NCBI GenBank assembly: GCA_010405405.1
Contig: MU004232.1
Span: 2,673,038-2,737,037 of the forward strand
Length of the DNA: 64,000 bases
From: Microthyrium microscopicum
Lineage: Eukaryota
Direction: 5' to 3'
Part shown: piece by piece, positions 1-64,000 of the stretch
Position numbering within the stretch: position 1 is the first letter of the stretch
Layout of the letters: each line of letters starts with the position of its first letter
The notes under the pieces: model-generated
Told to the model about the DNA's origin: nothing
What the model saw: the letters and a program-made list of their open reading frames with translations, nothing else
The model's database searches: none
Made by a program: the position numbers and the translations under genes

Positions 1-33
1 ACAAACACCCTCGAAACCTCCACCCCAATCGCC

Positions 34-382
34 ATGCTAAACCCAACAACCATCACCCTCCTCCTAATCTCCCTCGCCCTCCTACCCGCCTTCTTCGTAA
101 AGTCCGATCCGCTCGTCGCATGGCTAAAGCGCAAACGCTATCAATATGAAGTCACAGTGCCGCTGTACATGTTGACGCCGACGGAACAATTCATCTTCAG
201 TGCGTATATTTCTCCAACGACGGAACAAGGGAAGTGGAATAAGCTAATCTGGTGTTTTTACTTTAGATTCGCTGCTATTTCTGTGTCTGGCGATCATGTT
301 TATTGCGGCTGGGCTATATCTGCCTGACCACATTATGAAGATATCGGGCCGAGTATACTATTACGTTAATGGGGATTCATGA
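34..382 (+). CDS. Serine palmitoyltransferase small regulatory subunit family protein (SPTSS/DUF3317-like), 2 exons
   Basis: Contains the motif WLKRKRYQYEVTVPLYMLTPTEQFIFN. Intron 200-266 (GTGCGT...CTAAT...TTTAG) joins it to exon 2, SLLFLCLAIMFIAAGLYLPDHIMKISGRVYYYVNGDS*. Confidence 0.8.
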
Positions 383-782
383 TTGCGATGCGGGAGAGTG
401 GTTTTGGAGAGCGAGTTCTTGGTTGTATTAATGGATTAATTGCATCATACGGCGTTGGACGGTGCTGGGGCTGGATATAGGAATCAAAGATGTATAATAC
501 TTGCAGCATCAATGGAACGCACAGCGCATAGAAGAAACAATCAATCAGCGAAACTTGAACCACAGGAATACCAGACAAATGCAATGCACATATGGTTTGA
601 ATTATTTGCTAAAAGCAGAGGCTATCGTGACATTCATAATCAGATATTATCCTTTTAAACCGAGGTATATCTTGAAAACGCCGCTCATACAGAGCATATC
701 AAACAGAAAACAAAGGTGAAGTCCGTCCTCTCGATGGGTATCACGCGCTAGGAATTGTCGACTTCTTTAACATCTGGAATCT

Positions 783-3119
783 TCAGTCCCAGTTCGTCAG
801 ACCACTTTCATATTCTAGGCCTGCCTTTTCCATCCACTCGTGGCAAAACGTCATGCCGAAACGAACTGCTTGAGAAGGCGTCATCGTCTCATTCACCGGT
901 AGATAGAATGATGTTGCAATACCCTTGGACTGTAGCAAATCGTCGCTTTTAGGTTCTTCAACCCGTCTCTGGGCACCAGCTGCACTCGTGACCGGGAATT
1001 CTTGCTCAATCTTACCATGCGGTAACTTGAATTGCGCATGGTTGAGATAGGTTATACCATCGGTCTGCAGCTTGACTGCTTTTGCCGGCAAAGTCTCCAT
1101 CAGTGTCGAGGGCGATTCGTCCGAAGGTGTGCCAGTGTTGCTAGGACCATCATTTGTAACAGGTACAATGGTCTCAACGTTGAATTTGGCAGCAGCGATC
1201 ACAAGATGAGCCATCATGTTTGTGTGTGCGCGATAGTTGACGATGTACGTAAGATAGTGACGAAGTCCTTCGAGGTCAGGGTGGTTTCTTGTGATGTGCT
1301 TGGCAAAATTGATCAGAGGGAACAGCGTGCACCAGCTTCCATTATAATCTTCTGGTAAGCCACGAAGACGGAGACGAGCGTCATTGAAGCTATACGCTAC
1401 CATGTATGACATGACAGATTCGAGAGTGAGCACAGCTTTGCGCTTGTAATCTGGAGAATTTACGTCGTCGGTTTTAATAGCCTGGGATCGATGCTTGAGT
1501 TCTCGACCACGAGCATTGTATTTCTTTGACCACTCAGCAAGCTCAGATGCGTTGGCTGATCTGCTTGGGTTCACATTTGAGGACTTGGTAATACGGTCAG
1601 TGGCGGTTCGCGGTGGTGGTAGAGGCGTAAGATTGCGCGGTGTTGACAAGTGACTGGTGTTGGAGGTTGATCGTTGCATCGAGGTTGAAACTTCTTTGGG
1701 TGTGAGTAGTTGACGTTTACGTTGCGAGTCGACTCCATTCTGCGATGGCTGTGAAGGAGTGGAAGGTTCATCTGGTGAGCTGGAGCCATTCTTATGCCCA
1801 TTAGCGGTTCCATTTGCAGATTTGAGCTTCTTTGCGGGATGTGATGTTGGAGCCTTCTCGGCAAGTCGCTTTTTGTTGTTCTCAGGAGTAGCAAGATCAG
1901 AGTTGGGAGGTTTCTTTCCCGCTGAGGGACGAGGAGATAGTGGACGTGTAGTGCGTGGCTTGGGACTGTCGTCGTGCTTCTTCTCTCTGCTCGAGAAAGG
2001 AACAGCAGAAAATGCAGGCTCTAGTTTCCGTCTTGGCGGAAGGCGCAGAATACCCTCAACATTCTTGCGGGAGCGCTTCCCATATTTCAACTTCACAACC
2101 AGTGTTTCTTTTGAGGTTGTGTCTACTATTTCCTTCTTGAGCTCAGATTCTATTGCTTGCTTCTTCACTTCGGGCTTTCTCTCCTCTTCCACCGGTTTGA
2201 CAGCATGCTTCTCGGCCTTGTCGGTCGTCTTCGTCCCACTCCAAATGTTACTCGGAGTATTGACTTGAGACGATCGAAGGTCGGACAGCGATGAAAGGTC
2301 GGACTCGGCGCGGCTTCGCTTCTGCCGTAGTGCCTCTTCTAAATCAGGTGGCAGTGTCGGAGACAGCATTGGTGGCAAGTCGAACGCATGCTCATCACGA
2401 ATTGGAGACAACATGGGGGGTAGGCCATGATCAGGAGCTTGAAGGGATGGTGAGTCTGGTAATTTGTCCACTCTTGACTTCTTTTTGGGAGTCACAAGTC
2501 GTGCATTTGATGGTTCGGGCGATTTGCGCTTTCTCTCTGCTTGTGAAAAGCTTTGAGCGCTCTCAAATTTCTTCTTGGATGGGCCATTGCCATTCACGGC
2601 CAGAGATTTTCTATCATTTTCATCAGACTCTGGACTTGGCTTTGACTCCGTCTTTCCGCCTTGTTCCTTCTTCTGTTTCCAGGCAGCCAGGCTCATCTTC
2701 TTCTTTGCACCAGCGGCAGCCATTAGGGGCGTGTGAGGAGCGCTTCCATTCGCCATGACGCCATTTCTGTCCTGTTCCTTCATCTGCCTTTCGCGTTGTT
2801 CGTCTAGTCGTGTACGGATTTCAAAGACTCCTTCGGTACTATCGCGGAATAAGAAGCTGTCGTACTGGTAATGAATATCGTGGCGTTCGAAGCCAAACTG
2901 GTGTCGCCAACGCGATTGTTCGTTGTGGATTTCTTGTGGGTGCTTCAACGGAAGCTGGAATTCGGGGACGCTTAGAATATAAGGATGTTCGGGAAGTATA
3001 TTTTCTAATCGGGCAAGGACTGCATCGATTTTGGCAGATTCACCAGAAGACATGTGTTGCGGCTTTGTTTTAGTTGCGATGTTGAATTTGTCAGGCTCGT
3101 GTATAGCTGGCATCGACAT
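783..3119 (-). CDS. Large low-complexity nuclear protein, possibly Ell-binding protein Ebp1-like
   Basis: Long intact ORF; first ATG at 3119 (MSMPAIHEP). It has a KKKMSLAAWKQKK motif, LPPMLSP repeats, a Ser/Pro/Lys-rich middle and a helical C-terminal domain (GRELKH...ESVMSYMVAY...W.TL.P). Family assignment is from memory only. Confidence 0.6.
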   Translation of the reverse strand: MSMPAIHEPDKFNIATKTKPQHMSSGESAKIDAVLARLENILPEHPYILSVPEFQLPLKHPQEIHNEQSRWRHQFGFERHDIHYQYDSFLFRDSTEGVFEIRTRLDEQRERQMKEQDRNGVMANGSAPHTPLMAAAGAKKKMSLAAWKQKKEQGGKTESKPSPESDENDRKSLAVNGNGPSKKKFESAQSFSQAERKRKSPEPSNARLVTPKKKSRVDKLPDSPSLQAPDHGLPPMLSPIRDEHAFDLPPMLSPTLPPDLEEALRQKRSRAESDLSSLSDLRSSQVNTPSNIWSGTKTTDKAEKHAVKPVEEERKPEVKKQAIESELKKEIVDTTSKETLVVKLKYGKRSRKNVEGILRLPPRRKLEPAFSAVPFSSREKKHDDSPKPRTTRPLSPRPSAGKKPPNSDLATPENNKKRLAEKAPTSHPAKKLKSANGTANGHKNGSSSPDEPSTPSQPSQNGVDSQRKRQLLTPKEVSTSMQRSTSNTSHLSTPRNLTPLPPPRTATDRITKSSNVNPSRSANASELAEWSKKYNARGRELKHRSQAIKTDDVNSPDYKRKAVLTLESVMSYMVAYSFNDARLRLRGLPEDYNGSWCTLFPLINFAKHITRNHPDLEGLRHYLTYIVNYRAHTNMMAHLVIAAAKFNVETIVPVTNDGPSNTGTPSDESPSTLMETLPAKAVKLQTDGITYLNHAQFKLPHGKIEQEFPVTSAAGAQRRVEEPKSDDLLQSKGIATSFYLPVNETMTPSQAVRFGMTFCHEWMEKAGLEYESGLTNWD

Positions 3120-6100
3120 AGCAGTTCGGATAGCCGAGCATATGTTGATAGCAAAGCGAGAGTGACCAGCGATGTTCAAGGGCTGTTTGGCTTGGAGGAA
3201 GAGGTAATTGTTGAGTCTTTCGCAGGCTATAGTCAGTACGAGGAAGGGCAGGCGCAAAGGGGAGCTATAACGCACTAGCTGTATGGGCCTGCTTTAGAGG
3301 TTGCTGGCCATTTCTAATTGATAGAATGGACGATGGCGGTTTGACAATAGATTGGACAATAGGTTTGGCGATGGTAAATGGCGGGCTGATGGGATGAAGT
3401 TGAGTTGTCGCGCATTCTTGAAGTTGAGGGTGCTTTCCCAAACGAGGAGTGTTATCTAACCAGAACAGCAGGCGCGCTGGGTCGCAACTGCGCTGCGCGA
3501 TCCCGAGTCCCTTCCCTATTGGCAATTCCCCAAGGGCGCAAGTATTATTGATTGATGTTGATCCAGACTGGTGTCTCTGTCGCTGCTTATAGGCGCTGCC
3601 TCTATGGTTGATAGCGGCGATGCGATGGACAATCAGCTGCAAGGTTGTACCCTCCGCGATTGACAGTTGAAGGTGATTGTCGATTGGACGGAGGCCGGTT
3701 GGACTGTTGCTAGATTCCGAGATCAGGAGAACGGCGCGCGCATTCGTCCCCGCTCCCAAATGTACTTCCTGCGATTCCTATGTTGGAGGTGATGGATCGA
3801 CACGGCAAGGGCTCGGACTGCAAGTCGGCAGCGAAGATGAACTTGGCGGAGGTGACGGGCAGCTTGTAAGTTTGTGGAGGTTTCATCGCGTGGGGACCTT
3901 GGCATCTGGCGCCCTTTGCTGGGCCTCCTGGTCTGTGGGGGTTGCTCGGAGTTTACTGTGCCACCAGAACATCTACAACGCTGGCAATTTCTTATAAAAT
4001 ATCTCTCTCCCCGCCAAATCGATACTATACATAGTGCATGTATCATAACTCAAGCTCTGCGGTCGTTACATGATGATGCTCAGTCAGACCTCAACAACAA
4101 AACCCCTAAATGCGCTATCTCATGATACACTTTGGTCGAATTGATCTCAACGAAATGCTAACTGAGATCTATCCGGCGATCAAAATCAGCTTGAATTTAT
4201 ATCTTTTGGGCGTCGATAGTTGAACAGGATGAGTAACATGCTTCCATCGATTATGAGTCCATCATCCTCTACGGAATGTCTGCTACCGACTACCTTATAT
4301 CCCATGAAGACATTCACCTTCGAAATTTCAACAAGATGTCACAGACTTCATGGGATAGTCAGCTTCTTCTACGCGCCAACGGTCGCCATCGCCTTTGAAA
4401 GGGAGTATTTTCCGTTGTGTTGATTCTGAGGCAATAGCATCACTACGGTACAGAACGCTACAACCGACGAGTGTGCCATTCTTCATGCTTCGAGTGGTTC
4501 AGTAAATCAGAGAAATCGTACCATCGCGCAATCACCCTTCCGTCTAAATGCTGATCTTATTTCCCTGATCAATAGCTGCCCTGAGCCTTGGTCTTGTGGT
4601 TGCACTTCCCCAAGGCAATATCAATCCTAGCGTAACAACATGCCCTGAAGAACGATAGCTTCATCGATCGGTGCTATATCGTTTTGCTGCCTTTTGCCAC
4701 CATATAACATCAAGATTTCTTTTGCCATAGACAAAGGAAGGATAGTCAGTGAGTAGGAAATTACTGATGGACAAAATTACTGGCCTGCCTCTATCGACTT
4801 CAGTGGGTCAAAATAACTGGCGTTCTCCCATCAGCGTCGATGGCTCCCACGACGGCTATCAATCGGAAGGTGTGATAGTTGCCATCGCATTTATAAAATG
4901 TCCATGATGGCTGAATTCGCTCGATGGGCAAACAAAGCACTTGATAGCAGATCGTCTTGTATGGGAGCCATCGCATTCGCTGGGAGCGCGCCATTTATTT
5001 TGTCAACCCCTTGCCATTCTATCGAAAGCAACGACAGATATAATGGTACCGGTTGTGGGAGCCAGCGAAGCTGATGGGAGCACGCTAGTTATTTTGTCTA
5101 TTGGTCAATGATATCGTAACTTGAGGAATACAGACCTAGCTCCTGTTCGTTTAGCTGACCTCGGAATGCTTGGGTGTGATTCTTAAGCTTTGAATACCGG
5201 TCGTGAAGCTTGAGAAAGTGCTGCTGAACTGGACTATCAGATGAATAATGTATCTGACTTGATCCTACCGGGAGGGAAACAACACCTACAATTCAATGCC
5301 GAACGGACACTTGGCGGACATGAGAAATTATCGCTTGAATGATGAGTTATGAGCAATTGGACGGTTCAACCTTCAGGAAAATATCTTGTTGTAAGTGCTA
5401 TCGTCTGACTCGCAAGGTAACTGGCTCGAATCTTCAGCCTTACAATCTCAGCCTTGTCGACCCTCTGAGGCACTTTCAACCTTGTTGGTCGTTTGAGGCG
5501 AAACTGACAGTGCAGTAGCTACTCATTACAGTCATTCGGAAGGGCGTAAACTTTATCTGAGCGTTCGTGATCCTCGAGGAGCTACTACAAGCCACTTCGT
5601 TTGCAAGAACAATTGAACGCTTCGAAAGGAGCTTTCATGAATCGGATAAACTCTGAAAAGAAAAGTCGGGTTTTAGAGTAAGGTCTTGTAAGAAGAGCTG
5701 TCTCTGTGCCTGCTACCATTTCTTTCACACACACAGGCACCCCTACGTCTCAACAGTCATATATAGCTGGACGCCTGGCCCTTCGTCCCATAATGCACTG
5801 ACTCCAACTTCTTATAAGCTATATAGCCGCACCATCGTGTACGACCATCCGTATACCTAATCTTGTACGACCACCATATCTACTATTCTTACGTCTTGAA
5901 TCTATGCTTAAATAAAGCCTTCCAGGCAGTGTTCTTGATCCAGTGAAAAGAGGCGCGGCTTCTCGTATTCTTGTATTAAGCCCAATAAGTCTGCTTCATT
6001 CGCCCAGAAATCTGTATAGCTCGAATCCTTGTCATCCAAGATTTCATCCGTAATCACGATAATGGCTGATCTCGTGATATTGTCCTCCGGTTGCTTGCCT

Positions 6101-6838
6101 TGAGCATGGGTTTCTTCGATTTTCCCGTCTACTGGGTGTTCAAGGATAGGTCTTTGGTAACTTACCAGTGGGTTTGGACTGTCGACTACGAGATGTGTGA
6201 TATCCTGGTTGGATCTTCGAGTGGGCTTAGAAGTACGGAGTCAGTAGCGCAAGATATCAGAGTTTCCTGGCCTACTTCTAGATTGCTCGAGTCTACACAC
6301 TCATGTGAGACTCAATATCACTCGAAACAAACCTGTAAGACTGAGAAAACCCATCCTTTACGAAATATTTCTGAGCCAAGAAATTCTTATCTTGGAGAGT
6401 AACCCATCAGACGGCAAAATATCCCGAACTGACAGATCAGGAAAGATACCGAGAATTATAGATTGGTACAGGGTCCATCACCGAAATAACGGTAACAGGA
6501 AAAATTGAAATAATACCGCAAGATACCGATGTACCCTTCGGAGCAGGTACTACTAATAACATACAGTATTTATACGGGTACCAAGATCGCTCATCATACT
6601 AACATAATTGATCAGGACAAACGGTTACACTACCCGATAAGGAACATTTCGAAAATAGAGCTCTTACCAAATAATAAAAATGTGGTTCATAATCTATTTT
6701 ATAGAAGCTCTGGTAGGAGTTTTTCCATTACTAAAGTAGTTGTGGAATTATAAGTTTTAAGTATGACTGCCGCTTCTTTGAGCTTTTCTCAAAAGAGCGA
6801 ATCACTATTTCTACGGTGTTTGAGGACAGGTTGGAAAG

Positions 6839-8295
6839 ATGAGGAATTCTCTAGCTATATTTGCATCAGCAACGTTCGCATTGCTTGTTGGAGCAGTGCC
6901 AACCAGCTTTGGATTAGACGAGAGGTCGACAACATGTACTAATCCGAGAGTGCGAAAAGAATGGTACGTGAACGTACCCATAGTTTCCCAAATGGTCGTC
7001 TTTTGCGGTACGACCCATTGTTTGCTGATACAACTCTTCAGGCGTTCGTTAACAGTCGATGAGCGAAAACTGTACTTGAAGGCTACAAAGTGCATGTACG
7101 ATACGCCATCAAAATTCAAGTCAAGGTTCCCCATTGCGAGGAGCCGATATGATGATTTCGTGATACTACACATCGATATCGGTATCAGCGGTATGTACTC
7201 GAAATATCAGGGAATATTTGCAACTGGTTACTGATTCGCTCAATGATAGGAGCGAAACCGATGCATTCCCATGGCGAAACCAATCCTGTCCTTGGTATAC
7301 CAGATCCAGCGTCCTTTGGCGGCCACGAGGATGGCGATATTCTAGCCTGGCATCGATACGTACTGCAGCAGTGGGAAGATGCTCTAATCAACGAATGTGG
7401 TTGGAAAGGAGGCATTCCATGTGAGACCTCCAGATGAGCCTCTAGCCACCAGCTAACAATCTTTCCCAGACTGGAATTGGTTCCTCGACACCCCATCTCA
7501 AGGCGGTAGTTTCCTAAAATCGCCAATCTTCGATCCCATATCCGGCTTCGGAGGCAACGGCAAGCCAGACCCCGACAACATCCTCCAAAAGCTCAACGGC
7601 ACCGGCGGCGGATGTATCCAAGACGGTATCTTTAAAGACGTCAAGTTATGGATCGGACCAGTCGGTCAAATGATCCCAAACAACCCACGGTGCCTCACCC
7701 GAAACTTCCTCCCCTGGGTCGTCGAACAGCACAACGCAACAGATACCCTCCGCAAAGCACTCAAAGCCCGAGACTTCCGCGAATTCATGAAATGGGTGCA
7801 AAAAGATGAAGCTGGTGGACCACATAACCACCCCGAAGGCCCACCTGCTCTGAACGTCATCTTTGACGATTTACACGGCATAGGACATTACTCTATCAAC
7901 GGAGAGGTAAGTCGACTCATTCACTTACTTTAGCTTCCAGGGGTCTAATTACTGCGTGATAGATGGGTGATCCCCTCGGCTCCATGAACGAACCACTTTT
8001 CTGGCTACACCATGGCGGCATCGACCAATTCTGGTCACTTTGGCAAGACCAAGATCTTACGCACCGCTTGAGCGACTGGGATGCTAGTCCGAATAGAACG
8101 CTGGGGGCGAAGGCTGGAGAGGCACCGATTGCGATGGGGATATTTGCGCCTGATAGGAAGAGTCGTGAGTTGACAGATTCGCAGAATAGGAACGGGGAGG
8201 GGATACTATGCTATAAGTATGAGGGGTTGCCGATGGAGGCGTACTTTGGTAAGTCGGCGAGTCCTGCGAAGTATTCGTATCATGGTGTTTTTTGA
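6839..8295 (+). CDS. Secreted tyrosinase / di-copper-centre oxidase (multi-exon)
   Basis: Signal peptide, then CTNPRVRKEW and SRYDDFVILH. CuA site H...ILAWHR; CuB site DLHGIGH...SMNEPLFWLHHGGID; C-terminal LCYKY. Several GT-AG introns. Confidence 0.9.
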
Positions 8296-9767
8296 GGTTG
8301 TGGGATTAGACGATACATCGATAAATTGGATCATGCAATGGGACTACTTAGGTAGACTCATATATATATTCTTCGGTTCCGATGCATGATGATTATCTTT
8401 GATGTCGCGAAATGCTCTTGCACAAGATAGCAGCTGTCGTAGTTGTACGGTATGATAACTGCCAGTGGATACTAGCTTGACTCAGCGCAGGTGGTACAGA
8501 TCTTGTACATGTCGGAGTCAGGCCCGAGGTCAATGCCAGCAGACCACTGTAGAAAGTGGGATGTGGTTCAGATCGACACAGGGGAGAACAGCTACGACAT
8601 TGCAATGCCAGCCAGCCATTCATGTACAGGTCAGTACAAGGCGGAGAACGCTTGATATCAGTTTATCTTATAGACACAATGGTCAAAATATGTGTCTAGT
8701 TATCCGCGAGGATATATGCTTTTAGCCATACGATAGACCATAGAATAGTTCTGAGAGATGGCCAATAATAGTCGTCCAGGACCTTTAGCAGCAGGTGTTA
8801 AGATCAGGGATGGCATCGGATCAAGGACAAAAATAAAACATTCAGGGATGAGGTCCCGCCCCTCCAAAAGTTTTGAAATGCGGCTGAGCTCCGCCATCAA
8901 TAGACCATGTGCTTGGGATATCTGTTACGACTGAGATGAGGACCGTACGCGTGATGAGGCAAACGTTGTTGTGTGCAGGTCGTTTGACAGTGGAGAAGAT
9001 GCTCAAAACCGACTTCAAGATGGGTTCAGGAGGCGTTCAATGATCCCCAGAAAATAGGGGTGGGCTCAAACGCCACTTTCACAAAATAAGTTTAGAGCAT
9101 CGATCCAGACCATAAAAGGCTTGCAGAATTGCGCGGTCGTCTAAATAAGGCTGTCGCGTGGGAAAAAGGGAGTTTTCAGTCTGGAATTTGGATGACAAAG
9201 AAGTCAGAAGTCAGAAGTCAAGCCAGATCTGGCATTTCAAAAGTTGGCAAGAGCGTTGGTGGTGCATATCGTGATATCCCTCCCTGATCCAATACGACTT
9301 CTCTATTCGGCCAATCCAACCGACCCCAGAATCCTCCTCCTGTCGTTCTTTCCTTTGCCAACTATCGTTTTTCCTCTAATCCTCTCACCACTTTACTTCT
9401 GGTCATTCATTTCATACCTTCTATTCTTACCACCTCACTCTCTCCTTGCCTTGCGCAATTCATCCGTTTCTCATCTTCAAAAATTGCTTCAAACCTCCTT
9501 TCCTACCTGCATTCCACCCCTTGCTTGTCCTGCCTTTGACACAACACGACACCAATCCTCCCAGCGCAACCCTCATTGTACCACCTCACCATTCCTGAAC
9601 CTCCATCGCGTACTCCTAGATCATGTTCCTGCGTTGACCGCCCCTCAACTGTCGCAACACAAGTGCTTCGTACACCAATCCTCTTTGGCGCACCTTTCAA
9701 TATTTCGTACCTCCTACACGTTTCCTCATATATCCTTTGCGCCCACGGGTTTCTTTGATCTGCCGCC

Positions 9768-11233
9768 ATGGATTGGGAAAAAATGAAGCTCCTCGAGGAT
9801 GCCCAAATACACGCCGCGTTTTCCCGCTCCTCACATGTTGCTCGCCAACACAAGCCGTTTGTGCTTTTCGTCATATTTGCATCCGTTGTATTATTATGCA
9901 TGCAACTACCTTGGGGAGGCGCCGGCCAGACTGGTGTAGTGATAAAACCGGTGCCTTCACATACTAGCGTACATTACACGCCAGATCAAGATCCAGCTTT
10001 CAACAAGACATCGACATCAGATAAACCTACGCTGGAAATCATTCCAAAGATCAAGACTGGAAAGAAGGCGAGATGGGCCAAAGTGGCTGTCGCCAGTGGC
10101 TTTGAAGATATTGTCTACGAAAAGGCGCTGGATACACACATTCGACATGCAGAAAGACACGGGTACCCAATGTATGTTGGACGAGAGAATGCGGCAGAAG
10201 GAATGTTCAACAAGATCGCCTACATACTGAATCTTGTACTGCAAGAATTATACAAGCCAGCTGAAGATCGGATAGAATGGCTATTGTAAGTTGTGAAAGT
10301 CGACTACTGGAAGCATTTGCTAATCGGACCCAGCTATTTTGATGCCGATACTATTATCATGAACAAAGAAATACCCCTCGATATTTTCGAACCCCCATCC
10401 GATTACGATCACATCAACTACATTGCAGCTCGGGATTGGAATGGTCTGAATGCAGGTGTTCTCCTTCTACGCGTTCACCCATGGACTGTAGATCTGCTCA
10501 CCCGTACAATGACCTATAAGCACTACCATCCGGAAGAATCCTACGTTTTCGAAGAACAAACAATCCTAGCTCGCTTGACCGAAAACCATGCCGAGTTCAA
10601 AAAAGCCGCGCTTTACATGCCACGTCCTTGGTTCAACGCATATTTCTATGGTATGCACGAAGTCAAGCCTGGCATGCTACTATCACATTTTGCGCATCCC
10701 GATTTCAAATGGCACATGTACGAGTGGCTCAAAGTCGCATACGAAGAAGACGGTTCCGACAATCCTTTCTACCAAAAACCAGTAGGAGATACCGATTACC
10801 CTGACGAAATCAAGCAATTTTGGAATATCAAGAGACGAGCAGATCGAGTCATCAAAGGTTTCGAACGCAACATTAACCGTAATGCGGATCCAGTGCAGTT
10901 TGGCCTACAACATGAAGAGACGAAAGCGTTAGCGGAAGATTTTAGAACAAAGTTTGAGGAGTTGAAGCAGGCGGCGTTCTTTGGGACGGAGAATCCACCG
11001 GATCTACAAAAGAAGATTGAATCGGCGGAAGAGGTACGTTATTTTCCGAAAACCATGCTGTTGGACCTAGTGGATAGCTCCACTGCTTCCAGTGTTTGGT
11101 TCCGCAATGTCGCGTGCAATTAAAGTACCCAGGCTAACATGTATCGCGTGTACAGGCAAACTCAAAACTTATTCAAGAGCTCATGAGCTACTTTGAAACT
11201 CACGATGACCCTCCAGCACAAGCTGGCTTTTAA
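9768..11233 (+). CDS. Glycosyltransferase family 34 (MNN10/GMA12-like), type II membrane protein
   Basis: N-terminal TM helix, HAERHGY, EWLFYFDADT (DxD motif), DWNGLNAGVLLLRV, EQ and PRPWFNAY. Introns at 10286-10333 and 11034-11155. Confidence 0.88.
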
Positions 11234-12498
11234 ACGGCCTACGGCATTTTCTTTTGGGTACCATTTCTGCAACTGCAGTATTAATTTACTGATTTTTCCA
11301 TGGCATACATCCCTCGCAATGGGATGGGAAGTTTTTGGCGTTTTTATGTAGGGCGAGGAGCATAGGCGAGTGAATCATTTTATGTGATTGATCTTAGAAG
11401 ACGTTCTTGAAGGCCATGTAAAAGAGACATGAAAGGAAAGATATAGAGGGTTTATTATACTTTGATACCCAAGAATCTAATCATATAATTATCATCGGTG
11501 GTGTGCCGGTCCTTGTGACAGTGAAGGAGTAGTACAGATCTGGTGATATGCGGAGTTGGGGTTGTACGGCATATGTCAGTTCCACGGCATGGATATCAAA
11601 GAGAGGTGGCTGGTAAGAATCAAGAACAGTGGCTGGCAAGATATTGAGATGCATTTGCGGCTGATCAGATCTCTCATTGTCTTTTTGACACGAGGATTCA
11701 GTTAAGGCTATAGAGTTCCGATGGGAGTACTCAGTAGCAACTCTAGCGTTGTAGGTGGCAGGCCAGAGTAGGTCATTTGTTCCTTTCGTTTAGAGTTCAT
11801 GTCGTCTAGATCTTCAGATGTTTCCTCCATAATCGCCGTAAACGCGGAGATTGTAGGACAGGCTTGACAGGTTAAGGATAGACCTGCTATATTGGAAGAC
11901 AGCTATCTTTTGACGCAAGCTGTGATTCGTTGATCTACACTCTGATAAACCTCACCCCGCAAGGCTCAACATCAAGCTCTAACCCCTTCTCTCATGTACA
12001 GCCGAGTAAACATACCCCATTTTCATCTTTCAATTTTGATATCCATCATGGACAAAAAATGGGGTTATCTCTGCAATTGCTGGACCTTTTTGCCTCTTAT
12101 AGTCACCAGCTATTTGCTTTGCACAGCTCAAATAACTGCCATATGACTACTCGTTTGTCTACAATCATCTGCTATCATATGATTGCGCATTTATAGCTTC
12201 CTATATCGCCTGCAGCTCTTCTGCAGTGGCTGCATACGGTAACCAAATCACTCTCCCACCACATTGCAATATCGCTACAATCTTTCCCCTCCACAATTCT
12301 TCTTAAACCAACGCACTAGCACTGCATACAAAAGACGTGCTTCTAAGCTAAGTTCAATCCCCAGCTTGCCGGTCCAGCCACTCTTAGCTTGGTTGCTTCA
12401 ACCATACTTCCACGCTCCTACTCTACTAAACCACCAACCCGCGCCATATATCACCATTCTCAAGATATCATCTGATCTTCTCAACTTCACATCACAAC

Positions 12499-14556
12499 AT
12501 GTCGAGCGACACTCCCTCGCCTGTACGGCGGATCTCAGCTCGCTCTCCGTTTGTAGAAGCTTCACTCGCCACCGACATTGAAAACGACCCTGATGTCCTC
12601 TCCATCGACGACTCTCCCATCGACCAGCTCGCTCCACCACAAGAACATTCTCTAGCAAATTTCTACCGCCGGCCCAGTGTTGGCGCCACTGGCTCGCGGT
12701 TGCCGTTCGTCGCACACTCTGGCCCAGATCATTTACGCTTAACGGCGGAAGAGCGTGGCCGTTTACTCAAGGAAGAACGGAATTTACTCCGCGATAGCCA
12801 TCTATTACCACCAAAACCTGGCCGGCGAGCGGCAAGTGTTGGCTCCCACCGGGATTCTCAGGGGAGTATTGCTGGACTTGGGCGGGCTAAAAGTAATCAG
12901 GATGAGGAGCAAGCGTTGGCATCTGAGACGACGCCGTTGCTTGGTGCTGGGGGAGGAGCTGGTGGTGGAGGGGAGGATGGTGAGCCGCCTGGTAGTCCGG
13001 ATGTTGATTTGAAGTGGGAGGAAGCGGTGCTTAAGGGCCTTTTACAGACTACATGGCAGCGTGAGGCAAAAGTGCTGGCACGGAATTCGGCGCCGCTGAT
13101 ATTGACGTTTTTGCTGCAGTATTCGCTGAATGTGGCGAGTATCTTTACTGTTGGACATATTGGCAAGGTCGAATTGGGAGCGGTCAGTTTGGCATCGAGT
13201 AAGCACCCCTTTTTCCAGAACCTTGAATGCTTGAAACTGATGTACATGTGCAGTGACTGCGAGTATCACAGGCTACTCGGTCTATCACGGTCTCGTAACC
13301 AGTCTAGACACGCTCTGTGCCCAAGCATACGGCTCCGGACGACGCCATCTAGTCGGCATACAACTACAGAGAATGATATACTTTCTCAGCGTCATCACAG
13401 TCCCCATCGCTATCATATGGCTCAACGCAACCAGCATCCTCCAACTAATCATCCCCGAATCCGAAAAAGAGACCGCAAGACTAGCCGGCCTCTATCTCAA
13501 AATAACCGTCCTCGGAGCCCCGGGCTACGCTTTCTTTGAAGCCGGCAAACGCTTCATGCAAGCTCAAGGACTTTTTGACGCAAATCTCTACGTCCTCCTA
13601 ATATGCGCTCCCCTCAACGCCTTCCTCAATTGGCTCTTCGTCTGGGTACCATACTCCTCCATCCTCTATGTTTTCCGTGACTAACGATTCATAGTACTTT
13701 GGCTGGGGTTTCATCGGCGCGCCCATCGCCGTCGCCATAACCGACAACCTCCTCCCCCTCCTCCTCTTCCTCTACGTCTACTTCATCAACGGCTCCTCCT
13801 GCTGGGGCGGTTTCTCACGTCAAGCCCTCCGCAACTGGTGGCCCATGATCAAACTCGCCCTCCCCGGCCTAATCATGGTGTTAGCAGAATTCCTCGCTTT
13901 CGAAATCCTCACCCTCGCCGCCTCACACATCTCCGCCGCCCATCTAGCCGCGCAGTCCGTACTAAGCACCATCGCAGCAACAACCTACCAACTCCCCTTC
14001 CCCATGTCCATCGCAGCATCCACACGCATCGCAAACTTCATCGGCGCAACTCTCGCCGACGCAGCAAAAGTTAGCGCCAAAGTCGCGATGATGGCAGCAT
14101 GTTTCATCGGCGCGGTGAATATTGCGCTCCTATTCACGTTTAGACACGAATTACCTTATCTATTTACCAACGATGCGGAAGTCGCGGCGTTGGTGGCGGG
14201 TACGTTACCAGTTTGTATAGCATTCCAGCTCTTCGACGCTCTAGCAGCAATGTGTAATGGCATCTTGCGTGGTCTGGGACGTCAGGAGATTGGCGGGTAT
14301 GTGAATCTGTTTGCGTACTATGTTATTGCGATGCCGTTGTCGTTTGGTACGGGTTTTGGGTTGCATTGGGATCTTAATGGTCTTTGGGGTGGGCCGGCGG
14401 TGGCGCTTGGTTTGTAAGTTGTTCCTTTCTGTTTGATGTGAGAGGATAGAGAGCTAATGGGTGTGTAGGGTGGCGGGCATTGAGGGTGTGTTTATTTGGC
14501 GGACTAATTGGCAGAGGGCGGTGGATGATGCGCAGATTCGAAATGCGATGGGATAA
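12499..14556 (+). CDS. MATE family efflux transporter (ERC1-like)
   Basis: Motifs PLILTFLLQYSL, GHIGKVELGAVSL, LDTLCAQAYG, AEFLAFEIL, STRIANFIG and GILRGLGRQ. Three introns; stop TAA at 14554-14556. Confidence 0.92.
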
Positions 14557-15759
14557 GATAAGTTGGCGGTGGTATGTTTTCTTTATTAGGTTCAGCGTGA
14601 GCATGGCGTTGATGTTTTGGCATTATCTTTGTGGGTTGCATTTTGTTGCTGGTACCTAGTAGCCACGTGTGCTAGACCTATATGCTAGATGTTGTCGATG
14701 TGTTTGACGGCTTCAATATCTGAAGGAAATCGTAGAACTGTCTGTTTGGATGGTTCTGATCTTCTGTAATTCATAGTGATTGCATGATGACTGTTGTTCT
14801 CTCCAGCAATTACAGCTGCTCTTAAGCATAGGTTGCTTTCTCCAGAGCGCTTGAAAGATCCCTGTATGCCGTTTTGAGTCTTGATACTCTACGGTACGGC
14901 TCCACGCTTGTACAGTGATAGAGACGTCTGGCTTTGAAGACCCCGTGTGTAGATGTTATGTTCAACTTATTCACTCTTCATCCAGGAATTACGATCTACT
15001 ATGTCAAATGTATTCTCTGCCAGAAAGTACGTACCGCTGATACGAATTGCCTCGAACATCTTCGCTTGAAACATACAAACCTCCCGTTTTTCGGGGAAGT
15101 GATATGGCGATGGGCGCCAACATATCACAATGTAGTGTAGTTATCGGCAATACCGAGTACAGTATATCTTTACCTGCTAGATGACCGCTTGCTACATCCT
15201 TAAGGCCGCCCGAGAACTCCAAACTTACCGGTCAACAAAGAGCAATACAACTCACAAAAGCAAAAACCCAAACGCCAAATAATGCCAAAAGTTCAAAGAT
15301 AGAGAGATCTATTCAACACTCACACCCCACCCACCAAGATAATTATACCAGCTATATATACACAGCACCACATCGTTTCCCCACCCGCCCCTAAAACCAT
15401 CACAAAGACATGAGTGCTCTCTGCTACACATCCCCAACCAAGCCGCTGACATCATGTCAATTAACCACCACCGCACCATCATAAAGTCATTCAAGTCATA
15501 AAAACATCATCACAAAGCGCTCTTTTCCATACTTTTCGCACCAATAAACACCAAAAGCAAGAAGCAAGAAGCAAGAAAGAGCAAAAGACGCAAACGCGCA
15601 AGATTAGAACAATGCTACAGATATGCAAAAAACCCCAGAACCGCTGTGCCATGGTAGAAATGAGAATCAAAAAAGAATAACAGGGCTGGATACATGCACA
15701 AGATGAAATGCCACGCTCTTGACCAAAACAGAAACACAACGCCTAACCACGCTCAAACT

Positions 15760-18304
15760 TTACCGCAGTGCCTCGTACTGTTCTGCGACACGCCGGATCT
15801 CCCACCGCCACTCATCACCTAAATTGTCCCGTGGAATAGACCAGCGCTCGACTCTTCGGCGCCACTCTGCTTCTTCCGCTCGTTGACGGCGGACAAAGGC
15901 AGGACCGAGATCGAATTCTTCACCGACGACCCAGTCGACGTTTTCTTTGTCTGATGCTGCAGAGTTTATGCCGCCAGCACCAGGAGTGATTTTGGCTGTC
16001 TTTTCGTCTACCAAGTCCTCGATGGTGGCAAACGGGTCATCTTCCTCTTCGACAGAGATTGAGGGCGTACCGAGGCCGGTGTTGATACGCAAAGGGTCGT
16101 TGGCAAGGGTACGCGAGTCGATTTTGAGCCAGGTCATACGCTGGGGATCAAAGACCATTCCGCGCTCGACAACGACTCCACGGACTTGGCTGATCTGAGA
16201 GATAAGAGCTGGTCGTGGTGGTGAGCCGTGTCGGGGGATATTCTGGTCCCGTGGAGCAAGAGGAAGCATTGATGGGATACTGCTGGTATGGTGATGACGA
16301 GAATGGTTGTCCTTATGAGTAGGGTGTAATGGTAGCGTTGACGTTGATGGATTTTCGAAGGTTGTCAACGCATGCTCATTACCTTCCCATCGCTGTAGGT
16401 CTGGATTATAGACCATGCCTTTCTCGTCTATTGAATTGTTAGTAGCCATCGAGTTATAGGAACAATGGAAACTTACTCTTCGTACTCGCAGGTCCCATAT
16501 TTTTAATCAGGACAGGCTGACGAGCTTCACCCTTCTTCCTATGTCGTAATGTTGAGGGACTCGTTTGGGGGCTTCGCGCGGCGACCTGGGCTTTCCAATT
16601 GATCACATTTGTGACAGTCTCTAGTGGTCCACCAAAGCGAGGTCGATTAGCTGGTCCACCCAAACGTTGTTCTCGAGCATTTCTGCTAGCTGCTGTATCA
16701 CGAGCGAACCGAGGAGTATTGTCCCGGGGAAAGTAACTCCGTGGGGTCGGTGGAGCCAGAGGCGTAGTTGGGACTGTCGAAGTTGCGGAAGAATTTGATG
16801 GTGGAACTGGGGTCGAAGAGTTGTCGTGAGTAATTAGATTGCGCCGACTTGTGGTATTTCGTAGAGTTTTGGGTTGGACTCGGTTATTAGAAGGCTCCTT
16901 GACAAACTTGCTCTCTTTGGTAGCGGAAGTTGGCAAGTCATCGAACCTGTCCAATTCGGAGCCGTCGCCGAAAGCCCGCCGTTTTGGTACATTTAATGTA
17001 CGTTGATTAGCGGCTTGACGGAGAAGAGAGGCAGCTGTGGCATCTTTACGAAATCCTGTCCGACTGGGAGTGCTGTCTGCTGGATTTTGGGCTCCAGAAA
17101 TCCTCGAATATGGACGAGTGGTGGGCGAATGAGGTCGGTCATGGCTATCTGATGGCTGTCGGAAATGGAAGTTGGCGGATTTATTGCTGACATGATGGGA
17201 ATGAGAAGCCGTAGTGCCAGCTGGCAAGAATGGAACGGGTGGCCGTGATGCTGTGGGAGTGTTTCGGGATCCGAGAACAGGAGCAGATCGTTTTGACCGA
17301 AGAAGTTGTGCACTCGTCGTAGTTGGCGGTAAGCGATTAAATCGACTTACGTTTCGTTGAGGTGCGGCTGGGCTATTGCTGCTTTCCGGGACAGGATCTA
17401 GCTTGTGGTTCTTTGTAAGAGTAGCTGGTCTGGGTATTTTTGATGAACCAGGCTTGTCAGTAAAGGTGAGAGTAGTTCCAGATCGAATAGCCGGGGATGA
17501 TGACGGCTTGGTTTGAGCAATCTTGACATTTCGATTGATCTTCCGGCGCTTAGGATCAATCAGCTCATTTTCGCCAAAGTCGAGGCCGGCCATCATGTCA
17601 TCTTCCTCGTTCTGGTGACTGAGTCTATTTACAGAATCACGCTTGACATGTGAGGCGGTCGGTTGTCCTGGATGTTGCGGTACTGAAGTTGGTGGATCAT
17701 ACTCCGAGGCTTGACGTTTCTTTAGTCGGCTGTTGAAATCAATAGGCTCAGTTGGTAATTCTAGTCCACCAAAATCATCTTCCTCGCTTTCCATGGTGAT
17801 GCAACTACCGCTCAAAGCCGAGACAGAGGAGCTGCGACCACGATTATCACGACGAGAGCCTGCATTGCGGATACCTAAGCTTCCTTCCGCCCATTCCGAA
17901 TCGAAGTCTTCCATTTCGGTTGTCGCAGGTGTGTTGGGGGCAAGCGCTGATTCAGTTGACATTTTTGGTCGTAATTTCAGTCCTTCGGTTCCTCCCATTG
18001 GAATGTCAAAGTCGTCACCCCAGTCGTCCGCCACATTAGGACGTGACTTCTTTTTCCCCAGGCGCTTGATGGTTCCACCTAATAATGCTGAAGAGGGGAC
18101 ATTTTGTGGAATATTGAAGCCAACTTTGTTGGCGGCGGAGATGGCATTGTTTGTTGTGTCGTCCGTAGCAAGGTTGACCTGCCAGTCATCTTCACCGGCA
18201 ATGGATTCTGAGCGAACTGATACTCTAGAGGAGACGTTGGTGTGGGCTGATGAGTTTGCGAACATGTCTCCTTGAAAATCGAGGTCATCGTCCCAGTTTT
18301 CCAT
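15760..18304 (-). CDS. byr4: Byr4/Bfa1-like cytokinesis (SIN/MEN) inhibitor
   Basis: Motifs ENWDDD, FGDGSELDRFDDLP, GMVYNPDLQRWEGNE, PALI, GMVFDPQRMTW and EEFDLGPAF. Intron 16428-16476. Confidence 0.85.
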
Positions 18305-18695
18305 TGTTGCTCAGTCGTCTGCGCGGAGCGCGCCGCAACGAACAGAGCGTGTTGCTGAAGGAAGGCGCAGTGATTGAGACCAGAGACGGGACAGCGACAG
18401 TGGAGGGATGTAGGAGAGCAGCAGGATTGTCGGCAGGAATTGTAGTTGGGTGAGATGGAGCAAGGTTAGTGGGTGGTGTAGAGGGTACAGTACGATGGTT
18501 GAAGAGGGAGGTCGGGTGGTTGGTTTGAACTTGGGACAGAAAAATGCACGGACATAAAAGGAGGCAGGCACACTTTCCTGGGATGTCAGGGTTGGCAGGG
18601 ACGAACGTGCAACTTGCAGGCATTTCAGGCCCCGTCGCAGCTTCCCTTGTTGATGCAGTAACTTACTAACTCTACAAGTCGTTTTTCGAGTCCAA

Positions 18696-18760
18696 CTGCC
18701 TCTCCTGCCTCTCCTGCCTATGCCTGCCTATGCCTGCCTATGCCTGCTTATGCTTGCTTC
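18696..18760. repeat. Degenerate 9-10 bp tandem repeat (CTGCCTCTC / CCTGCCTATG)
   Basis: About 7 consecutive units are visible directly in the byr4/XRCC4-like intergenic region. Confidence 0.8.
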
Positions 18761-18900
18761 TAAAAAACTAGTTCTCCCCCTATATCGCAACCAATTAAGC
18801 TGCCATCACTCGCTGCTTGATGCATACTGCAACGCCCGCATATATCCACTTCGCGACAATTCTATCCACGTTGCAACTTGCAAGACAGCAGCTTAGGCCC

Positions 18901-19040
18901 TTGACGCGACTCAGACGCGTCAACCTAGTCCTAGAGCCTTACCAGCCTGACCTGCTCAGGTTCAAATATTGTATGGGTATATCCACCCAGACCCGCGGCA
19001 CCAAACCCTGAGCACGCTCAGCACGCGGTACACACGCGAC
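18901..19040. promoter_or_regulatory. Cluster of MCB-like ACGCG(T) motifs in a divergent promoter
   Basis: TTGACGCG-N7-CGCGTCAA inverted repeat at 18901-18923, containing ACGCGT. Further ACGCG sites at about 19023 and 19034. Confidence 0.35.
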
Positions 19041-19630
19041 TGAGCGTTTGACATATCCCTCTGTTCCGCACTGTAGCAAGTAACAGGTAACTACTGATCC
19101 CAGCAACCGTTGGCATCGCGCTCCTCACCGCCCATCGCCGCGAAGGGAGCTTAGGGAGCAGGCAGAACCCGGTGCCTAAACCAATATCTCAACTATCCCA
19201 TTGCTCAAAACCTCCTTCATAGATCCGTTCTGTACTGTGACAGCCGTGAGCCTGGATCCAAAACAGCGCCGTTTCTTACGGTCCGCCCCCCGCCGTTTCG
19301 CATTAAGCTGCGCACCGATTCATCACGAGCGCCATTGTTCTAGGATCTCAAAAAGGGCAATACGACTGCTCACCTTGAATCTTGCATCGCGTATCGAGAC
19401 TGAGGTGCCAAACTGAGGTGGGTTCCTCGGAAAACAAGAAATTTCATTCACTTTTTGCAGCGAGGTGGCCACTCGAGCTTTGTCAAATCTCATTCCAGGA
19501 CCACACGGCTCTTTGGGCAATCCATGCCTGACAGGTTTCTAACGACCTTAATTCCCCGCAATCTACCCGCCTAATCGATATATCAGAACGCGGCTCCGAA
19601 TCATTTAAACGCACCCAAGCGCAATAAATT

Positions 19631-21190
19631 ATGTCGCAACAATCTCGCCGAATTCTACGCGTTCGACGCGTCGATTCTGATACTACAGATGAAAATCCTT
19701 TCAGTCTAATCAGTTTCACACCTAGCGAAGACCGACAGCCCTCACTAAATCTTCGACTAGTCGCCACTGAAGGCGAGGCTGCATTTGTGGGTACAAGTAA
19801 GTACATGTGCTGTCAATATATCTAGCTTTACCACATGAGCCGCATGGCATGGCATGACATACTGCAAGCCGCGGGATCACGTTGATGTTCCCATATCAAC
19901 TTCCCTGGCGATCATCCCCTTCATCCGCATTGCGCAAATTTAGATTTTCATTCACGTAAAGTTTTACTAAATTTCTTTAAAGTACAACACGACCAGATTG
20001 ACGCTCTACGGTCGACGAACTACACGGGGAACAACTCCGAATGGGAATCTGTGCTCACGCGAACACTACTGCATTCGCCAATATCAACGGAACATGCATC
20101 GGCCCTTGATGGTTTGGAACTGGTATCATCCGTATCCAACGGCAAGCTGCAACTGATATGGCAACGAAAGAAGCGAACCGCAACTGTACCACCATCCAAT
20201 ATCTCTTTCAGATTTCCATCCCAGTTAACCATTCGTGTAGCATACCCTTGGGTCACTGAACCTAGAAGAGACAGATGATGAATCTATCGATCCCTTCTAC
20301 TGGACCGGCGATGCTGTACAAACCGCGGATGCTGCGGAAGTCGCAGTCGAAAGTCTTCGAGAAGAGATTAACGCGCAAAACGCAACAATCTCAAAACTCC
20401 GCGAGCAAGTCCAGAGCTTAAAAGAAGCCAAAAAGTCGCACGAGAGTCAATTGTTTGAAAAGTTCGTCGCGTTATTGAATAATAAGAAATTGAAGATCCG
20501 CGACCAGCAACGGCTTCTAGCCGGGGCAAAAGTTGATCCCGCCGCTGGTAAGTTCATCCAATGTCCCCTAGAGCACATGCATGGCCTAGTAAGCCCTCGA
20601 TCCAAATTTCTTTATCTTTGATTAATATCCATCACACTTTTTCGCACGGTCCTTGTGTTTACATATTTCCTTTTATAGCAGGGCAACTTCAAGAGGCACG
20701 CGCAGAGACGCGTTCGGGCGGCAATGCGAGGTCAGCGGGCAAACGGAAAGCTCCCGTGGCCAAGGAAGAGTCTGGGTCTGATGATGATTCCTCGGACGCG
20801 TTTGAGGATGCTGAGATGAAAGATGTGGAGGATCAGCAGACGCCTGAGCCCTCTGATCAGGATACGGCAGATGAGAAAGAGCCTACTCCTCCGCCTGTCA
20901 AGCAAGCTGTGCGGCGAACCATTGGTGGCAAGGCGAAGCAAGCTGCTGCTGCGTCGTCAAAGGCAAAAGCACCTTCGCCGAAACCAAAGACGCCTATGAA
21001 GGCGAGAAATGTGTCCCCACCTGCTACTCGAAATGCACCGAAGTCAGTTGAGAAGACTTCAGAGTCAGAGAAACCACTGCCACCGCGTCGAGAGCTCCCT
21101 TTCAATAAGAAAGCTCAGGAAGTCCCAAAGACGAAAGCAAGTGCAGCAGTTCAGCCTGATGACGATTCAGAAACTGAGGACGAGTTATAA
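19631..21190 (+). CDS. XRCC4/Lif1-like NHEJ protein (4 exons)
   Basis: Head motif LRLVATEGEAAF, coiled coil LFEKFVALLNNKKLKIRDQQRLLAGAKVDP, and acidic tail DDDSETEDEL. Canonical introns. Confidence 0.75.
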
Positions 21191-22298
21191 TGATATGCGG
21201 TATCCTGACTGGTGTGTTAGATTAACATACATATGTAGAACTCCCGAGTGACGGCCAGAACTGTGTATGCCAAACTTAATGAACACGTTGTCTATAATTT
21301 CAAGCGTCTTCCAACTCAGATTTCTCCACAACTCCACAAAACATAGAGCTTCAGCCTTATGAGGCTCTGCGGGCCAGCCCCTCATTGTTCAACAACGTTC
21401 CCTTCACATCCTAACTTCATATCACCCATAAGACGTTCTTGAGTTTGGCCAAAATATTCTCCACCGTCTCTTCTTTATCCGAAGAATCTACTTAGCCGAA
21501 GCTAGAACACCATTGCAGCATCCGAGCCAGTAAGGCCTGCATGAACATGCGAAGTGTTGGCGGCGCAGCATATGCGACTCGCCCAACGGATGATGTGTGC
21601 ATAACCGTATACGAAGATCCCATGTTCGTGGTGGATCTCTTATACAGTGTATTGTTGAGATTTACTAGAATAACTCGTTTCAGAAAGTCAACGTCCTCTG
21701 TTTACACTATCTTAAAATCAGTCATAAGCCATACAATTCTCATCAAGAATTTTGACGCAGCAAGAGGCCAGTTTCAGTATTATTCCTTACCAACTCTCCG
21801 GTGTGACTGATGGCAGTCTAATTCGTGGACCAGAGTAGGCTTGGTAGCTTCCACGTTTGGATGACAACTTGGCTGCATAAATATCTGCGATAGCGGTATA
21901 GATAATCCATACATCACCCTAGTTCAAAAGTGCAGACCGACAGAAACAGTTATCAGGCATTTGAAATTCGGCAGTGCTGTCTTTTCAGCTCTGTTATAAT
22001 AACTCTTTTGGTTTTTTGATAGGCATTATTTGGTTGGATCCAGTGCTTAGAAGGATTCTCTACGCCCATTTTCTTCAGCGTTGCATTGGCCTCACTCGGT
22101 AAGGACTGATGGTGTGTATGCACTTGAGTGTTATCCGTATAACCTGTTCGCTTGTTCGCTATAGCTAAGAGTATTGGGCTAAACACTTTTATCGTCGCCA
22201 CTAAGTTCTTTAAGCTATCTTGGCTGCTCAGTGCTTACATACGCTATAGGTAGCTTGATCGGCCACTCCTAAAGAATTTGAGCATATGATTGAACAAC

Positions 22299-23580
22299 AT
22301 GTCACAATATCCGCAAATGAATTGCCCTTCCGGCGGCCTATTTTACGCTTGCACAAATGGCAGTCAAGGGTTTATTGGCTGCTGTGGTGCGACAACTGCT
22401 TGCTCGACAGGTTGTGGAGTAGGGTCACTGTAAGTTCTCCGATTCGTACCATCTCTTTTTCTTTTTCTTTCTATTGGCCTGCGCGAACACGCTTTGTGGG
22501 AATGAGATGCTTTAATTCCTATTGCATTTGATGGGAAGTGAAGCACTTGGTAGTAAAGCGTAACAGAAGGCAGACAATCACACTTGAATTGGAGGATGCC
22601 AAATTTCTTTGGCATATCGAACCGCTGAAAGCATGATAACTGATCATTTCAGGGAGCCGACTGGCTTTGATAACTCAGATAGCACAGTCTACGACCAGTT
22701 ACACGATCCGACATGCGTCGATGGAGGAAACTATTTGCCGTATAGCTGTGGTGCTGTTGGAGCAGCAGACACATTCTGGGGTTGTTGTTCTATCAATCCG
22801 TGTAAGAACAACAACATATGCCCAAAGAGCAACCTTGGTCGAGCAGCCTTACCGGTCGTTCAGGCCAACTGGCCTGCTTTCATCGTGGGTTCAAGCAGTA
22901 CACAGTCATCTTCGGTTTCATCCTCCACTACCAAACCATCAAGCGTTGGAACTCCAAGAGCGACACCACATAAAACGAATGTCACTGCTGCCGCGGTAGG
23001 CGGTGCCCTCGGTGGAGCTGTTTTTCTCATAGCTATATTCGCACTACTATGCTGGTTTCGCAGAAAGCGAACTCGGCATAACACACACGAAGCTCAAGAA
23101 CCTATGCGAGAGACCAACCATTTCAGAGACTCCAATGCTCCCACCCTCGTGCCCAGTCCCTATCCAGGAAGTCCAAGCAAATGTAAGTTCTGCATCACTT
23201 TCGACCATAATCCACTAACAATCTCAGCCTATGCCGCAAAATTTGGAAATTCTCCCGAATTGACCCAGCCATCTTATAACAACACACCAGCAGTGGGCAA
23301 CGCAATGACACCACATCAGTGGACGCCCGCAGACCATCAACAATGGGGTTCAGGACAACAGCAGTTTGGAATGGCTTGCCAACAGCCATGGGGACAACAC
23401 CGTGGAATGGAAGGCTTTAGAGCAGCATCACCGCAGTGGGCTATGATTGCTGGTGGTTCGCATATACCTCCTGCCGCAGAACTGCCTAGCTCTCCTATAC
23501 CTGGCGAGTTGCCAGCAGAAGGTTATGTGTTTGAGGAACACGGGGGCTTCGACTATGGTCATGCTAGACGTGAGAACTGA
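22299..23580 (+). CDS. Cys-rich ectodomain single-pass membrane protein
   Basis: Exon 1 (missed by the ORF track) reads MSQYPQMNCPSGGLFYACTNGSQGFIGCCG; intron 22430-22652. A second C...FWGCCSINPC repeat follows, then a Ser/Thr stalk, TM helix (AVGGALGG...WFRRKR) and AELP motifs. Confidence 0.75.
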
Positions 23581-25571
23581 TGCGCGCCATTATCATGAGG
23601 ACTTTATGTATGGCGTTGAAAGATAAGATTGGCTTTATGTACAAGTACCTGTTAGTACTTGATATTAGATATGAGTGATATTTACCCGGATTTTTGCAAA
23701 TCCAGTGATAGCCACAGCTTTGGATGTGAAAGAAAGAACTTCATGAGAAATAAAGCAGTGCAACGTACCGCGTGGCGTATGGCAACTACCAAAGTAGCCG
23801 AGAACATGCGGTTTGGGCGGTTGCTGTCGTTGACAGATGCAGTCTTACCGAATGCGCGAAATGCACGGAATGCCAAAGTATCACCGAAGAAAGCAATAAA
23901 CGAGCATCCCGGCTCTGCGATTTCAAATTGATCCAAGCCAGTGAATCAGAACCAGCATGCGTAGGATGTAGCTGCAGAGTAGAAGAGGATCCGATAGACG
24001 CCTGAGAGCCGAGCGATGATATTGCTGGCATTTCCTCTCGGATTGGACTGGTAAAGTCTGCGGCTTCAGCATTCAACAGTGAAGTTGCAGATGAAGACTT
24101 TACAGGAGAGCCACGCGCATTCTGGAATGCTCGTTGAACTGCAGGTGAAGATGCAGTGTTTATCGCCAATATCTCTTCTAGTCTCAGAGGTGTCTTGCTG
24201 GTCGTACAAGAAAAGTCGTTTAATAGACTCCTGCTTCCTATTATGCAGTCCAATTCTAGTTCAAAATTGTATAGCCATGTTCGTGAGAATAGATTCGGAG
24301 CTTGGTGACAGATTTAGAGAGGCAACTCTCTCGGCGCAATAGTCATGTTAGTTTATTATAAGTTTGCGTTGGCCCTTGGAGCGGCAAATTAGGAGAAGAA
24401 TTTCAATTAGCACGTCGATTATTCTCACTAGGCTCGATATGCCAATGTAACAGTTACTTCGCTGGTCCAAGAAACCTCTGCAGATAAGCTGCGCGACCTG
24501 AGTGTCTTGTACTTTGGCCAAGTTCAGATCCAAGAGTTTATCTCTTGGCTGAGGAAGCGGTGAAGTTTGTGTGTTACTTGACGACGTCTAAGCCTCAATG
24601 TTAATGACGCGTCGCTCCAGTCAAATAAAGTTTAAAATACCAGATCCTTTACAGATCCGATACCGATTAACGGATTTGTGATAAGTGGAAAGGCTATTGC
24701 AACTACAATGCTGTCTCAACAACGATGTAGCCTGTAGGTACCACAATCAACACTATGAAAACTTTCAAGTCTAAAAGGTTCCGTTTGCTTGGTTTAGGAG
24801 TAAACGAGAGCATATGACGTATAATCATGATGTTCATAGCATTGTTTTTGATTGCAAGCAAACGAACTCACTGCCACTAAGCTCTGAATACCCAGGTTGC
24901 TACCAACAAACTTACTGCGACTTCAATTGACTTGGAGTCACAAGACTATATTACCAATATAAACGTCCCAAAGCTGTGTGCGGTTTCCATTCGGGTTTGA
25001 ATTTGATTTCTCTCGACGATGGTCTTGAAATGATGTTGACGCGATGTAAATGACGAAATCGGTATTGCTTGGGACCGGAATCAAGGTGAGACTGAAATTC
25101 ATGCTTCAATAGCCCACAGAAGCGAATGAGCTGCGCCTATTTCACCATGTGCAGACTTACTTAATTCTACGACCTTGAATTTGTTCTAGGGACTTAAAAC
25201 AATGTGGTTTTGGTCCCAGAGGAAACTGCAACACCGCCGAAACGGAACAGCCGTCTCTGGCTGGATTAAGACCCGTCAAGTGTTCAAGGTATACTGCATA
25301 TTAAGACAAGACATTTGGCATTCTTGTACTCCATTTCCAAGTCATAGTACAGAAATATCAACTTCTAGACCTCTCTTCTTCGGGGTACAAAAGTTGAAAT
25401 CGCTCTTGGCTGGTATCCGCTGAGGCTGGGCAGCGACGATCATCAAAGGCGAAGTGTATACCCGTTGATACAGGAAAATTGGCATCCATCTGGTCGGTAC
25501 CTGCCTCCAGCTATCCATTGAACCCACCGAATTGACGAAGATGTCATTGCTCATGTAGATGCGCTAATAAA

Positions 25572-25637
25572 GGCTGTTTCTAAAATCCCCCCCAAGATCT
25601 ACTAAAATCCCCCTCAAGATCTACTAAAATCCCCCTC
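25572..25637. repeat. Left TIR with 3 tandem CTAAAATCCCCC motifs
   Basis: Motif period is about 21-22 bp; mirrored at 30067-30132. Confidence 0.9.
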
Positions 25638-27718
25638 TAGTAAAATGTGCTAAGGGCTATTCCTAAATAGGAAATAAAGATAGAAGTTTAGGTATTATTC
25701 TATATGTTAAAAAGTAGTGCAAAATATTAACATTTTTACTATAAATAAAGCCTATAGGACTAGGCTAGAATATTAACTCCTTTAACCCTATTTTTACGCC
25801 TAAAACACGCCTCTAGAGAAATTTATCTCTTCCGCATTCTATTACCGTTTTTATATTCTCCTATATCTATTCTGTATTTAATCTTAAAGCTATTTTTAGT
25901 ATAGTAGTAGGATTTTTATATAGTCTTCCTTACTTCGCTAAAAGTCTAATTAGTACTATAGTAGTAGGTCTTTTACGTAGTCTTCCTTACTTTACTAGAG
26001 TAGGAATTAATATTATAATAGTTAAAGTAGTAGTAATGCTACCTTATAAAGTTATCTTAATGGTAGTAAAAGCTACTAGCGTAAGATTTAAGGCTAAAAT
26101 AGCTTCTAAAGCTATAGATCTAGCTTTAAGGGTAGTAATATATTGCTTTAACTTCTTAATAGTATCTTCTTATTAATTAACCTTCTCTTAAAGCACTTTA
26201 TATAATAGTAAAGCTACATAGGCTATATAGTAGCATTTTAGTGCTAGTTCCTTATCTTTAGAGCTACTTAAATTTAAGGAGAGTTTAATAACTTTAGGTA
26301 TATTAATAGTAGTCTTTTTAGTAGAAGAATCTTTAATAGGTATAATATTAAACTAATTAAGCTCTTATAGTAGCATTTAGCTATTATATTCTTAAAGATT
26401 AAGATATTCTTACTATAATAGTTCTAGAGTATTATAAGTTTCTTCTTCTTTATTAGAATTAAGTTCTTTAAGCTAATTATTATAGCGTTAGTAGTCTCTA
26501 TAGCGTTTACGCTATTTAGTATACATCTTATTATATTAAGCTATTATAGTATTAAATTTACATATAATATACTCTATTTATTAACGTTCTTTTATAATAT
26601 CCTAAGTACGTTATTAAGTATTAATTACTTACTTCTTAGCCTAAGATATTTATAATATTTCTTACTCTATAGATTATACTAACGCTAAAACATTATTATT
26701 AAATCTTATTTATTGTCTTTTAGCTACGCTAATAGGCTATGTAGACGCTACTCTTAATAAGTAAGTAAAAACCCTTATCTAATTAGCTAATCTACTCAAA
26801 TCTAGCCAAGCTAGCTTACTCTAGGCCTAAGGCTTAGTCTAGCTTTAGCTAACCTCTATATATTTAGTAAACCAAAGCGCTAACTATATAAGAGAAAACC
26901 CTACTATTATGTTCTATATACTAATTTATACTAAGGCTAATATTATACCTTACTAAGCCCTATTAGCCCTCTAAGCCGTAGAAGCTTTAGTAAGTTAAGG
27001 AGCTAAATTCTAGGAAGTATTTAGCCTATTAGCACTTCTCTAGGTATATTATCTATTATAGAAATATATTCTTTTATTTAGTCTACTACTTTAAGTTCTT
27101 AAAGTTACTAAAATTATTACCCTATAAGGCTAATTCCTTCCTTATTATTATATTAGATCCCTCTATTCTTACCGTAATACTAATTTAAGGCAGCGCTAAT
27201 AATCTACTAAGAGCTATCTATCTACGCTATACTTTACTTTTAAGCTAAGATCTAGGTCCTTTAGCCTAGTATATTCTAAGTTACCTCCCCTAAATCTGCT
27301 AACTTATCCTATAGTGCTATTATACTAACCTAAGGGCACCGTACTTACTAAGCTATAGTGTCCTAGATTCTATAAGTTTCTACCGTATTATTTAGTCTAA
27401 TCTTTACCTCCTGTAGCTAGATTTTAGGCTTACTAAGCTAGGGCTAATTATCTAATCTAATTACTAAGAGCTATAAAAGAATTAGCTTTAGCATACTAAA
27501 TTTACTACGCTTTAGTAATATTATAGCTTTATTTTATATATAGCTTTGCGTACCAAGTAGCTAATTTCTAATTATATAATTTTTAATACTAGTCCATTAT
27601 TATTAGTAGGGCTTCAATAAAGATAATCTTATAGCTATATATAGTAGTTACGTAATATAAAAATTTATACCTTCTACAACGTATTAAAAAGAGCTATAGC
27701 TTATCCTCTATACCTACT

Positions 27719-27747
27719 AAAAAGGGAAGGATAACCTTCCCTAAAAA
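27719..27747 (-). other. Perfect 8-bp hairpin flanked by T5 tracts downstream of the tRNA head
   Basis: AGGGAAGG-ATAA-CCTTCCCT at 27723-27742. A5 runs at 27719-27723 and 27743-27747 read as T5 on the minus strand. Confidence 0.6.
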
Positions 27748-27793
27748 GGGGTGAACATAGCTTTAAAAGCAAGTAACGATTATCTTTTTAGAG

Positions 27794-27889
27794 TGGTAGG
27801 AGAGACGGGAATTAAACCCGTGCCCTGCGGATCTCAAGCAGGTAGGGCCTACCGCAAGATCGCAAGTACTACTACTGTACTACTCCCCT
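27794..27889 (-). ncRNA. tRNA-like Pol III head with encoded CCA and non-canonical anticodon arm
   Basis: Acceptor stem AGGGGAG/CTCTCCT followed by A and CCA. D arm GTAC-AGTAGTA-GTAC (A box). T arm ACGGG-TTTAATT-CCCGT (B box GGTTCAATTCC after de-RIP). A ~40-nt hairpin replaces the anticodon arm. Confidence 0.8.
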
Positions 27890-30066
27890 ACGCTAAAACA
27901 TTAATAATATTATAAGATAGTAGTGCTAGTATCTTAAACTAAGAGAGGATTTAACCTAATAGAGCTATAGGGCATAATTAAGATAAAGATACTTAAGGAT
28001 AACTGCTACTATTAACGCTAATTAGAGGTAGAATTCCTAGTATAAGTTTAGGTAGTTAAGGGCTACGAATTAAATAAAGAGAAGGATCTAAATCTATAAC
28101 TCTAGAGTAAATTTAATTATAGTACTAATACGGATTAATATTACTTAGTTCTAGCTACTACTTATTATTAAAAGTAAGATATTATTCTATAATATAACTA
28201 TAAAGTAATCTAAAGATCTTAGTAAAGGTATTTAAATATACTATTACTAGTTCTTTACTACTACTCTTATTCTTAAACTTCCTATACTATTTTTTAACCT
28301 TTTTAATAGTAAATATACTAATAAAGTAGTTATACTTCTATAGAACAATTAGAAGGTATTTCTTCCTTAAATTATATATAAAACTATTAGCATTAGTAGC
28401 TATAAAGCCTTAAAGCTTATAGAATTAATCTTAAAGGATAATCTCAAGGAAATTAACTATAGAGAGTAAATCTCTACCTACTTTAACCTATTCTTTAACA
28501 GCCTTATAGAGGCCCTCTAATAGCGATATTATCTTACTATTAAAGTATTAATAGTAATAAGTATATACTTTATAGAACTAATCTTTATATAGTATCTAAG
28601 TAGCCTTAATATAAGACGTTAGTTTCTATCTCTTATTATTATTAAATTTAGTTTTAAAAGCTATTTAGAGCTTATCTAGTTCGTCCTATAATAAGGCGTT
28701 TACTATCTATAAGATTATTAGTAAAATAACTATCTAATAAGTAAAATCTAGCTTACCTTAAGCTATACATTATAGGCTACTTTTTAAGCCTTTATTGTTA
28801 CTATATTACTAAAACTACCTTTAATATAATCTAAGTAATTATAGATAGCTTTAATACGCTTTTTAATATTATAGTTTAGGTAGTAGTAGTAAATAAGCTA
28901 TAGAATAAACTTATCATTACTAATATAAAGTTTAGTATAAAGAGTATTCTTTAATGCTTTATATTAATTAATAGTAATAATATTTAGTATAGAAATCTTA
29001 CTATTATCTTAAATAACTTTATTTTACACCTAAAGAGCCTATTTATACTTATCTTTATCTTTTACTATAAGGAAGATAAACGCTATTAAGAAGTAGTTAT
29101 TAATTAACGTTAAAGTATAAGAATATAACATTAGCATTTAATAATAATTAGTCTTATAAGTATAATTAAATATTATAACGTTAGAATAATTCTAATAAAG
29201 CTTAATTTACTTCTTTAAAGAAATAAAAAAATTCTTAAAATAATTATTTATAATATACGTTTTAAATATAAAGTCTAGATATTCTTTTAACTTATTAATT
29301 AAGGTCTAAACTAAAGTATAGCCTACTATGCGTTAAATTTAAACCTAATTATAAGTATTATAGATATCTTTAATAGTAATAGTAGCATTAGGATATTTTT
29401 ATTAAATATTTTTAAGTATTTACTTTAGAGTATTCTTTAGTTTTAATAATTACTTAACCTTTATAGTAATATTAGTTAATTAAATATTATATTAATAATA
29501 AGAAGCTAGCGTATCGTTTAATATAATTACAAAATAATTATAGTGTCCTTTAACGCGTAATTACTAATAATAAGCTAAATCTTCGTCCTAAAGATGCTTA
29601 ATAATAATCTTAAAGAGATATCTATTATAAACTAATATATAGTTACGTAATCTAATACCCTTTAGGATATAGTCTCTTTACTTTAAGTACTTAAAATATA
29701 TAGTATAAATCTTATTCTTCTTATTCTTTTTATTTTACTTCTTTTATATAGAATAACTATTATTTTTACTATAAATTATAACTACGTCTTTTACTTCTTA
29801 CTAGCTATTATATAATAGCGCTACTAAGATATTTAGAATAGATAGTTAATCTATAGTAGTTAATAGTAGTAGGAATATTATAGTATTAGTAGTAATAAAG
29901 AGTCGTAGTAAAAAGGAGTTAATAAAATAAAGTTAGAAAATAATATAATAGAGCCCTAGTATATTTTAGGCTAAATCCTACTATGTTAGGTTAGTTTAAT
30001 ACAAAAGTAGAGAGAATTACTATATTAGGTTAGCGTTGGCTAGGGCTTGTACCAATAAATAATCCA

Positions 30067-30132
30067 AAGGGGGATTTTAGTAGATCTTGAGGGGGATTTT
30101 AGCTAATTCAAGGGGGGATTTTAGAAACAGCC
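30067..30132. repeat. Right TIR with 3 tandem GGGGGATTTTAG motifs
   Basis: Reverse complement of the left TIR motif array. Confidence 0.9.
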
Positions 30133-30312
30133 GCTAATAAATAGTCCTCGAACTTCTTCCCAAAAAAGTGTCCTGTATCTTCATCTCTTCACATGCTCCA
30201 TCTTCCATCACTTCCCTTCTAACCATTACCAACATTCATTGTGGTAGTGGCTTTTACCATTAATCCTTCTTTTGAGCGTTATCCTGCATTTGCATTTGTT
30301 ATCCTTATTTCA

Positions 30313-31975
30313 ATGTCTCAATCCCAGTCAGAAAACCTCAGTGACATTGTGGGACACCCTGAAGCAGTAAAGCAAGGCGCCTCTGGCCCATCATCAACTT
30401 CCTCGTCATCGACGACAATATCCTCCGAAGGTGATGACCTGGCTTGGGAGGAGCATACACGGGGCTTTGAGCTTCCTCGAACACTCAAAGCTTACACCTG
30501 CTTGATCGGGTGTTTTTTCTGCATGTTCAATAGCTGGGGGCTAGGTAATGTCTTTCCGGATTTAGTAAACGACTAGACTAATGACACCCAGTGAACGCTT
30601 ATGGGACCTTCGCATCTTTCTATGTAGAGTCCCTCTTACCGAACACGAGCCTCACAGAAATTGCCCTCATTGGAGCACTCCAATGCTTCTTCATTCTAAT
30701 ATTTTCGTCCATAGCCGGAAGACTGCTGGATGCTGGCCATTATAGGAAACTCTCCTTCGCTGGGTGGGCCCTGACGAGCCTAGCAACTTTCACCTTGAGT
30801 CAGGTTGCAAGGGAACTCTCCTCCGCAGATGGAACTCGCCACATTGGGAACTATGGCGCGGTTCTGGCAGCTCAGGGACTGACTATGGCCCTGGGACAAG
30901 CTTCTTATTTTGTTTCAAGCTCACAAAGTAAGTAATCACTTTTGGCACCAAGCTCCCTACTAATTACAGCGTTAAGTTGTTTCTACTTGGTTTCCAAAAG
31001 CTAAAAACACCGCAATTGGATTTGTTGCGTGTGGAGCAAGCGTTGCTGGAGTCATATACCCCGTTGCATTCAGGAGTTTTGTTAGAGATTACGGTTGGGA
31101 AGGAGGCATTCTTCGGCTTGCAGGAATTGTGTCCGGAACTGGACTCATATCTCTCTTTCTGGCGGTACCAAATCCAACATTCCCAATTAGGAAGCCGAAA
31201 ACGTGGATATCAAGGGAAGTTTGGATTGACTATGCCGCCTTCAAGTGGCGACCATATTTGCTACATGTCTTGAGTATTTCGTTCCTGTTCCTCGGGTTTT
31301 ATTCCATCTTCTTCAACCTGGAGGAGTGGTCAGTTTCTGCAGGTTTTGGATACCGGGAAGTTTCTCCTCTGAGAGATGAGAATGACCCACCCGCAATGAG
31401 AACATTCTATCTACTTGCGATCATGAACGGTGCCAGTAGCATTGGCCGAATATCAGCTGGAGTCATTAGCGACTAGTGAGTAGCCCTGTGGTCACTTGTG
31501 TCCGGCTAACGATAGGTACAGTTATGGTGCCCTCAACACCCACTGTCTGGTAACCTTTCTATCCTCACTTCTTGTGTTGATATGGTGGCCACTCATGTCA
31601 GACATTACCCAGGCTGTGGCATTTACTATTGTCTTCGGTGCCATATCCGGCTCCGTCATAGGCCTACCCCCGGCAGTCGTTGCTGATCTTCTTGGGCCAA
31701 ATCGAATACAGCAACTTGGCCAATGGGTGGGTATGATGTACGCTTTGGCTGCCCCATTTGCTCTTATTGGACCAGTCATTGCCGCACTCCTCATTACGAC
31801 TTATGAAACCTATTTGACAGTCCAAATGTGGGCTGGTGTTTCTCTTTTTCTTTCTTCAGGGTTTATGTTAGCATCTATTATTAGTCGTCGGCGAGAACGA
31901 CAGCGAAGGGTAGGGAGTTCTGGAGTTCAAATTGAGGTTTCAGGTGCTGTAACTGGAACCGGAAGCAACGTGTGA
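30313..31975 (+). CDS. MFS monocarboxylate-transporter-family protein (MCH-like)
   Basis: Motifs FNSWGL(V)NAYGTF, GRLLDAG, WF...A.G...CGASVAG and NGASSIGRI; multiple TM helices; 3 introns. Confidence 0.88.
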
Positions 31976-32142
31976 TGATAACATTTGCTATGTGGGCGTA
32001 TTTTGACGAGACATGACATGGATGGGATTCAAATGCAACTCAGAGGTGTAATTATATTCTAACTAATAGACAGGCTTTTTCAACGCAATGACTTTCAAGA
32101 ATCAACCCCAAAGTGAAAAATGAATAGATACTGGCTTTGAAC

Positions 32143-32854
32143 CTAGTTCGGAAGACCAGGGCAGTTCTCAACACCACTGGTATCAACGGAAGTATAAGGA
32201 CTGACATCAGTCCAAATGATTCCATAGCTATTAGACAATTAGTTAGAGTCATACACGCAAGATTACCAGAGAACTCACTCGCTGCTTGGGTAGGTTGGCA
32301 CTTTCTTAGCTCCCAGTGCCTGTACAATATCGCTGAGGGCATCATGCTCCCAGCATATCAAGATGTTGCCAGATCCCTACAACGATTAGCGAGGTGAAGG
32401 TCGTCACTGGACTCTGGACTCACGGTGTAGTTGTTGACGAGCTTTGCAACACACTTCTGGTCATCACGTTGACAGGAAGTGTCAATCGGGATTCCAAGGT
32501 TTTGGGAAAGCGGGACTACAGTGTCATAGGGACGTTGTTGTGATCCATCTGTAAGCATGTGAGAAGGTGTCGTACTATTTGTGAGGAAGGACTTACCTGA
32601 TTGTGGTGTTTGTGCAATGATCTTGGCGATGTAGTAGGACGATTGATAGCCGAAGACGTTGGGAAGACATTGTGAACGCTGGACACCTTGAGCGCTCAAG
32701 CCATTGCCACTGTCTGGCTTCTCTCTGGGGTGTCCTGTTAGCAGAGTGAAAACAATTGTGAAGAAGTCGCATACCCATGTCTGATGAGATATACAGTCGG
32801 TGGACCAGCAGCTACCAAGCCAAGGAGAGAAGCAATAATAATTGAAGAACGCAT
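32143..32854 (-). CDS. Secreted histidine-phosphatase / phosphoglycerate-mutase-like protein
   Basis: Signal peptide MRSSIIIASLLGLVAA, then VYLIRHG(EKP), GLSAQGVQRSQCL, RPYDTVVPL and NILICWEH. Ends ENCPGLPN*. Several introns. Confidence 0.8.
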
Positions 32855-33801
32855 ATTGAAATATCCCACGATGTCCTATAAATATGATAATTGGACCGTT
32901 TTATGTTTCAACACTCATCCTATAAGGTGGAAACGGCCAAGCTTTATACACATTGTGATACCTCTTCCCTCTGTACTCTGTAAGACCAAGCATTGGACAC
33001 ATGTGCATATTTGCTTGTTGTATTTCCAGATTCAAGAAGGATGGGGGATCGACACTAGTAGTGCAACCTTAAATCCAACCAATCCTGCTGCATATAGCAA
33101 GAGGCGCGGGCCGAACCCGAAACGTGAGGGTTCGCGATGACCTTATTCGCTGAAAGCTTCGAGAAGCTTTACGCATAAAAAGTAGAAATAAGGCTTTGCA
33201 TAACTTCATAGTGGGATATACGCAGGCGGTGGAGGACGTGCCGTAAAGCTAAGAACAGAGGCGTTACTAGAAAGTTCGATTTTGAGGTTGAATGGTGCAT
33301 TAGGAAGATATTTAGGAAGGTGTTCTGACGGCTCGTCAACGGTTCCGTGGTTTATGCTGAAGACTAGGTGGAATTTGAGTTTAAGGTTGTCATAAAGTTT
33401 GTTTATGTGCTAATACAGCATCGTAACAGTGTGCGACAACGAGTTACAATGGAGTACAAGAGGTTCCGCTGAGAGTGGGGCGAAATACACAACTAATAGA
33501 TTGAGGTTTAGTTACGGGACTGGTCATTCTAGGAATCTCGTGTAGAAATATATAGGAAAGATCGTGTCATTCGAGAGGATACTGAAGATTCGGGGTGAGA
33601 AGGAGAAGTTGAATGAGAGACATACAAACACTCTCCAGGCTCCCTGTACTTCTTGATTAGCTGACGGCTTGAACAATAAGAGGACCTCAAGAAGACGAGT
33701 TCCAATTCTGTATACATAAGGTATAAGGGTTACTTCCCACGAATTAGACTGTCAGAAGAGGAATATCAGAAGAAATGACTGCATCGTACAATACTGAAGT
33801 T

Positions 33802-34959
33802 TCACTCTTTTGACTCTTTCTCTTCCTGTTGTATGCTCTTCCAGCTCTTGGGATACCCTCTTTCATTCCTCCACTGTTCAGCCTCAGCTTGCACACGCTG
33901 CCAAAGACCTTCTCTCCAGCCTCCTTTAGTATCATCAGCCCATGAGGGAGAGTCTCCAAAGGTCCAAGACAGAAAGCTCTCTGCTCTGGCACCATCTGGT
34001 GCGTTGAGCAATCCAATTGCTACATCAACAATATCAGGCCTATCGTCTACAGCATAGAATACCATAGCCGAGCAATTCTTGCAGAAGTAGCGCTGTACAT
34101 CCGGGGAAGACTTGTAGTACGCCAGTGTGCCCATTTGCGGATCATCAGCATCAACAGCCGCTTTGAGCTCTGCTGTTGACACTGGAAACGCTTTGCCAGC
34201 CCCTTCGGAGCTAGATGAATAGAAAATATTGGTCAACTCAGAGAACGTCCAATGGAAGATGTCGACGCCAGACTGAAGACGACACGAATCGCATACGTCG
34301 AAGGTCGCCTTGGGTTTGTGATTTCGAGGATCGATGAACCATGGAAGCTCTTCGTCCGTCTTGCCTTGATAGTTGCCAGGCTTGAGTATCAGGTCAACGC
34401 CCTTGCAATGACATTGAATTGAAAGTTCGCCACACTCCAGTTTCGCATGATAGCCTGACAAGCTCGAGGAAGGCGGCCAATCATGAGGATATTCTTCTCC
34501 TTGGCTTCGTGACTTGAAGCGTGGAATTTCATCCCCATTAACATTGGGTTTACGCAGCCACATAGTCGCGCCGCCATCTATGGTGTCTTCCACGTGCATA
34601 TGGTACATGATCTTGACCAAATCGACGTCGTGATTTTTTAAAACACCAGTGATGACGCCCAATTCACCAGGACGCTTAGTCCACTCGAAGAAGCAGCCTG
34701 AAGAGCATGTTCCGCAGAAAAGAATGGTGATGTCGTCTGAAAACTGGTACGTTATCAGTGTTGAGGTATCCACGTCCTTCGCAGCCACTGGCCAAGTCGC
34801 GCCCATTGAATAGAGTGCGCCGGTGACATGACGGCATGAATTACAGTGGCAGATTACTGCTTTCAGCGGGAGCTCAGAAGTCGGTATTTCTGCGTTGAAT
34901 GTGTGCGTTTTGCAGAGGCACTCTGCAGTTATGGTGATTTTCTCTTGGTCGGAGGACAT
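33802..34959 (-). CDS. Tandem GFA/CENP-V (Mss4-like) domain protein
   Basis: Two repeats of the Cys pattern: CLC...CHCNSCR...FCGTCSS and CHC...CDSCR...RYFCKNCS. Confidence 0.88.
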   Translation of the reverse strand: MSSDQEKITITAECLCKTHTFNAEIPTSELPLKAVICHCNSCRHVTGALYSMGATWPVAAKDVDTSTLITYQFSDDITILFCGTCSSGCFFEWTKRPGELGVITGVLKNHDVDLVKIMYHMHVEDTIDGGATMWLRKPNVNGDEIPRFKSRSQGEEYPHDWPPSSSLSGYHAKLECGELSIQCHCKGVDLILKPGNYQGKTDEELPWFIDPRNHKPKATFDVCDSCRLQSGVDIFHWTFSELTNIFYSSSSEGAGKAFPVSTAELKAAVDADDPQMGTLAYYKSSPDVQRYFCKNCSAMVFYAVDDRPDIVDVAIGLLNAPDGARAESFLSWTFGDSPSWADDTKGGWREGLWQRVQAEAEQWRNERGYPKSWKSIQQEEKESKE

Positions 34960-35549
34960 TGTGTTTGGTGATGTGAAGGAAGCTGAAGATGGATGCCTTG
35001 TGATGAATTACGATCACGATATGGAGCAAGGAGGGGTTGTACGACTGATACGAACGCGCCAAGTCTCTCCGTAATTCAAGTGAAAAATGTCCAGTTGGTC
35101 TTTACGAACCTGTAAGGTGAGGTCCAAGGATAGATACCTATAGAAACCGTATAAGACTGGTTGTTATGTGATGAAAAGCAGTGGCATCAGGACCAGCTTT
35201 TTGGCTGAACAAAATTTACTCCAGTAACGCTATGTCTTGGGACTTAAGCCGCTGCTTTAGGAGGTATTTGGGGTATTATTCGGGCGTAGAAGTACCTAAA
35301 GTAGCCCTAGCGTCGACTTAATAAAAGGGACGTTTACCCCTACTTATAGGATTAGGATTTGTAGTATATAGGGTACCCTTCTTAAATATTCTCTTCTAAT
35401 ATTAGTAGTAGTAAGGCTAAGATTATTAGGTAGTACTGCTAAGTAGCTTAATAGCTAGTTCCTTAAAGATATTTAAAGAACTTAGCTACTATATAAATTT
35501 CTACGAATAGATTATTATTAATATTATTAACTCTAGATTTAGTAGCAAA

Positions 35550-37900
35550 ATAGGTTAAACGAAAGTAAAGATAGTATACGCCTTTCTTGCTAAATATTAT
35601 AAGAAATAATGTTAATTATTAGATAAACTTAGGATAGTAAAGAAAAATTATAGCCCTTTAACGAAGAATAATATTAATAAGATATTAATTAGGTAGTATA
35701 GATAAGTAATAATCTTTACTTTTAATTAAAGCTTACTTTTAATTACTTCTTTCTAAATATTATAAAAATATATAGAAGAATACCTTAGAGTATTTAAAAA
35801 TAGCTAGTAGAGATAATATTATAATTTATCTTAAGTAGAATCTTAATAATTATACCTTACGTAAGAAATAGAGTATTTAATAAAAGTTTAAGTATTAGAG
35901 GTAGCTTTATTAAAAATTCACTTAGACATAGTAGTTAGAATTATAGGTATAAGAGGTAAATAACGTAAGTCTAACTTAATATTAAAGTAAAAGATAACTA
36001 GTCTAATAAACTCTAATACATTAATAGTAATTTAATAAATTTATATAACCTAATAATAAGTACTAAGAAAAAGCTAGTTCTAAATATTAATAATTTCTAT
36101 CTTATTAGCTACTATTACTAAGTTTTAGATACTTTAGTATTTCTAGATAAGTAATAACGTTTATAAGTTTACTTCTCTAATATTATTTATATATATACTA
36201 CTACTAGACCTAGTGCTCTAGTATATATAAAGAGGAATACTAAAGTAGTTATAGAGAATATAATTAGTCTTAAAGAAAGTATTAGTATAAACTTTAAAAA
36301 TAAGGATTTAAATAATCGTAAATCTATAAAGAAGCTAGATATACTTAAGTATCTATACTATAAAGATATTTAGCTTATTTTTCTACTAAACCTAGAAAGG
36401 GACTATAATATTCTAGTTATAGAAGTTAAGTTTAGATTTACTAAAGGCTATAAGTAGAGCTATAAGTAGTATATAGCTTCTATATTTCTAGTATTATACT
36501 AATATATAAATTAATAGGAAGATATTTTACCTATACGAGGTTAAAGACTTTATTTTTAATCTAGTTATCTATATAATTGTACTAGCTCTTTTTAATAACG
36601 CCTTTAAGTTAGGATTTTAAACTACTAAAGATATATTTAAACTTTAAGTAAAAAAGCCTTACTATTTTTTAAGTTTATAGTAAAAAAGCAAATAGAGAAA
36701 TAAACTAATTCTTTAGTAAGTAGTATATATTATAGATAATATAAAGACGTTATAATATAAGCCTTTTCATTATTATATATTCCTATATTATCTTTAAAGG
36801 CTTAGAATAATAGTAGGAATAATATAAATTCTAAATCTATATAATATTTAGCATAGTATTAATAAAAGAGTTTAAGATTAGTTTCCTTTTCTTATTATAG
36901 ATATATACTAAGTCTTATAGTTATTAGAACGTAAGGATAATTATAATAAGTTATAAGCTATAAGGATGCTAGCATCTTTTAAGCTTATATTAATAAACGT
37001 ATAATAAGCAATATATAGGCTATATTCCTTAGGCATCTATTTAAGAATGCTATATTTAAGGCAATTACTTATATAAGTTATAATATTAATCTATAAATAT
37101 TAACAAAACTTTTAGATTATAAAGTAGATTTACTTAAGTATTATCTACTTATTATAGAGCTTAAGAAGTAATAAGATACTTTATTAAAGTTAGTACGTAA
37201 TAAGTATTAGATACTTAAAAAGGCAAAAGTTAATAGAGAGCTATTATTTAAACTATATAAATAAGCCTATACTAACCTTAGCTAAATAAAGAAGAGCTTA
37301 CTTAGAGATAAGTAAAAGTAGTCTAAGGTAGAATTCTTTACCTATATTAAGACTAACAATATAAGGTAGTAACTTAACTTATTAGCTTAAAGTCTTTAAG
37401 ACGTAAATATTAACTTATCTATAGAAGTTAAGTATAGCTTAAAGGAACGAAAAAGAGTAGCTAAGCTATTATATAAGTCTCTTAGTATATAAAACCTAAG
37501 AGAAAAGACTAAGTATTAAATTAATACTATTAACGCCTTAGTATTTCTCTATTATAAAAAGGAGATAACTTAATAGTAGACTATACGTAATTACGACTAA
37601 GGCCTTCTTTCTACTCTAGAACCTTTTCTAAGGTCTAGCTCTAAGCTATTTCTTAGCCTAATAATAGTAAGCAACTTTAAGTATCTCTTTTATTTTTATA
37701 AGATAGGCTAAACTCTCTAGTTTTATCGTCTTTAAAAGGCAAGAGAGTATATTAAGCGCTAGTATCTTACTTTTTTTAGAATAGATAAGCTTATATCTTA
37801 CCCTAACGGATTTTATTACTTATTAAGTATTATCCTCTATAGCTATGCTTATTTTAAAAATTACGTTTTAAAGATATATAGATATTATTTTTTATTATAT
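35550..37900 (+). pseudogene. Starship captain: DUF3435 tyrosine recombinase relic with C-terminal Zn-finger-like region
   Basis: De-RIPped motifs: YTATRPGALV (36194-36223), LxYKDIQLIFLPNPERD.DILVMEVKFRFTKG (~36355-36450), PVIHMIALALFDDAF (~36560-36605), MGHKDAGIFQAYINERV..DVQAxFLG (36953-37035) and CLFC...HFKNH...VH (~37680-37880). Confidence 0.88.
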
Positions 37901-40900
37901 ATCTTAGAATAGATAGTTTATATTATCTAATTTTATTTATTAATACTATAATTTTAACTAAAGAGTAATAGTATATATTTAGTAGTTAGTATATATTTTT
38001 TTAATAGAGAAACTTTTATCTATACTAGAAAGTATTATATACTAATTAATAATAAATATAAAACTAAGGCTAGAATATATCTTTGCTTACTTTAAGCTAT
38101 ATCTTTTACTTTTCGTAATAACTATTAATTAAATACTATAACTTAAAATTCTTATATTACTAATAAGTATCTTATAGTAAGATGCCTATTATTATAGGGC
38201 TCTAAGTATATATTCTATTATCCTAAAACCTTAAATTACTAATAGTTTAGCTTTTTAGAAGGTATAACGCGTATTTTAGTAGAATAAGAGAAACTTATTT
38301 TCTATATATATTTATAACTTTTACTTAAATTATTAAATTTCTTTTAAGTACTTTTACGTAAGGAGTTGTCTTTTAGTAAAAATAATCTTAGTAAAGTATA
38401 GTTACTATAAGAGTATCCCTCTACGTTTTAAATCTACGTCTAGTTTATATATATTAGGAAGCTCTTTATATAAGAACTCTATCTAAGTAATCTAGCTATA
38501 GAATAAGAATAGCTTTTTAATTTAATCTTACTTATAGATTACCTATAGAGTAACTACCTATATAATGCTAGCATTAATACTCTTATTTAAACTTTCTTAG
38601 ATTTTTGCTACTATTTAAGTAAACTTAAATAGATTAAGTTAGAGTAGAATACTTATAGTAAAGCTTAAGAATTAATTTAACTTATTTATAATCTCTAGCT
38701 TTATAAATCTAGACCTAAATAAATAGCTAATAGAATTAAGAACGTCTTAACCTTTCTAGAATTTTAGCTTCTAATTCTAAGGCCACTTCTATAACTACTT
38801 AGTTAGACCCTAAAAACAAGACGTATAGATAAGCTATAGAAATTAGATAGATATTATTATTATTAGTATATAGATAGCTTAAGATAAAATATAAAATATT
38901 AAGTAGAAAAGTTTAGAATTATTAGGATATCTTATTTTTAATAGTATATATATTATTTAGGTTATTTCTACTATCTAAAGTCTTACTTACTAATATACTC
39001 TATATATATCTTAATAAGTAAGAGATCTATTTTAAATTACAAATTATATTTAAGACTAATAGTTATAATAAATTTTAGAAGAGTTATCCTTCACTATAAA
39101 GGTAATATTAATATAGAGAAGAAGAAGAAGAGATTTATTATAAAGCTTAATATATATCTATAACTTAAATTAAGGCATATAATAAGATCTATAGCTATTA
39201 TATCTTAATATACGCTATTATTATAAATTTATAAGTAATAGTTATTTATAATTAAGAAGATCTTTTTAGTCTATTTCTTACTTATACTTTATCTTCTAAA
39301 TTAACTTTATCTTTTTATGCTTTTCTCTAGCTTCCACTTCTTTACTACTATAACGTTTAGATAACGTTTTTTAAAGGCGTAAATCTACTTTGCTCTTAGA
39401 GAAGATAGTAAAACTATTCTAAGATTTTTTTATTATAAAATATTATTACTAAAGTTTATTATGCATCTATAACTAGGATTAATTCTAGTAGCTACTTCTA
39501 CTTAGATCTATTAAACTATCTCTTATTCCTTAGATTCTAATAGTTTCTAAGAATTTAGTTGTACTATAGATTATAATTTACTACCTTTTAATTGCCTAAT
39601 TAAGGTAGTTTTTAAAACACTATAAGCCTCTATATATTTATAAATTAACCTATATTTATAATTATAAAAAGTATTTTAAGTATCTTATAGATCTACTTTA
39701 TTTAGTATCTTTAACTAGAGGTAAATTAGATATAAATTACGATTATTATAGTAGTTTAAAGGAGATCTAATTCGTAATCTAGAAGAGGGTAGTTTAAATC
39801 CTTCTCCTATTTTACTTTCTTTTTATACTTCCGCGCTATTTATAGACTTTAGTCTAAATACTTAGCCTTTTTATAATTAGTACTAGCTTTAATTCCTAGT
39901 AATAGAATATATACCTATTATTAAATTCTAAATCTTGTATTAGAAGCTACTAATTAGTTATCTTCTTAAAGAAATTTATATTACTAGACGTTAGTAGGTT
40001 AGAATATCTATTAACAATAAAGGTATTAAATTAAGCCTTTATAGCTACTTTTAGTTTATTTAATTATTTTTAGTTCTTAGCTTTACTTTTATAATAATAG
40101 TATACTAAAAAGAGTATATAATTACTCTCTAAAGTGCATTCTTATAGCATTTATTTATTATATACTAAAAATATTCATTAAGTCTACTACTATGAATTAT
40201 AATAATAAGATATCTAGTATTACTCTTATTATAGAAATTAAGTAGGAGAAGAAGATAACTAACTAATATTAGAATAAGAGGTTTTAATAGAGAAGAAATA
40301 CGCTCTTTAATAAAGATTATACTTTAATAAGTTTAGAAGCAAATATTTATATTCTAGTCTAGTAAAAAAGAAAGCTTTTTTGTACTAATTTATTTAATAA
40401 TCCTAAATAGCTACTATCTTTAGAGAATATTATTAGTCTAAAATAAGGTTAGAGATTCTAAAAGGTAGTTAACCTTTTTTTATATAAGAAAAATATTACT
40501 TATTGCCCGTCTAGTATTAATATAGTAGCTTAAACTCTTACTCTATAGAAGCAAAGTAGATTAAGGATAATAAATAAGTTCTTACTAAGCTAGATAATAC
40601 TTAGCCTTTATTAGATAATTCTTATAAGTAAGGTTTAGTAAAAAGTATAACTAAATCCTAGTCCTAATACTAGTATAATATACTAAGAACGTAGAACGTA
40701 TAAGCTACTTTAATTACCTTACTATACTAAATACTAGGATTTATATAATATTAGGTTCTAGGACAAGGAATAAGCATTATACTCCTAAGATAGTTAATAA
40801 TATATAAAAGCCTAGCGTTTTTAATAAGTAGATATTATAGCTTATATAAAATTAGAATAGAGTATAGTGCTTATTATTAAAAAGGTTTTATAGCTATAAG

Positions 40901-43900
40901 GTCTTTTATAGAGAAGAAGTAGGTATAGTAAGAACGTTAGTTAATACTTTATCCTTACTAATCTATTTCGTAGAATTTTAACCTAGCAGTAATAAGGTAA
41001 ATATATAAAATTAATTTAGCTATATAATACTCTCTAAATAGCTTATTAGAAGTAATATTTTACCTACCTTATACTAATAACTAAAATTAAATCTATTATT
41101 ATAATTTCTTACTTACTATTTTATTATTCTATAATAGCTTTCTATATCCTCCTATATAGAGCTTATTCTCTTACTTATAATATTATACGACTAACTTATA
41201 AGATCTTTATTAGGTAGAATAGTACATTTTAGTTTAAGCTTAATATTCTATTCGCTAAGGTTAGAAATATAATCGCGTTTAGGCTTAACTTATTCTATTA
41301 TTTAGTTATTTATAGAGAGTACGTAAAGTTAGTTACTTATAGAGAATAGACCTATAATTTATACGTTCTTTATAAGACTATTTATTCTAGATAAGTAGCT
41401 TTTAGTTTAAGCTATCTTCCTTTCGTTCTTTTAGTAAGAGATACTATAGTAGGTCTATTTATCATAATAGAATATATAATACTAACTAAATTTAATAGGC
41501 TTAGACGTTTTATATTATTATAAATAATTACTTACCTATTTAGTATTACTTAATCATACTTAGTACTTATTAACTATATAGCATAGTTAGAGTTATTAAT
41601 CTAATTAATAGTTCCTTAATCAACGTATAAAGATAAGCTACTTAAAATATTCTATATTAGCTAGTACTAGGGTAGTAAGTACTATTAAAAACATAAATAT
41701 TAATAATAAGCATTTCTAATTCTATAAAAACTTAGAGTCTTATAACTTTGTTAACTAGTACTAAGATTACTATAAATAGCTTTTAAAGCATAATAAGTAG
41801 TAATTAGAATATAGTCTATTTTATATCTCGTCCAACCTTAATATCTAGAGTAGGGAACAAGTAGGATAAAGTTCCTATAGTAGCCTTTATTAAGGTTATA
41901 ATCGCTATAGCTATAATAATACTCCTCCTAACTAATAGTTTAGTACTTACCTCTTAGAAATACTAAAGCTACCTTAGAACAGTTACTATATAACTATTTA
42001 AGGATAATTTAAATAATTCTTCCTTTTTCCTAATAGATTTTGTACTAGATAATAGTAGTCTTAAGGAAGAGTATTTAAGAATAGGCTACTCCTTACTACT
42101 AAATTTGCCTTATATCTCTTTTATAAGATTAACCACTAATAATTTAGAGATATAAATAAGAGTACCTAGAACTCTACCTATTTTACTAGTATCTAGTATT
42201 ATATCTATTAAGGACGATTAGCCTAATTAGGCTATTAGCAATTAGTTATCTAATATAGTTTCTACTACTAGCTCTACTATATTATAAAGGCTAATAAGTA
42301 GTAAGTAGTTTTAACGCTTATAATAACTATATTTCCTTAAATTTTAGTTCTTCTTAGTTTCTTTATATTATTTAATAATCCTCTACCTATATATTTTAGA
42401 TTATATTTTAAAGGGCTTGTTTAGGCAAGGTATTAGTTAAAATTGTTTTTACTTTATTTAATTTTATTCCTATTATACTTAAATATATTTCTATGCCTAA
42501 TTATATTTCTATACCTAATACTTATCTAACCTATAAAGGTAATAAAATATATTTATTGCTTAAGCTTCTAATAGCGTACTTGCTAGCAAGTTATTTAGTA
42601 ATATTAGTTATTAAAGAGCCTTAAGCGCTAAAAGCTCTACTTACTTTACGTTATAGATATTTAATCTAGATAACTTTTACTCGTAATACTACTATAATTA
42701 TAACGATACAAATAGCAAACTTAGAAGCATATTTAATCCTTTCTTTTACTATTTAAGCTATTTATAATATATAAGGTAAAGATATAATTAAAGTAATATA
42801 AACTTAGACTAAACTTCTAAGGTTATCTATACTTAGTAAGTAGCTAATTAAGGAGTAGCCTTAGCATTAGCAAAATTAATAGAGTATTTATTCTTAGCTA
42901 AAAAGTCTAATATTTTCTCTTAGGGTTACGTTTTTAGCTCTAATAGCCTAAAAAGAACCTCTACCTAAGTTCTATAAACGTATTAGGTTAAATTAGGAAG
43001 CGCTATTAGTAATATATAAAAGATAGCAAACTTGCCTAAAATATTCCTTAATACTATCTCTTTTTAGATAATAGTAATATCTAATTCTAAGTAAAGTTAA
43101 AAACTATTCTTAGAATCTATAGATTTAAGGAAGGTAGAGTAATATAGCTTAAACGAAGAGTTAAAAGAGCTAATTATATAGTTATATAAGTCGGATATCT
43201 TAAATATTAAAGTAGTTACTACTCTATAGACTCTACTAGCTAGCTTTATAGTCTTCCTAGCTAGCTTCCTATTAATATAGAAATCTAGTACCTTATCTAC
43301 TAATATAGTAAAGAAAATTATATAGTACGCTATAAGAAGTTAGTCTCTCTTAGGCTTAGTATCTTTTTTCTTTCTATTAGGAACTATAAGTATTACATTT
43401 CTATAGTTTATATAGTATAAGAATAAAAACTTTATTTAGTTATAAGATTAATTATTTTTATAAGTTAATTAAGCTATAGTACTAAATTCTTATTAATAAA
43501 AAGTAGCCTTAGCGTATTAAATTTAGTAGTTAGGTTTATAATAATACTAGTTAATATTAAGACTATAAAAGAAGGGTACTAGTCCTTACTAGCTCTTACG
43601 TCTAGTATTATTATTGCCTTATACTCTTTTCTCTTTATAGGGATATATTTAGTTTATTAACTTAGTATTATTCCTAAGTACTTAAATAAAAAGAAGAAGA
43701 AGATAGTTAATCTAAAGCAAAATTAAGCTATACGTTCTATTCTTTAAAATTAGATAGGAAGTATAAAAGTAAAAGTATTTTTTATTTTTTATATTAAGGC
43801 TATTTTAGGATATAAGAGCTTAATTAGGTTTTTATATATAAATTTAATACTACTTAAATAAATTTGTTTATACTCTTTATTTAAATAGGATTTATATTAT

Positions 43901-45399
43901 AGCATACCTTCTACTACCTTAATTTACTTTAGATAACTTATAACTACTCTTTTTAGTTAAATACTATTTAAACTTTTAAGGCTAAGTAACATTCTAGCTC
44001 TAAAGTTAGCTATTAGAATATAGATTATTAATAGAAATAGTTACAAATATTTAATTATATAGTAATAGCTATTTTAGAACTCTATTTAGCTAGAAAATAT
44101 AACTAAGCAAAGCTATTAAGTTTTCCTTACTAAAAAAGATATTATTAAACTTTATAAGATTATATACTCTACTAATAAGTAGACGTTACTACTATCGCTA
44201 GAGCTAGTAATTTACCTATAAATAGAAATATACAAGACATATATAAAATAACGTACATTATAATTCTTTTCTATATCGTATAAAGTAATCTTTAGAATAA
44301 TTAATAGCTATAAAGTTATCTATTACTTAGTATACTAGATATAGCTTTATACTCCTAACTTAGTAAATCTACTATTATATTTATATAAGGCTAGTAAGAA
44401 AAATAATTTTATTTCGCTATACTACCTTTAGAATATAAAAGAATCTATTAGAATAAAGTATACTTATTACTTTATTACTAATATAAAGCTAAGCCTAAGC
44501 TATTACTAAGAGGTAAATTTTAATACTTATACTTTCTAAGAGCTATTTACTAACGCCTAAGTTAAGAAAGGGCTTTTTTAATAGCTAGCTATGCTTAAGA
44601 ATTATAACTAAGACTAGTTAATAATAGATAGAGAGCTCATAGTAATTATAGTTTCCCTAAAAGAAAAGTAGAGTACTCTTAAAGTATTAGGTACTACTAA
44701 GAAGGTGCTAGGATATATATTAGTAACCTAGTTATATTACTAAGAATAAGATAGCTCTATTAAGACTTAAGAGTTAAATTAAGCTTTCTATAAGCTAAAA
44801 CAATATTCTATTTAAGTATAAATTCTATAAGATAATATATTAGTATAATGAGTTTAGAAAAGAGACGCTAATTAAAAAACCTATTTATAACTTTAATCTT
44901 TTTTTATAATACTAACTATAATATTTTATAGGTTTATATTTACTTAGCTAAGGAAGGGCTAGACATTAGTTAATATTATTAACTAAATAATACTAAAAGT
45001 ATAACAAAAATCTTATCCTAAAGGTTAAGGTAAGAATTTAAGATTTTATAATAAAACTAAATTGTTTTCTAGAATATAGTAATTTATAGACTTAAAGCAC
45101 AAGGCAGAAAGTATTAAGTAGGCAAAACTAAGACGTAATTTTAAGTAGTATAATAATAATAGTAAGAAGTAATATACTTTACTTAAATACCTTAAAGCTA
45201 TAAAGGAGTAGTTTAAGAAACTTAGAAGAGGCATTAATATAATTATTTAGTTAAAAAGGTTTAGTTAGAAATATAACTATAGGTTAGAAATATTAGTTAT
45301 AGCTTATAGATTATCTATAGTTATTATCTCTATATCTATTTCTAAGCTTATTTATATATATAATATAAACTAAGATTTTAATTCTATTATACTTTATAA

Positions 45400-46450
45400 C
45401 TTTAAGAAATTATACTTAGATAGATTATTTAAACTTATACCTATTATAGTTGCTATAAAGTCGTACGCTTTATAAGACTATTATAATAAGGACAATAGGC
45501 TAATTTTAGATTTATATAATGCGTTTTTATTTATTAACTTTATTAATATATATCTAAAGCGTAATATATAGTACTTTTTTAACTTAAAGACTTTATTTTA
45601 ATTAAGCTACTAGTAGTCTTTAATGTTTATTAAAAATATTAATACTTAAATCGTTATACTATAATATAAACCTACTAATACATATTTTAGCCTTTATATT
45701 TATTAAAATAGAGCTAATATTAAACTCTTTATAATATAGATACTAGGCTATTAAGAACTAGGCACTAGAAATAATCTTTTATTTAAGGTTAGTAATTATA
45801 TTAAATATATTATTCTTATTTTTACCTTACTTATAATACTAGCTAATAACTTTTTATTAAGATATTAGTAATATTAATAAATATATTAAAGAGATATATT
45901 AGCTAACTTAGAGATAACGTATATAGTGTTTTCGTTGCTAAGTAACTTATAGACTACTAATATTAAATTATATTAATAATTAAGAAGATTATAGATTTCA
46001 TAATCTTAATTTGTTCTTATACTTTTTAAGGTTTTTATACTAAAAGCTTATCTAGTAGCTTAATTTAACTTTATAAGATAAGAAGTAGATACTTTAGCAT
46101 GTTCTATATTCGTATTATTACTACTAGGGCTATAGTCTTTATAATTTACTTATAAAGCGAAAGTAGTCTTCTTTAATATAACTTCTATTAAACCTCCTAG
46201 TATAAAAGAGAATTTAGTATTATAGTATTTTTTAATTCTATATTTTAGAGAGAGAATTATATTAGTAGGTATATACTCCTTAGCTATAGGTTTAGTTATA
46301 AAATTAGTAGGGCATTAAGCTCTCTATAGGCTATTATTATGTAGTTTACAAATAAGAGGCTTTAAAACCTTTATAGGTCTAATGTTTGCTTATTTTCTAC
46401 CTATAGTTACTTTTAATATAGTAATACGTAATAGTTTAGCCTATTTATCT
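45400..46450 (-). pseudogene. Protein-kinase-like cargo gene relic
   Basis: De-RIPped H.YNLVSVVHESLGNENTVYVISELADVSLQHICQC.QYLDEKLLASIV, an intron, then IISGAQFL....LHH..F.VSSILMN...EI.I (~45680-45990). Gene ends are approximate. Confidence 0.55.
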
Positions 46451-47679
46451 TTATTAGTCGTTATTAAAGTTATATTATCTATAAAATAAGTATATTAATT
46501 AAGCTAGTTATCTTTATTAGAATTAGTAATAGTCGTCATTAGGATAGGGTTATCTATAAAATAGGTATAGTAGTTTAGTTACTTATACTATTATAATATT
46601 AGTAAACTTATTATAGCTTAATTACAGTAGAATTAGCAAGATGCTATAAAAATATTTATATTTTATATATATAAGGACTATATATCTAGTACCTTAGGTA
46701 AGGGCTATAAGAAGCTAGCAAAGCCTAAAACGTTTACCTTATAGATATCTTAGAAGGATTTTAGTTACTAAAAAGTATTTTACTAATAAATTAAATTTTA
46801 GCATTTATATTCTTAAGAGTAGCTACTTAAGATGTTTATTAGTACTAGTCTAGACTATAAGCTACTAATATAAAGCTTTATATTTAAGCTCTATTTTTAT
46901 TACTATACTTATAGATATCTTTTCGCGTATAGTATTTAGATAGTAGAGATAGTTCTAAGTACTAAGATCTAGCGATAAGGTGGGTAATTTAGCGTCTTTT
47001 AGCTAAATTTATATAGTTATTAATATTATAATATAGGTTTTAAAGACGATAAAGATAATACTTAATCCAAAAGTAGTATAGACTCTAAAGGACTTTTTCT
47101 CTTTACTTAAAGTAAGGAAGTGTCTTAAAGCTATTATAACTTACTAAGCTATAGAGATTAACTAACTATAAGTTAGTTTTATAATTTAGGCTAGAATAGT
47201 AACTTAGAATATAATATAGTAAGAGTAGATATAAACCTTATACGTTTTAGTTTATACTATAAGTATAATATTAAGGAATAAGCTTTAGAGGACGCTAGGT
47301 ATATTAATATTTTTACTAAGGATTTATATTTAGCGTTTAGGACTCTAGGGCTTTTAGTAGATATAAATTTATAGGTATATTTTAGAAAGAAAATAATAGT
47401 TAAAAGCTAAGTATTATCTAGAGATTACGCATAATATAGATGTAATTAAGGAGGAATTATAAATAATTAAAGTAGTAACTAGAAGTAACAAGTAAGAGCC
47501 TAAACTAGCCTTTTATACTAAATCTATTACTTCTATAGATAAGTAAGCTTTCTTATATTAGTAAATTTTATTCTTATATATAGCTAGTATCTTGTATAAT
47601 TAATTAATTATTTTAAAAATAATAATATTATAAAATAACTAATTACTTAGAAACGTAAGTAAGCAATTAAGGAAGCAAA

Positions 47680-50050
47680 ATGTCTTAACTATTTTAGTAT
47701 TGCTTAGGTATCTTTAGAGTCTCTATAATTTTTAAGTAATAATTTATAGTCTCTTAACTAAAAGAATTTAGAAAGGCTTAAAGATATTTATCGCATAGAA
47801 GGCTATCTATATAATTATTCCTAGTATTATATACCTACTATAATAGATTAATCTACATTAAAGTAGTTATTTTAATTAAATGAATATATAGAAAGCTATC
47901 TACTTAAAAAGGAAAAGAATAAGCTTATTAGATTAAACTTTTCTTTAGATCTTAAGCTATACTATTTATAAGAAAAATATAAAGTATAAGCTACTAAGGA
48001 ATCTAGTAAAGTTATAAGAAAGTTGCTCTAGTAAATAATAATTCTATACTCTAATAGTAAGTATCTTTATATAATAAATACTTTTTAAAGCTTACTAAGA
48101 TACTAGAAATTAGTACTAAGATTAAAAGATCTTTAAGTAAAGATTTTAAGAATAGTACGTAGTTCTTAGACAAAATAATTTACTAAAATATTATAATATA
48201 TTAATATCTTAAGTCTTACGCAGAGTATTACTAGTAGTTGTGCCTAATATAGTATAAAGCTAATATACTATTCTAATTACTTAAATAATAATATCTAGCT
48301 TTTAATTTAGCTCTATAAAACTTATTTTAAATACCTACTTTATTATATAATTTCTAGCTAATATTCTAGCTAAAAGTATTTGTTATACGATGTAATAAAG
48401 TAATAATAAAATTATTTACCTTAGGTAGTAATACTTACTTTCGCGTAGGAGTTTCTTTACTATATAAAGTATATTTTTAATACTTAGTTATATATTCTTA
48501 GTAGCAATAAGAATCTTATAAGAGATATAAACGTAGAGATAATACGTAAGCTATAACTATAATATTTAAAAATATATAAAGGAGACTAGAGCTTCATTTA
48601 TAATGCTTTATAAAATAACTAAATCTTCCCCTCTATTATAAACTCTTTAGTTAGAGATTAGATTTTTTATTAAGTATATAAGCTCTAGTATATTATACTT
48701 AGCCTTTTTATTCTATAATAGGACCTAAAGTATATAAAGCTATATATAGCTATAGTACTTAAACTTTTATAGCTATATAAAAGAAAGTATTATAGTTATT
48801 ATACTCTATAATAAATAGCAAACTTAGTATTCTATAGTTTAGATTTAAATATAAATAAAATACTAATCTAAATATTAGAATTATTTTCTATAGACTAGAA
48901 AATATATAATAGAAACTCTTAACATTAAGTTAAGATTACCTTTTAGTAGCTTTTCCTATATATAATAAGATATATATTTAGTTTAACTAAAGAAAGTCTC
49001 TTAAAAGAAAAAGGCTAGCTATACTCTATCTTAAAAGCTTTAAATAATATTATATAGTCTTATTTTACTCTACTAGCCTCTAAACTTAGTTTTAACTTAC
49101 TTAAAATTAGAAGAAGAAAGCAAAGAGACTTATTTATTATAAAGGTATACATATTATTATTAAATCTACTAGTAAACTATTTCTATAGCTAATAATTTTC
49201 TTATTTAATTTAGGAAGTTGCAAAGCTATATAGAAACTTAACTAAGGATCTAACGCTAAGAGGTAACCTAGAGTTTATAGTAAATAGTCTAGGTATAGTT
49301 ATAAGTAGACAATATAGAAAATAAGGTAAAAAGATATATAATTATAATAGGTTATATATATTTCTAAACGTTTTGCGCTAGCTAGTAGACTTATAAGGAA
49401 GTTCTATATTATCATTATTTATTTACTAATTAGTTTTTTATACTTTCTTTAGCAATATTAATAAGCTAAGTATTAAGGTAATTAGTAAGGACTATTCCCT
49501 CTTATTATAAGATAAAGATATTAATATAAGCTTAATAGAAGCTAGCTTAGATAATAGTAAAGTCTAAAGCTTATAAGGGAATAATAGCTTAGAGGATAGC
49601 TATAATAATAACTATAATAATTTTGCCTTCTTAGAAGTACCTAAATCTATATATTAATTCGTAAAGTAGCTAGTATTATCTAAGTAACTTAGCTTAAATA
49701 CTAGTAAAAAGTTAGAAACTCATCTTACAATATAATATAAGTTTAAAGATCTAGACTTAAATATTTAATAAATTTATATTATAGTAGTAAGTAAAGAAGT
49801 AATTAAGAATAAAATTAAATATATTAATTATACTAAATTTAAGGATAAGCTAAGATATTTTAGCTATATTATAGTAGTAGTTAGTACCTCTTATACTATT
49901 ATGCATAAGGAGGTATTTAATAGAGCTTTTAATAATAAAGATTACTATATATATATAACGAAGTAGCTTTAAATTCATTACTATAAAGGAACTAGTCTAA
50001 AAAGATTATTCTTTATAATAGAGAACTCTTTAGTTATTTTTAAGCAATAT
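47680..50050 (+). pseudogene. DUF3723 Starship accessory gene relic
   Basis: De-RIPped motifs: KNLERLKDIYRIEGCL...HYVPAII (47762-47845), CLQGKHRVQAA...WWTVVLY (~47960-48050), IPSLFTL..DLKYIE.C (~48690-48745), QLFLY.MRH (~48945) and FH.FFG (~49440). Confidence 0.8.
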
Positions 50051-50754
50051 AAAGCTAGATAATTTTTAAATATTATAAGCTTTAGAACGTTTTTATTAAA
50101 AGACTAGTATTTCCTAGCTATAGTCTATAATATAGAAATATTAGATAAATTTTATATATTATAAAGTTATGCTTTTTCTAAACATTAAAGGCTTAAAACT
50201 ATTCCTATTAAAACCTATTTTATAATAGAGAAATACTAAATAACTTTTAAATAATATAAGCTAATCTATATTTAGATTATTTATAAGTTACTACTTTTTT
50301 AAACGCTACAAGTTCTAGTAACGTTTATATTAAACGACTAGTATATATAGAGTATATTTTATAATAAAGAAGTACTAAATAGCTTTTAAACGTTATAAAC
50401 TAAGTAGCTAAAAAGTAGGGTAGATGCTTTCTATCTTATATAGTTCCTTACTATAATTTTACTAGAAAAAGTTACGTAATGCTACGCGTAACTAATTAGA
50501 GTAGCAGACTTAAGTAAAACTAATAGAACTTATCTTATGTCTAATGCTTAACTAATTAGAATAGCAAATATAAAGAATATATTCTTATACGTTAAAAGGA
50601 CAGAATGCAAGATAAAGGTATATTCTAAAATTAAAGTATATAAATAGAAGCTTTAAGACTAAAGTATAGAAGGTTATTTAGTTTTTTGCTACTAAAGTAT
50701 AAAGAGTCTTATAATAAGTCTTAAGGTCTTTCCTTAAAAATAGCACTATAAATA

Positions 50755-50968
50755 TACTATTTCTAGTTCTAAAGATGCATCTTTAGCTATACCTAAATAG
50801 GTAAAGAAGGTTAGTATATTTTACTAATAATAGATTATAGGACCCTTTTAGATAATTATATAATTATAAATATAATAGAGAACCTAGCAAACTAGTAAGT
50901 AAGTAAGCTATAAGATATACTCTAAAATAGGTTTAGCTAAAGGTACATTTTTAGAACTAGAAATAGTA
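50755..50968. mobile_element. MITE (~214 bp) with ~40-bp TIRs and TA flanks, nested in the Starship
   Basis: TACTATTTCTAGTTCTAAAGATGCATCTTTAGCTATACCTA closely matches the reverse complement of TAGGTTTAGCTAAAGGTACATTTTTAGAACTAGAAATAGTA. TA is present at 50753-50754 and 50969-50970. Confidence 0.7.
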
Positions 50969-53900
50969 TATCTCTACCTTACTTATTAAACGCCTTTACC
51001 TTCCTAGTTATTAGGCCTAGGGCTAGCCTATACTATTTATACTATTACGTAAAACTATTTCTACTTTACTACTTTTAGCAATTTACTAATTTTAGCTATA
51101 TAGCAAAAGTTAGAATATCTTTATTACTATAAGTAGAGGCATTAATATTGCTAGTAATAATTAGGAAGTAAATTAGAAAGAGAAGTATAATTATAGTAAG
51201 AGATAATATTAATAAAAAGTTTTCTTTCTTCTCTATATATAAATCTATATATTTATTAAAATTAAGGATAGATATAAGATATATCTATATATATTACTAC
51301 TATTATAGTAACTCTATTTAATATAAATTGCTAATAATCTAGAGTAGTACCTAGATCTTCTTTAAACTTAATCTATTAGATAAGGATATTAAGTCCTAGC
51401 TCTAAGGAATCTAAGAGCTCTTTATAGTACTTAAATATAATAAACTAAGGAGACTATTTATAGAGGATATTATATAATTTATCTTTAGCTATAACTATAG
51501 CAATATACTACCTTAATAAAGTAAAAAAGAAGCTTTCTTACTCTAAACGTAGAATAGGTAGTACTATTATCCTAAGTAGTTTATTTAGTAGTTTATTTAG
51601 TACTTAATTAAAGCATAAAGACTTAGCTTTCTTACTAGCTAAAGTATACTAAGTCTTAAGGTCGTGCTTACAAACAAACTTATATTTAATAAACTCTACT
51701 TCTTAGTCTATAATTAGCAATTTAATAAAATAGTAAAGCCTTATCCCTTAATAGAGGTATACCTAATAGACTTATATATTATAAATTAACTAAATTTTCT
51801 TAAAATTAGAAAACTACTTCTTACTCTATAGCGTTAAAGAGTATATAAGATATTATTTATTAGTAAAAACTCTAGTAGTATCACTAAAGAATATAAGAAA
51901 TAATAATAAGATACTTTATCTATATATAAAAAGCGTTAGCCTTAAGCTATTTATTAAACTATTATTATTTGCTATACTATTAGTCTTTAAGTAAGGCGTT
52001 AGATTTTAATAATTAGATACTAATATTCTATTATATTTAATTAATATAAGTAAAGATAGATAGAGAGATAAAGTCTATAGCTAAGAAAGAAGACTTCTAG
52101 TAGAGAAGGTATAGAAAGGTAAGAAATAAGGCTAGTTTTAGTAAGACTACATATTACTATAGATTAGAATAGTTAAGAGATAGGTTTTCTTAGCCTAGTA
52201 GGGACACTTAGCTATATATAATAGTATTTTCTTATCCTTAATTATAAGTTAAATTAAGTTATAGTATTATAATCTAGGTTACTATATAGCTAATAATTAG
52301 ATATTAATAATAGGCTTAGATAATTACTATTTTACTAAGTTCTACTTACTTTCTATAGATAGTTTATAAGGAGTATAAAGAAGAATATAATTAAATTAGG
52401 CAATTAGCGTTATAAACTAGAGCTATAAAAATAAGACTTTTCTTTATTAGTATTTATATTACATAGACCTTACTTCTAATTACTTTTAGCGCTTCTTTAT
52501 ATATATAAATAATAACTTAATATATTTTTACTTACTTAATAAATCTTATATTATAATAGACTTAATTAGCTTAAAATAGTATAAAATATAGATATTATAG
52601 AGGAAGTATTAAAGTTAACTTATTAGCTTAACTAGGTTTTATAAAAATTATAAATAGATTATTAAATTATTCATTTTGCTTAGAACTAGGCTACGTAGTA
52701 GCATAAGAATATTAATTATAATAATAAGTCTAAATAGTTAGGACCTATTAGCCTACTATTTCTATATTTAGTATATTTAATAAAGTAAATTCCTTATAGT
52801 TATATTACTCTTAGCTAGCGCTATAGCATATTTTTATTTTATCTAAAGTAGAAATAATAATTACTAGGATATTAATATACCTATACTAGAATTATATATA
52901 TTCTTATTTACTACTACTAACTTACTAGGGCTTAAGATTAGCCTCTACTATATATAAATTACTTATATACTAGGAAGCATAATTTAAAGGTTTAACCTAC
53001 TCTTTTTAATTATCTAGTATTTTACCTAGTAGCCTACTCTTCTTATCTATATTAGCTATAGTGCTTACTCTTTATCTAGGATACTTATAAAAAGAGTTTA
53101 GGCTTCTCTTAACCTAAAGGAGTTAAAGAAATAAAATACTAGTAAGGATAACTATTTTTAAGTAATTAATAAGCTATTTATACTAGGTTTTAAAGATTTT
53201 TAGAAGTACTAGTTTAAGGCTTTCTAGCTAATAAGGTACCTAAATAAGCTATTTACTTAGTATAAAAAGTATAGAGAGATAGGAGTAGTTATTACTACTT
53301 AGTATACAACTAAAACTTTAAGTTTATTTCTATATAAGAATGTTACTCTAATAAAATTTTATATTATATTAGTAATTCTAGTTAACTTAAGTATATTACG
53401 ACTACTATTATAATTACGTTTAACGTCTTTATAATACTAATTTTATATTTCTTTTTATCTTAAATAACTATAGCACTACTATAAGTAACGCTAATTATAG
53501 TAGATTAGTTAGTAGTAGTTACTAAGTTTTGTATCTTTCCCTATATATAAAGTACTATTTATACTATTAATACCTAGACCTTAAGCTACTTTTATAATAA
53601 TAATATTTAATATATATTATTAAATTTTAGTCTAAAAGGAAGCTATATTAGTACTAAGATTTAGCTTAAAAGACTATAGTTATTAGGTATCCTTTATCGT
53701 TTTAGTACTTACTTAAATTAATTAATTAAAAGAAGCTTATTACTTTTATACTTCTAATTTGCTTTATCTATTATAAAAGCTAGGAAGTTATAATCATTAA
53801 ACCTTTTTTATAATAAATATAGATATTACTAAGGAATCCATATTAACTATAGAGCTATTAGAAAACTACTAGAGCTAATTACTATAGTTTTATTATTATT

Positions 53901-56900
53901 ATAGCTATGCCCTTAAGTTTTATATATATAAGCTTCCTATTAGTTTAATAGAATTTATTACTTAATATATTACTTAAGTTCCTAATAGTCTCTTAAGTAA
54001 TATAATAGATTATAGTACTAAATAAGAAATTAAGGAGTTTTATAGATATATAACTAACAAAATTAGATTATTATAGCTTAAAGATACTTTTATATAGACT
54101 ATACTACTATTTTTATTAAAGAAGTTACTTATAAAAGGAAAAGTATAAATTTTAGCTCTTATTATACTAAACCTCTTTAATTTTTAAGATATACTATAGA
54201 AAGACTTTATTATACTTAGAGTTTTCTTATAGTATAATATACTATATCCTTTCTTAGACTTACTCCTTTTAATAGAAGATAATTTTAATAATACTTAGTA
54301 GCTTATATATAAGAGTATATAGAGAATTAACGTAGATTTTAGTAGGCATTAAATAGCTAGAATACCTAGCTAATAGCTAACATAAACTAAATATAGCTTA
54401 TTAGTAAACTTATTCTACTAGTCTTAGGCCTAATAATTCTAGACTATAAGAATTAAAGAAGGGAAAATCTTTATAATATTCTTAATAATCTAGTAGTCTT
54501 CTCTTAACTTATATAAATTATAAGAATAATTCTTAAGTTCTTTCTATTTAATTAATACTTATTATAGAGCTAAACAAAATATTATAAAAAGAAGATATTA
54601 TAATTAATATCTTTTAGGTTACTACCCTAGATTATTATAAAATTTATTAGGTATATTTTATATAGTACTATATTAAACACTTTTATAGCTACGTCTTAAT
54701 AAGCTATTAGACCTTCCCTTCTAATTATAAGATCCTCTTTATATATTTTACATAATCTTATAAAGAGACTAGTAAGGACTATACTTTATTAACCTTTTAT
54801 TTATAATATATTAATTTTTATTTTATAGTATTTCTTATTAATATATACGCTATTAATCCTAGTTTAATTTTAATAGTTTTAGGCTCTTCTCTACTTGCTT
54901 TATAAAAAGTTACATAGTTCTAATAAAGCTTAACTACTACGGCGTAACTTATAATAATAATAGTACTTTTTCTATATATTTGTCCTATTAATAGGGTCTA
55001 TAATTTCTTATATTAATAATTTTCTTCTTCTATAGACTTTAAGCCTTATAAATCTATACTCCTTTATTATAATCTAATATATTACTATTCTTAGCTTAGA
55101 ACACTTAGGTATTCTTACTAAAACCTTATAAGCTCCTTTCTTTTTTTATATAATACCTTGCTTAATAAATTAAAGGTATATTTCTTACGCTTTATTTATA
55201 GTTTTATTAAGAGAAAAAGTAGCACTATTTAAGATATATTCTACTATAAATTTAGACTTAGATTAGTATCTTTACATCTAATTATATTTCTATATAGCAT
55301 TATATTTTGCTTTAATATAGGTTTACTTAATAGCTTCTTATTAAAATAGTCTTAGTACTAGCTTAACTTTGTTATGCTTTTTAGTAATAGGTACTAGTAT
55401 AAAGAGTAAAGAAAATAAGCCTTAGAGATAACTAGCGCGTAGAATTATTATTTTAGAAAGATAGTAATTAAAGATTTAGAGATAGAGTCATTAAGATTAT
55501 TCTACTAGTATAGTTTAAATACTTTATAACTTTAATATACTAAGCTACTTATCTTATTAAAAGATTAAAAAGAATATCTAGTCTACTTTTTATGCTTACT
55601 AATTAACTAGCGCTAACTAGTACCTTTATTATAATATGTAAGCTATTAAATTTATAAGCTAAGAAATTTGCTTTACTATAGCTTAGGCTTTTCTCTAAGA
55701 AATAAGCTTATTTACTATTATTAGAAGAAGACTTAATAAGTCGCTAAATAAAGGCTAATAATTATTAGGAATAAACCTACTAAATAGCCTATTAGTTTTA
55801 GGCAAAATTAAGTACTCTAAATAAATTCTATCTTACTTAGAAGAGTCTATTTAGTATACTAGCCTAGATTATTCTAATTTTTAGAATATAGTATTAATAT
55901 ATCCTACCTAAGAACTCCTCTTTAGCGCTTAATTAAAGATTAGCTATAATATAGTAGTTACTTAGAAAATAATATACTTTAGCTAGAGAATACTTAATAA
56001 TCTAGTAAATATACTTATTACTTTATCTATAATCCTACGTAGCTATTTATGCTATAATCTATAACTCTATTATAGCCTCTCTTCATTCTAAGTATAATAT
56101 AATAGCTAGGCTAAGAATAACTAAAAATTACTAGAGGAAATATATCTTTCTAGACGTAATAGATAAATCTAAGGTATTTTAATAGTCTATATAAATTACT
56201 TAGAATAATAGGCTTAGTAAAAGTAGTATCCTATTATAGCTAATAAAATTATACTATATAATATATAATGTATTAATAAGCTTAAAGTAATAAAAATAAA
56301 TTTAACTAATAATCTATAGACTCTAACGTTATAATATATATAGAAGGTTAATTACTACTTTAGAATTGCCCTATTTTCTAAAATATATAGCTTTTTTTAT
56401 TAAAATAAGAGCTTAGAAAGGAGTAGTTACACGCGTTTTAATAAAAAGCGCTTATAATTATTTATATACTTCTAAGAAGTAACCTTTAAACTATAAGACT
56501 TTATACTAAAGTAGGGCTACTTTTATAGCGCTAATATTTTATAAAAGTATATTAGTCTATCTATTTAGTTTATTATTCTTAAGTAAAGTTAATATAGATT
56601 ATAGATTCTCTTAATCTATTTCTATATAGGCCTTATATATAAGTAAATTATAAGGGTAAGGGATTTAGCTAATAGCGAAGAGGCTCTTAATATTTTATAA
56701 AGAAGGTAGTAGGCTCTAGCTAGTAAATAGAAAAAGATAAAATAAAGTAAGGTAATAAAGATATAAGTCTTTAGTATAGCGCTTATTATTTAGAGCTATA
56801 CTAATAATCTCTACTTCTTAAAGGACTTATTTCTTTTATTTAATATTACTAAAATATAATATTAAGAGATATACTTTAAATACTTTAGACTAGATAGCTC

Positions 56901-59085
56901 TTAAGAGAAGTCTATAGTTATTATTTAAATGATAAATTTAGGTTTTAAAAGCTAATATAAACTAAGAAAGGTATAGAGATATAGACGAAAATCTATTAAG
57001 TAATTAATATATAATTAATAAGTAGCAAGTTAAAGCTTACTTAAGAAAGAAATAGAGTATAAGCTATATTTTAGCTATTAGAATAAAGACCTCTAGTAAT
57101 CTAATCTTATTCTCTACTTTAGTTTTAATAATACTATTTTTAAAGGTAATTAAATTAGCTTACTTAAGATTTTATAAAAGTAATTTAATTAGCTTAATTT
57201 TAAGTTCTCTACGTATAATATTCTATTACGAATAGCTATAGTAAATAGAATTAGAGAATAAGGCTAGTATAGAAGGAAAGAGGCTATAGAACTAGAAAAG
57301 GATGCTTTTTAAGATATCTCTTTTATATTTTTTATTATAGCTAAAAGTTTTATATATAGTTTCTAAATTATAATTTATAAGCAAGATGTAGCCTTCGTCT
57401 AAACGAACTTTAACTAACTTAAGGAATAAATCCTACTTATAGAGAAGATTAAGAATAGTTAAGTCCTATCTATTCTAAGTTTTAGAATTATAGTATTTAT
57501 ATAAAAAGCTTTAAAGTATCTAAAATACATATATAGTTACTAATAGCTAAGCTATAACGTAAAGTTAATAAATAGATATACTATCTATTATAACTTTAGT
57601 TAGCGTAATCTAATAGGTAAACAAGGTCCTTATATAGTAGTAACCTAGTAGTTACGCAACTAAGGTTCTAGCCTAAAATAGATAGCTAATAGAGGATCTT
57701 ATTTAATTGCTTAGCTCTTAGGATTAAGTAAGGTAGTTTTTAGTTATCTAATAACTAGCCCTACTTAGCTAGAAGATTATATAGCTCTTTTACTAAGTAA
57801 TTAAAGGCAACTTCTATTATAGTATAATATAATAGAAATAATAAGAGAAAAAAGCGTTTTAGACTCTTATTAAATTTTTATTAAGTTAGTTTCTTAAGGT
57901 CTAAAATTTTCTCTCTAATATTAGTAGATATTATTAGTATAAGAGTCTAATTTATTATTTCTTTTATACTTTATAAAAATAAGAAACTAATTAACTCTAT
58001 CCTAGAATCCTAATTATTAGCTTTAAGAATAGCTTTAACTATTTTTTATACTTAATTAAGCTAATTCTACTTCTTATCCTATAGGGTCTAATTATAGTTT
58101 CTTAATAATTAGGTTATAAGCTCTTAGGCAGGTTAGGGAATAAGAATATAGATAAAATTATTAAGATCTATTTAAGTAGATAATACTATAGTTATTTTAG
58201 GCTATTTTATTTTGTTTATAAAGACGTAATATATTGCTTTTTATTTTTATATACGCCTTAGTATAGAGTATTTAATCCCTTACTTATTCTTAAAAGGTAT
58301 AGCTTAATAGACTATAGCGCAAAGCTTAACTATTATTATTATATACCCTAATTTTAGGAGCTATTTATATAACGTAAGTAGTAGCTATAGTCTAGGCCAT
58401 AAGTAGAGTATCTAGGTAGCTTAAGCTTATAAACACTTGCCCTAGGTAGGCTTAACAAGTTAGTACTATATATTATACTACTATAAGCTAAAGTTAGTCT
58501 ATAATATTAATAGTATAAAATTTCTTAGCTATAAATATTCTAATAAAGTGCGCCCTCCTAAAAAGTTAGAATAGAAAATTCTTAAGTTAAATTATAAGAA
58601 AGTAGCGCGTTAAGAAAGTTACTACCTACGCTTAGCTTAATATAATAATAATATTATAAAGCATACTTTACATAAATTCCTTATAAGTTAAAAGATATTT
58701 AGTAGTACTATATTTATTATTATAGAGTTTAGAATAGTTAGAGGCTATAGAAGTTTCTTAATTAATAAACTATTAGTCTACGTTAGTAGATATAAGACTT
58801 AAATAAAGACCCTCTACCCTTTTATAGTAGTATTAGCAGTTTTTATATAAAGAAGTAGTAGGTAGTTATTTATATTAAGCTAGTTAGTAGTCTTTAAAAT
58901 AAGAAAGATACAAACGCTTACTACTACCTTAGGTATAGCTATATTTATTAGATATATTCTTACTTAGCTTATTAGTAACTAGAGTTTTTAGCGTCTATAT
59001 TCTTTAAAGGATCTAAATATATTTATCTTGCTTTAGATAAGCTAAATATAAGTTGCTTAGGCTAGCTATAATATAGTTGCTAGGT

Positions 59086-59130
59086 TAGTAATATTATTAT
59101 TAATAATATTATTATTAGTAATATTATTAT
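59086..59130. repeat. 15-bp tandem repeat x3 (TARTAATATTATTAT)
   Basis: Directly visible. The period is a multiple of 3, compatible with a former coding repeat. Confidence 0.6.
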
Positions 59131-62100
59131 TAATCTATTAGTTATAAATAGTAGATTAATACAGTTTAGAATATACTATAATAGCAAAAGTAGCTTTAGT
59201 AACGAAGATATTAGTTATATATGCTATACTTAAATTAAGAAAGAGGAGCGAAATAAAGTAATTTACTTACTTTACTAAGATATTCCATAATAGTAGTAGG
59301 AAGACAATAGAGAAGGGTAGATATATAATATTATTAATTATTATACGTTAATTTAGTTCTTAGCCTAAGTATATAGAATATAAAAGGCAAAAGATATAAA
59401 GTTATTAGCTTTAACTACTAAGTTATATAATTACTTTATATATTATAGTCTTACTATAAAGCTACTAGTACTAAAATTTGCGTATAGCTAGGAGTTAGGT
59501 AGTACTATTATATATAGTTAAGTATTCCTAAGCTAAGCTATTTTACGTTCACTTTTATTCTTATTTCTAGCTCTATAGCCTTACTTAAACTAGAGAGTTC
59601 TATATTTTAATACATATTTCATTCTATAGCCTTATATACTAATTGCTAACTTTCCTTATTTTCTACTCTTTATAGTAAAACTATACTTAGCTTTTTATAT
59701 TCTTTACTTAGCTCTTTTACTACTTTTTATAAAACTAGGCCCTTAAAGTTTCTATATTTAACTTCTAGGGCATAAGTATAAACTCTATCTATTTTACTTA
59801 CTTATAGTATTAGGAAAACGCTTCTTTAGCTTATAATTATTACTTCTATTTTACGTATTACTTTAAGCTTAGTAGTACTAGCAATAATAATATACTAAAG
59901 ATAAATACTTATATAATAGTATATAAGCTTCTTATAATAAAGTACTAATCTTTTTAAAGAATATATAATAGGATACTACTAAGTCTAAATTAATAGTTAA
60001 TAGCTAAGCCTAAAGCGAAAAAGATTAGATTAAGTTAAAGTATATAAAAAAAAGCAATATACTTTATAATACTAATTTAACCCTAATAGTTACTAGATCG
60101 TACGATTAGCTAAAGCAATATAAAGGATTTAAAGAGCTATAGGAGATTTAAAAAGTATAATATTATTACTTAGTATTAGCTAAAGAGAATAAGCTTTATT
60201 TAATTCTACTTTTATAGATTACCTAAGACTCGTTATTTAAGAAGTATTCTAAGATTTATTTAAACTATACTTTAGAGCAATAGTGTAATCTATATAGAAA
60301 GTCCTTAGATACTTTAGACTATTTTAAGAGAGCTAAATTACTTTAGATATTTATTTCTCTAATTATAAATAAGCTAGATCTCTTGCCTAATACATTAAGA
60401 TAATATATAGTTATTATCTATACTAAGAGATATAGTTAGTATAGAAATTAGCTTAATATTTACTACTAATAGGAGCTATACTATAATAAATTTAAGTATT
60501 TTAGTAGAGTTTTTAAGTTTATAAAGTAAAGGTTTTACGTTCTTATTTAATAGGTTAAAGTTAAGCTTAGTAAAAGTTCTTTAGTTAGTATAAATATTAT
60601 ATAATTTAATTATAATAGAATAGAGATATAAGTACTTATATATAATAAGCAATAGTTTCTATCTAGCTTTGCCTATTCTTATATTAAGAGTTTAGACCTT
60701 TTTAAGAATATCTTTCTATAACCTCTAGTAGTATAGAAATACCTACTAAAAAAATACCTAAGCTACTTACTTCTTTATCCTAATTTACTCTATACTTTAT
60801 ATAGTATCTCATTATAGCTTATAAATCTATAATTAATATATAAAATATATAACTATAGGGTTTAGAAATTTATAAAATTATAAAAATTAGTAACTCATCT
60901 AGAAAGGTAAAGCAAATTACTACTTATATTATAAAAGCGCTATACATACTAGTTTTAGGCTTTAGCTACCTAAGTAGAGTTTAAAGATTAAATATAAATA
61001 CTATCTTACTAATTATTAAAATATCTATCCTAGACTTAATATTCTCTTTATATTTACTTTAGATAAAGTAAAAATAGCGTTAGAATACTACTAGTAAGAG
61101 TACCTTATAAAGACTTATTATATTTTATATATTATTTTTAAGTAGCATAATTCAAACTATCTTTACTCTTACTATAACTAGAAGGCTTATATATTAAGCA
61201 TACTACTATTTCTTCTTTAATAAGATATTATGCGTTACTATTTACTATAGTATAAAAGAACTAACATTACTATCTTTTAAATAATACTATTAGATATTAT
61301 TTTAATAGCTAAAAATATTTATTTACGCTTCTACTCTATTATCTACATTATAATTATAGTTAAATACGTATAGAGTATATATAAGAGAATTATTAGCCTA
61401 TATTAGTTTAAGGTATAGTTTAAGCCTTAAAACCTTAAAATTACTATTTTATATACTAACTTTATAGACAAAGATAGTGCTAGCAAGCTATATTATATTA
61501 ATTTATACTTAGTATAAATTTAGTATTACCTAGATAGCTTCCTCTATTTCTTAAGTATTAATCTTAGTAGTAAATAATTAAAGAGATATTAAATTACTAG
61601 ACGTTCCTAGTTTAGAATTAAGGAGAGTATAATACTATATAGTTAAAAGTAGTTATACTTCATTAAAGGTACAAAACTTATATTACCTTATTTATAATTA
61701 CCTAATTGTTTTCATTATAATTATACTTTCTTCTCTACTAGTAGTTATAGATATTACTTTACTAATTATAAGCGTATTATAGCTTATGTATAGTCATTAT
61801 ATTTACTAATTATATATATAGGCGCTTCTTAACGTAAATAATCTCTTATTCTTAATTATATAACTAATTTAGCCTAAATATAAGGAAAATTAGCTTAGAA
61901 ACTTTCAACTATAGCTAGCCTATTATAGCTATCTACTTTGCTAGTTTTGTTTTATAGTTCTAAGTCTTATTGCTACTAAGAACCTTAAGTAATTAAACGT
62001 TATATTAAGAGTACTACTTAATATATTAATAGGTTTTTTATATACTAAAGTATAAGCTATTTAAGTTTAAACTATAAGTTAATAATTTCTATCTCTATTA

Positions 62101-64000
62101 TCTATAAACTAATAAACTAGTTTATTACTTTATAATTTTTAGAAAAGTTTTATAGTTTATATTATAAAAGTAATTAAAATTAATCTATAGTTTAAATTAA
62201 ACGTAATAATCTAGAACTATTTTAACTAATTTATCTTTATTAAGTACTTCTAGTACTAGAGATATTTATTATTAGTATTATATATACTTTATATATTGCC
62301 TTAATATCTAGGATAAGTTAAATTAGGTTCTTTCTAGCTACCCTTAGGTTTTTTAAGGCTTTATTAATCTTACTAGTAATTTAGTTAAAAAGACATAGAA
62401 TATAGTAATACTAGGCGGTAAGCTTTACTATAAAGTTAGCTATTATACTTATTCCTTTTATCTTATTAACTCTTCTTAGAATGTTCTATAAAGAGAATTT
62501 TATATTAATAGATTTCTTATACTTTAGAACTATAATAAGTCTTAAATTAATTTATTTAAACTTATAGTTATTAACGATTTAGATTAAGTATATACTTAAT
62601 ATTCTTATTATAACTCTTTAGTATATTATAATATTTTAAATATAGTTTTTCTTCCTAGATAAAGACCTTTGCTTACTAAGAATAAATATATATTTTATAA
62701 TTTGTATTTAATTCTAAGTTTAAGAAATATTTAATAATAAATAGAAAGTAGTTCTATAACTAATATTGCTTTAATATAGAGACTTCGTATAGAAGTATTA
62801 GATTCGTAATAACTCTTCTTCTATAAATATTCTAAATAGTAGCTATCTTATAATAACTAAGCTACTAATAATTTAGTAAGAGAAGGTATTAGAGCTTAAG
62901 ATAGCTATATATCTTAAATAACTACTATTACTATAATATTATAGAATCCTATTTAGGATATACTTATAAAATAATACTAACTAATATAGTAGGCATTAGC
63001 TATAGTATTAGCTATACTTATATTAAAATTTAAACCTACTCTTGCTCTATATATTAGTATTAAGCATTAATACTTAAATTTATTTTCCTTTAGTACCTTA
63101 TAGTTAGTAGGAGTTAGTATCCTAATAAATTCGCTAATAAAGTACTTTATAATAATTTTAAGATCTCTATCATCTTTAATATAAACTAATAATTTTAGGT
63201 AATACTAAGTCTTAGTTTAGAACTATAAAGTTCTTTTAGTACTACGTATTTAGTAAATTACAAGCTTTAAATACTAGGAGAGTACTAAATAGATCTTATT
63301 AATATAACCATACTTATTACTAGTTATAAGATCTATATTATACTTAGTAATATATAAGTAGGCGTAAACTTTTATTTAATTTTAAAGATATTTAGTACTT
63401 TTTTATTACTAATTTTATAGCTTTACTTTTAGAGCATTATAATTTAGTAATAAATAACTCTCTTATTAAACTTTAGATATAATATAATAAGGTAATAATT
63501 AGAATATAGATAAGATAATAAAATAATTTCTTTTATTTTTTTAGTTATATATCATAAAGTTCTTATATTACTAGTCTAATTATATACTCTTATTATTATC
63601 TTTAGAATATAGATTAACCTTTTTTTCTTCTTTTCTTTTCTAGGAATACTACTTAAGTATCTTCTAACGTTAATATTAATCGCTTAAGGTTCATCTTAGC
63701 TTAACTTCTTATTATCCTTTACTTAGTAGTATTAGGCAGCTTTATAAAATTAATCTAAGAGTTAAGCAATTTATTTAATAGTTACGTTAGTAGTTTAATA
63801 GCTTTAGGTAAAATACTTTTATATAACTTAACTACTTTATTAATATAAAGCTATTTAATACTACTTTTGCAACCTTTATAGCTAGTAGCCTTAAAGATAG
63901 TAGTTAAACTAACTTTCACGTTTACTAATTAGTATAGAATTTCATAGTTCTTATTTAGAAAAAACTTAGGTATTACCTTATATAAATTATAAATATAGGT

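Follow-up and report, generated by a model that had tools for sequence, protein, structure and literature searches.

The segment at 26696-27889, read on the minus strand, is very probably a full-length copy, inactivated by RIP, of a SINE-like element 1.2 kb long: a non-autonomous non-LTR retroposon with multiple copies. It is an insertion into a Mutator-like element (MULE), and it belongs to a multi-copy family that is independent of that MULE. Strict SINE membership is doubtful, and the element seems to be an unusually long but otherwise fairly ordinary genomic parasite. Coordinates refer to the window, which is the whole 64-kb stretch of DNA that was analyzed. For one protein encoded in it, the closest named relatives come from Dothideomycetes (Venturia, Zopfia and Tothia) at 27-30% identity, which allows a guess at the class of the fungus. 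The host element and the repeats that flank host and guest are placed as follows:

25563..25571, no strand: left copy of the 9-bp MULE TSD, GCTAATAAA, identical to the right copy
25572..30132, minus strand: host Mutator-like element, RIP-degraded (from TIRs, TSD and transposase homology)
26682..26695, no strand: left copy of the TSD of the insert, an exact 14-mer downstream of the element's 3' end
27890..27903, no strand: right copy of the TSD of the insert, an exact 14-mer upstream of the element's 5' end
27996..29521, minus strand: remains of the MULE transposase ORF, with stops read as X (from homology)
30133..30141, no strand: right copy of the 9-bp MULE TSD, GCTAATAAA, a perfect match to the left copy

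The first-pass annotation had placed an exact 14-bp direct repeat around 26696-27889, and ACGCTAAAACATTA does stand at both ends. These are its two exact occurrences in the 64-kb window (26682-26695 and 27890-27903), and the match cannot be extended on the left or the right. In shuffles the 14-mer has a mean of 0.04 matches, and two or more matches occur in 0 of 100. The insert between the two copies measures 1194 bp, and the insertion including one repeat copy 1208 bp.

An empty site for this insertion exists in public sequencing data. The evidence comes from five runs, of which X1-X4 are one sample that may be the source of the window and X5 is independent; it consists of contigs rather than a finished genome, contig depth is not equivalent to copy number, and the independent support is the single run X5. 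X1, X2 and X3 each contain a 432-nt contig in which 43 letters separate 26682 from 27934. These letters are the 13-nt remainder of one repeat copy plus the 30 nt of 27904-27933, and the contigs therefore represent a MULE paralogue that is without exactly the insert and one TSD copy. The comparison with insert-free MULE copies that the first-pass annotation proposed thus yields an empty site of the predicted length.

The host is a real MULE, as had been supposed, on the evidence of its TIRs, its 9-bp TSD and its transposase homology. The TIR arms (25565-25636 and 30068-30139) are 72 nt long, 86% complementary and made of 22-bp sub-repeats. The element is 4561 bp long as found and 3353 bp without the 1208-bp insertion. 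In its length near 3.3 kb, long TIRs, 9-bp TSD and MULE (PF10551) transposase it is like the Hop-like fungal Mutator elements, from which this copy differs in being RIP-degraded and interrupted by a retroposon. The transposase remains themselves score below the cutoff for PF10551 (E 0.0028, 18.5 bits), and phmmer relates them to 218 proteins at E<=1e-3 (best 1.1e-20); PF10551 is above cutoff in all 13 of the phmmer matches checked. With tblastn there are 113 HSPs at E<1e-3, none of them outside 27996-29521, and the insertion point corresponds to about residue 588 of the 650 residues of one homologous transposase.

An argument from reading frames had originally been offered for the insertion. 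The three codons 28515, 28131 and 27891 are indeed in one register (0 mod 3), but the registers with transposase homology are 1 mod 3 (29476-28769) and 2 mod 3 (28613-27996) and not 0 mod 3, and the proposed join to the left half is unsupported. The same is true of the coiled-coil-like reading to the left of the insert, where 12 HSPs occur and all have E values of 0.12 or worse. The insertion is instead established by the empty-site paralogue, which takes the place of the failed frame-join argument.

The retroposon itself can be divided into the following parts:

27797..27889, minus strand: tRNA-Lys(CTT)-like head that begins at base 1 of the insert (RF00005, ARAGORN -i and fold)
27831..27854, minus strand: 24-nt intron-like insert, 3' of anticodon-loop position 37 (ARAGORN -i)
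27794..27796, minus strand: encoded CCA that adjoins the discriminator base of the head (from the sequence; counted in the tRNA by ARAGORN)
27719..27747, minus strand: predicted hairpin with a 7-bp stem and a 4-nt loop, between two T5 runs about 50-75 nt past the CCA (fold)
26702..27793, minus strand: body of about 1.1 kb without an open frame or recognizable domain, heavily RIPped
26696..26701, minus strand: 3' tail, TAATAA on the element strand, where a non-RIPped copy has (CAA)n

The tRNA that the annotation read from the first base of the insert on the minus strand is recovered by Rfam and by ARAGORN with introns allowed. On the minus strand, 27889..27797 fits RF00005 along the whole model, positions 1-71, with 43.8 bits (gathering score 29; E 2e-7). 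ARAGORN reports, at c[27794,27889], a tRNA-Lys(ctt) that includes the CCA and has a 24-nt intron, i(36,24), at the canonical place. With introns allowed, this is the sole tRNA in the window, and default ARAGORN finds zero tRNAs in the window. The fold of the head beats 197 of 200 shuffles (z = -2.48), and the intron-like insert lengthens the anticodon helix in the MFE fold. A CCA at this place has a chance expectation of 1 in 64. Contigs that cover the head could include genuine tRNA-Lys genes.

By-eye comparison of the RIPped copy with Pol III consensus sequences finds 9 of 11 positions of the A box (TRGCNNAGTGG) and 9 of 11 positions of the B box (GGTTCGANNCC). Of the four mismatches, three are TpA transitions, in a context made by RIP; the remaining one, in the B box, has A in place of G, at a position where either purine is often tolerated.

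Behind the head, the element strand carries a T4 run at element position 122 and T5 runs at 143, 167, 200, 227 and 1119, and four T5 runs thus fall within the first 230 nt. These runs are read in the RIPped copy; at 200 and 227 no difference appears among the 40 listed of 997 difference rows. Judged from its sequence, the predicted hairpin with its T5 runs at 27719..27747 resembles a Pol III terminator.

The body has a GC content of 0.30, a TpA/ApT ratio of 1.94 and a (CpA+TpG)/(ApC+GpT) ratio of 0.25, and these RIP indices agree with those of the flanks. Its AT-richness is attributable to RIP, since GC-normal, non-RIPped copies exist. Each frame has 33-56 stops, with a longest open run of 51 aa, and stop counts do not tell the frames apart. 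Pfam finds 0 families in six read-through frames of the body at E<=10, a search in which RIP would mask a former ORF. No protein relatives appear at E<=0.01 for one sense frame (codon starts 0 mod 3) in the "longer" and "shorter" length classes, and the tandem repeats of the body are weak ones (scores 31-48). There is consequently no evidence for the suggestion that the body is captured cargo, given 0 Pfam families in six frames and no relatives for the one frame searched. The far end is A/TAA-rich as first described: 17 of the last 29 minus-strand bases are A, and the sequence ends in ...TAATAA. The 3' 120 nt of this RIPped copy have no excess structure (z = -0.38).

Further copies of the element are present outside the MULE. 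In the independent run X5, a 1399-nt contig matches 27543-27888 without a break at the CCA-body junction and, precisely where the tRNA begins, passes into unrelated sequence of normal GC content. Three X2 contigs also break at 27888, and their flanks are unlike (agreement 0.66). The 5' terminus and the head-body junction are therefore common to copies. At the other end, the match of a 1514-nt X5 contig ends at 26702, where its loose end is GTTGTTGTTG (plus strand). A 541-nt X5 contig is colinear over 26765-26914 and 27133-27180, and at the 80% threshold the match of an 8574-nt X5 contig is limited to the 3' end (26704-26754). Of the 91 differences between X5 and the window, 87 have A/T in the window and G/C in X5, which identifies the window copy as the RIPped one.

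In the source-type sample, summed contig depth in X1 is 2342-6663 in the insert bins, 472-948 in the left flank and 23-876 in the right flank. Fourteen contigs in each of X1-X3 have G at 27621 where the window has A, and variant contigs at 26876 number 13, 11 and 12 in X1, X2 and X3. Within the window, blastn for a second copy or a LINE 3' end returns chance-level matches only (best 106 nt at 69%), and a purine/pyrimidine-collapsed search, which ignores RIP, for a second copy or a LINE 3' end returns matches of at most 54 nt, again at chance level. Metagenome scans with the tRNA 3' half plus CCA and with a 35-letter pattern that represents the 3' end and tolerates RIP give 0 loci each.

These copies bear directly on the alternatives. 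MULEs capture host DNA and the segment sits inside one, and a Pack-MULE could have taken up a tRNA gene with neighboring DNA and kept the 14-bp repeat as a capture scar. Against this stand the paralogue with an empty site of exactly the predicted length, the X5 copies in non-MULE flanks and a contig depth 5-20 times as great over the insert as over the MULE flanks. The first-pass annotation had proposed to treat the segment as MULE-internal cargo if all MULE copies contained it and it never occurred independently; a paralogue without the segment, and the segment elsewhere, refute that reading, and we give it next to no credence. The tRNA could also have been fused to another RNA by template switching in a single LINE event that founded no family. 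In having a full sense tRNA with CCA, fused directly to other sequence and set between the copies of a 14-bp TSD, the insert is built like U6/L1-type chimeras and those described from Magnaporthe (PMC2104539), although the L1-tRNA chimeras described in 10.1101/2025.02.02.635956 are mostly antisense half tRNAs. Independent fusions would need differing junctions, but the junction and the 5' end recur in X5, which is colinear over 27543-27888, and the source sample has up to 14 contigs per run at a single body site. A one-off chimera is thus largely refuted and very unlikely. A DNA-level element of unknown type with 14-bp TSDs, or a NUMT-like filler of AT-rich organelle DNA with a tRNA, is suggested by the superficial likeness of an AT-rich body and a GC-rich tRNA to fungal mitochondrial DNA. 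This, too, is highly improbable: the AT-richness is due to RIP (TpA/ApT 1.94; GC-normal non-RIPped copies), the insert has no terminal inverted repeats, and filler insertions give rise to no families that have fixed ends and microsatellite tails.

The alternative that deserves more weight, while still unlikely, is a LINE, either internally deleted ("bipartite") or 5'-truncated, that acquired a tRNA head, with a body made of LINE UTR or ORF remains. The element would then be a tRNA-capped non-autonomous LINE rather than a SINE. Its length suits this reading, the encoded CCA fits a head picked up at the RNA level, and the 8574-nt X5 contig shares only the 3' end (26704-26754 at the 80% threshold), but that contig may be a plain copy whose remainder falls below 80% likeness. 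The six read-through frames give no RT, endonuclease or RNase H signal, and for the one sense frame searched neither the longer nor the shorter length class contains a protein relative, two counterarguments that RIP weakens.

For the multi-copy retroposon favored here, the claim of a long SINE family holds as far as the tRNA head at base 1, the 14-bp TSD and the simple tail are concerned. Strict SINE membership is doubtful, however, because the element is 1194 bp long and has four T5 runs within 230 nt of its start. SINEs are about 80-700 bp long, with quoted fungal examples up to 900 bp, and are free of internal oligo-T and so transcribable end to end by Pol III, whereas the RIPped copy carries internal T5 runs. 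A 5' tRNA head, a LINE-type TSD with a simple tail and, from contigs of two samples of which one is independent, dispersed copies in differing flanks are all SINE features. Literature searches found no published description of such an element; Repbase and Dfam were outside their scope, and absence from print is not claimed.

Among described fungal elements, tRNA SINEs of 472-900 bp, including MgSINE (472 bp), Foxy and SINE2-1_BG, share with the element an extreme-5' tRNA head, an apparently non-coding sequence, a simple 3' tail, TSDs of variable length, tens of dispersed copies and a presumed LINE dependence, as portrayed in PMC5063351. The present element differs in its 1194 bp, in its whole tRNA with an intron-like insert and CCA, and in the T5 runs close behind the head. 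The Eg-R1 and EGH24 elements of Blumeria (700-900 bp) are likewise long, non-autonomous non-LTR elements with internal oligo-T, which speaks against Pol III; Pol II is believed to transcribe them (10.1101/242271). By that account, Eg-R1 is without 5' A and B boxes, whereas our element starts with a full tRNA, and Blumeria is without RIP, whereas the window copy is RIP-mutated.

Two further precedents concern how such elements arise. SINEs are proposed to form from a small-RNA head and a bipartite LINE by template switching, and tRNA-headed SINEs that end in (CAT)n are on record (Kojima 2018, PMC5786205; SINEU as cited in 10.1101/242271). A head, a long middle body and a microsatellite tail are common to these SINEs and the element, and by this comparison an encoded CCA is the footprint expected of head acquisition at the RNA level; the examples given in PMC5786205 are from animals, and a LINE origin of the body is only a candidate in the present case. 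The MINE and WEIRD-MGL sequences of Magnaporthe are LINE-mediated chimeric retrogenes, one of which has 14-bp flanking direct repeats, and they set a precedent for LINE-made fungal retro-insertions between 14-bp repeats (PMC2104539). They resemble the element as fungal RNA-RNA fusions, but are described as individual chimeras, in contrast to an amplifying family with a fixed junction.

We infer both the mobilization of the element, which is most likely due to a LINE, and the way in which its RNA is made. From 5' to 3', that RNA would consist of a tRNA-Lys(CUU)-like head with its 24-nt intron-like insert and CCA, a body of about 1.1 kb and a (CAA)n-type tail that is very short. An autonomous LINE would have supplied the target-primed machinery that reverse-transcribed it at a nick in an AT-rich site within the C-terminal part of the 3.35-kb MULE, leaving the 14-bp TSD. 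RIP afterwards mutated host MULE and guest retroposon alike and turned the tail of the window copy into TAATAA. No RT or endonuclease domain of a partner LINE is found in 35000-64000 of the window at E<=0.01.

A Pol III promoter may be provided by the tRNA head, but with four T5 runs inside 230 nt of the start it is doubtful that Pol III would transcribe the element to its end. That Pol III makes the transposition RNA is possible but on the doubtful side, and we are equally hesitant about an RNA that comes from Pol II or read-through transcription and receives its 5' end through RNase P cleavage at the tRNA-like head. Acquisition of the head at the RNA level, in an RT template switch onto an end-processed pre-tRNA, is hinted at by the encoded CCA and can be entertained as a tentative proposal. 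CCA is an anti-determinant for RNase Z cleavage. In a more specific and rather improbable scenario, a fungal LINE RT would have switched template onto an end-processed, CCA-tailed pre-tRNA-Lys that retained its intron, and the head would serve as an RNA-processing cap and not mainly as a Pol III promoter, with RNase P cutting Pol II or read-through transcripts exactly at base 1 and the CCA stopping RNase Z from removing the head. If true, this would describe a tRNA-capped long retroposon whose 5'-end definition parallels that by the ribozymes of R2-type LINEs. The strong-stop-DNA idea, reportedly from Okada and Ohshima, was considered and rejected: within the window, the one match to a primer-binding site complementary to the tRNA 3' end (up to 3 mismatches) is the head itself, and a match also occurs in 13 of 100 shuffles.

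For annotation, the element is long enough for RIP and marks nested insertions in AT-rich isochores, and its head is missed by default tRNA finders. What is known of LINE-dependent retroposons is not overturned by it. SINE-like elements are sparsely described in filamentous fungi, and a 1.2-kb family adds a concrete case in which a complete tRNA head, an encoded CCA and T runs that speak against Pol III occur together. The family would bear on how such heads are acquired and on which polymerase or processing step makes the transposition RNA.

The insert at 26696-27889 (minus strand) is most probably a copy, nested in a Mutator-like element (MULE), of a non-autonomous retroposon family that has a tRNA head and is mobilised by a LINE.

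Features of the insert and its host (window positions)
26682-26695 and 27890-27903: TSD of the insert, ACGCTAAAACATTA, 14 bp, both copies exact
27794-27889, minus strand: tRNA-Lys(ctt)-like head including CCA (Rfam; ARAGORN with introns allowed)
25572-30132, minus-strand ORF: MULE, 4561 bp now, 3353 bp minus the 1208-bp insertion
25565-25636 and 30068-30139: MULE TIR arms, 72 nt, 86% complementary
25563-25571 and 30133-30141: MULE 9-bp TSD, GCTAATAAA, perfect match

The 64-kb window has exactly two matches to the 14-mer that brackets the insert; shuffles average 0.04 matches, with none of 100 containing two. The bases immediately outside the two copies are unlike, which fixes the repeat length at exactly 14 bp. 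At the first base of the insert on the minus strand, the Rfam tRNA model matches end to end over 27889..27797 (43.8 bits, gathering score 29; E 2e-7). ARAGORN reports no tRNA anywhere in the window at default settings, and with introns allowed it finds one only, at c[27794,27889]: a tRNA-Lys(ctt) that includes CCA and has a 24-nt intron in the canonical place. The fold of this head beats 197 of 200 shuffles (z = -2.48). At the opposite end, the element strand has 17 A among its final 29 bases, and its last letters are TAATAA. The direct repeat, tRNA start and A/TAA-rich far end noticed in the first-pass annotation are therefore all borne out.

A genuine MULE, as had also been proposed, makes up the AT-rich DNA that surrounds the insert; it has TIRs composed of three 22-bp sub-repeats, a perfect 9-bp duplication and transposase homology. 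The Pfam MULE match on the minus strand, with RIP-made stops read as X, is weak (E 0.0028, 18.5 bits, under cutoff). A HMMER search with that read-through frame returns 218 proteins at E<=1e-3 (best E 1.1e-20), and PF10551 is above cutoff in all 13 homologues checked, which were chosen among 150 matches listed of the 218. When these 150 are compared with 25401-30300 by tblastn, all 113 HSPs with E<1e-3 fall inside 27996-29521 on the minus strand. Residues 358-557 of one 650-aa homologue, P0030, align to 28613-27996 (E 2.5e-4), and this single alignment would place the insertion point, 27904, at about residue 588, within the C-terminal region of the transposase ORF. Left of the insert the same search gives 12 HSPs only, each with E >= 0.12, which leaves the coiled-coil reading suggested for that half unsupported. 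Nor is the proposed frame join supported, since its codons (28515, 28131 and 27891) are in register 0 mod 3 and the homology lies in registers 1, then 2 mod 3. Near the left TIR, the MULE also carries a sub-terminal 57-bp tandem repeat (25900-26022; 2.2 copies, 79% match).

Contigs from public sequencing runs bear on whether the insert is independent of the MULE. Four runs from one sample (X1-X4) carry the stretch and may be the source of the window; X5, from a separate sample and study, is the sole run giving independent support. Contigs of X1, X2, X3 and X5 were aligned to 25800-30200 at 80% likeness. X1, X2 and X3 each contain one 432-nt contig whose match to 26475-26682 is followed by 43 other letters and then by a match to 27934-28114. 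These letters equal the 13-nt remainder of one repeat copy plus the 30 nt of 27904-27933, so the contig is an empty-site MULE paralogue of exactly the predicted length. In X5, a 1399-nt contig covers 27543-27888 in one piece (57 differences, 1 gap), thus spanning the CCA-body junction, and turns into unrelated GC-normal sequence exactly at the tRNA start. Three X2 contigs also stop matching at 27888, with mutually dissimilar continuations (agreement 0.66). At the other end, the match of a 1514-nt X5 contig stops at 26702, adjoining GTTGTTGTTG on the plus strand; read along the element strand, this is (CAA)n. A 541-nt X5 contig is colinear with the insert at 26765-26914 and 27133-27180. Summed contig depth in X1, which is not copy number, is 2342-6663 in insert bins against 472-948 in the left flank and 23-876 in the right. 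Position 27621, A in the window, is G in up to 14 contigs per run, and 26876 has contig counts of 13, 11 and 12 in X1-X3; each listed site in the MULE flanks is covered by only 1-5 contigs per run. A segment shared by all MULE copies and never found alone, the alternative raised earlier, is contradicted by the empty site and the copies in other flanks. What the contigs show is a mobile family whose ends are fixed, and the outline of the first-pass interpretation, a real, mobile tRNA-headed family in a MULE, stands without its frame-join and coiled-coil argument.

The window copy is RIP-mutated and dead, as judged from its A/T-biased differences from X5 (87 of 91 are A/T in the window and G/C in X5) and from its RIP indices. 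TpA/ApT and (CpA+TpG)/(ApC+GpT) are 1.94 and 0.25 in the body, 1.6-1.78 and 0.17-0.19 in the MULE flanks, and 0.71 and 1.27 in the gene-rich part of the window. The tRNA head is hit less (GC 0.54, index 0.62), and its mismatches to the A and B box consensus are mostly transitions at TpA. The terminal TAATAA would be the expected RIP product of CAACAA.

The window has sharp isochores, and the MULE with its retroposon stands between two genes as an isolated island of AT-rich DNA. Gene-bearing DNA (1-25500 and 30200-35500; GC 0.45-0.52) has MatE, MFS, GFA and GT34 domains, and the adjoining AT-rich block (36000-64000; GC 0.20-0.24) has strong RIP indices. Within this 28-kb RIPped block (GC ~0.21), read-through frames on the plus strand contain DUF3435 (36962-37544; PF11917, E 4.5e-9) and DUF3723 (48440-49454; PF12520, E 1.1e-22). 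Giant fungal elements of the 'Starship' or Crypton type carry these two domains together, and the remains may be a RIP-killed relic of one. An 836-aa open frame at 783-3293 (minus strand) has best named relatives of 27-30% identity (Venturia, Zopfia, Tothia), some with PF21204, and closer unnamed metagenome relatives (33-38%). The source lineage is thus probably a Dothideomycete one with sparse sampling.

The 14-bp TSD, precise 5' end, microsatellite tail, lack of TIRs (none found in the insert) and non-coding-looking body together favour insertion by a LINE enzyme through target-primed reverse transcription. Six read-through frames of the body yield no Pfam domain, its longest open run is 51 aa, and one of the six frames, searched for protein relatives, gave none at E<=0.01. 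Fungal LINE-made insertions with 14-bp flanking repeats are among those recorded in PMC2104539. No partner LINE was found: 35000-64000 has no RT or endonuclease domain, and metagenome scans for the head and 3'-end patterns gave 0 matches. An 8574-nt X5 contig has only 51 nt (26704-26754, the element 3' end) in common at 80% likeness; this would make it an element copy otherwise under that threshold or, alternatively, a candidate partner LINE.

The tRNA head suggests Pol III transcription, a reading counterbalanced by oligo-T runs on the element strand (T4 at 122; T5 at 143, 167, 200 and 227), one of them directly 3' of a 7-bp hairpin. Among the 40 rows listed of 997, the T5 runs at 200 and 227 show no difference in the non-RIPped copy. 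The same oligo-T argument led others to assign Eg-R1, a SINE-like retroposon of Blumeria, to Pol II in the account of 10.1101/242271.

The head is an entire tRNA in which an intron-like insert is present and CCA is encoded. It varies among copies: X1, X2 and X3 each have one contig that lacks 72 nt of it (27784-27855; joint 27783 to 27856), and most other copies have an additional T following 27831, where the intron-like insert has its edge. Nuclear tRNA genes are not known to encode CCA. These letters could follow the head by chance (1 in 64), or they could be left from an end-processed pre-tRNA that was reverse-transcribed; yeast cytoplasm contains CCA-tailed, unspliced tRNA precursors. The element differs from a plain L1-tRNA chimera, since the mammalian examples in 10.1101/2025.02.02.635956 are mostly antisense half tRNAs. 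The shape of the element fits the Kojima model as outlined in PMC5786205, in which an internally deleted LINE gains a small-RNA head by template switching, although LINE derivation of the body is putative here.

The element behaves like a tRNA-derived SINE but fails on length, the fungal SINEs reported in PMC5063351 being 472-900 bp, and on freedom from oligo-T runs. No matching description was found in the literature, a comparison that Repbase and Dfam lie outside. We file it with LINE-dependent, small-RNA-headed non-autonomous retroposons, a known kind, of which it is at the long end with an unusually complete head.

Follow-up and report, generated by a model that had tools for sequence, protein, structure and literature searches.

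A RIP-mutated block in Microthyrium microscopicum as a probable derelict Starship-type giant transposon

Starships and their RIP-degraded remnants

In the Pezizomycotina, Starship-type giant transposons are recognized by a DUF3435 tyrosine recombinase, called the captain, which is the first gene of the element and is transcribed inward. The distance from the upstream boundary to the captain start is given as at most 7 kb and usually at most 2 kb (PMC11162782). According to the definitions given in PMC9156397, a Starship in the strict sense requires flanking direct repeats, i.e., target-site duplications, and a defined insertion, while a "Starship-like region" is one where DUF3435 is co-located with DUF3723, ferric reductase (FRE), patatin-like (PLP) or NLR genes, without target-site duplications.

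Starships that have been inactivated or extensively mutated by RIP are already in print (PMC10104507, PMC11162782, PMC11905480), i.e., the phenomenon as such is not new. The experimental case is Hephaestus, which was RIPped in crosses of Paecilomyces variotii when present in two copies (Urquhart et al. 2023, PMC10104507). The M. microscopicum block described below resembles Hephaestus, a DUF3435-captained giant element that acquires C-to-T and G-to-A changes along its length once two copies share a nucleus, such that function is lost while the DNA is left in place (PMC10104507). Hephaestus differs in that the description refers to one experimental cross, with light mutation, known boundaries and a TTAC(N7)A target (PMC10104507), whereas decay of the M. 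microscopicum block is extreme (GC 22%, 49 stops in the captain), which implies several cycles of RIP. A naturally occurring counterpart is found in type A strains of Gaeumannomyces tritici, where a single Starship has few genes and has undergone extensive RIP (Hill et al. 2025, PMC11905480). The likeness to our block, in being natural, gene-poor and heavily RIPped, is one of description; the G. tritici element was delimited by starfish and has a callable captain gene (PMC11905480), while the M. microscopicum block retains no surviving ORF and annotation-based pipelines would therefore not call its captain.

For RIP-mutated, inactive copies the recommended terms are "derelict" and "degraded" (Gluck-Thaler & Vogan 2024, PMC11162782). 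Like a Derelict, the block is an immobile remnant with Starship-associated genes (Gluck-Thaler et al. 2022, PMC9156397; PMC11162782), but the Derelicts as originally described had no DUF3435 homologue and intact cargo (PMC9156397), whereas here a captain relic is recognizable and all cargo is destroyed. The Starship Wallaby offers a further parallel, as its captain contains many premature stops and was missed by automatic captain annotation; in contrast to our block, Wallaby has boundaries and cargo that have been identified and are for the most part intact (PMC11162782).

Composition and left edge of the block

The DNA considered here is a stretch of 64,000 nucleotides (referred to as the window), which is divided near its middle by a change in composition:

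35,240..64,000, no strand: AT-rich block mutated by RIP and regarded as the body of a degraded element, continuing to the end of the window
34,960..35,239, no strand: transition zone of intermediate RIP index, from the start codon of a GFA-domain gene to the onset of full RIP

Counted from 35,201 to 64,000, the GC content is 0.221, TpA/ApT is 1.65, (CpA+TpG)/(ApC+GpT) is 0.15 and the composite RIP index is +1.50, while in the GC-normal flanks (1-25,000 and 30,201-35,200) the corresponding values are 0.47-0.48, 0.71-0.76, 1.26-1.27 and -0.50 to -0.55. Set against the flanks, the block displays the combination that marks RIP-affected DNA, i.e., TpA/ApT is high, the substrate ratio low and the composite index positive. 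The composition is uniform, with a GC content of 0.20-0.24 in every 2-kb window, and none of the 41 ORFs of at least 100 aa in the window is found beyond 34,959. The initial annotation, which described about 29 kb depleted of CA/TG and essentially without ORFs, is thus borne out.

Low GC by itself is not specific, and AT-rich DNA of this kind could also be produced by some other mutational process or represent an ancient AT-rich satellite, a centromere-like region or low-GC foreign DNA. The loss is, however, specific to the CpA and TpG dinucleotides (observed/expected 0.18 and 0.11, respectively) and accompanied by an excess of TpA (1.43), while ApC and GpT remain near expectation. Self-BLASTN of the block revealed no tandem or satellite structure. 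Together with the pattern of protein decay discussed below, these data leave an origin other than RIP with a negligible probability.

The switch in composition is sharp. When the sequence is read directly, normal CA/TG content stops near 35,240, i.e., only slightly inside the boundary previously placed at 35,220. The 500-nt window from 35,001 is intermediate (GC content 0.39, TpA/ApT 1.71, substrate index 0.60), and the transition zone represents either flanking DNA with leakage of RIP or the outermost 5' portion of the element. The flanking GFA-domain gene is found on the minus strand with its start codon at 34,959, and the named relatives of this host gene are from Dothideomycetes and Xylariales (59-65% identity). 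The block is located directly upstream of the GFA-domain gene, and the promoter region of the latter may have been affected.

No 5S rDNA or tRNA target was found at the boundary in an Rfam search of 34-36 kb. Inverted repeats that could pair with the left edge as TIRs or hairpins were considered, but among the 131 inverted pairs the 25 longest were all at most 68 nt, i.e., at the chance level for AT-rich DNA, and were rejected as boundaries; within the window no inverted repeat beyond such chance-level matches links the left edge to the interior of the block. A separate RIPped TIR element is located only 5 kb from the block.

Relics of a captain and associated genes

Three gene relics, all on the plus strand, were identified in the block using searches that tolerate stop codons:

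35,583..37,885, plus strand: DUF3435 tyrosine-recombinase (captain) relic (Pfam PF11917, phmmer and tblastn)
38,264..38,608, plus strand: BTB/POZ-domain gene relic immediately following the captain (115 codons, 12 of them stops)
48,061..49,453, plus strand: DUF3723 gene relic (PF12520, an auxiliary family of Starships), in two collinear pieces in different frames

The captain relic was detected by six-frame Pfam with stops read as X (PF11917, E 4.4e-9, on the plus strand only). A phmmer search against 1.84 billion representatives gave 66 matches at E<=1e-3 (19 of them at E<=1e-10, the best at 1.2e-42), and when Pfam was applied to 15 of the 66, 12 were DUF3435 (up to 371 bits) and three were BTB. 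The homologues come from Pezizomycotina. With tblastn of the 66 homologues back onto the window, 68 of 70 HSPs fall at 35,583-37,885 on the plus strand; the other two fall on the BTB relic. The tblastn alignments define five pieces of the captain (35,583-35,666, 35,743-35,919, 36,017-36,454, 36,513-36,848 and 36,950-37,885), between which the frame changes across intron-sized gaps of 58-101 nt. The limits of these pieces are the ends of homology, exact splice sites not being fixable after RIP, and the branch-point-like motifs that are present (CTAAC, ACTAAT and ACTAAG) are only suggestive of introns. Thus, both an inward-facing DUF3435 gene at 35.5-37.9 kb and the intron-containing nature of the genes, as originally proposed, are recovered. 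The gene itself is dead, with 49 TAA or TAG stops in 657 codons.

Comparison with the homologues also indicates how the gene was destroyed. All 63 relic stops that are covered in the homologue alignment are TAA or TAG, and of the 512 homologue residues found opposite relic stops, Q accounts for 31% (4.4% in the background), W for 7.8% (1.0%) and R for 20.5% (6.8%). The identity of the captain to its best homologue (P0001) increases from 35% to 66% if T and A are allowed to represent former C and G, compared to 41-43% with two equally permissive transversion schemes and 17% with shuffled pairs; the transition-specific gain was repeated in all nine homologues tested. As judged at the protein level only, the nonsense and missense changes of the captain appear to be overwhelmingly C-to-T and G-to-A, which is the pattern of RIP. 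Both the placement of stops opposite Q, W and R and the restriction of the identity gain to transitions argue against the non-RIP processes considered above.

The start of captain homology lies about 340 bp inward from the RIP boundary, and the captain is the first gene from this edge. If the RIP edge is taken as the boundary, which we infer to be the 5' boundary of the element, the position agrees with the published rule of 7 kb, usually 2 kb (PMC11162782), and counts in favor of a Starship.

The BTB relic is defined by the three phmmer matches to query residues 886-997, all of which are PF00651 BTB proteins, and by tblastn HSPs from two of these three homologues (E 3.9e-8 and 8.8e-6); Pfam run directly on the relic (six frames, stops as X) did not report BTB. 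The DUF3723 relic is encoded on the same strand as the captain and follows the captain start at a distance of about 12.5 kb. Its main piece at 48,440-49,453 covers profile positions 177-508 of 508 with 30 stops (E 4.4e-24, 85.5 bits; E 1e-19 in the first six-frame Pfam scan), while the upstream piece at 48,061-48,411 covers positions 77-183 with 13 stops at a weak E of 0.03. A word-index search with the X-read relic, a method unsuited to RIPped sequence, gave no homologues at E<=1e-3, and the limits of the relic are therefore those from Pfam alone. The earlier placement of a DUF3723 gene 12 kb downstream of the captain agrees with these data.

The RIP-mutated block, the inward captain relic near its edge and the same-strand DUF3723 relic together uphold the core of the initial interpretation, and we consider it probable (roughly 75%) that the block, which extends from about 35,240 past the end of the window, is a degraded, i.e., "derelict", Pezizomycotina Starship-type giant transposon that was inactivated by RIP. 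Co-location of DUF3435 with at least one auxiliary family is provided by DUF3723. By the published wording the block is a "Starship-like", degraded region, because a strict Starship needs direct repeats whereas the window ends, at 64,000, before the block does (PMC9156397).

The two marker genes might instead be former resident or domesticated genes of a gene-poor region, which was RIPped following a segmental duplication or through leakage from repeats nearby. A delimited element is lacking for many of the predicted Starship-type recombinases (PMC11162782), and no boundary repeats are seen in the window. On the other hand, DUF3435 together with DUF3723 is the published definition of a Starship-like region (PMC9156397), and the captain is placed exactly at the edge, facing inward. 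Taking all of this into account, residence without mobility appears very unlikely. Leakage of RIP is, furthermore, not expected to yield intense, sharp-edged RIP over tens of kilobases, and here the intense RIP extends over at least 28.8 kb.

The few-kilobase elements called Cryptons also encode a tyrosine recombinase, which is found outside the DUF3435 clade, while the relic matches DUF3435. In the published phylogeny the DUF3435 captains are separate from Cryptons (PMC9156397).

Extent and history of the proposed element

The three relics account for about 4 kb of the 28.8 kb, and the remaining approximately 24 kb have no assigned family. This observation raises the question of whether the Starship relic, i.e., the captain, BTB and perhaps the region to DUF3723, fills only part of a composite AT-rich isochore, where the remainder is made up of unrelated RIPped repeats that either were nested into the element or belonged to a pre-existing AT-rich target. 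Several Starship families favor AT-rich or TE targets and often contain nested TEs, and some prefer AT-rich or RIPped DNA (PMC11162782), such that part of the block could be older RIPped repeats; the presence of the RIPped TIR element nearby points in the same direction. However, Pfam in six frames over 35,001-63,702 gave no reverse transcriptase (RT), integrase, RNase H or protease families and no transposase domains at E<=0.1, self-BLASTN of the 28.8 kb revealed no LTR-like or other repeat pair except for one 49-bp direct pair, and no credible TIR pair was seen. The absence of retrotransposon motifs that had been reported thus holds in these searches, and neither an LTR retrotransposon nor nested retroelements were recognized. 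Pfam is insensitive on RIPped DNA, as seen from the missed BTB and from the neighboring TIR element, which scored only a 17-bit MULE match, and the absent retroelement domains are therefore weak evidence. GC and the RIP indices are, on the other hand, uniform all through the block, the two marker genes share one strand at a distance of 12.5 kb, an arrangement seen in known elements, and the stop periodicity described below hints at coding relics out to 61.8 kb. Considering these data together, a composite isochore is possible, albeit unlikely. In the same Pfam search of 35,001-63,702, FRE, PLP and NLR gave no matches at E<=0.1; these families are not required for a Starship-like region.

That the whole 29 kb is one element, which moved in this lineage, is what the derelict-Starship interpretation would entail. 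In such a scenario, an intact captain recombinase would have mobilized the complete element, cargo included, by excision and integration, as demonstrated for Hephaestus. One nucleus would then at some time before meiosis have contained either two copies or extensive repeated portions, and several sexual cycles of RIP may have taken the element from roughly 47% to 22% GC, thereby eliminating every reading frame and immobilizing the element where it stood. The abrupt RIP edge upstream of the captain homology would be the edge of the duplicated unit and hence the 5' end of the element. The suggestion of two copies, and hence of mobility in the lineage, is a reasonable one and accords with the crosses described by Urquhart et al. 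2023 (PMC10104507). Alternatively, RIP could have been triggered by internal repeats, similarity to host DNA or pre-existing RIPped DNA downstream. A more specific proposal, i.e., that the block is a single Starship of an undescribed lineage, preserved as a whole RIP fossil in a fungus without a close named relative, is doubtful; the lack of a close named relative is based on the flanking gene, whose identity to named proteins does not exceed 65%.

If correct, the derelict-Starship interpretation means that stop-tolerant profile searches still allow recognition of a giant transposon with cargo after RIP has erased every ORF, and that the RIP edge is usable as a proxy for the 5' end of an element. 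For this genome, the block would be a record of a past Starship invasion and of sexual cycles with active RIP. For the field, it adds one more example of Starship mobility versus genome defense, already shown experimentally; such an example helps annotation and the surveying of degraded elements, although it will not surprise the specialist. Should ORF-less fossils be widespread, a considerable proportion of the AT-rich "isochores" in RIP-competent fungi, which are usually attributed to retrotransposons, would be dead Starships invisible to gene-based tools such as starfish, and stop-tolerant six-frame searches would uncover a hidden history of giant-element invasions and sex.

Stop codons in the block display a 3-base periodicity in several segments, which may be relics of cargo genes:

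41,101-41,550, 41,701-42,150, 45,001-45,600 and 46,051-46,650, strand ambiguous: candidate coding relics (cargo)
49,201-50,250, 58,351-59,250 and 61,351-61,800, strand ambiguous: further segments with stop periodicity

The statistic is insensitive and does not map genes, because the DUF3723 relic itself is unflagged. Nevertheless, the chi-square for stop-codon periodicity exceeded 9.21 in 16 of 189 windows (8%), compared to 1.7% in first-order Markov simulations, which suggests further coding relics as far as 61.8 kb.

Composition and edge of the AT-rich block

The window is GC-normal at 1-25,400 and 30,150-35,200 (GC 0.47-0.48), while the remainder consists of two AT-rich blocks. The larger one, referred to here as the block, reaches the window end at 64,000 and spans 28.8 kb or more. 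Its GC content is 0.221 (0.20-0.24 across all 2-kb windows), its TpA/ApT ratio 1.65, its (CpA+TpG)/(ApC+GpT) ratio 0.15 and its composite index of repeat-induced point mutation (RIP) +1.50, compared to -0.50 to -0.55 in the flanks. The observed/expected ratios are 0.18 for CpA, 0.11 for TpG and 1.43 for TpA, with ApC and GpT near 1. The drop in GC from ~47% to 22% implies several rounds of RIP, where the number of rounds is deduced from this drop. The edge is sharp, i.e., normal CA/TG content stops near 35,240 when the sequence is read directly, which is within 20 bp of the start at 35,220 proposed in the initial annotation. There are 41 open reading frames (ORFs) of at least 100 aa in the window, none of which lies beyond 34,959.

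Gene relics and their decay

Six-frame translations of 35,001-49,402 and 49,301-63,702, with stops read as X, were scanned against Pfam. In the former segment matches were found in one + strand frame only, to DUF3435 (PF11917, E 4.4e-9), the tyrosine recombinase or "captain" of Starship giant transposons, and to DUF3723 (PF12520, E 1e-19); in the latter, no family was found at E<=0.1 in any of the six frames. The relics, i.e., stop-riddled gene remnants, are listed below together with the flanking intact ORF.

Features at the edge of and within the block
33,805-34,959, - strand, intact GFA-domain ORF (PF04828; CENP-V/GFA, "Mss4-like"; Pfam)
35,583-35,666; 35,743-35,919; 36,017-36,454; 36,513-36,848; 36,950-37,885, + strand, captain relic, five pieces in alternating frames (tblastn)
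38,264-38,608, + strand, BTB/POZ relic (tblastn)
48,061-48,411, + strand, DUF3723 relic, collinear piece in a different frame (profile 77-183, E 0.03)
48,440-49,453, + strand, DUF3723 relic, main piece (targeted Pfam scan, profile 177-508 of 508, E 4.4e-24)

With the X-read frame of 35,603-38,602 as query, phmmer retrieved 66 matches at E<=1e-3 from 1.84 billion representatives, 19 of these at E<=1e-10 (best 1.2e-42). Among 15 of the 66 that were scanned with Pfam, 12 carry DUF3435 and 3 carry BTB/POZ, the latter covering query residues 886-997. When all 66 proteins were aligned to the window using tblastn, each of the 70 HSPs fell on the + strand, 68 in 35,583-37,885, two in 38,264-38,608 and none elsewhere in the window. 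The BTB relic itself yields no Pfam match when scanned directly with stops as X. The captain homologues are found in Hypocreales, lichen-forming fungi and Dothideomycetes. Because the best N-terminal alignment begins at homologue residue 27, the captain start codon would be located near 35,505. The captain pieces are 58-101 nt apart. Once unaligned residues are taken into account, these gaps match introns ~50 nt long, and branch-point-like motifs (CTAAC, ACTAAT or ACTAAG) occur in three of the four; after RIP, the splice sites are no longer identifiable. These data bear out the initial annotation, which had proposed intron-containing genes, an inward-facing DUF3435 gene at 35.5-37.9 kb and a DUF3723 gene ~12 kb downstream. 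Stop-codon periodicity (chi-square >9.21 in 16/189 windows of the block vs 1.7% in Markov simulations), with flagged segments extending out to 61.8 kb, hints at additional coding relics, for a statistic that misses the DUF3723 relic and names no gene.

The captain relic contains 49 stops in 657 codons, exclusively TAA or TAG; the DUF3723 pieces contain 13 and 30, and the BTB relic 12. Among the homologue residues opposite relic stops (n=512, all alignments pooled), Q accounts for 31%, W for 7.8% and R for 20.5%, vs 4.4%, 1.0% and 6.8%, respectively, of all aligned residues. Such an excess arises when CAA/CAG, TGG and CGA/CGG codons undergo C-to-T and G-to-A changes. We also counted, without sequence reconstruction, homologue residues reachable from the window codon if any T was a C and any A was a G. 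Allowing these transitions raised the best homologue identity from 35% to 66%, compared to 41% and 43% with two equally permissive transversion sets and 17% with shuffled pairings, and the same transition-specific gain was seen in 9/9 homologues tested. We conclude that the relics are genuine protein-coding genes wrecked by RIP-type transition mutations.

Probable identity and mobility of the element

A Starship has been defined as a region bounded by target-site duplications (TSDs) with a DUF3435 gene at its 5' end, while "Starship-like" denotes DUF3435 co-located with DUF3723, FRE, PLP or NLR genes, without TSDs (PMC9156397). In known elements the upstream boundary lies at most 7 kb, usually at most 2 kb, from the captain start (PMC11162782); here, captain homology starts ~340 bp inside the RIP edge. 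Because RIP acts on duplicated DNA, the sharp edge is most simply that of a duplicated unit, and it coincides with the expected position of a Starship 5' end. We consider that the block is a single degraded Starship-type element, with a probability of roughly three in four. Alternatively, it could be composite, where the distal part would represent older RIP-mutated repeats beyond the degraded element. Some Starship families favor AT-rich or TE DNA as insertion target (PMC11162782), but we consider a composite origin unlikely. Six-frame Pfam scans (35,001-63,702) gave no reverse transcriptase, RNase H or integrase families. This lack of domains is weak evidence against nested retroelements, because Pfam missed the BTB relic and gave only 17 bits for a MULE transposase in the second AT-rich block. 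Also arguing against nested retroelements, the only repeat pair detected within the block by self-BLASTN is 49 bp long, an inverted-repeat scan gave short AT-rich matches alone, and Rfam identified neither 5S nor tRNA genes at the block boundary.

The only non-trivial repeats of the block are an inverted repeat at 50,747-50,976 (two arms of 49 nt with 88% complementarity, separated by 132 nt), which may be the remains of a small MITE-like element or hairpin, and a nearby 49-bp direct repeat (50,216-50,264 and 50,355-50,403, 86%).

The initial annotation had also proposed mobility of the element, on the grounds that two copies had shared a nucleus. This scenario matches crosses in which Hephaestus, present in two copies, underwent RIP, with zinc tolerance lost in 29/30 and cadmium tolerance in 30/30 progeny; RIP can also arise through internal repeats or through resemblance to host sequences (PMC10104507). 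The probable Starship-type element was likely mobile in the Microthyrium microscopicum lineage. RIP of Starships has already been shown by experiment (PMC10104507), and Gaeumannomyces tritici type A harbors a gene-poor Starship with extensive RIP (PMC11905480). The starfish paper recommends "derelict" or "degraded" for inactive RIP-mutated copies and describes one captain with many stops that escaped its annotation (PMC11162782). The present relic is thus one more example of a published phenomenon, useful for annotation.

Flanking genes and the second RIP-mutated block

The GFA-domain ORF is located on a 2.9-Mb contig, and the best named relatives of its protein are 59-65% identical, mostly from Dothideomycetes and some from Xylariales. 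The host belongs to the Pezizomycotina, and the database contains no close relative of it with a name. The start codon of the GFA-domain gene is located ~280 bp from the RIP edge, and because RIP indices are intermediate in those 280 bp, the promoter may be affected by RIP leakage or heterochromatin spread.

The second RIP-mutated block (25,572-30,132; GC 0.28, composite RIP index +1.25), for which no similarity to the 35-64 kb block was found, has terminal inverted repeats (TIRs) of 65 bp at its ends (25,572-25,636 and 30,068-30,132, 89% identity). It contains a sub-threshold MULE transposase match near 28,940-29,176 on the minus strand (E 0.0077, 17 bits) and is most likely a RIP-mutated Mutator-like DNA transposon of 4.56 kb. 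In the least AT-rich part of this TIR element, Rfam places a tRNA match at 27,797-27,889 on the minus strand (43.8 bits, full model, 93 nt and thus with an insertion), while ARAGORN predicts no tRNA anywhere in the window; the match may represent a tRNA gene, either decayed or interrupted by an intron, or else a captured fragment.

In the GC-normal part, the minus-strand ORFs 783-3,275 (830 aa) and 16,454-18,304 (616 aa) match no Pfam family at E<=1e-3. Other flank ORFs give weak or partial MatE, MFS and glycosyltransferase-34 matches, consistent with intron-split fungal genes. GC-normal DNA also contains a 53-bp inverted repeat pair (4,809-4,861 and 5,044-5,096, 85% identity).

Follow-up and report, generated by a model that had tools for sequence, protein, structure and literature searches.

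A RIP-saturated relic of a Starship captain-type recombinase gene in Microthyrium microscopicum

Eleven captain families have been published. HhpA of Hephaestus is described, in the account given in PMC10104507, as a DUF3435 protein whose gene is the first at the 5' end and points inward, with a recognisable catalytic pentad and with DUF3723 nearby. The same account reports that duplicated Hephaestus was RIPped by C>T/G>A changes along its length in Paecilomyces crosses. The captain pseudogene of Wallaby carries many premature stops according to PMC11162782, which also states, in the part bearing on this question, that the starfish survey includes pseudogenised captains and that gene finders miss or filter such copies. 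Degraded regions termed 'Derelict' are described as having no DUF3435 in the corresponding section of 10.1101/2021.12.13.472469. RIP of Starships, captain pseudogenes and degraded Starships are therefore already published, and our literature search found no paper joining deRIP with a Starship captain.

Here we describe the full-length remains of a "captain" tyrosine recombinase gene of the DUF3435 type at 35550-37912 (+) in a window of 64,000 nucleotides, the whole stretch of M. microscopicum contig MU004232.1 that was analysed. Compared by description, the relic resembles HhpA in its DUF3435 domain, its apparent place as the first 5' gene pointing inward, its recognisable pentad and its DUF3723 neighbour, but it is dead, with 63 premature stops and with the second catalytic Arg and the His lost. 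It shares its many premature stops with the Wallaby captain, as far as the published description of the latter extends. Whereas the RIP reported for Hephaestus was experimental, confined to a single cross and partial, that of the window is saturated (92% fewer CA/TG dinucleotides). In contrast to the Derelict regions as described, the full DUF3435 outline survives here.

The RIP-saturated block and its left edge

The relic lies near the left edge of a block of AT-rich DNA that extends over at least 28.7 kb and has its right end beyond the 64-kb window. The features of the block and its border are as follows.

33802-34959, minus strand: GFA-domain gene in the left flank
35270..64000, no strand assigned: RIP-saturated AT-rich block, candidate Starship-like element (composition, dinucleotide indices)
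35270..35549, plus strand: leader, from RIP edge to putative start (RIP-edge mapping)
48061..49453, plus strand: DUF3723 relic in two frames (Pfam DUF3723)

The GC content per kb is 19-30% from 35001 onward versus 39-53% in 1-26000 and 30001-35000. The TpA/ApT ratio is 1.65-1.66 in the block (1.66 in 35301-38000) and 0.71-0.77 in the flanks, while (CA+TG)/(AC+GT) is 0.11-0.15 (0.11 in 35301-38000) and 1.27, respectively. The usual RIP thresholds are about 0.89 for the first index and about 1.03 for the second. Thus, relative to its flanks, the block combines the high TpA/ApT and the low (CpA+TpG)/(ApC+GpT) of RIP-mutated DNA. The left edge is sharp: CA/TG dinucleotides are dense up to 35269 and fall beyond it to 12.3 per kb, 92% below the 147.2 per kb of the flank, which places the RIP edge at about 35270 with a precision of about 20 bases. 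No ORF of at least 80 aa occurs in 35300-64000. The DNA of the block, including the captain relic, carries saturating RIP.

To the left of the edge lies ordinary ascomycete DNA, with the GFA-domain gene and MFS and MatE transporter pieces among others. A further RIPped element lies 5 kb leftward; it has terminal inverted repeats and matches MULE weakly. One tRNA was reported by Rfam and none by ARAGORN.

The captain start lies approximately 280 bp inside the RIP edge and the gene, on the plus strand, points into the block. The 5' terminus of the element should lie within the leader 35270..35549. When the RIP-collapsed 22-mers of 35200-35560 were compared with the upstream sequence of six relatives, up to 900 bases each, no terminal motif was matched, and no direct or inverted terminal repeats of the block were seen within the window, which includes its left end only. 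Among the matches listed from the contigs of five sequencing runs, no piece bridged the insertion as an empty site would, and the captain region gave only 20-40-base pieces on other contigs. A single X1 contig matches 31000-40000 without any difference and may itself be the source. The contigs of the organism-B sequencing run gave three short identical pieces, all from the flank.

The captain relic traced exon by exon

When its 74 stops are written as X, the single frame of 35552 scores 42.8 bits against Pfam DUF3435 (gathering cut-off 25.8), with an E-value of 4.4e-11. Used as a query against 1.84 billion representatives, it retrieved 66 proteins with E-values of 1e-3 or lower, led by one at 1.2e-42; residues 2-307 of the best relative, P0002, align to query positions 469-772. 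A profile built from seven full-length relatives, all sharing the DUF3435 layout with a C-terminal finger, was run on the three forward frames and yielded five colinear pieces with alternating frames. The original query did not include the frames of exons 2 and 4, whose matches are therefore independent evidence of homology. In a control run on the entire window in six frames, this profile gave no other match except one at iE 5; within the 64-kb window, this six-frame search likewise found no second captain copy. The sole PDB match of the profile is the XerA tyrosine recombinase 5hxy (E 0.0034). The initial annotation had placed a captain-type gene relic at this position, and the DUF3435 score together with the five colinear pieces, far above chance, bears this out. 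The spliced gene model comprises the following features, all on the plus strand.

35550..35705, plus strand: exon 1, the weakest-supported, its putative start codon now ATA (35550); profile 14-46 at 35589-35687, a weak match (iE 0.59 alone)
35706..35775, plus strand: intron 1 relic, 70 nt, GTAATA...ATATATAG, the sole GT..AG pair joining both frames
35776..35964, plus strand: exon 2; profile 50-121 at 35752-35964, iE 3.9e-6
35965..36016, plus strand: intron 2 relic, 52 nt, donor GTAAGT intact, acceptor now AA; border predicted
36017..36465, plus strand: exon 3, with Arg I and the Lys of the catalytic set; profile 120-262 at 36011-36457, iE 2e-24
36466..36517, plus strand: intron 3 relic, 52 nt, GTAGTA...ATTAATAG, phase as in relatives L002, L003 and L005
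36518..36876, plus strand: exon 4, with the YxxR box; profile 265-376 at 36513-36848, iE 2.6e-16
36877..36920, plus strand: intron 4 relic, 44 nt, donor now ATTAGT, acceptor TCTTATAG; border predicted
36921..37912, plus strand: exon 5, with the MGH His site, the nucleophile Tyr, a coiled middle, a double Cys/His finger and the stop; profile 389-602 at 36929-37573, iE 6.6e-27

The coding frame changes four times, at the introns, so that no single frame spans the gene, and each change is accompanied by 44-70 extra bases. A metagenome scan with a five-sequence alignment provided 15 un-RIPped relative loci, on whose frames the same profile was run. Seven of these loci cover the greater part of the gene, and in them the frame breaks near profile position 386 in all seven, near 121 and near 50 in six of seven each, and at 266 in three of seven; L002, L003 and L005 break at all four positions, as the window does. 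The break of the relatives at profile 46-58 matches intron 1. The intron 2 donor GTAAGT at 35965 follows 'EVNN', and the donor of L003 follows 'EVND'; exon 3 then begins with YIN, as in L002, L003 and L005. After its AG, exon 4 begins with K-I-F-x-L-Y-E-V, as in the relatives including L003, in agreement with their break at profile 266. Intron 4 is in phase 1, as in the same three loci, and its removal restores the constant spacing from the RR box to GTQ.

The spliced model comprises 2145 bases, or 715 codons (714 and a stop), and forms one profile domain in which positions 14-602 align to residues 14-602 (271 bits, E 9.4e-85). This residue-for-residue alignment leaves no net indel and no frameshift, in line with the earlier proposal that RIP acted on an intact gene. 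The start at ATA 35550 lies where the initial annotation expected it, by extrapolation only, in that profile position 14 aligns with residue 14 counted from 35550. At the other end, the likely stop is the TAG at 37910-37912, which coincides with the C-terminal end of P0002 and displaces the gene end formerly set at 37900.

Two of the eight splice signals are non-canonical, namely the AA acceptor of intron 2 and the AT donor of intron 4, and the model presumes G>A at both, one of them in a context that RIP rarely uses. The exact splice borders are predicted ones. Other placements were rejected. With intron 2 running from 35956 or 35965 to 36001, the exon ends no longer coincide with those in L002, L003 and L005 (five codons longer). 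For intron 4, a GT..AG pair at 36881-36927 shortens the product by two residues and 36856-36920 shortens it by seven codons, both with exon ends off those of the three loci.

Catalytic positions, damage and the limits of reconstruction

The positions of the R-K-(H/Y)xxR-H-Y pentad follow those given for captains in the relevant parts of PMC10104507 and PMC11162782, and map to the relic as follows.

36206-36208, plus strand: pentad Arg, AGA, in literal TTTRPSALV
36443-36445, plus strand: pentad Lys, AAA, in literal FTKGYK
36840-36842, plus strand: H/Y position of the (H/Y)xxR box, Tyr TAT (codon reading)
36849-36851, plus strand: second catalytic Arg position, stop TAG, where relatives have Arg
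36959-36961, plus strand: pentad His (of MGH), read as Tyr TAT against His in relatives
36986-36988, plus strand: nucleophile Tyr, TAT (codon reading)

The pentad codons are the family residues or C>T/G>A derivatives of them. The motifs quoted by the initial annotation are recognisable in position, but they are de-RIPped readings: the literal DNA encodes YTTTRPSALV (36197-36223), FTKGYK and VISY...IF*AYIN (36950-37000), with Tyr in the finger. An active captain has an ORF with an intact pentad, whereas the relic has 63 stops and has lost the second Arg, the His and all eight Cys/His of the finger. The (H/Y)xxR box carries Y in all full-length relatives; because H and Y are inseparable after RIP, the YxxR/HxxR clade marker is unreadable in the relic. 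Taken together, the Pfam score, the full-length colinearity and the pentad codons all agree with descent from a Starship captain, and we consider it likely that 35550-37912 (+) is a pseudogene of the DUF3435 Starship-captain kind, inside a large RIP-killed element.

The 63 premature stops among the 714 codons of the spliced model comprise 40 TAA and 23 TAG. In 35301-38000, counting triplets in any frame, there are 209 TAA, 124 TAG and no TGA, and the flank at 1-25000 has 464 TGA. The earlier observation that the stops can be reverted holds for 63 of 63, but it is true of every TAA and TAG by construction; the stop columns were therefore checked against the relatives instead. Of the 52 stop columns covered by at least three relatives, 13 have Q as the majority residue, 10 have R and 3 have W, and the remaining 26 are spread over 14 residues. 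Q and W together account for 31.6% of the relatives' residues at stop columns versus a background of 5.9%, and R for 18.5% versus 7.5%; this excess, rather than revertibility itself, constitutes the actual support. Where the window has Tyr, the relatives show His at 18.5% (background 2.9%) and Cys at 6.8% (background 1.4%). All nine conserved C-terminal Cys/His columns read TAT or TAC in the window, and in the finger CxxC..HxxxxH + CxxxxC..HxxxxH (37682-37879) each of the eight Cys/His positions is now Tyr.

Identity to the relatives about doubles when C>T/G>A is allowed, rising with P0004 from 27% to 54% over 562 positions (shuffled 17%, z 25) and with P0002 from 35% to 67%. All of the 25 best relatives with at least 100 aligned positions give z >= 10.6 against shuffles, and RIP compatibility reaches at most 54-74% in the nearest relatives. 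The mixture of Q, R and W at the stop columns and the Cys/His-to-Tyr changes in the finger rule out native AT-rich or organellar DNA as the source of the pattern. An altered genetic code with TAA/TAG as sense is ruled out by the same mixture in the relatives and by the finger, which would still be destroyed by its Cys/His-to-Tyr changes.

Under a strict CpA/TpG context, 914 of the 2145 bases and 430 of the 714 codons have more than one possible state before RIP; under a relaxed rule, 673 of the 714 codons are ambiguous. RIP is many-to-one, so that His/Tyr and Cys/Tyr are inseparable in the relic. From a single RIPped copy one can read the protein's outline but not its sequence, and the captain may have carried missense or small in-frame changes before RIP. 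The proposal that the gene is reconstructable, perhaps even resurrectable, is thus sound as regards its complete outline and overstated for a single copy with 430 of 714 codons ambiguous. Intact captain relatives already number thousands, and a reconstruction would have to rest on relatives.

Starship context, rival readings and proposed history

The DUF3723 relic lies 10.5 kb downstream of the captain on the same strand. Its piece at 48440-49453 covers profile positions 177-508 of 508 (E 5.5e-24, 85.2 bits), and that at 48061-48411 covers 77-183 with an E-value of 0.034, below the cut-off. DUF3723, ferric reductase, patatin-like and NLR genes are listed as Starship auxiliary families in the pertinent parts of PMC11162782 and 10.1101/2021.12.13.472469, and DUF3723 provides such a co-located gene here. 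Six-frame Pfam scans of 35300-64000 detected no ferric reductase, patatin-like or NLR domain, and no Pfam domain other than DUF3435 and DUF3723 in these 28.7 kb. With only two domains found, the unity of the block rests on its uniform composition alone. In the metagenome, the intact relative L002 is followed by a HET ORF (E 4.5e-35) and L005 by a ferric-reductase ORF, both likewise of auxiliary families.

DUF3435 and DUF3723 without defined target-site duplications constitute a 'Starship-like region' according to the definition given in 10.1101/2021.12.13.472469, as far as the text of that source bears on the matter. By published definitions, the block is a Starship-like region and not a proven Starship, since its ends are undefined, terminal repeats and an empty site are lacking, and its right end is outside the window. 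We infer that the block is one Starship, that the gene is its captain and that a second copy once existed; RIP depends on a duplicate, and the window contains no second copy. In its most specific form, to which we assign about an even chance, this interpretation takes 35270 to beyond 64000 as one fully RIP-saturated Starship, whose captain belongs to a four-intron, double Cys/His-finger lineage with intact soil-metagenome members next to genes for HET-NLR and ferric reductase. The RIP edge, sharp to about 20 bp, and the lack of frameshifts would make it a delimited, datable fossil, silenced in a single sexual episode, whose triggering copy has since been lost.

An alternative that we regard as unlikely, yet deserving real weight, holds that the relic is a solo or non-captain DUF3435 copy in a mosaic of unrelated RIPped repeats, the block being an ordinary AT-rich repeat compartment. 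No termini, empty site or right end are seen, 28.7 kb yield two recognisable domains only, and many DUF3435 genes lie outside defined Starships in the literature as far as it was covered by our sources. The RIPped element with terminal inverted repeats 5 kb leftward would likewise fit a neighbourhood that collects repeats. However, the RIP edge lies only 280 bp upstream of the start of an inward-pointing gene, a DUF3723 relic is present on the same strand, and the closest intact relatives adjoin HET and ferric-reductase genes. Furthermore, no reverse transcriptase, integrase or DDE transposase was detected in six frames of 35300-64000.

Two other readings concern the gene itself. Decay by frameshifts or deletions before RIP, with the four frame changes being indels, could explain why two of the four putative introns have no canonical GT or AG today. 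We consider it very improbable, since the frame changes carry 44-70 extra bases and occur at the positions where intact relatives break with canonical GT..AG, and since removal of the introns leaves no net indel against the profile. The colinearity without frameshift, the shared intron positions, the RIP-type stops and the doubling of identity all favour the earlier view, in that RIP probably acted on a gene that was still intact. Least probable of all, and barely credible, is a tyrosine recombinase of the Crypton or DIRS class. These are eukaryotic transposon tyrosine recombinases too, and the sole PDB match of the profile is a generic Xer recombinase, but the DUF3435 layout is not expected of them. 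The only Pfam family matched by the relic is DUF3435, above the cut-off, and its relatives have the DUF3435 layout and the finger. DIRS has a reverse transcriptase, while six frames of 35300-64000 show neither a reverse-transcriptase nor an RNase H domain, and DUF3435 captains are set apart from Cryptons and DIRS in the section of 10.1101/2021.12.13.472469 that treats them. The initial attribution to a Starship rather than to Crypton or DIRS is therefore favoured by the domain content of the block, that is, Pfam DUF3435, the DUF3723 neighbour and the lack of a reverse-transcriptase domain in the frames scanned.

Under the Starship interpretation, the gene before its inactivation would have been a normal one of about 714 codons in five exons with four short introns. 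Its product would have combined core-binding and catalytic domains (with Arg, Lys, YxxR, His and Tyr) with a double Cys/His finger at the C terminus. The gene would have faced inward from a point approximately 280 bp within the left end of a large element. That element, an active Starship whose 5' end held this captain, may have inserted upstream of the GFA gene, and at some time two or more copies of the element would have been present in a nucleus entering the sexual cycle. RIP would then have turned nearly every CpA/TpG along the whole element into TpA, giving the captain its 63 stops, converting the second Arg to a stop, the conserved His to Tyr and the finger Cys/His to Tyr, and damaging two splice sites. 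The partner copy may afterwards have been lost, or may lie elsewhere in the genome. Given the RIP damage in the captain, the gene and the element are dead and have no present function, and the lack of frameshifts since RIP suggests little later decay.

The value of the finding is modest. Applied frame by frame, a profile of relatives recovers the exons of a captain one after another despite saturating RIP, and this approach helps to annotate Starship fossils skipped by gene finders. At this locus, the relic marks a likely old Starship insertion, some 260-310 bp upstream of a GFA-domain host gene.

C-terminal finger of the captain lineage and related database proteins

The captain lineage terminates in a conserved motif pair, CxxC..HxxxxH followed by CxxxxC..HxxxxH, which corresponds to positions 37682–37879 in the window. 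The same pair is found at the C-termini of related database proteins, including P0002, P0003, P0034, P0035, and P0040. The pair resembles two C2H2-type fingers; a PDB profile search returned a YY1 finger as its sole match, which was insignificant (E 8).

Many captain-related database proteins (P0002, P0005, P0008, P0013, P0020, P0022, and others) have as their first residue either the MGH-motif Met, directly 3′ of intron 4, or the Met directly 3′ of intron 2. The entries seem to be ORF calls cut short, made on fungal genes that contain introns. Since the calls are seemingly truncated in this manner, DUF3435 entries in such collections would often be fragments.

Metagenome relatives of the captain

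Two metagenome contigs carry an intact captain relative, with the following ORFs located 3′ of it, within about 1–2.3 kb:

L002, 6299–7944: HET-domain ORF, with an additional weak TPR match
L005, 7679–8074: ferric-reductase ORF

Both ORFs belong to Starship auxiliary gene families. Three other metagenome contigs (L013, L014, and L015) share an identical short captain fragment at about 2881–3224, in which positions 11–50 of the profile built from seven full-length relatives are fused directly to positions 352–407. This arrangement looks like a captain with an internal deletion, occurring in several samples.

Sequencing depth and a separate RIPped element

In X4, one of the runs from the likely source sample, word depth across window positions 31000–36700 was 293 for the flanking contig versus 4–25 for the contigs over the AT-rich captain. 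This gap most likely reflects a sequencing bias against AT-rich DNA.

To the left of the captain lie the following features:

25565–30139: RIPped element distinct from the captain block, GC 20–31%
27797–27889, minus strand: Rfam tRNA match within this element, 43.8 bits (cut-off 29)

The element is bordered by 72-nt terminal inverted repeats with 86% complementarity, and its minus strand contains a weak MULE transposase match (E 0.0077, under the Pfam cut-off). The element itself probably represents a Mutator-like transposon that is now dead. Despite the Rfam match, ARAGORN called zero tRNAs in the entire window; the matched segment may be a tRNA gene with mutations or a tRNA-derived repeat.
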